Assembly: GCA_035626775.1 (NCBI GenBank) | Contig: DASPNA010000155.1 | Span: 63 to 64,062, forward strand | Direction of reading: 5' to 3' | From: Thermoanaerobaculia bacterium | GTDB lineage: Bacteria > Acidobacteriota > Thermoanaerobaculia > Gp7-AA8 | DNA length: 64,000 nt | In this document: piece by piece, positions 1 to 64,000 of the stretch | How the letters are laid out: each line of letters begins with the position of its first letter | Numbering within the stretch: the first letter of the stretch is position 1 | The notes under the pieces: model-generated | Databases searched by the model: none | What the model was told of the DNA's origin: nothing | What the model saw: only the letters and a program-made list of their open reading frames with translations | Program-made: the position numbers and the translations under genes

Positions 1-557
1 TCAGCGTTGACGCAGTATCGAACACGATCACGTTTTCCACAGCATCGCGAAGTCCGTAACTTGTTCAGAGGTTCCCTAGCTAGCGAGCGACGGGGGCTCG
101 CGCGGTCGTAGCACCGTCTTCGACGCGATGGGGGTCCTCGATACGGCTTCTCACGCCGCGGCCATGCAAATCCAGCTTTACCGCGATGGCCGACCATCGC
201 GCCGGGCGCAAATCGCCGCCGACCTCAGTGATGCGGTCCGTGAGACAACGGTCGCGGGCATTCGGTGCAGGAATCCTGGCTACGGCGACGCGGAAGTAAA
301 GGCCGAATTCCAGATCATCAAGCAGTGACAGTCCGGGCGGCGGCTCAAAACGTTGGGTTTGCGATGTTAGATCTCGGACGGAGTGTGCGCTCGCGCCGCG
401 GCTGCCGCGGCTGCAATGAGCGCATCGCGCCAGTGCAAACCGGCTACATCAGGTGGGCGGTGGCGGTGACAGCAGTGTCTCCCGGCGTAGTCGCGATGTA
501 CGCCTCGGGCGACGATGCGTAAGCGGTAGTATCGCTCTGCGTATAAGGAGGACATTG

Positions 558-1073
558 ATGAACGACATGGGTGCCTTGGAAGCTGTGGTGCTGCCGCTTG
601 CCACGTTCTGGGTGGTTGTGAGCACGATGCAATCCGCCGCGACGTTCGTCAACGGTCTAAGAGAGCAGGTCGTCACCGGCGGAAACGAACGCTGCGCGTA
701 CACACTTGCGCACCGTAAGGCGTTGTATCTGGACTGGCAGCTCTCGATGCTTGGAACGATTGCAGCGGCATTTGGTTTCAGCGGATTGATTGTCGCGGTT
801 GCAGGACACATCGCGAGGATGCCTGGCGGCGGCGAGGTCGTGAAAATTTTCTATGTTGTAGCGACAGATCGTGAATACACCCGCGAGCTCGAGTGGACTT
901 CAGACGCAAACGTAAAGCTGCCGCACTCCACATTATTCGGGGGGCGCCGAAACGTCCTGGCCGGTAACGTCGCGGAATTGCGGCACATCTTTGCCGAGGA
1001 TGTATTTGTCCATCCAGCCGAGGATGGAGCGGAGGCGCTCCACCCGGTGCCATGGCTGGCCGCTGCGCGATAG
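558..1073 (+). CDS. hypothetical small membrane protein (171 aa); extent uncertain
   Basis: ATG at 558 is preceded by a strong SD AAGGAGGA (545-552, 5-nt spacer). Two hydrophobic stretches (VLPLATFWVVVST; LGTIAAAFGFSGLIVAVAG). GC is locally lower. No family recognised. The last ~140 nt run antisense to the 3' end of the peptidase gene and across a repeat arm (912-930), so the C-terminus may be fortuitous. Confidence 0.35.
   Translation: MNDMGALEAVVLPLATFWVVVSTMQSAATFVNGLREQVVTGGNERCAYTLAHRKALYLDWQLSMLGTIAAAFGFSGLIVAVAGHIARMPGGGEVVKIFYVVATDREYTRELEWTSDANVKLPHSTLFGGRRNVLAGNVAELRHIFAEDVFVHPAEDGAEALHPVPWLAAAR
912..930. repeat. Family A palindromic element, isolated half/arm
   Basis: GTAAAGCTGCCGCACTCCA matches the right arm of the TGGAGTGCGGC...GCCGCACTCCA family. 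It lies 2 nt downstream of the peptidase stop (TAA, 933-935 on minus). Confidence 0.4.
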
Positions 1074-3167
1074 CTCGTGCGACTCATTGGGGAAGCGCAC
1101 CATCGCGGTCGGGCGGCGGAGGTATTTCAGCGCGCGGAACAGCGATTCGCCACCCGCCGCCGCCGGAGTGCGATAGTCGGCTTCGCCGAGGATGAACATG
1201 AGCGGCGTACGGATTTTCTCGACGTGCGTCAGCGGCGAGCGCTGCGCGAAATCCGCCGGGTCTTCAAACGGTGCCTTGCGGAACCAGTTCGGCTGGAAGA
1301 GCGTGAAATCGGCCGTATACCACCATGCGCTCCAGTCCGCGATGTCCCGTTGCGAGACCGCCGCGCGGAAGCGGTTCGTCTGCGTCACCGCCCAGTTCGT
1401 GAGCAGTCCGCCGCCGGAGCCGCCGGTGACGCCGAGGCGTTGCGGGTCGGCCCAGCCGCGGCGGATGAGCTCATCGACGCCGGCCATCAGATCGCGGTGA
1501 TCGTCGCCCGGATAGCGGTACTGAATGATGTTGCCGAATTCCTGTCCGTACGTCGACGAGCCGCGCGGATTCGGGTACAGCACGATGTAACCGCGCGCAG
1601 CCATCCACTGGAATTCGTGCGTGAAGATGAAGCCCCATGCCGAGTGTGGTCCGCCGTGGATGTTGAGAATGAGCGGATACTTCTTCGATGGATCGAAATC
1701 CGGTGGGCGCTGCGCCCACGCGTGAATGCGCTTGCCGTCGAAGCTCGTGTACCAGATCTCCTCGGGCGACGTCAGTCGCAGTTGTGCGAAGAGCGCGTCG
1801 TTGAACGACGTCAAACGCCGACGCTGTGCGCCGAACATCCATAAATCGCCGACGACGGTCGGCGTGGAGATGATCACCGCGATCGGTGCGCCTGGGCGCG
1901 ACGCGCTGTACGACAACACGGCCTGATCGCCCGTAGTGACGTCGATGGGCGCACCGCCGGCGGTCGGAAAGCGCATCAGATTCGCGCGTCCTTCGCGCGC
2001 GACGGTAGCGACGAGCGACTTTCCGTCATCACTCCAGAGCACGCGCGCGCCCGCGTTGCCGCGCGGTGCGCGCTGATCGCCGCCGATGCCTGCGCCGACG
2101 TCGAAATCGAAATCGGCCGTCAGATTCTTCGGCGCCGCTCCGCGCGTGAGCTCGAGCACCCACAAATCGGGCTGGCTGTACGAGCGCACCGGCCGCGACA
2201 CGTCGGCCACGAACGCCAGCATGCGTCCATCGGGCGACAGCGAAGTCTGCCCGATCTCGAACTCCAGCGCGGCGATCTTCTCCGATTCGCCGCCGTTCGC
2301 CGGAACCGCGTAGATGTCGCTCTGCGGCAATTCGTAGTACGGCTCGTCGATGCGCGTCGAGGTGTAGTAGATCCGCGCGCCGTCGCGCGACCAGATCGGA
2401 TCCTCCTCTTCGTACTTGCCATCGGTGAGCTGCCGCGCGGCGACCGGCTCCTCCGTAAGCTCCGGCGCATCGACGACCCACAGATGCGAGCGATGTTCGG
2501 GATCCGCATATCCCTGATTGTCGAAGCGATAAATCGCGCGGGTGATGGTGCGTACGTCGCTGTCGCGCTCGTTCTCATCGGGAACTGCTGCGGGCGGTTT
2601 TGGCGCACTCTCCGCGGGACGCGGCACATCGACATCCTGCGCGGTCTTGCGCGCAGCCTTCTCGCGACGCTGCTTCTCGAGATCTTTCGCATTCGCGCTG
2701 CTCGTGAATGCGATCCGCTTTCCGTCCGGCGACCACGCCGGCGCGGACGCGCCACGCGGCACGTCGGTGAGACGCGACGCCTCGCCGCCCGCAAGCGACA
2801 GGATGTGAATCTGCGGCGGCTCCGGCTTGCCGTCGCGCAGCGGCGCGCGGAGGAACGCGATGCGCTTTCCGTCCGGCGACCAGCGTGGCTGCGAGTCGCG
2901 CGTACCCGCCGTCAGTCGCGCGGGGGGCGCGCTGCCGTCGGCCGCAACGATCCAGATCGCGGTGTCGTAGCCTTCCCCTTTCTCGTTGACCGTAACGCGC
3001 GTGAACGCGACGCGCGTGCCGTCCGGCGACGGCCGCGGGTCAGCGACCCACACGAAGCGAAAGAGATCCGTCTCCGTGATGAGGCGCTTCGCCGCCTGCT
3101 GCGCGAGCGACGCGTGCGTGAGATAGACGACGACCAGCGTGGCGAGGAGGCGAGCAGTATTGCGCAT
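933..3167 (-). CDS. secreted S9-family serine peptidase (prolyl oligopeptidase / acylaminoacyl-peptidase type) with N-terminal TolB-like beta-propeller
   Basis: ATG at 3167 (MRNTARLLATLVVVYLTHASLAQQ is a signal peptide) with AAGGAAAG upstream. Repeated W/PSPDGxRIAF propeller motifs. C-terminal alpha/beta hydrolase with the nucleophile motif GVTGGSGGGLL and ILGEADYRTP...NESH. The track ORF extends to 3293, but that extension is repeat-derived. Confidence 0.9.
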   Translation of the reverse strand: MRNTARLLATLVVVYLTHASLAQQAAKRLITETDLFRFVWVADPRPSPDGTRVAFTRVTVNEKGEGYDTAIWIVAADGSAPPARLTAGTRDSQPRWSPDGKRIAFLRAPLRDGKPEPPQIHILSLAGGEASRLTDVPRGASAPAWSPDGKRIAFTSSANAKDLEKQRREKAARKTAQDVDVPRPAESAPKPPAAVPDENERDSDVRTITRAIYRFDNQGYADPEHRSHLWVVDAPELTEEPVAARQLTDGKYEEEDPIWSRDGARIYYTSTRIDEPYYELPQSDIYAVPANGGESEKIAALEFEIGQTSLSPDGRMLAFVADVSRPVRSYSQPDLWVLELTRGAAPKNLTADFDFDVGAGIGGDQRAPRGNAGARVLWSDDGKSLVATVAREGRANLMRFPTAGGAPIDVTTGDQAVLSYSASRPGAPIAVIISTPTVVGDLWMFGAQRRRLTSFNDALFAQLRLTSPEEIWYTSFDGKRIHAWAQRPPDFDPSKKYPLILNIHGGPHSAWGFIFTHEFQWMAARGYIVLYPNPRGSSTYGQEFGNIIQYRYPGDDHRDLMAGVDELIRRGWADPQRLGVTGGSGGGLLTNWAVTQTNRFRAAVSQRDIADWSAWWYTADFTLFQPNWFRKAPFEDPADFAQRSPLTHVEKIRTPLMFILGEADYRTPAAAGGESLFRALKYLRRPTAMVRFPNESHELSRSGQPWHRVERLRSILGWMDKYILGKDVPQFRDVTGQDVSAPPE

Positions 3168-3187
3168 GCGGCTTTCCTTATCACGTT

Positions 3188-3297
3188 TGGAGTGCGGCAG
3201 CGCAAGCTGCCGCTTTCCATGCGGAGGCGCCAGCCTCCACGCCCGCTCCAGCTTGCGCTGCCGCAATGAAAGCGGCGACTGGCGTCGCCGCACTCCA
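3188..3297. repeat. Family A palindromic element, extended 110-bp copy (intergenic)
   Basis: TGGAGTGCGGCAGC...GCTGCCGCTTTC...GAAAGCGGCGAC...GTCGCCGCACTCCA. The outer arms are reverse complements and internal GCGGCNGC/GCNGCCGC hairpins are present. Confidence 0.8.
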
Positions 3298-3331
3298 TAG
3301 TCTTGACACTCCTGCTACACTCGCCCGCGAC

Positions 3332-3385
3332 GTGAACAACATCCGCCGCGCGCATCGCCACCATCACCACCACCGCATTCGGTAG
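3332..3385 (+). CDS. his operon leader peptide (hisL-like): V/M-NNIRRAHRHHHHHRIR, 17 codons
   Basis: GTG AAC AAC ATC CGC CGC GCG CAT CGC CAC CAT CAC CAC CAC CGC ATT CGG TAG. Six His codons fall in seven consecutive positions (3353-3373), about 100 nt upstream of hisZ. I saw no clear SD and the start is GTG, so translation is inferred from context. Confidence 0.6.
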   Translation: MNNIRRAHRHHHHHRIR

Positions 3386-3478
3386 GGGTGCATTGGCGTG
3401 CGTCCCTCCGAACAGGAAGGGGCGCCCGATGAACCGCGCGTGAAGTCGAGACCTCTTCCTGCATCGCCGGGAAGAGGT
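3384..3478 (+). promoter_or_regulatory. his attenuator RNA: mutually exclusive hairpins
   Basis: Segments: 2 = AGGGGTGC (3384-3391), 3 = GCGTCCCTCC (3400-3409), 4 = GGAAGGGGCGC (3415-3425), 5 = ACCTCTTCC (3451-3459), 6 = GGAAGAGGT (3470-3478). Hand-paired: 2:3 (8 bp, 2 G-U), 3:4 (10 bp, 1 bulge), 4:5 (8 bp, 1 G-U), 5:6 (9 bp). Confidence 0.5.
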
Positions 3479-3488
3479 TTTCGACTTT
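3451..3488 (+). terminator. attenuator terminator hairpin plus T-tract immediately before hisZ
   Basis: ACCTCTTCC (3451-3459) and GGAAGAGGT (3470-3478) form a 9-bp perfect stem with a ~10-nt loop, followed by TTTCGACTTT and then the hisZ ATG at 3489. The 3' arm also carries the only SD-like tract for hisZ. Confidence 0.55.
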
Positions 3489-4265
3489 ATGGCCACAGCA
3501 TTCAGATATCCAACCGGAGCGCGTCCGCTGCTGATCGAAGAGACAGCGCGGCGACGGATGCTCGAAGCGCGCGTCGTCGCGCTGCTCGAAGCGGCGAACT
3601 TCGCTGAGATCGTGCTGCCCGTCATCGACTTCGCCGAGCCGTACGCGGGCATCGGTCATGCCGCTTCGAAACGGAGTTACCGCTTCACCGATCGCGACGG
3701 AGAGCTCGTCGCGGTGCGCTCCGACTTCACGCCGATGGTGGCCCGCGCGCTCGCGCCATCGCTCAACGGCAACTTGCCACTGCGGGTGTTCTATCGCGGC
3801 GATGTGATCCGCTGCGACGCATCTCGACTGGGCAAAAACCGGGAGCTCTTTCAGATCGGCGCGGAGATCGTCGGCGACCCGTCGCGCGATGCCGATCTCG
3901 AGATGCTGCATCTCGCCGCCGCTATCGCCGCGATCTTCAGCGAGTCTCCGCTCGTGGTGTACAGCGGCGGCCAGCACATCGATGATCCGCGCTTCGTCGA
4001 GCACGATGACACGGTGAGTTCCTCGGGTTCCTCGAGGTCCCTCGGGTTCCTCGGAGGGGTGGGCAGCGGTCGGCTCCTCCCCTCCGAGGAACCCCGAGGA
4101 ACCCCGAGGAACTCCGAGGAACGCGGCTACTACACAGGCGTGCGCTTCTGGGTGTACGGCGACGAGCGCCGCGCGCCGCTCGCGCAGGGCGGGCGCTACG
4201 ACACGTTGTACGAGCGCTTCGGGAAACGTGCGCCGGCCGTCGGCTTCACGTTCACGGTGAACTGA
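3489..4265 (+). CDS. hisZ: ATP phosphoribosyltransferase regulatory subunit HisZ (258 aa) carrying an in-frame repeat insertion
   Basis: HisRS-like motifs YRFTDRDGELVAVRSDFTPMVAR, LFQIGAEIVG, RGYYTGVRF and QGGRYD. TGATG overlap with hisG, and a short-form HisG lies downstream. Confidence 0.85.
   Translation: MATAFRYPTGARPLLIEETARRRMLEARVVALLEAANFAEIVLPVIDFAEPYAGIGHAASKRSYRFTDRDGELVAVRSDFTPMVARALAPSLNGNLPLRVFYRGDVIRCDASRLGKNRELFQIGAEIVGDPSRDADLEMLHLAAAIAAIFSESPLVVYSGGQHIDDPRFVEHDDTVSSSGSSRSLGFLGGVGSGRLLPSEEPRGTPRNSEERGYYTGVRFWVYGDERRAPLAQGGRYDTLYERFGKRAPAVGFTFTVN
4016..4122. repeat. Family D palindromic element (GTTCCTCGG...CCGAGGAAC arrays) inside hisZ
   Basis: Left arm GTTCCTCGGGTTCCTCGAGGTCCCTCGGGTTCCTCGGAGG. 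Right arm CCTCCGAGGAACCCCGAGGAACCCCGAGGAACTCCGAGGAAC. Translated in frame as VSSSGSSRSLGFLGGVGSGRLLPSEEPRGTPRNSEE. Confidence 0.85.
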
Positions 4266-4891
4266 TGCGCATCGCCATTCCCAAAGGACGTCTGCAGCCT
4301 GAAGCCCTGGCCACGTTTGCGAATGCGGGGTGGGACGTGCCATCCGAATCCGATCTGCGCACGCGCAAGCTCGTCTTCGCGCGCGGCGGCATCGAATGGA
4401 TCTTCGTCAAAGACGGCGACGTGCCGGTGTACGTCGATCACGGCGCCGCGGACGCGGGCATCGCCGGCCTCGATCAGCTCCTCGAGCACGACTGCAGCGC
4501 ATTCCAGGCGGTCGAGCTGCCGTACGGCCGCTGCCGGATGATGCTCATCGGCGGCCCGGACGCGCCGCCGCTAGGCTACGACTCGAAGATCGCAACGAAG
4601 TATCCCCGCATCGCCCGCCAATGGCTCGACGCACGCGCGATCCGCGCGGAGCTCGTCGCGCTCAACGGATCCGTCGAGCTCGCGGCCGTACTCGGACTCA
4701 CATCGCACGTCATCGACCTCGTCGAGACCGGCGAAACGGTGCGGGTGCACAAGCTCGAGCTGCAGGACTGCATCGCCGAGATCACGCCGCGGCTCATCGT
4801 CGCGCAACACAGCTATCGAACGAACAACCGCGAGATGCGCGCACTGATCGCGCGCGTCGAGGAGAGCATTCATGAACGCATCGTCGCCTGA
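4265..4891 (+). CDS. hisG: ATP phosphoribosyltransferase, short form (208 aa)
   Basis: MRIAIPKGRL..., DVPVYVDHGAADAGIAG, LIGGP, KIATKYP, GSVELA. It lacks the C-terminal regulatory domain, which is consistent with a HisZ partner. Confidence 0.9.
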   Translation: MRIAIPKGRLQPEALATFANAGWDVPSESDLRTRKLVFARGGIEWIFVKDGDVPVYVDHGAADAGIAGLDQLLEHDCSAFQAVELPYGRCRMMLIGGPDAPPLGYDSKIATKYPRIARQWLDARAIRAELVALNGSVELAAVLGLTSHVIDLVETGETVRVHKLELQDCIAEITPRLIVAQHSYRTNNREMRALIARVEESIHERIVA

Positions 4892-6032
4892 AGCGGAAGC
4901 CGCCCTGCGCGAGCTGGAGACACGTCGCCGTGCCGCAAATGAAAACGCGTTTCGCGTGGCCGATGAAATGATCGAAGGGGTGCGCACGCGCGGAGATGCG
5001 TACGTGGCCGAGCAGATCGCGAAGTTCGATCGCGTCAATATCACGCCGATCCTCATCACACCGCGCGACGTGCGCATCGATCCGGAGCTCGCCGCCGCGC
5101 TCGACATCGCCATCGAACGCGTCGAGTCCTTTCACATGCGCCAGCTCCCGCGGTCGTATCAGTGGAACGACATCACACATCGCGTACGTCCCCTGCGCCG
5201 CGCCGGCGTGTACGTGCCGGGCGGACGCGCGGTGTACGTCTCGACGCTGATCATGTGCGCCGTGCCGGCGCGCATCGCCGGCGTTCCCGAGATCGTGGTC
5301 GCGACGACGCCTGCCGCCGCCGCTCGCGACGAGTTGCACTACGTCTGCAATCGCCTCGGCATCCGCGAGCTCTATCAATGCGGCGGTGCAGCCGGCATCG
5401 CCGCGCTCGCCCTCGGCACGGGGTCCCTGCAGCGCGTCGACAAGATCGCCGGCCCCGGCAACTCGTACGTCAACGCGGCGAAGGTACGTCTGGTCGGCGA
5501 GGTCGGCATCGACATGACCGCCGGTCCGACGGAGCTCGTCGTCATCGCGGACGACACCGCGGACGCGGCGCTCGTGCAGGCGGATCTCGACGCGCAGCAG
5601 GAGCATGGTGCCGACTCCGCGGTGATCTGCATCTCGATCGGCAAAGCCCTCGACGTTCGCGCAACGCTGAACCTCGTTGCCGACTCGATCGACGAAGCGA
5701 TCGGCATCTCCGACCGCATCGCACCCGAACATCTCTGCATTCACGCGCGCGATGCGGAGCTCGTCGCCGCAAAGGCGCACAACGCCGGCGCGATTTATTG
5801 CGGTGCATTCGCGCCACCGGCGATCGGCGACTACATCGCCGGCTCGAATCACGTGCTCCCGACCGCCGGCAGCGCGCGCTTCTTCTCTCCGCTCGGCGTG
5901 TACGACTTCGTGAAGCGTACGAACATCGTCGCCTTCAGCGCGGAAACACTGAGCGAGCTGGCGCCGTACGCGGCTGCCATCGCAGAGTTCGAAGGGCTGC
6001 CGCAACACGCGCGATCGGTGGTGGCCCGATGA
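4872..6032 (+). CDS. hisD: histidinol dehydrogenase
   Basis: VRTRGDAYVAEQIAKFD, YVPGGRAVYVSTL, IAGPGNSYVNAAK, AEHLCIH-like APEHLCIHA, GDYIAGSNHVLPT, EGLPQHARSV. Overlaps hisG by 20 nt and hisC by ATGA. Confidence 0.9.
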   Translation: MNASSPEAEAALRELETRRRAANENAFRVADEMIEGVRTRGDAYVAEQIAKFDRVNITPILITPRDVRIDPELAAALDIAIERVESFHMRQLPRSYQWNDITHRVRPLRRAGVYVPGGRAVYVSTLIMCAVPARIAGVPEIVVATTPAAAARDELHYVCNRLGIRELYQCGGAAGIAALALGTGSLQRVDKIAGPGNSYVNAAKVRLVGEVGIDMTAGPTELVVIADDTADAALVQADLDAQQEHGADSAVICISIGKALDVRATLNLVADSIDEAIGISDRIAPEHLCIHARDAELVAAKAHNAGAIYCGAFAPPAIGDYIAGSNHVLPTAGSARFFSPLGVYDFVKRTNIVAFSAETLSELAPYAAAIAEFEGLPQHARSVVAR

Positions 6033-7072
6033 GCGCGCGCGCGACCGTCGCGGCGATGACCGCTTATGCACTCGAACTGCGTGAGGCCGAGGTGAAGCTG
6101 AATCAGAACGAGTCGCCGTTCGATTTTCCGCTGAAAGACGAGGTGCTCGCGCGCGCCGCCCGGCGCGCGTGGAATCGCTATCCCGACTTCGAGTCGACCG
6201 CTCTGCGCATCGCACTCGCGAATGCGTACGGCTTCGATGCGGACGAGATCCTGGTCGGCAACGGCTCGAACGAGTTGCTCGTCGCGGCAATCGGCACCTT
6301 CGTCGGATCAGGCACGTCCGTCGTCATCGCCCGTCCGACGTTTGCGTTGTACGAGAAGCTGATCACGATCGCGGGCGGAGTGGTGATCCCGATCGATATC
6401 GATCCAGCGACGGGACTCCTGCCGCTCGACGAGATGATCGCGGCGCGCGGCGATGTCGTCATCGTCTGCTCGCCGAACAATCCCACCGGCGGCGCGCTGC
6501 CGGAGAACGGGATCGAACAGCTGCTCGCCACCGGAGCGACGGTGCTCTTCGATCGCGCATACGGCGACTTTGCGCTGGACTCTGTATGGAGTGCGGCAGC
6601 AAAGCTGCCGCTTTCAAAGCGGCTGCGCCAGCTGCCACACTCCATAGCGAGCCGGCTGGTCACGTTCTCCACGTTCTCGAAGGCGTGGGGGCTGGCGGCA
6701 TTGCGCGTCGGGTGGCTCGCCTCGACCGCGTCGACATGTCGCGAGATTCGCAAGGTGAAGTTGCCGTACTCGCTCAATATCGTCAGCGAAACCGCCATTG
6801 TGCTCGCGCTGGAGCACCGTGAGATTTACAGCGCGAACGTCGCACGCATCATCAGTGAGCGGGAGCGGATGATCGACGCGATGCGCGCGGTCCCGAACGT
6901 CGCCCCGTTTCCGACGAAGGCGAACTTCATCGCCTTCCGCACGCGCGCGTCGTTCGACGACTTCTGCGAGCGCGGCATTCTCGTACGCAGATACGCCGAC
7001 TTTCTGCGCGTCTCGATCGGCACGCGCGCGGAGAACGATCGGTTTCTCGACGCATTGAAGGAGCTCGCATGA
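6029..7072 (+). CDS. hisC: histidinol-phosphate aminotransferase with an in-frame repeat insertion
   Basis: KLNQNESPF, VGNGSNELL, CSPNNPTGG, TFSKAWGLAALRVGW (PLP lysine). The start ATG overlaps the hisD stop (ATGA at 6029-6032). The upstream part of track ORF 5162..7072 is out of frame with hisD and is not coding. Confidence 0.9.
   Translation: MSARATVAAMTAYALELREAEVKLNQNESPFDFPLKDEVLARAARRAWNRYPDFESTALRIALANAYGFDADEILVGNGSNELLVAAIGTFVGSGTSVVIARPTFALYEKLITIAGGVVIPIDIDPATGLLPLDEMIAARGDVVIVCSPNNPTGGALPENGIEQLLATGATVLFDRAYGDFALDSVWSAAAKLPLSKRLRQLPHSIASRLVTFSTFSKAWGLAALRVGWLASTASTCREIRKVKLPYSLNIVSETAIVLALEHREIYSANVARIISERERMIDAMRAVPNVAPFPTKANFIAFRTRASFDDFCERGILVRRYADFLRVSIGTRAENDRFLDALKELA
6587..6644. 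repeat. Family A palindromic element (58 bp) inside hisC
   Basis: TGGAGTGCGGCAGCAAAGCTGCCGCTTTCAAAGCGGCTGCGCCAGCTGCCACACTCCA. Read in frame as (V)WSAAAKLPLSKRLRQLPHS(IA), just upstream of the TFSK PLP-lysine motif. Confidence 0.9.
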
Positions 7073-7656
7073 GAACCGCCACTGTCACTCGCGCGACGAA
7101 AGAAACGTCCGTCGCCGTGACTTTCGATCTGGACGGCACCGGGCAGGCCAAGATCGACACGCCGATCGGATTTCTGTCGCACATGCTCGACGCCATTGCG
7201 CGTCACGCGCAGGTCGATCTGGACATCATCGCCACCGGCGACACGTTCATCGACTATCACCATACCGTCGAAGACACCGGCCTCGCCCTCGGCGAAGCAT
7301 TCTCGACCGCCCTCGGCGACAAGCGCGGCATCCGCCGTTTCGGGTCCGCATACGTGCCGCTCGATGAAGCGCTGGCGCGGGTCGTCGTCGACTTCGCCGG
7401 CCGGCCGTATCTCGTGTTCGAAGTGCCGGTCGATCGCGAGATGCTGCTCATTCGGAAGGATTTTCCGTTCGCGCTGATCGAGGAGTTCTTCAAATCGTTC
7501 GCGAACAAGTGCGCGTGCAACATCCACGTCGATCTCATTCGCGGGCGCAACGGACATCATGCCGCCGAGGCGATCTTCAAGGCGTTTGCGGTTGCGGTGC
7601 GCGCGGCGAAGGAAGTGGTGAGCGCCGACGTGCCGAGCACGAAGGGGGTGCTTTGA
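7069..7656 (+). CDS. hisB: imidazoleglycerol-phosphate dehydratase
   Basis: RATKETSVAV, GFLSHMLDAIARH, DYHHTVEDTGLALGEAF, RGRNGHHAAEAIFKA. ATGA overlap with hisC. Confidence 0.92.
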   Translation: MRTATVTRATKETSVAVTFDLDGTGQAKIDTPIGFLSHMLDAIARHAQVDLDIIATGDTFIDYHHTVEDTGLALGEAFSTALGDKRGIRRFGSAYVPLDEALARVVVDFAGRPYLVFEVPVDREMLLIRKDFPFALIEEFFKSFANKCACNIHVDLIRGRNGHHAAEAIFKAFAVAVRAAKEVVSADVPSTKGVL

Positions 7657-8237
7657 TTCTGATCGACTCCCCCGTCGCGAACATGGCGAACATCGCGCGC
7701 GCGCTGCGTGAAGTCGGTGCGGCCGCGGAGATCACGCGTGATCCGGCGGCCGTCGCGCGCGCGCAAAAACTGGTGCTGCCGGGCGTCGGCTCGTTCGGCG
7801 TGGCGATGCAGTTCCTGCGTGAGGCGCACATCGACGAAGCCATTCGCGAAGCTGTAACCAACGGCGCGTTCCTGCTCGGCATCTGCGTCGGTCATCAGGT
7901 GCTCTTCGACCATTCTGACGAATACGGCATCACCCGCGGCCTCGGGCTCGTGCGCGGCGCAGTGCAGCGGTTCAGTGGTCCGATGCCGGTACCGCAGATC
8001 GCCTGGAACCGCGTGCGTGCGCGCGGGCCGCTGTTCGACGGCGTCGAGAATGAGTCGTTCTACTTCGTGAATTCGTACGCCGCGCGCGATGCACGCGACG
8101 AAATCGCCGCCGCCGATTACAACGGCGCGTTCACCGCCGCCGTGCAGCGGGGGCGCGTGTTCGGCGTGCAGTTTCATCCCGAAAAGTCGTCGCACGCCGG
8201 GTTGCGCGTGCTGAGGAACTTCGCCGCATGCAACTGA
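7653..8237 (+). CDS. hisH: imidazole glycerol phosphate synthase, glutamine amidotransferase subunit
   Basis: [20 protein letters not shown] (Cys nucleophile), GVQFHPEKS. The start is assigned to TTG 7653 (TTGA overlap with the hisB stop, GAAGGGGG upstream). The conserved N-terminal strand ILIDSP lies before the first in-frame ATG, so the start codon is less certain than the gene call. Confidence 0.8.
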
Positions 8238-9688
8238 TTCCTTCGCTCGACCTGTTGGGCGGACGCGTCGTGCGGCTCACACGCGGTGCGTTCGAGAGCG
8301 CGCGCGTGTATGGCGAGCCGGAGGCGGTGCTGGACTCACTCGAAGTGCCGCGCGGCACGCGACTGCACGTCATCGACCTGGAAGGCTCGCGCAGCGGCGC
8401 TCCGATCGAGACAGAGGTCGTGCGCAGACTCGCGCAACGCGACCTCGCCGTGCAGGTCGGCGGCGGCGTGCGCTCGCTCGAAGACGCTCTGCGATGGTTC
8501 GATTGCGGCGCGGATCGCGTCGTCGTCGGCACCGTCACGGCGGATGCACCGCGTTTGCTTGCGTTGCTCGTCGAACAGTTTGGCGCCGAGCGCATTCTGC
8601 CGGCGATCGACGTTCGCGATGGCGTCATTCGCGTCGACGGCTGGTCGCGCGCGTCGTCGACGTCGCTGCGCGATGCGTTCGCGTGCATCGAAGCGCTCGG
8701 CATCCGCGAAGTGCTCGTGACTGACATCTCGAAAGACGGTGTGCTGCGCGGTCCTTCGTTCGCGTTGTACCGCGAGCTGCGCGGGATGACGCGCGTGCGA
8801 TTGATTGCATCCGGCGGCGTCTCGACCACGACCGACATCGTCTCGCTCGCCCGCCTGGGCAACGTGAGCGGCTGCGTAATCGGCCGCGCGTTGCTCGAAC
8901 GGCACATCGATCTCCGCCGCGCTCGCGCGCGATTGGCAGTGCCGGATGCGATTCCGGAGCGCATCATCCCGTGCCTCGACGTACGTGACGGCCGCGTCGT
9001 CAAGGGCGTCTCGTTCACGAACGTGCGCGACGCCGGCGATCCGGTCGAATGTGCGATGCGTTACGAGGCGGAAGGCGCCGATGAACTGGTGATGCTCGAC
9101 ACCTCCGCGACCGATCGCGGGGCCGCGACGGCAGTCGAGACCGTGCGTCGCGTTGCGGACTCGATCTTCATTCCGCTCACGGTCGGCGGCGGCGTGCGCA
9201 CACGCGAAGAGTTTCGTGCGCTGCTGCGCGCTGGAGCGGACCGCGTTGCGCTCAACACCGCGGCGGTGCGGCGTCCGGAACTGATTCGCGAATGTGCCCA
9301 GGAGTTCGGCGTTCAGGCGGTGGTGCTCTCGTGCGATGCGAAGGATGGTCGTGCGACCGTGCGCAGCGGCAACGAGGTGACCGGCATCGACGTCGTCGAC
9401 TGGTGCCGTCGCGCAGAGGAGCTGGGTGCGGGAGAGATTTTGCTCACGTCGGTCGAGCGGGACGGCACGAACCGCGGCTTCGACATCGAGTTGCTGCGCG
9501 CGGTGACGAGCGCGTTGACGATCGGCGTGATCGCATCCGGCGGCGCCGGACGCGTCGAGGACTTTCGCGATGCGATCGAAGCGGGCGGCGCGCGCGCCGT
9601 GCTCGCGGCTTCGCTCTTTCACGATCGTGTGCTGAGCATCAGCGCTGTCAAACAGCATCTTCGAGAAGAAGGGATTCCAGTGCGATGA
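8228..9688 (+). CDS. hisA/hisF: fused HisA~HisF: ProFAR isomerase joined to the IGP synthase cyclase subunit in one 486-aa ORF
   Basis: N-terminal half: [33 protein letters not shown] (HisA). From about aa 250: [34 protein letters not shown] (HisF). There is no stop codon between the halves in the given sequence. Confidence 0.85.
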
Positions 9689-10284
9689 GACTCATCCCTG
9701 CCATCGTTCGAGACAGCCGCAGCGGCGCGGTGCTGACGCTCGCGTACATGAATGACGAGTCGCTGGCGAAGACGCGCGAGAGCGGCGAGACGTGGTTCTG
9801 GAGCCGCAGCCGCAACGAGCTGTGGCACAAGGGTGCGACGAGCGGCAACACGCAGCGCGTGATTCACATCGCCGAGGATTGCGACGGCGATGCGCTCGTC
9901 GTGACGGTCGAGCCGAACGGCCCTGCATGTCACAACGGCACGACGTCGTGTTTTCGCAACGTGCCGGAGTTGCCGCTCGAGCGGCTGATGGCCGTGCTGC
10001 GCGCGCGCCACGAGTTGCGTCCGAGCGATTCGTATAGCGCGTATCTCTTCACCGAAGGGCTCGACAAGATCCTGAAGAAGATCGGTGAAGAGGCGACGGA
10101 AGTCGTGATCGCCGCGAAAGGCACGAGCCGCGAGCGGCTGGTCAGCGAGCTCGCCGACCTCGTGTTTCACCTGAGCGTGCTGATGGTGAATGAAGGCGTC
10201 GAGTGGCGCGACGTCGAGGCAGAGCTGGAAGCGCGAATTTGGAGTGCGGCGGCACAGCCGCCGCTTTCAAAGCGGCAGTGTTAG
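9685..10284 (+). CDS. hisIE: bifunctional phosphoribosyl-AMP cyclohydrolase / phosphoribosyl-ATP pyrophosphatase
   Basis: HisI: [37 protein letters not shown]. HisE: [33 protein letters not shown] overlap with the hisA~F stop. The last ~14 aa ([15 protein letters not shown]) and the stop come from a Family A element. Confidence 0.9.
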
Positions 10285-10297
10285 CTGCCGCACTCCA
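10240..10297. repeat. Family A palindromic element (58 bp) between the convergent hisIE and PKS-NRPS genes
   Basis: TGGAGTGCGGCGGCACAGCCGCCGCTTTCAAAGCGGCAGTGTTAGCTGCCGCACTCCA. Outer stem TGGAGTGC/GCACTCCA encloses hairpins GGCGGC-ACA-GCCGCC and GGCAG-...-CTGCC. Confidence 0.9.
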
Positions 10298-10303
10298 AGT
10301 GGG

Positions 10304-26697
<16,394 letters not shown>

Positions 26698-26701
<4 letters not shown>

Positions 26702-29700
26702 CGCTGGGAACGTGGTCGGGCGGCGGCACGCGCGCGGCGTTGCGTCGCTTCTTTCTGAGCTTTGATGCGGTCGTGGGCGTCTTGTTTTTTCTCCCTCGCC
26801 GGCTGCAGTCGCGCGGCGAGCGCTCCGACGCTCGGATAACGAAAGAGGTCGACGATGGTCAGCTCGGCGCTCAACCGCGTGCGCAGTTGTGCGAGCACGC
26901 GTGCGAGGAGGAGCGAGTGTCCGCCGAGGTCGAAGAAGTTGTCGTCGGTGCCGATGGCGTCGACGCCGAGCACGTCACGCCAGACATCGGCGATCACGCG
27001 TTCGAGGTCGGACGAGGGGCGACGGACTTCGCGGCGCTGTTCGACCGGCACGGGCAAGGCGCGCCAGTCGATCTTGCCATTTGGCGTGAGGGGGAGTGAA
27101 TCGATGAAGACGAAGGTCGACGGGATCATGTAATCAGGGAGGCGGTCGCGGAGTGCGTTGCGGAGCGACCCCTCATCCGCCCTTCGGGCACCTTCTCCCC
27201 TCGCGGAGGGGAGAAGATCACCATGGGTAGCCCTCGTCCCGCTTGCGGGGCGAGGGTGGCCGAAGGCCGGGTGAGGGGACGCGACGACATAAGCGACGAG
27301 CTGCTTGCCGCGCAGCATCACCGCGGCCTGCGCAACATCTTCGTGCGACGTCAGCGCGGCTTCGATCTCGCCGGGCTCGATGCGGAAGCCGCGCAGCTTG
27401 ATCTGGCGATCGGCGCGGCCGAGAAACTCGAGGGTGTTGTTCTCGAGCCGGCGGGTGAGATCGCCAGTGCGATACATGCGTTCGCCATTCGCGAACGGAT
27501 CGGCGACGAAACGTTCTGCGCTGAGCGCCGGTCGTTCGAGATAGCCCTGCGCAACGCCGGAGCCGGCGACGTACAACTCACCGGCGACACCGATCGGTAC
27601 GGGATGCAGCGACGAGTCGAGGACGTACGTGCGCGCGTTTGCGATCGGGCCGCCGATCGGGACGTGCGTGGCATCGTCCGCGATCGCGTCGACGGGAAAG
27701 AACGTCGCGTAGGTCGTGGTCTCGGATGGACCGTACATGTGCAGCAGACGTTGTGGCGGTGCGGCACGAAGGACGTCGCGGAAACGTTCGGGATCGGCGT
27801 TCTCGCCGCCGGTGAGCAGGCAGCGCAGCGCGGAGAAGGCCGACGGCATTTCGAGCGCGACCTGATTGAAGAGCTGCGTGGTGAGGAAGAGGACGGTGAT
27901 GCCCGCGTCGTGAATGGCGCGGTCGAGCGCGTGCGGGTCGAGGAGAGCTTCGCGGCGCATGATGACCAGCCGCGCGCCGTGCAGCAGCGCGCCCCACACT
28001 TCGAACACGGCTGCGTCGAACGACGCGTTCGAGCCTTGCGCGACGCGGTCGTGCGTGTCGAGCTGGAGATAGTTCGTGTCGACCACCAGGCGCACGACGG
28101 AGCGATGCGTGACCACGACGCCTTTCGCCGGACCGGTGGAGCCGGAGGTGTAGATGACGTACGCGGGATGTTGCGGCAGCAGCGGCGCCGTGCGATCGGG
28201 GTCGGTGGGATCGTGCGCAGGTGCGTCGTGCTCTTCATCGATGAGCAGCACGCGCGCGGATTGCGGCAGGCATGCGCGGAACTCGCGCGTGGTGAGCAGG
28301 ATGGCCGGTGACGCGTCGTCGATCATCGCGGCGATGCGCGCGGCCGGATATTCAGGATCGAGCGGCAGGTATGCGGCTCCTGCTTTCACGGTCGCCAGCA
28401 CGGCCACGATCATGTCGGCGGAGCGTTCGAGCGCGATTCCGATCAGATCGCCCGTACGTGCGCCGTACGCCAGGAGCGCGTGCGCAAGCCGGTTCGCGCG
28501 TTCGTTGAGCGCGCGATATGTGAGCGCGGTTTCGCCGTCGACGAGCGCGATGGCGTCGGGTCGCTGAGCGACTTGTCGTTCGAAAAGCTCGGTCAGCGTG
28601 TCGTCGGAATCCAATCTGGAGCGACGGGCCCTCAGCCCGTCGAGAACATCCGACGGGCTGAGAGCCGGTCGTTCCAGGTCGGGGAAATGAAGCTCGTGCA
28701 GGAGTGGATCGTGCGTGGCCTGCTCGAGGAATCCGATGAAGCGTGCGGCGAGCGATTCGATCTCTTCCCGCGAGAACTGCGAGCGTTGGTAGTCGAACCG
28801 CAGGCGCATGCGATCGCCTGGGATGCCGGCCAGACTGAGCGGATAGTGCGTCGCGTCGCGACCATCTGCCGCAACAATCTGCAACTCGCCGCGCGCCTCC
28901 GCTGCATCGAGCGGATAGTTTTCGAACACGACCAGCGTGTCGAAGAGCTGGCCGATGCCGGCGGCGCGTTGGATGTCGGCGAGTCCGGCGAACTGCACCG
29001 GCATGAGGCGGGTCTGATCGTTCTGGATCTCGTGGAGCAGCGTCGAGAGTCGCTTGCCGGGCGCGAGTTGCGCGCGCAACGGCAGCGTATTGATGAAGAG
29101 GCCGAGCATTACTTCGACACCCGCGAGCTCCGGCGGGCGGCCGGAGACGGTCACGCCGAAGACGATGTCGTCGCGGCCGGTGAGGCGTGCGAGCAGCACG
29201 GCCCACAAGCCTTGCAGCAGCGTGTTCTGGGTGAGTCCTTCGCGGCGTGTGAGTCGTTGCAACAGCGCGGTGAGCTCGGAGGAGAGCTCAACCTCTCTGG
29301 AGCGACGCGCTCTCAGGCCGTCGGGGTGCGTCGAAGGGCTGAGAGCCCGTCGTTCCAGGCGCGTCGGCTCTTCGAGGCCGGAGAGATAGGCGCGCCACGT
29401 CTCGATCGCGGACTGTTGGTCTTGTCGCGTGAGCCATGCGAGGTAGTCCGCGTACGAACGCGCGGGCGGCAGCGCGTCGCCGTTGTACAGCGCGAGCAAC
29501 TCGTTGAAGAGGATCGGCATCGACCAGCCGTCGAGCAGCACGTGATGGTTCGTCAGGGTGAGCCGATGGCGATCGTCGTCGGTGCGGACGAGTGAGAAGC
29601 GCAGCAGCGGCGCGTGCGCGAGATCGAAGCGCGCGCCGTCATCTTCCACCTCGCGCCACGGTACGTCGACCTCGCGCGCAATGACCTGCACTGGACGAAC

Positions 29701-32700
29701 GAGACCTTCCTGCACGATGGCAGCGCGGAGGTTCTCGTGGCGCGCCACGAGTGCGTTCGCGGCGTTGCGCATGCGCGCGGCGTCGAGTGGGCCGGAGAGC
29801 TCGACGCAGAGTTGCACGGTGTACACGTCGTGCGCACTGGCGTCGTGGAGCGTGTGATAGACGAGGCCTTCCTGCAGCGATGAGAGCGGCAGGATGGTTT
29901 CGATATCGGGATAGCGCGCTTCGAGCGTTTCGACTTCGTGCTGCGAGAGCGCGACCAGTGGAAAGTCGGACGGTGTGTGACCTTTTGCGCCGCGCGCGAC
30001 GTCGGATGCGAGGTGTTCGAGCGCATCGCGCCAGCGGTTCGCGAGTGTGCGCACGTGCGCTTCGTCGAAATGACGTGTGGCCCATGTCCAGGTCGCGGTC
30101 AGGCGCGGACCGGCCGGCTCGTCGAGCACCTGGGCGTTGATGTCGAGTGGGTGGAACAGCGGCATCGAGGGATGAACGTTCTCGATGTTTGCGTCCTCGT
30201 CGACGGGTGACCACTCCCCTTCCCGTGTTGTCGCGATGCGGCCGAGGTAGTTGAAGCCGACCTGTGCCGGAGTTTGTGCGGGTGCCATGGCGCGCAGTTG
30301 TTCCTTGACCTGTTTGATCGAGCCGCCGATGGCGACCGTGTCGATGCGCGTGAACCAGCCGACGGTGCGGGAGAGATCGAATGCGCCGTCGCGGCCGTGG
30401 CTTTCGAGATCGATGACGAGGCTTTTCTCGCCGAATGCGTTTGCGAGTGCGGTGAGGAGGACGTCGTTGATGCGCGCGTGGAAGGCGGCGGGGACCGTGG
30501 TTAAGAGTTGGGACGTTAGAGCTGTTGGGATGTCGAGCGTGAGGTGTCTTGCAGTCGCGAACGTGTCGAGTTTGGGATCGAGAGCGGCGGCTGGCGCTGC
30601 CGCTTGGAAAGCGGCGGCTGGCGCCGCCGCACTCCATACGCGGAAAGGGATTGGTTCGGGATCAATAGGTTCGCCGCGAAGGGCGGCCACGAGATCCTGA
30701 TGGAGGATGCGCCATGAGACGCCGTCAACCGCGAGGTGGTGGATGATCAGCAGCAGGCGAGTCGGCGACCAGACGGCTTCGAAGATGCGGCCGTTGCGCG
30801 CGCCGAACTGGAACGACGGGCTCTCAGCCTGTCGAATGTCGGTGATGCGCGTCAATCGCTCGCGCGCGGAGACGCTGCCGCGCGGCGCGATGATCAAACG
30901 GTCGCCTTCGAGGCGCATGCGCAACGCGTCGTGTGTGTCGAGCAGCGTCTGTAACGCGGCGACGAGTTTCTCTTGGTCGAGATCTTCGGGCGTTGAAAGC
31001 AGTAGCGATTGGTTGAAGCGATCGCCCGCTGAGCCACTACGTTCGAGGAATGAGCGCATCAGCGGCGTGGGCATCACTTCGCCGATCGCGTCTTCTTCGC
31101 TCCACGTCGGGCGGGCTTGCGCGATCTTCGCGACCGCGGAAAGCGCTTCGACGGTCTGATGCTGGAAGACGTCGCGCGGCGTGAGCTCGAGGCCCGCTTT
31201 GCGTGCGCGGCTGACGAGCTGGATGGCGATGATGCTGTCGCCGCCGAGAGTGAAGAAGTTGTCTTCGACGCCGACCTTGTCGAGGGTGAGCACTGCGGCG
31301 AAGAGATCGCCGAGGAGTTGTTGCTCGCGCGTGCGCGGTGCGCGATAGGTTTCCGTTTGGCGATCGGGTGCGGGAAGTTTCGCGTGATCGAGTTTGCCGT
31401 TGGCGTTGAGCGGGAGTGCGTCGAGGTAGACGAACGCGCTCGGAATCATGTAGTCGGGGAGGCGCTGCGCGAGCGCAGCGCGCAACCCCTCATCCGCCCT
31501 TCGGGCACCTTCTCCCCTCTGCGGAGGGGAGAAGGCTCCATTGGGTAGCCCTCGCCACGCTTGCAGGGAGAGGCGCAACCCCTCATCCGCCCTTCGGGCA
31601 CCTTCTCCCCTCTGCGGAGGGGAGAAGGCTCCATTGGCTAGCCCTCGCCCCGCTTGCGGGGAGAGGCGCAACCCTTCATCCGCCCTTCGGGCACCTTCTC
31701 CCCTCTGCGGAGGGGAGAAGGCTCCATTGGGTAGCCCTCGCCCCGCTTGCGGGGAGAGGCGCAACCCTTCATCCGCCCTTCGGGCGCCTTCTCCCCTCTG
31801 CGGAGGGGAGAAGGCTCCATTGGGTAGCCCTCTCCCCGCTTGCGGGGAGAGGGTGGCCGAAGGCCGGGTGAGGGGCGTCGCCACGATGTAGGCAACCAGC
31901 CGTTGGTCGCGCGCGATCACGACCGCTTCGCGAATGCCGTCCTGTGCGAGCAGCGCCGTTTCGATCTCGCCGAGCTCGATGCGGAAGCCGCGCAGCTTGA
32001 CCTGAGCGTCGATGCGGCCGAGGAAGTCGAGGTTTCCGTCTGCACGCCAGCGAGCGAGATCGCCGGTTCGGTACATGCGTTCACCGGTCGCGAACGGATT
32101 GGCGACGAAGCGCTCCGCGGTCATCGCGGCGCGGCCGACATAACCGCGCGCGAGACCTTCGCCGGCGACGTACAGCTCCCCTGCTACGCCGATCGGCACC
32201 GGTTCGAGATTCGCGTCGAGCACGTACACGCGCGTGTTGTCGATCGGGCTGCCGATGGGGATGCTGCCGCGCAGCTCGTGATCGCGCGGGACCGGATAGC
32301 AGGAGGTGAAGGTCGTGTTCTCGGTGGGGCCGTATCCGTTGATGACGTGGGTTACTTTGCGGGCGCGTTCGACGGCGTCGACCGATACCACGTCACCGCC
32401 GGTGAGCAACTGCTGCACGCCCGCGAGCGCTGGCAGTGCGTAGTTCACCATCTGCGTGAAGAGGCCAGAGGTCAGCCACAGCGTGTTCACGCGTTGCGCG
32501 ACGACGGCGGCGCCGATCTCTTGGACCGATGGCAGGCCCGGTGGCATGAGCACCACGGTTCCGCCGTTCAGCAGCGGGCCCCAGATCTCGAGCGTGGCCG
32601 CGTCGAAGCTGAGCGGGGCCATGTGCAGCATGCGGGTGTTCTTGTCGAGTGTCGCGAAGTTGGGTTCGTGGACCAGGCGCATCACCGCGGCGTGTGTGAC

Positions 32701-34676
32701 GAGCACGCCTTTTGGAGTGCCGGTGGAGCCGGAAGTGAAATTGACGTAGGCGAGGTTGGCCGGCGTCAACGCGACGCGCGGGTTCGTATCGTCGGGATGT
32801 TTGAAGTGATCGTTGGCGATGACGTGTGTGAGCGCTGCGTCGCGGATGAACTGCTCGCGGCGGAGCGGAGGAAGCTCGGCATCGAGCGGGACGTAGGCGG
32901 CGCCGGCTTTGAGGATGCCGACGAGAGCCGCGATCAGGTCGAGCGACCGATCCATCGTGAGGCCGACGAGGTCGTCGGGTCGCACGCCGTCCGAGATGAG
33001 CGCGTGCGCGACTCGATTCGCGCGCTCGTTCAATTCGCCGTACATCAACGACTCGTCGCCCATCATGACCGCGATTGCGGTCGGGTCCTGCGACTCGAAC
33101 ATCTGCACGATGCTCTGAACGGGTATCGCGCGATCGGTGTCGTTGAAGTCGCACAGCAACTGTTGCCGCTCTTCGCGATCGAGAATGTCAACGCGATGCA
33201 GCGGTACATCGGGTTGCGCGACCGCCGCTTCGAGCAAACGCACGAAGCGTGCGGCGATGCCTTCGGCCGTCGCGTGATCGAAGAGGTCGACCGAATATTC
33301 GAGCTCCCCTTCCAGCCGCTCATCCATCGTGAGCATCAGGTCGAACTTGGCCACTTCCCAGCGCAGCGGCTCGGGCGTGATGGTCAGACCGGGCAACGCG
33401 AGCTCGCTTGCGGGCGCGTTCTGCATCGACAGCAGGACCTGGAACAAGGGATGACGCCCGAGTGAGCGAGCCGGATCGAGCGCTTCCACCACCTGCTGGA
33501 AAGGCACGCGGTCGTTGCGATACGCCTCCAGGTCGAACGCGCGCACGCGTGCGATGAGCTCGCGGAACGTCGGAAGTCCGGAGACGTCCGTGCGCAGGAC
33601 GAGCGTGTTGAGAAAGAGGCCGATCAGATTCTCGAGTGACTCTTCATCGCGGCCGGAGATGGCCGTGCCGATGGGGATGTCGGTGCCGCAGCCGAGTCGC
33701 GAGAGCAGTGCCGCGAGTGCGGCCTGCAACACCATGAACACGCTCGCGTTGCTGCGCAGCGCGAGCTGCTTCACCGCGTCGCGCAACTCCCGATCGATTC
33801 GTAAAGGAACGGTCGCGCCGCGATGCGTCGCCGCAAGCGGCCGCGCACGATCCACCGGCAATGCAAGCTCCTCGGGAATCCCGCGCAGCGCATCGCGCCA
33901 GAACGCGAGCTGCTTTGCGATGACGCTGTTCGGATCGTGTTCGTCGCCGAGTCGCGCACGCTGGCGTAGGGTGTAATCGGCGTATTGCAGCGGTAGTTTC
34001 AAAAGCGAGCGACCGGCGTACGCTTCGGTGAGATCGCGCGCGAGCACGCCCAGCGACCAGCCGTCGCCGGCGATGTGATGGAGCACGAGCAGCAGTACGT
34101 GATTGTCGGGCGCGATGCGGAACAGACGCGCGCGCAAGGGCAGGTCTCGCGTGAGGTCGAAGCCGCGGCTTGCCTCTTCGTGCAGGCGGTCGTGCAGTTC
34201 GTCTTCGCTTGTCATCCCGAGCGGAGCGAGGGACCCGGGCGCGAGGGGCGAGTTACGCGCGCCACCGCCCAGGTCCCTCGTTACGCTCGGGATGACATGT
34301 TGATACGGCACGCCGTCGGCTTCCGGAAATGTCGTCCGCAGCGATTCGTGGCGGCGCACGACATCGGCAATCGCGTCTTCGAGCGCGTCTACGTTCAACG
34401 ATCCTGTAAGCCGCAGCGCGATCGGGAGGTTGTACGTCGCGGCGCGATCGTCGATCCGGTTGAGGAGCCAGAGCCGCATCTGCGCGTAGGACAGCGGCAC
34501 TCGCTCGGGGCGCTTGGCGAGCAAGTGGATGAGTTGCTGCTTGTGATCGGCGAGCGCGGAACGCGTCGAGGCGTCGAGCGCGTGCTTCGGGCCGCGCGCG
34601 CGCAGTTGCTCCCCTTCCACCCACAGCTCAACCCCAGCTTCCGAAAGGCGCGCGACGAGCTCGGCGACGGCGCTCA

Positions 34677-34677
<1 letters not shown>
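26698..34677 (-). CDS. non-ribosomal peptide synthetase, 2659 aa: TubC-like N-terminal docking domain, then modules 6-7 (C-A-T-E / C-A-T)
   Basis: N-terminus [31 protein letters not shown]...[86 protein letters not shown]. The start shares one base with the upstream stop (TGATG at 34677). Confidence 0.95.
27180..27289. repeat. full 110-bp B/C composite element, A-domain loop of module 7
   Basis: CCCCTCATCCGCCCTTCGGGCACCTTCTCCCCTCGCGGAGGGGAGAAG...GCCCTCGTCCCGCTTGCGGGGCGAGGGTGGCCGAAGGCCGGGTGAGGGG. The termini are imperfect inverted repeats. Host peptide [37 protein letters not shown]. Confidence 0.9.
28616..28677. repeat. Family E element, C-A linker of module 7
   Basis: CTGGAGCGACGGGCCCTCAGCCCGTCG...CGACGGGCTGAGAGCCGGTCGTTCCAG. 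Host peptide [22 protein letters not shown]. Confidence 0.9.
29297..29358. repeat. Family E element inside the C domain of module 7
   Basis: CTGGAGCGACGCGCTCTCAGGCCGTCG...GAAGGGCTGAGAGCCCGTCGTTCCAG. Host peptide [22 protein letters not shown]. Confidence 0.9.
30584..30636. repeat. Family A element (truncated) in the E domain of module 6
   Basis: GCGGCGGCTGGCGCTGCCGCTTGGAAAGCGGCGGCTGGCGCCGCCGCACTCCA. Host peptide [23 protein letters not shown]. Confidence 0.85.
30808..30834. repeat. Family E half element in the E domain of module 6
   Basis: CTGGAACGACGGGCTCTCAGCCTGTCG. Host peptide RQAESPSFQ. Confidence 0.7.
31480..31875. repeat. tandem array: 93-bp unit (B hairpin plus C hairpin) x ~4.25, in frame in the A-domain loop of module 6
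   Basis: Units start at 31480, 31573, 31666 and 31759 (GCGCAACCCCTCATCC...). The last unit ends with the full C arm GGTGGCCGAAGGCCGGGTGAGGGG (to 31875). The host protein shows 4 x 31 aa: [31 protein letters not shown]. Confidence 0.95.
34211..34296. repeat. Family F palindromic element (GTCATCCCGAGCGNAGCGAGGGACC ... inverted) in the C domain of module 6
   Basis: GTCATCCCGAGCGGAGCGAGGGACC-(36 nt)-GGTCCCTCGTTACGCTCGGGATGAC. Host peptide [29 protein letters not shown]. The paralogous module-9 C domain has a shorter segment here ([18 protein letters not shown]). Confidence 0.85.
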
Positions 34678-53600
<18,923 letters not shown>

Positions 53601-53697
53601 TGGAGTGTCTCCGCCTGCTGAAGATTTGTGGACTGCCCTGCTACCTGGACTTTTTTCCGTACATCGTGAGTCTAGTCAGGACGGGCGGGCGTGCCGT

Positions 53698-55338
53698 TCA
53701 ATTGGAGACGGCGGCGGGATGCGTGTACGGCACCAACCGTCCCTCATCCATCTTCAGCAGGCGGTCGGCGTCGCCGAAATACTTGTCGTCGTGCGTCACG
53801 GCCAGCACGGTCTTGCCGTGCTGCTTGAGCAGCGGAAGGATCTCTTTGTAGAACTTCCTGCGGAACGCGGGATCCTGATCGGCGGCCATCTCGTCGAAGA
53901 TGTAGATCGCGCGATCCTCGAGGATGCTGATCAGCAACGCCAGCCGCTTGCGTTGACCGGTGGAGAGCTCGAGGGTCTCGAACGCGGAATCGACGACGCG
54001 CGTCTTCCCGGTCATCTCGATCGATTCCAGCCGCCGATTCACTTCTTCGTCCGGCACGTCGAGCAACCCGTAGAGTCGATCGAAGAGATGAAAGTCCGTG
54101 AACACCGTCGAGAAGAGACTCTGATACGCCTCGTGCAACGCGGGACCGACCACTTCGCCATCGAGCTTCACGACGCCGTGCTGCGGGAAGTAGAGCATCG
54201 TGAAGAGCTTCAGGAACGTCGACTTCCCGCTGCCGTTGCCGCCTGCGATGAAGACGGTCTCCCCCGCGCGGATCGTGAAGTCGATCGGTCCGACACCGAA
54301 GGATGCGCCCGCCGCATCTTCGTAGCGGAACACGACACGCTCGAGTGAGATCTCGCGGAACTTCGTCAACGGCGGCACCGCCACGTTGCGCTTGTCGCGG
54401 GCGCTGAGCGATCGATCGAGTGCGGCGTCGAGACGATCGATGTTTTCGACGGACGCATTCGACGCGGCCATCGCCGGCACGATGCTGATCAGGCCCGACA
54501 ACGGTCCGGTGAGGAACAGCACCGCGGTCGCGATCTTCACGATCTCGTCGGTGTACGTGAGGCTGAAACGCGGCACGATGAACACGATCACGCCCATCAG
54601 CACGTAGAACGCAACCTGCGAAAGGATGAAGGTGGTGCTGACCTGCGCCATCGTGCGCGTGCGCAACCGCATCGAGGAATTGGAGATCTCGACGAAGTGC
54701 GCGAAGAGATCGTCGCTGCGCGCGCGGTTGAGGCGCACTTCCTTGAAGCCTTCGAGCATGTTCGTCAGCAGCTCGAACATCTGGTTCTCGCGCGTGAGCG
54801 ACTCATGCTGCTCGCGATTCACAGCCTCCGCGCGGCGCAGAAAAATCTTCGCGATGATGAAGGTGGTGATGGCGGTGAGCACGAACGCGAGCGGCGAGAG
54901 CACGGCCACGTAGATGCCGGTGAACGCGATGAGGATGCCGGCCTGCAGGCCAACGATCACGGCCAGCGCCGCCTGCGAAATCGAGGCGGTCTCTTTGGTG
55001 ATGCCTGCGTAGATGACGGTCTTGCCGAGGTATTCGATGGGGCCGAGGTCGCAGCGGCGGACTTTGTCGCCGAGACGCGTGCGGAGGCGGTCGAGGATCG
55101 TTTCGACTTCGCGCGTGGCCATGGACATGAACGTGCGCAGGCTGAAGAAATACGTCGCGATCACCGCGAGGAAGGCAAGCATCAGCATTTTGCTTTGCTC
55201 GTGATGCGCGGCGCTGGCGGCGCCGGCGTTGATGACGGCCAGCACGAGCGCGGTGCTGAGGCCCGAGACCGCGGCGAGGATGATCAGCTTGCGCAGCGAG
55301 ACGTCGGACTCGCGGCGCAGGAGCTCGATGAGTTTCAT
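53698..55338 (-). CDS. cyclic-peptide export ABC transporter, fused TMD-NBD (SyrD/PvdE type), 546 aa
   Basis: N-terminal MKLIELLRRES... followed by ~6 hydrophobic helices. Walker A GGNGSGKST, signature LSTGQRKRLAL, Walker B IYIFDEMAADQD, H-loop LAVTHDD. It lies 97 bp upstream of, and co-oriented with, NRPS gene 1. Confidence 0.88.
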   Translation of the reverse strand: MKLIELLRRESDVSLRKLIILAAVSGLSTALVLAVINAGAASAAHHEQSKMLMLAFLAVIATYFFSLRTFMSMATREVETILDRLRTRLGDKVRRCDLGPIEYLGKTVIYAGITKETASISQAALAVIVGLQAGILIAFTGIYVAVLSPLAFVLTAITTFIIAKIFLRRAEAVNREQHESLTRENQMFELLTNMLEGFKEVRLNRARSDDLFAHFVEISNSSMRLRTRTMAQVSTTFILSQVAFYVLMGVIVFIVPRFSLTYTDEIVKIATAVLFLTGPLSGLISIVPAMAASNASVENIDRLDAALDRSLSARDKRNVAVPPLTKFREISLERVVFRYEDAAGASFGVGPIDFTIRAGETVFIAGGNGSGKSTFLKLFTMLYFPQHGVVKLDGEVVGPALHEAYQSLFSTVFTDFHLFDRLYGLLDVPDEEVNRRLESIEMTGKTRVVDSAFETLELSTGQRKRLALLISILEDRAIYIFDEMAADQDPAFRRKFYKEILPLLKQHGKTVLAVTHDDKYFGDADRLLKMDEGRLVPYTHPAAVSN

Positions 55339-55371
55339 TCTTGCCGGAAAGATTAACCCAACCGCGCGCCC

Positions 55372-55479
55372 GGGTACCTCGGAGTACCTCGGGTACCTCG
55401 GAGTTCCTCGGAGGAGATTGGGATTCGGCGGCTCAATCCCTCCGAGGAACTCCGAGGTACCCGAGGAACCCGAGGGACT
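55372..55479. repeat. Family D palindromic element, intergenic (MBL to ABC spacer)
   Basis: GGGTACCTCGGAGTACCTCGGGTACCTCGGAGTTCCTCGGAGG-(central GGGATT...AATCCC hairpin)-CCTCCGAGGAACTCCGAGGTACCCGAGGAACCCGAGGGACT. Confidence 0.85.
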
Positions 55480-55484
55480 CCGTT

Positions 55485-56642
55485 CTACGCCAGTTGCACC
55501 TGAACCCCGTACCCGTCTGTCTCGCGATACTCCACCTTGTAGCTCCGCGTCTTCAGGTCCGCTTGGAAGAACTTCGCCACTTCGTCGCCCACAGCCGGAT
55601 CGTTGAAGTCGCTCGGCGCGTACGTGATCCAGATCGTGAAGTCGTCGTCCGTGCGCGACTTCGAGATCATCTCCAGCGTCGGCACGTCGGGGTTCGTGTA
55701 CTTGCCATCGGCGGAGATCACGTAGTGCTTCGCGCGGATATTGTCGAAGTAATCCTGCTTCACGTTGCGATCGCTGCCGTGATGCGGGAGCTTGAGCAGA
55801 TCGACTTCGAGCGGCTTGCCGTCATCCTTCAATAGTCCGGCTTTGCGCAACGCGGCGAGCGTGAAGTCGCCGCGCGCGTCGCCGGTGAGCAGCATGCTCT
55901 TGCCCTCCGCCTTCGCCAGCACGACGATCGACGAGAGGTTGTACACGGACTTGTCGACGTAATCCGCGAGCTCCGCCTCCGCCGACTTGCTCGCCGCCGC
56001 CTTCGCCAGCAGCTCCTGCACCTTCTTGTCCCAGTCCTTCTGCAGCGCAGCGAGGTTCTTCTCGTCCGGCCCGAGCACCGTCAGCTCGAGACCATCGAAG
56101 TCGATCGCATCATGCGGCTCTTTCACGATGCCGCCGAACGGCGGGTTCCCTTCCAGTCCGAAGAACTTCACGAGGTCGCGTAGCTCGCGCCCCTGCCCCA
56201 CGCTGGCCAGCATGTTCGAGCCGTCGAAGTGCGGGAAATCGGCGCCCGCGATCGACGCAGTCTGCAACGCCGTGTTCGCAGGCGCCGGCGCCGCGTTCGT
56301 GCCTCCCGTGAGATCGTCGAACGCGTTGTGCCAGAAGCGCGAGATCTTCCACGGCAACGGTTTCTTCGCCTGGCGCTGATCGCGCAGTTTGCGCATGAGG
56401 TCGAGAATGCCGGTGATGTGATCGGCGTCGAGATGGCTGACCATCATCAGGTCGATCTCGAGCGCGTCGTTCGCGCCGAGGCCGCGCTCATCGCGGATTT
56501 CCATGAGGCGCGGCCGCACGGCATCGGCGTACACGCCGCCGGGACCCGCATCGATCACCGCCAGCCGCGGCTGGGCCTCCGTGCCGTAGTGCAGCAACAA
56601 CGCATCGCCATGCTTCGCGCGCAACGCTTCGAGGATGAACAT
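55485..56642 (-). CDS. MBL-fold metallo-hydrolase (ComEC/Rec2-like MBL architecture), 385 aa, no signal peptide
   Basis: MFILEALRAKHGDALLLHYG...VIDAGP, MMVSHLDADHITG (HxDxDH variant of HxHxDH), LLTGDARGD, LKLPHHGSDRN, VISADG. Confidence 0.75.
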   Translation of the reverse strand: MFILEALRAKHGDALLLHYGTEAQPRLAVIDAGPGGVYADAVRPRLMEIRDERGLGANDALEIDLMMVSHLDADHITGILDLMRKLRDQRQAKKPLPWKISRFWHNAFDDLTGGTNAAPAPANTALQTASIAGADFPHFDGSNMLASVGQGRELRDLVKFFGLEGNPPFGGIVKEPHDAIDFDGLELTVLGPDEKNLAALQKDWDKKVQELLAKAAASKSAEAELADYVDKSVYNLSSIVVLAKAEGKSMLLTGDARGDFTLAALRKAGLLKDDGKPLEVDLLKLPHHGSDRNVKQDYFDNIRAKHYVISADGKYTNPDVPTLEMISKSRTDDDFTIWITYAPSDFNDPAVGDEVAKFFQADLKTRSYKVEYRETDGYGVQVQLA

Positions 56643-56670
56643 CGATGTCTCCTCTTCTTCGATGAGCTAA

Positions 56671-56771
56671 CCCTCATCCGCCCTTCGGGCACCTTCTCCC
56701 CTCGTGGAGGGGAGAAGGCTACACAAGGCCCCGCGCCTGGGGGAGAGGGCTACCAAAGGCCGGGTGAGGGG
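56671..56771. repeat. B/C composite element, intergenic (S8 to MBL spacer)
   Basis: CCCTCATCCGCCCTTCGGGCACCTTCTCCCCTCGTGGAGGGGAGAAGG...CCCCGCGCCTGGGGGAGAGGGCTACCAAAGGCCGGGTGAGGGG. Confidence 0.85.
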
Positions 56772-56801
56772 CGGATTCGTGCTGGCTCATGGCCCTTCCA
56801 G

Positions 56802-58757
56802 TCAGACGGACTGCAGCGCGCGCAGGATGTCGAGCATCCCCGCGCCCTGAAAATAGCGCTCGCGCCCGAGGTCGGTCGCGGAGTCGCGGAGGATCTGCTT
56901 GATGCGCATCGGCCGCCCGACCAGCTCGTCGTAGCGCGCCATCAGCAGCGCAGCGGCGCCGCTGACGTGCGGCGCGGCCATGCTCGTGCCGTCCTTGACG
57001 CCGTACGACGCGTTCGGCAGTGCGGACATGATTTTTTCGCCCGGCGCAACGAGATCGGGCTTGAGCCGTCCGTCGCCTGTCGGTCCGCGACTGGAGAAGT
57101 AGCTGACGCCGTACGTGTGCGGCCGCTCGCGATGCGTCGCTCCGACCGTGATGACCAGATCGGCGTTGCCGGGATCGGTGATGCTGATCGTGTTGTACGA
57201 CTCGTTGGTCACGCCTTCGATGGTCGTGCGGCGATAGCCCTGGTTGCCCGCCGCCACCACCACCACCACGCCCGACGACACCACGCGCTCCGCTTCTTCG
57301 CACACGGGCGTGCGGCCGCACGCGTAGTTGGCAACGTCATGCGGAATGGAGAGGCTCATGTTGACGCCGTGCACGGCCATGTAGTCGTTCGTGGAGTTCA
57401 ACCACCGCACGAACTGCAGCGCCGCCATCACCGTGAACTCATCTCCTCGGCCATCGTCATCGAGGATGCGCAGGTCGTAGAGATTGATGTCGGGACAGAC
57501 GCCATTGATGTTGCCTTCCTCGTCGTCGCTCTTCCAGTTGCCGCCGAGGATGCCGGCGACGTGCGTGCCGTGATCGAACTTCGGCGGCTTGTATGTGGCG
57601 TCGTGCGGGATCTTGAGCAGCGGCGCGATGATGCCCCAGTCGATCGACATGCCGGTCGACAGCGCATCCGACAAACGGTCGGTGTGTTTCTTCAGCTCAG
57701 CGCCGGTGACACTTTTACCTTCGACGAGCGAGTCGATGTTCTCGTCGGGATCGAGGAGCTGCTGGATCTTCGCGAAGTCGTAGGTCTGGCGCACGCGCGA
57801 GTCGTACGACGCGAACGGCACATCCGACTCGGCGGGCTGAGAGCCCGCCGCTCCAGATTTCTTCTTTGGCTTGTCGATGCGGAACGCGGGATGCGCCGCG
57901 TCGACACCGCTGTCGATGATCGCCCACGTGATTTCCTTGCACGAGATGCCGAAGACGCGTTCGGCCGCATCGGCCTTCACCGCTTTGCGCGAGCCGGCGA
58001 TGGTCGGCGTGGCCACACGATTGAGCGCGATCGAATGAATGAGCGGCGGGACGTCGCGCTCGTGGACGCCTGACATCAGCTCGCCTACTTCGTCGACGAG
58101 CACGCGCCAGTCCTCTTCACCGGCGCGCGCGGGTCCGCGTTCCTTGTCGAGGAACACGGGCGGCAACGTCTTGCCGCGATGCACGAGCGCGATTGCGCCG
58201 ACCACGCGGATCAACCACAGCACATCGGGCGGGACCTTCGGCAATCCAGCGTTCGATGTCGTGTGCTCCGGATCCACCACCGCCTTCGCCAGGTTCGCAC
58301 GCACCTCGGCTTTCTGCAGGTTGTCGAGCTCGAACTTGTCCGCGAGCTTCTTCCACCACTGCGTCATCGGGATGACGGCGCGCACGAGATCTTCGAAGTA
58401 GAGCGTCGCGGCGATGGTGGACTGGTTGTAGACGATGCGCAGTCGCGCGTTCGGATCGTGCGCGATGTTCCACGAGCCTTTCGCGCGCGTGATCGCGACG
58501 TGCTCGCGCAGGATCTGCTGCACCTCGCCGATGCGCGCCTCGCGGTACGGTGAGAGCAGCAGGTTCACGGCGGGACGCGGATCGGTCTCGCTGGTGCGGC
58601 GCGTGAGGCGTTGCGGGAAGTTGTTCGGATCGATGGCGTACTCGAGCCACACGTCGGGCAGCACCGGCGAGTCCTGCGTGAAGCGGCGCACGCGGCCGCT
58701 GCCGAACATCAGTTGATCGATCAGCCAGCGATCGAGATAGACCGGCTTGTCGGGCAT
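56802..58757 (-). CDS. S8 (subtilisin-like) serine peptidase, 651 aa, cytoplasmic (no signal peptide), with a ~240-aa N-terminal region of unknown function
   Basis: Catalytic motifs WAIIDSGVDAAHPAF (Asp, aa ~282), DHGTHVAGILGG (His), DGTSMAAPHVSGAAALL (Ser). The start is 3 nt after the patatin stop. Confidence 0.88.
   Translation of the reverse strand: MPDKPVYLDRWLIDQLMFGSGRVRRFTQDSPVLPDVWLEYAIDPNNFPQRLTRRTSETDPRPAVNLLLSPYREARIGEVQQILREHVAITRAKGSWNIAHDPNARLRIVYNQSTIAATLYFEDLVRAVIPMTQWWKKLADKFELDNLQKAEVRANLAKAVVDPEHTTSNAGLPKVPPDVLWLIRVVGAIALVHRGKTLPPVFLDKERGPARAGEEDWRVLVDEVGELMSGVHERDVPPLIHSIALNRVATPTIAGSRKAVKADAAERVFGISCKEITWAIIDSGVDAAHPAFRIDKPKKKSGAAGSQPAESDVPFASYDSRVRQTYDFAKIQQLLDPDENIDSLVEGKSVTGAELKKHTDRLSDALSTGMSIDWGIIAPLLKIPHDATYKPPKFDHGTHVAGILGGNWKSDDEEGNINGVCPDINLYDLRILDDDGRGDEFTVMAALQFVRWLNSTNDYMAVHGVNMSLSIPHDVANYACGRTPVCEEAERVVSSGVVVVVAAGNQGYRRTTIEGVTNESYNTISITDPGNADLVITVGATHRERPHTYGVSYFSSRGPTGDGRLKPDLVAPGEKIMSALPNASYGVKDGTSMAAPHVSGAAALLMARYDELVGRPMRIKQILRDSATDLGRERYFQGAGMLDILRALQSV
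57831..57856. repeat. Family E half element inside the S8 peptidase gene
   Basis: GGCGGGCTGAGAGCCCGCCGCTCCAG. Host peptide SGAAGSQPA, lying between the Asp and His motifs. Confidence 0.75.
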
Positions 58758-58760
58758 CGA

Positions 58761-59897
58761 TCAAACCCCGCCCGGGCACGGGAACGCGGTGGGCTTGAAG
58801 GCGCCCGTGTCGAAGTAGCTGCGGATCGCACGTTCGGCCATGCCGTAGCCGAAGTTGATGATGCGGTTCTGCGCGTCGTTGCTCAGCTCCGCGAGCCGCG
58901 TCGGCGTCTTCGCGAGCGCCATCGCGTTAGCATCCGTCATCGGCAGCGCGACCACCGGATACTCGGACGGCTTGGTCCACATGCCCCAGTACGTGCCGCT
59001 GTGCTCATCGTTCGGATCGACGAACGCGGAGACGACCTGGCGCTTGCGCAGGCTGCGCACCTGGTTGTCGATGGTGCCGTTGATGCGGATGGAGTGCTGC
59101 AGCCAGATCGAGCTCGGGTTTTCTTCCGGCTGATACTTGCCGCCGCCATCGCTGACGAGCACGCGCTTACAGCGCTTCCACGCGGTCTCAATGCCCATGT
59201 TGTCGTACACGCCGCCGTCGGTGAGCACGACCTTGGTCGTGAACGGCGGCTTGCCGCAGTTGTCGGTTTCAAGGCTCGACCACTGGCTGTGCTGAAACGT
59301 CAGCCGCGCCGGTGAGAGCACGGGCGGAAACGCCGACGATGCGGCCACTGCTTCAGCGACGCCGACGGCCGGATTTTTGATCATGCCGATGCGGTAGTCG
59401 GCGATGTACGGCTTGGAGAAACGGAAGAGCGATCCGGTCTGCACGTTCGTTGCGTTGATGACGAAGCGGGGGCGGTCGACGATGTCCTGTAGCGTCGCGT
59501 CGCCGAAGAGGATCTTGCGATAGCTCTTGATGATGCGGTCGCTGATGGTGGTGCCGGGCGTGAAGATTCCGCCAAGCACGCCACCGGCGTCGATGGTGGT
59601 GCTGGCCATCTTGCGCACCGGCACGACGATGATGTTGGCAAAATTCGTTGCCTTGCCGTTCGCGTCGAACTGCAGGTTTTTCCAACGCGTGGCGAGCACG
59701 CCCGCTGTGATGGAACCGCCGGAAACGCTCGACACGCGATCGAGCTTCGGCAGATAGCCGGCGTCGTTGAGATACCACAGCGTGCCGAGGTGGAAGAGCA
59801 TGGCGCGATAGCCGCCGCCGGAGAGGCAGAGCGCGAGCTGGTCCTCGAGCTTTCCATCGCCGACATCGCTGGTGAGAGGTAGATCGACGTTCGACAT
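58761..59897 (-). CDS. patatin-like phospholipase, 378 aa, no signal peptide
   Basis: Oxyanion motif LSGGGYRAMLFHLG, nucleophile motif SSVSGGSITAG, catalytic Asp motif LTDGGVYDNMG. Confidence 0.85.
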   Translation of the reverse strand: MSNVDLPLTSDVGDGKLEDQLALCLSGGGYRAMLFHLGTLWYLNDAGYLPKLDRVSSVSGGSITAGVLATRWKNLQFDANGKATNFANIIVVPVRKMASTTIDAGGVLGGIFTPGTTISDRIIKSYRKILFGDATLQDIVDRPRFVINATNVQTGSLFRFSKPYIADYRIGMIKNPAVGVAEAVAASSAFPPVLSPARLTFQHSQWSSLETDNCGKPPFTTKVVLTDGGVYDNMGIETAWKRCKRVLVSDGGGKYQPEENPSSIWLQHSIRINGTIDNQVRSLRKRQVVSAFVDPNDEHSGTYWGMWTKPSEYPVVALPMTDANAMALAKTPTRLAELSNDAQNRIINFGYGMAERAIRSYFDTGAFKPTAFPCPGGV

Positions 59898-60096
59898 GCG
59901 GGAGCCCCCTTGTCTTGTCGTAGTGATGTCCCGGCGGAAAACGTTACATCAACCCGCGCGCAGGCGGCGCGTTTTTGCGGACTTGGCCGCTCCGCCGCGG
60001 CCGCCGTCAGTCATCGAAACGCGTTCGCATTCAACCAGCCGTGCCGAAGGTCGTAGAGCCGCGGGCTCGCGATCTGCACGTGATCCGCATTGCGCT

Positions 60097-62514
60097 ATGA
60101 CGGGACGATCGACTCTCCGCGCTTCCTTTCTTCTCCTGCTGCTGCTCTCGTTCTCTTTCGTCGCATCTGCGCAAACCTGCGACGACCCGGCGCAACCCAC
60201 TGTCGGCATTACGGTCTCTACGCCCGATGCCTTTGGCAATGCCACCGCAACCCTTACCTACACGTATCCACCCTGGGTCACAGTGCGTTCATTGGCACTC
60301 TGGAGCGAAAACGCCCAAATTGCATACACCGAGCCGATTACTTCCTCCGGCTCCTGGCCCGTGAACGTCAGCGTCGCCTGCAAACGCGGTCCCTCGGTGG
60401 ACTTTCTGGCCATCGCTACGTCCTGCCGGAAATGGAATCAGGGGGGATATGTCGCATACGGTTCTGTGAATGTGGCGGTGTCGAGCAAACCGACGCTCAG
60501 CATGAACGTCAGCGGTCCTGATACCGCCGGTATCGTCAATGCGACGCTCACGTACAACTTCCCGAACACCCCGTCCGCCTTCCTGCGTCCCCTGGCATTG
60601 TGGATCGACGGCGTGCAGCATGCGTACAACGAGGCCCAGCAGCAATCCGGAACGTGGCCCGTGACGATCAATACGAACTGCTGGTTCCCGAAGACATACA
60701 CGTTTGTCGGATACGCGACGGCATGCAGAGTGTGGAACGATCCGGATTACCTGACCTCACAGACCGCCGCAGTCCAGATCGGCGCACCTCCGACAGTCGA
60801 CGTGGCGATCTCGGGCCCGAACGCGAACGGCCAGACCGACGCGAGCGTGACCTATAACTTCCCCAATACCGATGGCCCGTCCCGGCGGCACATCACGATC
60901 TGGCTGGACGGCCAACAGATCGCTGTTTACCAGCCCGGCACCATCAGTGGAACGCTGCCGCCGCATCCCCTGCCCACATGCCTCGCGTCCGGCTCGCACA
61001 CCGTCAACGTCTATGCCACCGTCTGTCAGCGCTGGAATGAGAACGGATACTCGGCGACGGACTCGGCAACGTTCACGACGACGAAGCCGCACGTGTCGCT
61101 ATCGCTGCGCAAACTCGGCCTCGATGCGGCAACCGGCCGCCGCATCATCGAAGTCACCTCCGCATATCAAGCCAACCAGCCGAGCGCGATTCTGCGAGTC
61201 GATCTCCTCAAGTGGGTCGATGCGAAAAAACAGAGTTACAACGGAGGCAACCTCCGGACCATCAGCCTCAATCCGACCACGGACACGGACGTGTTCACGT
61301 TCCTCGCTCCCTCCGGTGCCCGGCAGCTGGCGCTTCGCGCACAGCTCGAAGGGTGTGAAGTGGTCACCGACCCTGCCGCCATCGAGTGCGACGACTGTGA
61401 CGGCAACGCGTCCGGGAATCCCGTCTATTACAGCGATGGCAACATGAGACTGGCCGACTTCGATCCGCTGCCGCGCATCGGCGAATGGTCCCTGACCCGC
61501 ACCTACGACAGTGACGAGCAGGTCGGCGGCCTCTTCGGACGCGGCTGGACCGCTCTGCTCGACCAACGCGTCATCGTCCAGGACGGCTATCTGACGGTGA
61601 CCACCGAATCCAATGAGGCGGTCATCTTTACGAAGATCGGCAGCATCTACCGCCAGAGTTGGCCTTCCAATAAGGGGCCGTCCGGCACGATGGTGCATGA
61701 TCCGGCCACCGCGACCTACACCTACCGCGCCGCCGGTTCCACAGTGGACGCCGTCTTCAATGATGCGACAGGCTCGATCATGAAGTGGCGTAACCGCGCT
61801 ACGAATGCCGAGGCCGTCGTCACATACGACGCGTCAGGACGCCCCGCGACATTCACCGACTCGGTCACCGGCACGACCTGGAATCTCACGCTCAACGCCG
61901 CGCGCCGTGTCACTTCCATTGCCGTGGCGGGTCATCCGTCCCTGGTCTGGACCTACGACTATGACGGCAGCGAGAATCTCATCGCGGTGCTCGCTCCGGG
62001 AAGCTCGACATGGCGCACGTACGAATACGCGTCGAACCGCATGACTGCGTCCCGCGACGCGCTCGGCAACCTGATCGAAAGCCACACATACGACGCGAAC
62101 GGCTATGCCATTTCCTCGACCGGCAACATCGACGAGATCGCCGCGATCGCGTACGACCTGCCGGGATCGCAGCCGTCGGAGCGCATTACGCGCGTTACGT
62201 ACAGGAACGGCTCACAGGCCGATTACACGATGCGGCCGGTCGGCGGGGCCATGCGGACAGTGGGCATCAGCGGCGGCTGCGCCAGTTGCGGGGCGTCCGA
62301 GGCGACGTTCGTTCGCGATCAGCAGGGGCGTGTGGTGCGGTTGCAGGGAGCGGACGGCTACATCATCCGCTCGACGTACAACGAGGACCGCATCCTGATG
62401 GAAGAGCGCGCGCTCAAGCCCGCCGGCTGCAATCCGCCACGGACGCGCAGCGTTGCCGGATGGACACGGATGCTCTGGCCGCCGCGGCGCTCGAAACCAC
62501 CAGCGCGTCGCTGA
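60097..62514 (+). CDS. RHS/YD-repeat protein, N-terminal segment (signal peptide, 4 Cys-containing repeats, first YD repeats); the frame terminates after a frameshift
   Basis: ATG 60097: MTGRSTLRASFLLLLLLSFSFVASAQ (signal peptide). YD-type repeats VVTYDASGRPATFTD, WTYDYDGSENLIAV, SHTYDANGYAISS. From ~62437 the frame becomes Arg/Pro-rich nonsense and stops at 62514. The track ORF start at 59872 overlaps the patatin gene and is not used. Confidence 0.8.
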   Translation: MTGRSTLRASFLLLLLLSFSFVASAQTCDDPAQPTVGITVSTPDAFGNATATLTYTYPPWVTVRSLALWSENAQIAYTEPITSSGSWPVNVSVACKRGPSVDFLAIATSCRKWNQGGYVAYGSVNVAVSSKPTLSMNVSGPDTAGIVNATLTYNFPNTPSAFLRPLALWIDGVQHAYNEAQQQSGTWPVTINTNCWFPKTYTFVGYATACRVWNDPDYLTSQTAAVQIGAPPTVDVAISGPNANGQTDASVTYNFPNTDGPSRRHITIWLDGQQIAVYQPGTISGTLPPHPLPTCLASGSHTVNVYATVCQRWNENGYSATDSATFTTTKPHVSLSLRKLGLDAATGRRIIEVTSAYQANQPSAILRVDLLKWVDAKKQSYNGGNLRTISLNPTTDTDVFTFLAPSGARQLALRAQLEGCEVVTDPAAIECDDCDGNASGNPVYYSDGNMRLADFDPLPRIGEWSLTRTYDSDEQVGGLFGRGWTALLDQRVIVQDGYLTVTTESNEAVIFTKIGSIYRQSWPSNKGPSGTMVHDPATATYTYRAAGSTVDAVFNDATGSIMKWRNRATNAEAVVTYDASGRPATFTDSVTGTTWNLTLNAARRVTSIAVAGHPSLVWTYDYDGSENLIAVLAPGSSTWRTYEYASNRMTASRDALGNLIESHTYDANGYAISSTGNIDEIAAIAYDLPGSQPSERITRVTYRNGSQADYTMRPVGGAMRTVGISGGCASCGASEATFVRDQQGRVVRLQGADGYIIRSTYNEDRILMEERALKPAGCNPPRTRSVAGWTRMLWPPRRSKPPARR
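60199..61400 (+). repeat. four tandem ~98-100-aa protein repeats at the RHS N-terminus
   Basis: Units start at 60199 (TVGITVSTPD), 60493 (TLSMNVSGPD), 60793 (TVDVAISGPN) and 61090 (HVSLSLRKLG, divergent). Shared motifs: ATLTYxFPNT, LALWxDGxQxAY, SGTWPV, and two Cys per unit (..C....; ATxCxxWN). Confidence 0.8.
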
Positions 62515-64000
62515 CGATCTCTTACGAATACGGCGACTCGCTATGGCCGGACAAATTGACGGCCACATCCCGAGCCAGCATGGTGTCGCCTGGAAATACA
62601 GCCCGCTCGGAGCTGACCTATCACGCCACGACGGGCGCGGTGGCCGCATCGACCGAACGCGGCTGGTCCGGGACGCCGCCGGCGTACGCCAGCCGGCTCT
62701 CGCAGACCTCGCTCTATGACGCCGCGGGCGGAACGGCACCGGCCTTCGATCCGGGCGGACCGTTCCAGAGCGCGTGGCTCTCGCTGCCGCAGCCGTCCGG
62801 CGTGATGAGATCCGTCGACGGTCCCCGCACCGACGTCACCGACGTCACGTCGTTCGTCTATTACCCGCTCGATCCGTCGGTTCCGGCATTGCTCCGCGGC
62901 CGTCTCGCGGCGGTCAGGAACGCCGCCGGGCACATCACGCGTCATGAGCATTACGACGTGTTCGGGAACAGCACGCGCACGGTCGATCCGAACGGTGTGG
63001 CCATGGAGATGTCGTATGACGGCCTCGGCAGACTGCTCACTTCCACGACCAAGGCGGTCAGCGGCTGCAATCCGTCGGACGATCCTCTTTGTGCAACCGA
63101 CGTCACGACCACGCTCGGTTACGCGTCGGCAGCCGGTCCTGTGCAGTCCGAAGAGCGGCCGAACGGCGGAGTGACGGTTTATGGATACGACAGCCGCGGA
63201 CGCGTGTCCGCGGTCTCGCGCGGTCCGGCGGCCAACGATCTGCGGGAGCGCATCGAAACGACGTACGACCCGCTCACCGGCAAAAAGAATCTCGAGCGCA
63301 CCCTCGCATACGAGGCCTCGGCATGGGTCGAGAAGCGCCGGCAGTCCTTTGCATACGACAGCCATGCGCGACTGCAGACCGTCACGCATGCGGACAACAC
63401 GGCTGTGCATTACGGCTACGACACCAGTGATCGCATCGCCTCGGTGCGCGACGAGAACCATGCCGCTCCCAATACGACCTACGCCTACGATCCCGGCGGG
63501 CGCCTCGCTTCCGTGGCCCAGACTCTTGCAGGAGCAGCCGGCGGCGGCATCACCACCAGCTACGGCTACGACCCGATCGGCAACCTCGTCTCCGTCACCG
63601 ATCCCAACGGCAACGTCACCACCTACGTGTATGACGACTTCGGACAGATGGCCTCGCAGCAAAGTCCTGTGACCGGTGCGACCACCTACGCGTACGATAG
63701 TGCCGGGAATCTGACCCAGATGACCGATGCCAGAGGGGCAACGACCACGCGGCTGTACGACGCGCTCAACCGCGTCACCAGCGCCACCTCCACGCTCGGC
63801 GCGAGCTCGGAATCGGTGACCTGGTCGTACGACGATCCTGCGTCCGGTCGCTTTGCCATCGGCCGTCTCTCTTCGATGACCGATCCGTCCGGCTCGACCG
63901 CCTATCACTACGAACGGCGCGGTTTGTTGCGAAAGGAAGCGCGCGTCCTCACCGGTGCGCAATACACCTACGACACCGCTTATGAGTACGACGGCGATGG
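62439..64000 (+). CDS. RHS/YD-repeat protein, continuation in a different frame (partial, runs off the window)
   Basis: This frame reads TDAQRCRMDTDALAAAALETTSASLTISYEYGD..., then YGYDSRGRVSAV, YAYDPGGRLASV, YGYDPIGNLVSVTDPNGNVTTYVYDDFGQM, YAYDSAGNLTQMTDARG, and YHYERRGLL, and runs on to the end of the window. I saw no stop when translating by eye. Confidence 0.8.

What the first reader, a model, noticed from the sequence alone, without database searches (positions are those of the whole stretch)
912..57856. Six families of GC-rich double-hairpin palindromic repeats, mostly inserted in frame inside genes (RPE-like behaviour)
About 40 loci fall into recognisable families:
- A: TGGAGTGCGGC..GCTTTCAAAGC..GCCGCACTCCA, ~58 bp
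- B/C composite: CCCCTCATCCGCCCTTCGGGCACC + hairpin ... hairpin + GGTGGCCGAAGGCCGGGTGAGGGG, ~110 bp with imperfect terminal inverted repeats
- D: arrays of GTTCCTCGG / CCGAGGAAC
- E: CTGGAGCGACGGGCTCTCAGCCCGTCG in inverted pairs, ~62 bp
- F: GTCATCCCGAGCGNAGCGAGGGACC inverted, 86 bp

Only a handful of these loci are intergenic or just outside a stop codon. The rest are read through in frame. They lie in hisZ, hisC, the hisIE C-terminus, the S8 peptidase and 34 loci in the three megasynthase genes.

The same family is translated in different frames at different sites. Family A gives MECGGxAAAF, [11 protein letters not shown] and QPPLSTRQPQLPHSK. The family C half gives [16 protein letters not shown] and [14 protein letters not shown]. 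This argues that the DNA/RNA palindrome, not the peptide, is the conserved entity.

Insertion sites are loops or inter-domain linkers (C-A, A-T, T-E, KS-AT, AT-KR, KR-ACP).

The established precedent is the Rickettsia palindromic elements, which sit in frame in protein genes. Seeing several families at this density in a high-GC genome and inside an NRPS line is unusual.
Basis: partly seen in the sequence, partly recalled or inferred. Interest (0 to 1): 0.8.

Follow-up and report, generated by a model that had tools for sequence, protein, structure and literature searches.

The report
Palindromic repeats read through inside genes
A soil acidobacterium carries several families of small GC-rich hairpin repeats, and dozens of copies sit in frame inside working genes. 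They are densest in a giant peptide-synthetase gene cluster, at the same loops where such enzymes are known to tolerate insertions.

Summary
I find 43 repeat loci in the window: A 15, B/C 11, E 11, D 4, F 1, plus one unlisted hairpin, G. Thirty-eight are read through in frame, 35 of them in the three NRPS/PKS genes, where they make up 6.1% of the coding DNA.

An orthologous his operon from soil metagenomes (85–89% nucleotide identity) lacks the hisZ and hisC elements. The 120 best homologues of one N2 segment (E-C-A) carry none of the element-encoded peptides. Independent metagenome assemblies contain the same families.

These are REP/REPIN- and MITE-like selfish palindromes that behave like Rickettsia palindromic elements.

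Three qualifications apply:
- The 35 NRPS loci fall into about 15 site classes and represent at least about 20 insertion events. Some copies probably spread by module duplication.
- In 876 kb of related contigs most A, B/C and D copies are extragenic. Only E is often intragenic, at about one third of copies.
- Intragenic REP dimers have already been described (Di Nocera 2013).

The density and multi-family colonisation of a megasynthase appear to be new. So does the coincidence with known permissive sites (a8–a9, a2–a3, inter-domain linkers). No transposase, target-site duplication or expression evidence was obtained.

The parts
920..930 (.). Family A remnant terminus (GCCGCACTCCA), just 3' of the S9 peptidase stop codon. 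Extragenic.
3188..3297 (.). Composite family A element: two tagged A hairpins around extra sequence. It lies in the divergent spacer upstream of the likely S9 peptidase start (MRNTARLL) and of hisZ. Extragenic.
4018..4122 (.). Family D element: 4 x GTTCCTCGG, a loop, then 4 x CCGAGGAAC. In frame in hisZ and absent from orthologues (net +102 nt).
6587..6644 (.). Family A 58-bp double hairpin, in frame in hisC (VWSAAAKLPLSKRLRQLPHSI). Absent from all 11 aligned orthologues (net +51 nt).
10240..10297 (.). Family A element that supplies the last ~15 codons and the TAG stop (10282-10284) of hisIE. It fills the convergent spacer to the N3 gene.
10450..10506 (.). Family A, in frame in N3 aa 5399-5418, about 90 residues after the GWSFG motif (C-terminal thioesterase-like region).
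11417..11471 (.). B/C half element in the A-domain a8-a9 loop of N3 module 3.
12768..12829 (.). Family E inverted dimer in the C-A linker of N3 ([18 protein letters not shown]).
14731..14788 (.). Family A in the N3 E domain, HH motif +35. It replaces ~30 ancestral residues.
15617..15823 (.). B/C element with an in-frame 84-bp tandem duplication, in an A-domain a8-a9 loop of N3.
16707..16769 (.). Family E dimer between a2 and a3 of an N3 A domain, 5 codons before [11 protein letters not shown].
19031..19087 (.). Family A in an N3 E domain, HH+35.
19555..19587 (.). Family E half (SGAAGSQPA) in a T-E linker of N3.
19946..20029 (.). B/C element lacking the B hairpin, in an a8-a9 loop of N3.
22970..23004 (.). 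Family D arm (3 x CCGAGGAAC) in the KR-ACP linker of the PKS module (N3 aa 1233-1244).
23810..23869 (.). B-type half element between the AT and KR domains of the PKS module (N3 aa 945-964).
25146..25197 (.). Family A in the KS-AT linker of the PKS module (N3 aa 502-519).
27169..27278 (.). Full 110-bp B/C element in the a8-a9 loop of N2 module 2. In the structure model it is the only low-confidence segment.
28616..28677 (.). Family E dimer in the C-A linker of N2.
29297..29358 (.). Family E dimer in an N2 C domain, HH+63.
30580..30636 (.). Family A in the N2 E domain, HH+35.
30808..30845 (.). Family E half in the N-terminal part of the N2 E domain.
31486..31875 (.). B/C element amplified in frame to 4 x 93 bp, giving a 130-residue a8-a9 loop in N2 module 1.
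34211..34296 (.). Family F 86-bp inverted repeat in the N-terminal loop of the first N2 C domain.
35088..35197 (.). Full B/C element in the a8-a9 loop of the last N1 module, read in the PHPAFGHP frame.
37198..37265 (.). Family E dimer in an N1 C domain, HH+64.
37569..37620 (.). Family E dimer (degenerate) in the N-terminal loop of an N1 C domain.
39060..39092 (.). Family E half in a T-E linker of N1.
39290..39343 (.). Family A directly after the a10 motif (A-T linker) in N1.
40372..40427 (.). It lies between a2 and a3 of an N1 A domain and is the only copy in my sample.
41716..41763 (.). Family E partial element in the N-terminal loop of an N1 C domain.
42614..42671 (.). Family A in an N1 E domain, HH+35.
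43491..43567 (.). B/C element (degenerate C half) in an a8-a9 loop of N1.
44829..44876 (.). C-type half element in a C-A linker of N1, in the opposite orientation to the a8-a9 copies.
45885..45968 (.). Family D element in the N-terminal loop of an N1 C domain.
46608..46717 (.). Full B/C element in an a8-a9 loop of N1, read in the PHPAFGHP frame.
47973..48031 (.). Family A element near the N-terminus of an N1 A domain. It adds 14 residues compared with the paralogues.
48097..48151 (.). Family A element in a C-A linker of N1.
50618..50676 (.). Family A element in a T-E linker of N1, read in the third frame (YGVRRHQPPLSTRQPQLPHSK).
52307..52363 (.). Family A element in the first C-A linker of N1.
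55371..55469 (.). Family D element in the spacer between the ABC transporter and metallo-beta-lactamase-fold genes. Extragenic.
56670..56771 (.). B/C element in the spacer between the metallo-beta-lactamase-fold and S8 peptidase genes. Extragenic.
57827..57856 (.). Family E half, in frame in the S8 peptidase (aa 301-311).

Best explanation
These are several families of non-autonomous, selfish palindromic repeats belonging to one Thermoanaerobaculia (Acidobacteriota) lineage.

**What the families look like**
- A and E are inverted dimers of a 25-30-nt hairpin preceded by a (A)T-(C)TGGAG tag, which is a REPIN-like layout.
- B/C is an inverted dimer of a two-hairpin unit with 24-nt imperfect terminal inverted repeats, which is a MITE-like layout.
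- D is a long hairpin whose arms are arrays of a 9-10-nt unit.

**How the pattern arose**
1. The elements spread through the genome as DNA.
2. Copies that land in genes survive only under three conditions: the net length change keeps the reading frame, the frame read has no stop codon, and the site is a surface loop or linker that tolerates 10-40 extra residues.
3. What remains is an RPE-like pattern of palindromes translated as part of the host protein.

**Why the NRPS/PKS genes are a hot spot**
The NRPS/PKS genes offer many permissive loops. In addition, module duplication or gene conversion copies an element together with its module.

**Shown versus inferred**
- Shown: repetition, hairpin potential, in-frame position, absence from orthologues and paralogues, extragenic copies, and different frames.
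- Inferred: the mobility mechanism, translation of the inserts, and neutrality.
For: **Repeats and hairpins are statistically real.**

**Stems show compensatory variation.**
- In family A, stem position 6 is A:T in 11 hairpins and G:C in 8, with 2-3 mismatched.
- In family E, pair 9-25 is A:T in 256 monomers, G:C in 19 and C:G in 9.

**Empty sites exist.**
- hisZ and hisC are empty in a syntenic his operon at 85-89% nucleotide identity.
- HisC is 347 aa here, against mostly 323-334 aa in 120 orthologues (longer ones carry C-terminal extensions); the 17 extra residues are absent from all 11 orthologues aligned.
- Paralogous modules supply empty sites. Two of 10 A domains lack B/C, and 2 of 6 E domains lack A.

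**Different families occupy the same loops.**
- D, F and E occupy the C-domain N-terminal loop.
- A, B/C and E occupy the C-A linker.
- A and E occupy the T-E linker. This points to a filter for permissive sites.

**The A-domain sites are known permissive sites.** The B/C site (a8-a9) and the E/G site (a2-a3) are the two places where natural interrupted A domains carry whole inserted domains (PMC11355689). An E element also sits just before the a3 motif of an unrelated AMP-binding enzyme.

**Structure prediction agrees.** In the AlphaFold model of an A subdomain plus T domain, residues 70-98, which lie inside the B/C-encoded stretch, are the only segment with pLDDT below 50. They sit between the LVAYVVA strand and the next helix.

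**Related contigs show the same families.**
- 876 kb of related contigs hold A, B/C, D and E, mostly outside genes.
- About one third of E loci lie in frame in diverse genes, including PEP carboxylase, an FAD oxidase, HlyD and a lipase.

**The peptides are not NRPS sequence.** None of the 120 best homologues of the queried 1251-residue N2 segment has the element peptides.

**The elements are younger or more constrained than their hosts.** B/C copies are about 95% identical, against about 76% for their 300-nt flanks.
Against: - No transposase was found. There is no RAYT or IS in the window or in the 876 kb.
- No target-site duplication could be defined. The two empty sites show 12-21 nt of ancestral sequence replaced, not a clean insertion.
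- The A and E tags are TGGAG, not the GTAG or CGTC that define described REP superfamilies.
- B/C shares an identical downstream junction in 8 A domains, yet is almost never intragenic elsewhere (1 of 33). This fits spread by module duplication or gene conversion, or site-specific targeting, better than random insertion plus filtering.
- Element identity and flank identity correlate weakly (Spearman 0.52, p = 0.045, non-independent pairs).
- There is no RNA or protein evidence that the inserts are expressed.
- No orthologous NRPS cluster was available for comparison.
- Gene calls in the metagenome loci rest on a GC3-based heuristic. On the window it had about 85% sensitivity and no false positives.
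Confidence: 0.8

Rival explanations
1. Most NRPS copies are not separate insertions. Each site class received one ancestral insertion. The element then spread with module duplication and was kept uniform by gene conversion between modules or with genome-wide copies.
For: - B/C has the same downstream junction in 8 of 10 A domains.
- Family A sits at HH+35 in 4 of 6 E domains, in the same frame and with near-identical flanks.
- B/C is intragenic in only 1 of 33 loci elsewhere.
- Element and flank identities correlate weakly.
- The modules are clearly paralogous, at 60-93% identity.
Against: - The upstream B/C junctions differ by 1-6 nt and give two reading frames that do not follow flank similarity.
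- Elements are 95% identical while flanks are 76% identical.
- Different families occupy the same loops, which duplication cannot explain.
- At least about 20 family-by-site combinations remain.
- No sharp identity breakpoints appear at elements in the one module pair tested.
Confidence: 0.35
2. The hairpins have been co-opted for a function. They could pause the ribosome at domain boundaries to help megasynthases fold during translation. They could act as mRNA stability elements. Or they could serve as homologous recombination sites that shuffle modules.
For: - The RNA hairpins are very stable, at -38 to -88 kcal/mol.
- They concentrate at domain boundaries and at equivalent positions in many modules.
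- 110-bp tracts at 95% identity in 8 modules are long enough for RecA-mediated recombination.
- Recombination is a known driver of NRPS evolution (PMC8097286, title and abstract).
Against: - The positions are equally well explained by a filter for permissive sites.
- The same elements lie in unrelated single-domain genes and in spacers.
- No identity breakpoints were seen at elements in the module pair tested.
- There are no expression data.
Confidence: 0.1
3. The segments are ancestral or selected protein sequence, such as low-complexity linkers, and the DNA palindromy is incidental.
For: The inserts are Ala-, Gly-, Pro-, Arg- and Ser-rich like natural linkers, and they lie in linkers.
Against: - The same DNA is read in up to three frames.
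- Copies exist outside genes.
- Orthologues of HisZ and HisC, and 120 NRPS homologues, lack the segments.
- Stem positions co-vary.
Confidence: 0.02
4. The copies are assembly or polishing artefacts of a short-read metagenome assembly.
For: - The repeats (58-110 bp) are short enough to confuse k-mer assemblers.
- Copy number in the tandem arrays (4 x 93 bp and 2 x 84 bp) is uncertain.
Against: - Both flanks of every element align in register to paralogous modules, and 43 kb of ORF stays open.
- The same families occur in other assemblies. Identical in-frame copies occur in contigs of two different JGI metagenomes, for example L193 and L222, and L155 and L169.
Confidence: 0.02
5. The elements are removed after transcription or translation, in the manner of an intron or an intein, so the mature proteins lack them.
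For: None directly. The only hint is strong RNA structure.
Against: - No Rfam family, including the group I and II intron models, matches the window.
- At 10-40 residues the inserts are far too small for inteins.
- The inserts are in frame and free of stop codons, which splicing would not require.
Confidence: 0.02

Closest known systems
Rickettsia palindromic elements (RPE; Ogata et al. 2000 and 2002, as summarised in PMC10969869)
   Same: - Several families of palindromic repeats are inserted in frame in unrelated genes, including housekeeping genes.
- They are read as extra peptide segments and are absent from orthologues.
- They lie at sites compatible with the protein fold.
   Different: - The host is different: a free-living, 65% GC Acidobacteriota lineage rather than an AT-rich obligate intracellular alphaproteobacterium.
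- The sequences are unrelated and the units are shorter, at 27-110 bp against roughly 100-150 bp.
- Most copies of three of the four families sampled outside the window (A, B/C, D) are extragenic.
- Local density is extreme, with 35 loci in 43 kb of one NRPS/PKS gene cluster.
Intragenic REPs and REP dimers (GTAG/CGTC-tagged REPs; Di Nocera et al. 2013, PMC3733652) and REPINs mobilised by RAYT transposases
   Same: - The monomers are short GC-rich hairpins with a conserved unpaired tag at one end.
- They are organised as inverted head-to-head dimers.
- Their stems show compensatory variation.
- Most copies are extragenic, with a minority in frame inside genes that encode 20-30 residues. Opitutus terrae is the richest free-living case reported.
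   Different: - The tag is (A)T-(C)TGGAG, not GTAG or CGTC.
- No RAYT gene was found.
- About one third of E loci are intragenic.
- Megasynthase genes have not been reported as hosts, to my knowledge and in the two library searches I ran on this.
- The supplement of that paper mentions O. terrae about 70 times, consistent with tens of intragenic REPs in that whole genome. This window has 38 in-frame loci in 64 kb.
Bacterial MITEs that make in-frame fusions (Coxiella QMITE, intragenic ERIC, Correia elements; review PMC10969869)
   Same: - B/C has 24-nt imperfect terminal inverted repeats around internal hairpins.
- Copies occur both in spacers and inside ORFs.
   Different: - No target-site duplication and no parent insertion sequence was identified.
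- B/C is itself an inverted dimer of a two-hairpin unit.
Interrupted adenylation domains of NRPSs (M, Ox or KR domains inserted between a8-a9 or a2-a3; PMC11355689)
   Same: The same two positions in the A domain carry the foreign insert: B/C at a8-a9 in 8 of 10 A domains, and E and G at a2-a3.
   Different: Here the inserts are 18-130 residues of repeat-encoded, probably disordered peptide with no catalytic domain.

Membership tests
Rickettsia palindromic elements (RPE) | Repeated palindromic DNA inserted in frame in protein-coding genes, with the host ORF preserved | tested here: met
   38 of 43 loci are read through in frame. Hairpin folding has z-scores from -5 to -11.
Rickettsia palindromic elements (RPE) | The insert is absent from orthologues of the host gene | tested here: met
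   The hisZ and hisC sites are empty in L001-L003, and the insert is absent from all 11 HisC orthologues aligned. For the NRPS genes only paralogues and distant homologues could be compared.
Rickettsia palindromic elements (RPE) | Sequence relationship to RPE-1 to RPE-10 and occurrence in Rickettsia | tested here: not met
   The host is a Thermoanaerobaculia-like acidobacterium at 62-68% GC. No RPE reference sequences were available for alignment, and Rfam gave no match. This is the same behaviour, not membership of the family.
Rickettsia palindromic elements (RPE) | Insertion at surface-exposed positions compatible with the fold | tested here: inconclusive
   The A-subdomain model supports it, because the B/C insert is the only segment with pLDDT below 50. 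The HisC model was too poor to use (mean pLDDT 60). The other sites are inferred from alignments.
REP / REPIN | A 20-40-nt imperfect palindrome forming a stem-loop, with compensatory variation in the stem | tested here: met
   The A monomer has an 8-bp stem and a 3-4-nt loop. The E monomer has a 9-bp stem and a 3-nt loop, with 93-99% of 303 monomers paired at every stem position and double changes at two pairs.
REP / REPIN | A conserved GTAG (or CGTC) tetranucleotide at one end of the hairpin | tested here: not met
   The tag is TGGAG(T) in A and CTGGAG in E, preceded by TA or AT. In E, CGTC lies inside the paired stem rather than forming an unpaired tag.
REP / REPIN | Two REPs in inverted orientation separated by a short spacer | tested here: met
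   A has two hairpins 7 nt apart with the tags on the outside. E has two hairpins 8-14 nt apart with the tags on the outside.
REP / REPIN | A cognate RAYT (Y1 transposase) gene flanked by the REPs | tested here: inconclusive
   A motif scan of the window and all fetched loci found one RAYT-like ORF, in a Verrucomicrobiales MAG (L052) about 260 bp from an A-type repeat. None was found in the window or the 876 kb of related contigs. A whole genome is needed.
REP / REPIN | High copy number, predominantly extragenic | tested here: met
   The 876 kb of related contigs give 24 A, 38 B/C, 37 D and 157 E hits. In-frame intragenic fractions are A 4/23, B/C 1/33, D 3/29 and E 45/138. E is unusually genic.
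MITE | Terminal inverted repeats | tested here: met
   In B/C, CCCCTCATCCGCCCTTCGGGCACC pairs with GGTGGCCGAAGGCCGGGTGAGGGG with 3 mismatches in 24.
MITE | Target-site duplication | tested here: inconclusive
   Family A is often flanked by TA on both sides. However, the empty hisC site has no TA, and 21 nt of ancestral sequence is replaced. No empty site was found among the metagenome loci.
MITE | Derivation from a full-length insertion sequence with matching ends | not testable with these tools
   No genome of the source organism is available, and no insertion sequence was seen in the window.
Intein / self-splicing intron | Splicing motifs or an intron RNA structure | tested here: not met
   Rfam gave no match. 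The inserts encode only 10-40 residues.

The most novel reading that the evidence does not exclude
The palindromes in the megasynthase genes are more than tolerated parasites. Near-identical 60-110-bp hairpin DNA at equivalent positions in many modules could act as built-in homologous recombination sites that duplicate, delete or swap modules. The very stable mRNA hairpins at domain boundaries could also pace translation so that each domain folds before the next emerges. Mobile repeats would then be a driver, and a natural map, of NRPS/PKS modular evolution and of sites that tolerate insertions.
Probability: 0.1. Interest if true: 0.85.

Novelty: new member of a known kind. Interest (0 to 1): 0.58.

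Why it matters
- It extends the 'selfish DNA inside protein-coding genes' phenomenon, best known from Rickettsia, to a free-living, high-GC soil acidobacterium. At least four co-resident repeat families are involved.
- It shows a density not reported before to my knowledge: 38 in-frame loci in 64 kb, making up 6% of a 43-kb NRPS/PKS coding region.
- The surviving copies amount to a natural insertion-tolerance scan of C, A, T, E, KS-AT-KR-ACP and thioesterase-region architecture. They recover the a8-a9 and a2-a3 sites that engineers already use, and they point to further candidate sites in C and E domains and in linkers.
- Gene callers and BGC domain predictors will meet unexpected 20-130-residue low-complexity loops in such genomes. 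Short-read assemblers may collapse or misjoin them.
- The TGGAG-tagged A hairpin occurs in MAGs of many phyla, so the family may be widespread and under-described.

Tried and rejected
- **Rfam scan of the window:** no match.
- **NRPS orthologue search:** the first attempt, with the whole 2659-residue protein, failed. The second, with a 1251-residue segment, found nothing above 51% identity, so no presence/absence test on an orthologous cluster was possible.
- **Recombination breakpoints at elements:** an identity profile of one pair of paralogous module blocks showed no sharp breakpoint.
- **Empty sites among the metagenome loci:** joining the flanks of 234 elements and searching gave only self-hits.
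- **RAYT motif scan:** this covered the window and all fetched loci (about 1.8 Mb). It gave one hit, in an unrelated Verrucomicrobiales MAG, and none in the relevant contigs.
- **HisC structure prediction:** the 12-sequence alignment gave a poor model (mean pLDDT 60, pTM 0.43). I did not use it to place the insert.
- **Whole-ORF gene caller:** a caller based on GC3 missed several his genes. I replaced it with a flank-based frame and coding-signature test.
- **Overlap of the metagenome loci with the window:** no alignment of 500 nt or more.
- **Families F and G:** neither has a second copy in the window or the 876 kb. F-like hits occur in two other Acidobacteriota MAG loci. Calling either a 'family' therefore rests on weak evidence.
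- **Supplement of PMC3733652:** I searched it for the A-encoded peptides and found none.

Full report
**Context**

The window is 62-68% GC.
- On the plus strand it carries a histidine operon: hisZ 3489-4265, hisG, hisD 4872-6032, hisC 6029-7072, hisB, hisH, a fused hisA-hisF 8228-9688, and hisIE ending at 10284.
- An S9 peptidase lies at 933-3293 on the minus strand.
- Three contiguous megasynthase ORFs lie on the minus strand. I call them N1 (34677-53600, 6307 aa), N2 (26698-34677, 2659 aa) and N3 (10304-26701, 5465 aa).
- Beyond them lie an ABC transporter, a metallo-beta-lactamase-fold gene, an S8 peptidase, a patatin-like gene and a DUF6531 gene.
- Motif mapping gives these architectures:
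  - N1: C-A-T-E-C-A-T-C-A-T-E-C-A-T-E-C-A-T
  - N2: docking-C-A-T-E-C-A-T
  - N3: KS-AT-KR-ACP-C-A-T-E-C-A-T-E-C-A-T, then a GWSFG thioesterase-like motif
- The best HisC hits are annotated as Thermoanaerobaculia (Acidobacteriota) MAG proteins.

Yes.
- The family A 11-mer occurs 24 times, against 2.7 expected.
- Seeded profile searches recover 15 A, 11 B/C, 11 E, 4 D and 1 F locus. An unlisted inverted repeat, G, lies at 40372-40427. That makes 43 loci.
- Representative elements fold into hairpins of -38 to -88 kcal/mol, with z-scores from -5.3 to -11.2.
- Thirty-five loci lie inside N1-N3, covering 2656 of 43297 nt (6.1%).
- One locus each lies in hisZ, hisC and the S8 peptidase. One supplies the tail and stop codon of hisIE. 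Four are extragenic.
- The frame claims are correct: three frames for A and two for the first half of B/C.

**Anatomy**

- *Family A.* Two 8-bp-stem hairpins (GCGGCRGC, loop, GCYGCCGC) lie 7 nt apart, flanked on the outside by TATGGAGT and ACTCCATA. Stem position 6 is A:T in 11 hairpins and G:C in 8, and rarely mismatched.
- *Family E.* Two CTGGAG-CGACGGGCT-CTC-AGCCCGTCG units lie in inverted orientation, 8-14 nt apart. Across 303 monomers each stem position is 93-99% paired, with double compensatory changes at two positions. The monomer is often preceded by CCAT.
- *Layout of A and E.* Both are tagged hairpins in head-to-head dimers, which is the REPIN layout. The tag, however, is TGGAG, not GTAG or CGTC.
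- *Family B/C.* This is an inverted dimer of one unit type: a CCCCTCAYCCGSCCTTCGGSCACC end plus a 12-bp-stem hairpin. The whole element has 24-nt imperfect terminal inverted repeats.
- *Family D.* This is a long hairpin whose arms are 3-5 tandem copies of GTTCCTCGG.
- *Stop codons.* Each element lacks stop codons in 3 to 6 of its 6 frames, so read-through needs no special adaptation.

**Are they insertions?**

*his genes*
- A syntenic his operon from soil metagenomes (L001-L003; 85-89% nucleotide identity in hisZ and hisC) has a 225-aa HisZ and a 330-aa HisC. The window has 258 and 347 aa.
- The DNA alignments show the D element (net +102 nt) and the A element (net +51 nt) as clean gaps in the relatives.
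- All 11 aligned HisC orthologues lack the 17 extra residues.
- The junctions are not tidy. Twelve to 21 nt of ancestral sequence is replaced, and no target-site duplication can be read.

*NRPS genes*
- No close orthologue exists in the protein database; the best hit is 51% identical.
- None of the 120 best homologues of the queried 1251-residue N2 segment contains any element-encoded peptide.
- The ten paralogous modules serve as internal controls:
  - B/C lies in the loop after LVAYVV, between motifs a8 and a9, in 8 of 10 A domains. The other two have 5-9 ordinary residues there.
  - A lies 35 residues after the HHxxxD motif in 4 of 6 E domains. There it replaces a segment of about 30 residues that is present in the other two.
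  - D, F and E elements all occupy one N-terminal loop of different C domains.
  - A, a C-type half and E occupy the C-A linker in five modules.
  - A and E occupy the T-E linker in three modules.
  - E and G lie between a2 and a3.
  - In the PKS module, A, a B-type half and a D arm lie between KS and AT, AT and KR, and KR and ACP.

**How many events?**

- The 35 NRPS loci fall into about 15 homologous site classes. Counting one event per family per site class gives about 20. This is my own count.
- For B/C the picture is mixed:
  - The downstream junction (..GAGGGG|T..) is identical in all eight modules.
  - The upstream junction varies by 1-6 nt. A 1-nt length difference inside the element gives two frames for the first half.
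  - The six full copies are about 95% identical, while their 300-nt flanks are about 76% identical.
  - Element and flank identities correlate weakly (Spearman 0.52, p = 0.045).
- I cannot separate repeated targeted insertion from one insertion followed by module duplication and homogenisation.
- Two B/C copies have been amplified in frame, to 4 x 93 bp and 2 x 84 bp.

**Wider picture**

Most come from large contigs of two samples, Ga0196977 and Ga0196978.
- These loci do not overlap the window. They contain 24 A, 38 B/C, 37 D and 157 E hits, so they come from the same or a closely related population.
- I classified each locus with a conservative test. It requires an open frame across the element and a coding GC signature in the same frame in both 240-nt flanks. 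On the window it recovered 32 of 37 known intragenic loci and flagged none of the 5 loci that are extragenic or overlap the hisIE stop codon.
- The test gives in-frame intragenic fractions of 45/138 for E, 4/23 for A, 3/29 for D and 1/33 for B/C.
- Hosts include PEP carboxylase, an AMP-binding enzyme (element immediately before the a3 motif, as in NRPS module N3_2902), an FAD-binding oxidase, an LCAT-like lipase and a HlyD-family protein. In one case an E element fuses a solute-binding protein ORF to an ABC permease ORF.
- By inspection of their sequences alone, further hosts look like an Lhr-like helicase, a Ser/Thr kinase and a methyltransferase; I did not run these against Pfam.
- Identical in-frame copies occur in contigs from both samples, which argues against assembly artefacts.
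- The density of A+B/C+D is 0.11 per kb in these loci and 0.53 per kb in the NRPS genes. The cluster is therefore a real hot spot even after allowing for duplication.
It returned MAGs of Acidobacteriota, Verrucomicrobiota, Planctomycetota, Chloroflexaceae, Hydrogenedentota and others. Those copies share only the tagged hairpin, with different spacings.

**Why these sites?**

- The two A-domain positions are the two places where natural 'interrupted' A domains hold whole inserted M, Ox or KR domains (PMC11355689).
- An AlphaFold model of an A subdomain plus T domain from N2 was built on the nine window paralogues (mean pLDDT 76.8). It has a single segment below pLDDT 50, residues 70-98, inside the B/C-encoded stretch. 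That segment lies between the LVAYVVA strand and the following helix.
- Different families also converge on the same loops. The simplest reading is therefore a survival filter for permissive, surface-exposed positions.
- The HisC model was too poor to use.

**Comparison with known systems**

- The behaviour matches Rickettsia palindromic elements (review PMC10969869). These elements are not members of that family: the host, base composition and sequence all differ.
- The closer structural match is REP/REPIN elements. Di Nocera et al. (PMC3733652) already reported REPs and REP dimers inside ORFs of several species, encoding 20-30 residues. The most cases were in Opitutus terrae and R. conorii.
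- The defining GTAG/CGTC tag is not met here, and RAYT association could not be shown.
- B/C has MITE-like inverted ends, but it has no demonstrable target-site duplication or parent insertion sequence.
- I found no report of such elements inside NRPS/PKS genes in two literature searches. That is an absence in the searched library only.

**Verdict**

- It is a new, unusually dense example of a known phenomenon rather than a new kind of system.
- Still unknown are the mobilising enzyme, the junction chemistry, whether the inserts are expressed, and whether they matter for the megasynthase.

Noticed in passing
window 31486-31875 and 15617-15823: B/C-derived units are tandemly amplified in frame (4 x 93 bp and 2 x 84 bp) inside A-domain a8-a9 loops, giving loops of 130 and 69 residues. 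Copy number may be unreliable in a short-read assembly.
   Followed up: partly
window 10240-10297: The hisIE stop codon (TAG, 10282-10284) and the last ~15 codons are supplied by a family A element. The native C-terminus appears to have been replaced.
   Followed up: partly
window 14731-14788, 19031-19087, 30580-30636, 42614-42671: In four of six E domains the A element replaces a ~30-residue segment after the HHxxxD motif instead of adding to it. Three of all six E domains (two of these four) have HHLAVDA in place of HHxxxDG. It is open whether these E domains are active.
   Followed up: no
proteins P0034, P0047, P0098, P0026 (HisC orthologues): HisC orthologues in related MAGs carry C-terminal extensions that read other repeat families (VILSRADGEGS.., GEGGRRPDEG). 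The hisC 3' end therefore also attracts repeats in relatives.
   Followed up: partly
L193 6822-6882 and L222 7090-7150: An E element joins a family-3 solute-binding protein ORF and an ABC permease ORF into one continuous reading frame. This may be a repeat-mediated gene fusion.
   Followed up: partly
L167 5623-5684: An E dimer sits immediately before the a3 motif (LTSGSTGVPKG) of a stand-alone AMP-binding enzyme. This is the same position as in NRPS module N3_2902 (window 16707-16769).
   Followed up: yes
L052 about 5890-7200 (Verrucomicrobiales MAG): A RAYT/IS200-like ORF (motifs LMSNHFHVLV and YVDLNP) lies about 260 bp from an A-type tagged hairpin pair. It is a possible lead to the transposase family that moves A-type repeats.
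   Followed up: partly
Genome-contig loci L004-L122: The A-type terminus GCYGCCGCACTCCATA occurs in MAGs from many phyla, with variable spacing between the two hairpins. The tagged hairpin may be a widespread, undescribed REP-like superfamily.
   Followed up: partly
window 8228-9688: hisA and hisF form one 486-aa ORF with two His_biosynth matches. The same is true in the orthologous locus L001.
   Followed up: no
window 3489-4265: HisZ is short, at 225 aa without the insert, and matches only the N-terminal part of the HisRS-like profile.
   Followed up: no
window 59872-64000: The DUF6531 (RHS-like) ORF ends at 62514. The long minus-strand ORF at 62541-63962 has a non-coding GC pattern. The gene may continue in another frame, which would imply a frameshift or a sequencing error.
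   Followed up: no
window 40372-40427: An extra hairpin (GTGCTCTCTGTGCCCTCTGTGGT inverted, -37.7 kcal/mol) is read in frame between a2 and a3 of an N1 A domain.
   Followed up: yes

Follow-up and report, generated by a model that had tools for sequence, protein, structure and literature searches.

The year 2025 brought recognition of protease-licensed death effectors as a dominant logic of bacterial immunity; protease-associated MBL pro-nuclease modules were described by Evans et al. (2025, bioRxiv; PMC12642450) and, as a radiation of gated nucleases, by Tuck et al. (2025, Science; PMC12799240). The MBL-fold proteins HamM, VcMBL, AtMBL, and CanC, which are homologous to the one considered here, are pro-nucleases that become active when a partner protease cuts them at two specific sites, and they provide phage defense (PMC12799240; PMC12642450). 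MBLs that accompany proteases fall into three clades according to the partner, which is trypsin-like, caspase-like, or of the S8 type; alpha/beta-hydrolases are the other prevalent effectors licensed by proteases (PMC12642450). Every protease-MBL module tested experimentally gives phage defense (PMC12799240; PMC12642450), the tested modules so far being trypsin- and caspase-linked only, and stress-response roles have also been raised by Evans et al. for some protease-effector modules (PMC12642450).

The cassette described here lies in a window of 64,000 nucleotides (the whole stretch of DNA that was analyzed) from a Thermoanaerobaculia bacterium and encodes a patatin-like phospholipase, an S8 subtilase, and an MBL-fold hydrolase. 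Several features are shared with the S8-linked clade 3, which was only catalogued by Evans et al. (PMC12642450): a ComEC-like MBL stands beside a protease dedicated to it, the models LmuA, Avs1a, and RTasMBL all recognize this MBL, its modeled core carries one disordered and one helical insertion, and protease and MBL co-diverge. Clade 1 usually places the MBL upstream, whereas here the protease precedes it. The subtilase has no known sensor (STAND, Hachiman, RT, or SMC) and instead carries a private N-domain of 260 aa. About a quarter of the S8-anchored loci have a patatin attached, and no report linking a patatin to a protease-MBL pair was found in the defense papers examined or by literature searches.

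Comparison with Named Defense Systems

Canu (CanABC) offers a comparable arrangement: its locus is small and self-standing, the gated MBL nuclease is encoded downstream of the protease that activates it, this protease is not of the trypsin type, and accessory genes vary; among the relatives collected here, loci L124-L129 encode a CHAT-like protease, an MBL, and then a member of the same patatin family. However, the Canu protease is a caspase-fold cysteine enzyme and that of the cassette an S8 serine subtilase, which rules out membership; Canu also has a CanB-like partner that the cassette lacks, and its loci are reported in defense islands, where most of the present loci do not lie. AVAST type 1, Avs2, Avs4, HamMAB, and the Lamassu hydrolase-protease systems employ a homologous MBL effector family and share the presumed logic of a protease licensing a DNase. 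Their protease is trypsin-like and fused to a sensor, and no STAND NTPase, HamA/HamB, or LmuB/LmuC is found near the cassette. AVAST type 1 was rejected because the NCBIfam Avs1a model reaches 140 bits (8e-41) against a curated cut-off of 420 and no STAND/NTPase gene stands by the trio, whose neighbors encode an RHS protein and an ABC exporter. Lamassu was rejected because only its LmuA-type MBL model matches and no SMC-like gene occurs in the window flanks or is conserved among the neighbors in 26 loci.

The closest relatives of the S8 catalytic domain (35-49% identity; L025-L057; matches to the same PADLOC 'subtilase' model of up to 1e-80) form a sister clade, likewise of two genes with the effector directly downstream, in which the protease is paired with or fused to an alpha/beta-hydrolase of ~450 aa instead of an MBL and has a different N-terminal region; these pairs recall the alpha/beta-hydrolase zymogen that Evans et al. 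describe as activated by a protease. The original prediction had compared the cassette with ietAS and with patatin effectors of CBASS, and the likeness holds in that ietAS and CapV put enzymes of these kinds, an intracellular subtilase and a patatin lipase, respectively, to anti-phage use. As membership, the comparison fails. The IetS models match at 2.4e-10 or weaker, the NCBIfam IteS model, with a cut-off of 900 bits, scores 21.5, and no IetA gene is adjacent; the CapV-type phospholipase models match at only 3e-4 and 1e-3, with no cyclase in the cassette or conserved nearby. The trio therefore belongs to none of AVAST type 1, Lamassu, ietAS, CBASS, and Canu.

Organization of the Cassette

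Three co-oriented open reading frames on the minus strand encode the patatin (378 aa), the S8 subtilase (651 aa), and the MBL (385 aa); they cannot be ascribed to chance, since they are long, match their families strongly, and have thousands of full-length homologs. The patatin gene (58761..59897) comes first, matches Pfam Patatin at 4.1e-23, and contains the motifs GGGYR at 27-31 (oxyanion), SVSGG at 57 (nucleophile Ser59), and TDGG at 226 (Asp227). Its stop codon is separated by just 3 nt from the start of the S8 gene (TGA-TCG-ATG), which suggests co-expression. The S8 gene (56802-58757) comprises a family-specific N-terminal domain (residues 1-262; 57972..58757) and a catalytic domain (residues ~263-651; 56802..57971) that matches Pfam Peptidase_S8 at 4.6e-42 over residues 276-640 and the PADLOC 'subtilase' model PDLC03014 at 3.9e-39. 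The triad Asp282, His396, and Ser592 and the oxyanion Asn505 are invariant across 42 homologs.

After a spacer of 159 nt (56643..56801) follows the MBL gene (55485..56642), whose product Pfam matches only weakly, with Lactamase_B and no stronger family. Its motifs SHLDADH at 69, of the ComEC-type HxDxDH, and LPHHGS at 285 are invariant across 37 homologs, the metal motifs comprising H70-x-D72-x-D74-H75, D255, H287/H288, and H306. Catalytic residues are invariant in patatin, S8, and MBL alike. Kyte-Doolittle hydropathy, used in place of SignalP, revealed no signal-peptide-like or TM-like hydrophobic stretch in patatin, S8, or MBL, with maximum 19-residue scores of 1.30, 1.54, and 0.97, respectively, compared with 2.61 and 65 hydropathy windows >1.6 in the ABC exporter; the subtilase is accordingly predicted to be cytoplasmic. 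The trio, its motifs, its co-orientation, and the 3-nt gap were all recovered where the original prediction had placed them; hydropathy agrees with its reading that signal peptides are absent, and neither an NTPase gene nor a gene for any other known sensor lies in the cassette.

The S8-MBL Pair as the Conserved Unit

In 37 of the 38 related loci with room for it, the S8 gene is followed on the same strand, after a gap of 3-111 nt, by an MBL homolog. These loci, some of them on conjugative plasmids, span at least six phyla and come from Acidobacteriota, Actinomycetota, Planctomycetota, Myxococcota, Gemmatimonadota, and Alpha-, Beta-, and Gammaproteobacteria. Distances among the S8 proteins track those among the MBLs (Mantel r = 0.86, n = 40, p = 5e-4). 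The pair, rather than the trio, forms the obligate unit. What had been proposed as a three-gene conflict cassette is therefore retained as a recurrent conflict-type module, but with the patatin present in only ~26% of S8-anchored loci. The cassette recurs in ~45 loci from many phyla and conjugative plasmids and never beside NRPS or RHS genes, which identifies it as a conflict-type module, independent of those neighbors, rather than a biosynthetic accessory.

The spacer between S8 and MBL is longer here than in the homologous loci, being enlarged by a 31-nt REP-like element (repeat core at 56671-56701) that occurs in 12 copies in the window against 0 expected. Deletion remnants, in which S8 residues 3-93 are fused to MBL residues 218-384, are also found. 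Within the family, identity is 57-81% among the best 120 matches, with long invariant stretches; such conservation is unusual for a defense gene and was counted against a defense function.

A Predicted Gated Pro-Nuclease

The PADLOC model LmuA matches the MBL nearly end to end at 5.5e-54 (residues 2-347 against 3-320 of 345), followed by RTasMBL (1.7e-30) and Avs1a (2.9e-30), all of them defense MBL models. ComEC beta-lactamase-like domains are among the best PDB-profile and Foldseek matches; the nearest structural neighbors are Pce and the nuclease domain of ComEC, with RNase Z-type proteins also among the best matches, and neither sequence nor Foldseek searches found a solved structure of a gated MBL. 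The MBL is a member of a defense- and protease-associated family of ComEC-like pro-nucleases, and for this reason the earlier guess that it is possibly a nuclease is well founded.

Two insertions could gate the predicted DNase. The ComEC MBL domain 9ic4 has 266 aa against 385 aa in the cassette MBL, and because of this excess of ~120 aa both insertions appear to be extra, as judged from lengths and not from a residue-level alignment. Insertion 1 (residues 111-147; 56202..56312) is disordered in the AF2 model (pLDDT 25-48) and hypervariable, ranging from ~45 to 95 aa across 40 homologs while keeping its C-terminal motif, L145-A146-S147-V148-x-Q-G151-R152. This motif is a candidate site of protease cleavage, analogous to I118/I218 in HamM and I133/I232 in VcMBL (PMC12799240; PMC12642450). 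Insertion 2 (residues ~194-236; 55935..56063) is modeled as a helical hairpin (AF2 pLDDT 66-80) and is a candidate second gate.

A Private N-Terminal Domain in the Subtilase

No Pfam family matched S8 residues 1-262, even at E <= 1. A profile search of 1.84 billion representatives returned 783 matches, counted as protein clusters at 50% identity, every one of them N-terminal, the full-length proteins among them having ~600-840 aa. AF2 models residues 1-250 with pLDDT ~80-93, the linker at 254-267 is disordered yet conserved in the alignment, and residues 504-592 of the catalytic domain are modeled with low confidence. The whole model finds unprocessed pro-subtilisins as its best PDB matches, although the N-domain itself shows no similarity to the BPN' I9 propeptide (hhalign probability 0.07). 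A recognizable sensor domain is absent. The N-domain is a candidate regulatory, sensor, or prodomain-like region, and since no known sensor is present, it may recognize the trigger by a new mechanism.

Genomic Context and Mobility

On a conjugative plasmid of S. meliloti (Sinorhizobium), the trio lies between IS elements. On pCMU01 of M. extorquens, the S8-MBL pair has cyclase-E2-TIR, integrase, VapBC, and IS elements as neighbors, and in R. phaseoli it stands between FRG/pYEATS and SIR2/NERD genes. Three of the five plasmid contexts are rich in defense genes or mobile elements, whereas chromosomal neighbors are mainly housekeeping genes with few strong defense matches (119 neighbors in 24 loci, PADLOC and Pfam pooled). 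A typical defense-island context is not general, and the argument from it is weak for chromosomal loci. AlkZ-like DNA-glycosylase genes adjoin cassette relatives in three loci. Cultured carriers include Rhizobium, Sinorhizobium, and Methylorubrum plasmids.

A scan of IMG/VR viral contigs with the S8 alignment found no relatives, and a phage-borne origin was discarded, as all matches were to generic S8 domains, with identities of <=32% (47% over one stretch of 42 residues only).

Proposed Mechanism

The cassette is mobile and unrelated to the adjacent cluster, and it most likely serves as a self-destruct defense against viruses. At its core, the S8-MBL pair is probably a self-contained protease/pro-nuclease conflict module, the S8-linked branch of the protease-activated MBL DNases employed in abortive infection. 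The MBL would be made as an inactive zymogen whose ComEC-like DNase site is masked by the insertions at 111-147 and ~194-236, while the subtilase would be held in check by its own N-domain until a trigger, most likely phage-derived, appears. The activated subtilase would then cut the MBL insertions, and the freed Zn-dependent DNase would degrade the DNA of cell and phage alike, so that the infected cell dies or is arrested. Counted against this reading are the mostly housekeeping chromosomal neighbors, the lack of relatives in the IMG/VR scan, the lack of a recognizable sensor domain, and the high conservation of the family. We infer the defense function, along with cleavage, DNase activity, and trigger, by homology to clades whose proteases are of other types, and the role of the patatin from comparative analysis.

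Patatin homologs stand directly upstream of S8 in L001, L002, L012, L021, L058, L175, L179, and other loci. The patatin is a facultative third component, which most likely contributes another death activity, directed at the membrane. Its place in the mechanism is the weakest step, because it is dispensable, can stand alone, and has no trio-specific column in the alignment. A more ambitious proposal, a sensor-less three-enzyme suicide switch in which the subtilase, autoinhibited by a previously undescribed N-domain that doubles as infection or stress sensor, licenses the gated DNase and the patatin together, is offered only tentatively and seems rather unlikely.

Alternative Explanations

The locus could also consist of two independent units, an S8-MBL defense pair and an autonomous patatin lipase, either housekeeping or a single-gene defense, whose 3' end is a favored site of integration or retention. 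This is possible but doubtful. It would account for patatin homologs of 73-84% identity that lack an S8-MBL pair and instead keep a conserved synteny alongside glycosyltransferase genes (L084, L087), for S8-MBL pairs that lack a patatin in about three-quarters of S8-anchored loci, and for genomes ~90% identical whose homology stops exactly at the patatin stop codon (L104/L106); moreover, no alignment column splits 19 trio from 15 non-trio patatins at 80% consensus. Two separate units would, however, hardly be expected to keep the patatin-S8 spacing at 3 nt or similar across phyla and on the IS-flanked plasmid, or to co-diverge as tightly as the pair itself does (Mantel r = 0.92 for patatin with S8 and 0.88 with MBL). 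In the patatin tree the trio state is also basal, members of this patatin family accompany, in another gene order, the different protease-MBL pair of L124-L129, and the third position is filled elsewhere by other effector genes, a Tle1-like lipase in L176 and a TIR in L017. A regulated cell-death or stress module that is not primarily antiviral, with or without the patatin, and serving kin-selected lysis, development, or proteotoxic or DNA stress in soil bacteria, is less probable still. The predominance of housekeeping neighbors over defense islands, the high sequence conservation, the lack of phage-borne copies in the search above, the AlkZ-like genes, and the stress roles raised by Evans et al. 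(PMC12642450) favor it, but the tested modules uniformly give phage defense (PMC12799240; PMC12642450), and a patchy distribution, with pseudogenized remnants and plasmid, IS, and defense contexts, fits accessory immunity genes.

Association with the neighboring genes is the least plausible explanation, and we regard it as very improbable. The cassette is co-oriented with and directly upstream of genes for a cyclic-peptide exporter and NRPS, and an RHS gene lies on the other strand, its likely start (the Met before a hydrophobic leader) ~199 nt from the patatin start, as originally given. Such an arrangement had raised the possibilities of accessory roles in the cluster (fatty-acid supply for the starter C domain, pro-peptide maturation, or self-resistance) and of partnership with the RHS toxin. 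Both are rejected because tblastn found no homolog of the NRPS C-A-T module or the RHS protein in 178 related loci covering 2.28 Mb. The only ABC matches are weak (24-31% identity) and generic, the cassette stands alone between IS elements elsewhere, and its three proteins are cytoplasmic by hydropathy, the MBL falling in a nuclease family. Furthermore, the 146-nt spacer between MBL and exporter genes (55339..55484) folds into a near-perfect RNA hairpin with a stem of ~48 bp (dG -103.8 kcal/mol, z = -10.2, 0 of 200 shuffles as stable), followed by a terminator-like site at 55375-55356, the one site supported by a promoter/terminator scan whose site count is not above that of shuffled sequence. 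The spacer is likely a transcriptional or structural boundary, and the cassette is functionally unrelated to the NRPS/exporter cluster and the RHS gene.

Significance

For genome mining, the locus illustrates that an unrelated mobile cassette can share the orientation of an NRPS cluster, and that such genes should not be counted as tailoring or resistance genes of the BGC. Comparative work can draw on naturally occurring presence/absence variants and on the deletion remnants. The locus is a concrete and, by the number of N-domain clusters, very widespread S8-linked representative of protease-licensed immunity, and its recurrent link to a patatin, replaced elsewhere by a Tle1-like lipase or a TIR, suggests that a single protease may govern several effectors. 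If the three-enzyme switch proved true, it would be the first bacterial protease known to arm both a nuclease and a membrane lipase, and the 783 clusters would define an abundant defense family of soil bacteria.

Organization of the cassette

The cassette comprises three minus-strand genes, encoding a patatin-like phospholipase of 378 aa (58761-59897; Pfam Patatin, 4.1e-23), an S8 subtilase of 651 aa (56802-58757; Pfam Peptidase_S8, 4.6e-42, over residues 276-640 only), and an MBL-fold hydrolase of 385 aa with weak Pfam Lactamase_B matches (55485-56642). Just 3 nt lie between the stop codon of patatin and the start codon of S8 (TGA-TCG-ATG), and spacers of 159 nt and 146 nt separate S8 from MBL and MBL from the ABC exporter gene, respectively. 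The co-orientation of the three ORFs and the 3-nt spacing are thus as claimed in the original prediction, and every motif it cited was located in the patatin, S8, and MBL sequences. Its statement that all three proteins lack signal peptides also holds, since a hydropathy check detected no hydrophobic leader or TM-like segment in any of them, unlike the adjacent ABC exporter. The S8 catalytic triad is intact, and the catalytic residues of the cassette enzymes are unchanged across 37-42 homologues.

The S8-MBL pair as a conserved unit

Thousands of full-length homologues exist for the S8 protein, its N-terminal region included, and the best 120 matches are all full-length, with 57-81% identity. 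Linkage was surveyed with one genome per species, followed by tblastn and ORF clustering, and loci were counted when they carried an S8 relative with the same N-terminal domain on a contig continuing past the gene (n = 38). In 37 of these loci, S8 is followed after 3-111 nt by a co-oriented gene for an MBL homologue (30-75% identity), the sole exception (L060) being a fragmented S8 gene. The pair occurs in Acidobacteriota, Actinomycetota, Planctomycetota, Myxococcota, Gemmatimonadota, and Alpha-, Beta-, and Gammaproteobacteria, and ORF clustering of the S8-anchored loci revealed no further conserved neighbour gene across these phyla besides the MBL. S8 distances closely parallel those of the MBL (Mantel r = 0.86, n = 40, p = 5e-4). 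Because of this adjacency, the lack of any other conserved neighbour, and the distance correlation, the pair is regarded as the conserved functional unit.

The pair is found without patatin in long contigs (L003, L180), and patatin lies directly upstream in about one quarter of the S8-anchored loci (L001, L002, L004, L012, L021, L058, L175, L178, and L179). Of the trio originally proposed as a module, the S8-MBL pair therefore stands, while patatin as a fixed member does not. Partial deletions of the pair were observed 3' of an intact patatin gene in L085, L086, and L097 (~8162-8980) and in L114 (~4494-4949). In the L085 and L097 remnants, S8 residues 3-93 are joined directly to MBL residues 218-384, and L114 is similar; the surroundings in L085 hold CHAT, caspase-like, and another MBL-like gene.

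Features of the S8 and MBL proteins

The N-terminal domain of the S8 protein (residues 1-262) has no Pfam match, and no similarity to the I9 propeptide was detectable in it by sequence. A search of 1.84 billion representatives assigned this domain to 783 clusters, in which it is exclusively N-terminal, within full-length proteins of about 600-840 aa. The best structural matches of the full-length S8 model are unprocessed pro-subtilisins.

Among PADLOC models, the MBL protein matches LmuA over nearly its full length (5.5e-54), as well as RTasMBL and Avs1a, and its match to NCBIfam Avs1a (8e-41) falls under that model's cut-off. ComEC was the sole match in a PDB profile search, and the structures nearest to the AF2 model (pLDDT 81.9) are Pce esterase and the beta-lactamase-like nuclease domain of ComEC. 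Compared with the ComEC domain (266 aa), the protein has about 120 additional residues, and the model places the likely extra segments in a disordered loop (residues 111-147) and a helical hairpin (194-236). Among 40 homologues, the length of the first of these insertions ranges between about 45 and 95 aa, and in every case the insertion ends in a conserved hydrophobic-A-S-V-x-Q-G-R motif.

Relation to known protease-MBL systems

HamM and Avs-linked MBLs have been described as "gated" pro-nucleases, which a partner trypsin-like protease cuts after two isoleucines, one per insertion, and Canu, a caspase-linked version, likewise defends against phage (Tuck et al., 2025, PMC12799240). Independently, Evans et al. 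(2025, PMC12642450) found that VcMBL is cut twice (I133 and I232) to yield a Zn-dependent dsDNA nuclease. They recognized three clades of protease-associated MBLs, whose partners are trypsin-like, caspase-like, and S8 subtilisin-like proteases, respectively, with experiments covering the first (trypsin-like) clade only, and described alpha/beta-hydrolases as protease-activated zymogens (PMC12642450). The S8-MBL pair of the window fits their S8 clade.

By analogy with these systems, a mechanism can be proposed. Judging from sequence and structure predictions, S8 and MBL, together with patatin where present, would be co-expressed in the cytoplasm, the MBL being held inactive with its site masked by its own insertions and S8 being restrained by its N-terminal domain. 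Homology suggests that a trigger, most likely phage-derived, would free S8, which would then cut the MBL insertions to produce an active DNase. Two cuts are predicted, the first within residues 111-147 or at their end (near L145-A146|S147) and the second within residues ~194-236. DNA degradation, perhaps joined by membrane attack from patatin, would abort the infection.

The nearest other S8 clade shares 35-49% identity in the catalytic domain and has an alpha/beta-hydrolase either next downstream or fused. In this sister clade (L025-L057, e.g. L029 9512-12596; L050 8405-10810), a conserved hydrolase of ~450 aa follows in 15 loci, and in other loci S8 is fused to an alpha/beta-hydrolase-like region in proteins of 800-880 aa, with PADLOC "subtilase" matches up to 1e-80. 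The clade probably represents the protease-activated hydrolase module in an S8-linked form.

Independence from the NRPS and RHS genes

The original prediction had also considered the trio as accessories of the biosynthetic cluster or as partners of the RHS toxin gene. Both readings are ruled out: not one NRPS or RHS homologue occurs in the 178 related loci (2.28 Mb in total), and the spacer before the exporter contains a hairpin of -103.8 kcal/mol (z = -10.2) and a terminator-like site. Complete trios also occur with neither gene type nearby in the long contigs L001, L002, and L179. The cassette is unrelated to its NRPS and RHS neighbours.

This MBL-exporter spacer (55339-55484) forms a near-perfect hairpin with a ~48-bp stem made of CCTCGGNNT(T/A)-type 10-mers, short arrays of which also occur at 4081-4118, 22974-22991, and 45898-45925. 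A 31-nt element, GGGGAGAAGGTGCCCGAAGGGCGGATGAGGG, has 12 copies in the window against 0 expected, all on the minus strand (11418, 15618, 15702, 27170, four at 31487-31796 with 93-nt spacing, 35089, 43492, 46609, and 56671). Eleven lie within the three NRPS ORFs and are translated in frame, some of them as 31-aa units repeated in tandem, and the twelfth (56671) lengthens the S8-MBL spacer. The element looks like a REP/RPE-like palindrome tolerating in-frame insertion in coding DNA. The divergent RHS-like ORF (listed at 59872-62514, plus strand) carries repeated Ig-like modules ahead of its YD repeats. Its true start is probably ~75 codons in, where a Met precedes a leader resembling a signal peptide (LLLLLLSFSFVASA). 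The listed ORF stops at 62514, a point beyond which more RHS-type sequence might be expected, and this could reflect a frameshift or pseudogene.

The role of patatin and alternative explanations

No report tying patatin to protease-MBL pairs was found in the literature searched. Patatin may be independent of the pair, a plausible though less likely reading. In a patatin-anchored metagenome scan, S8-MBL lies downstream in ~14 loci and is absent from ~17 with enough room, the latter including the closest patatin homologues (L084, 84%; L087, 78%). The DNA of L104 matches that of L106 at ~90% identity as far as the stop codon of patatin, where homology stops, with the pair in L106 only, and no alignment column was found that sets trio patatins apart from solo patatins. 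Several lines of evidence nonetheless point to more than a casual linkage. Patatin distances correlate with those of S8 (r = 0.92) and MBL (r = 0.88; n = 17) as tightly as S8 with MBL; in the patatin tree, the trio state is found at the deep branches, with solo states scattered and requiring at least 8 changes; and a conjugative S. meliloti plasmid (accessory plasmid B of strain M270, NZ_CP021816.1, 160287-164554) carries a complete trio by itself between flanking IS elements. Moreover, in L124-L129 (e.g. L126 1275-5842) a patatin of the same family (51-53% identity) comes after a different pair, made up of an LmuA-type MBL (1e-73) and a 764-aa protein in which CHAT-like His/Cys motifs were recognized by eye and which has no Pfam, PADLOC, or PDB match. 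Other effector-type genes also stand beside the S8-MBL pair: in Miltoncostaea, the downstream gene encodes a Tle1-like phospholipase (DUF2235), and in L017 and on plasmid pCMU01 the gene for a TIR protein lies upstream. Patatin is accordingly taken as a facultative, co-inherited accessory and probably a second effector, the least secure step of the assignment.

Alternatively, the pair may be a programmed-death or stress module with a non-antiviral role, as would suit the mainly housekeeping neighbours on chromosomes and the lack of copies in IMG/VR viral contigs; against this, three of five plasmid contexts abound in defence or mobile-element genes. A defence-island setting is not the rule. 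On plasmids, other defence-type genes border the pair (L174 4463-7709, M. extorquens CM4 pCMU01; L177 5703-6806 and 10237-15860, R. phaseoli). Beside the pCMU01 pair, which is at plasmid positions 272002-275142, is an operon of adenylate/guanylate cyclase, E2-domain, and TIR genes, and ImmA/IrrE, integrase, and VapBC genes are also present; the R. phaseoli pair lies beside an FRG/pYEATS protein, DUF3616, SIR2, and a NERD-kinase. An AlkZ-like DNA-glycosylase gene adjoins the cassette in three loci, each from a different phylum (L002 5392-6570, L012 10466-11674, L020 7529-7885), which may be a coincidence or may reflect a functional tie to an effector that damages DNA.

The cassette is a real, well-conserved conflict module, and the original reading is upheld in this respect, as the NRPS/RHS link is ruled out and the pair fits the S8-linked protease-MBL clade. 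Its reading as a sensor-less protease/pro-nuclease pair of the S8-linked type, to which patatin is an optional addition, is reasonably favoured as regards the pair and held with less confidence as regards what patatin does. The S8 clade is abundant, and control of several effectors by it would be new.
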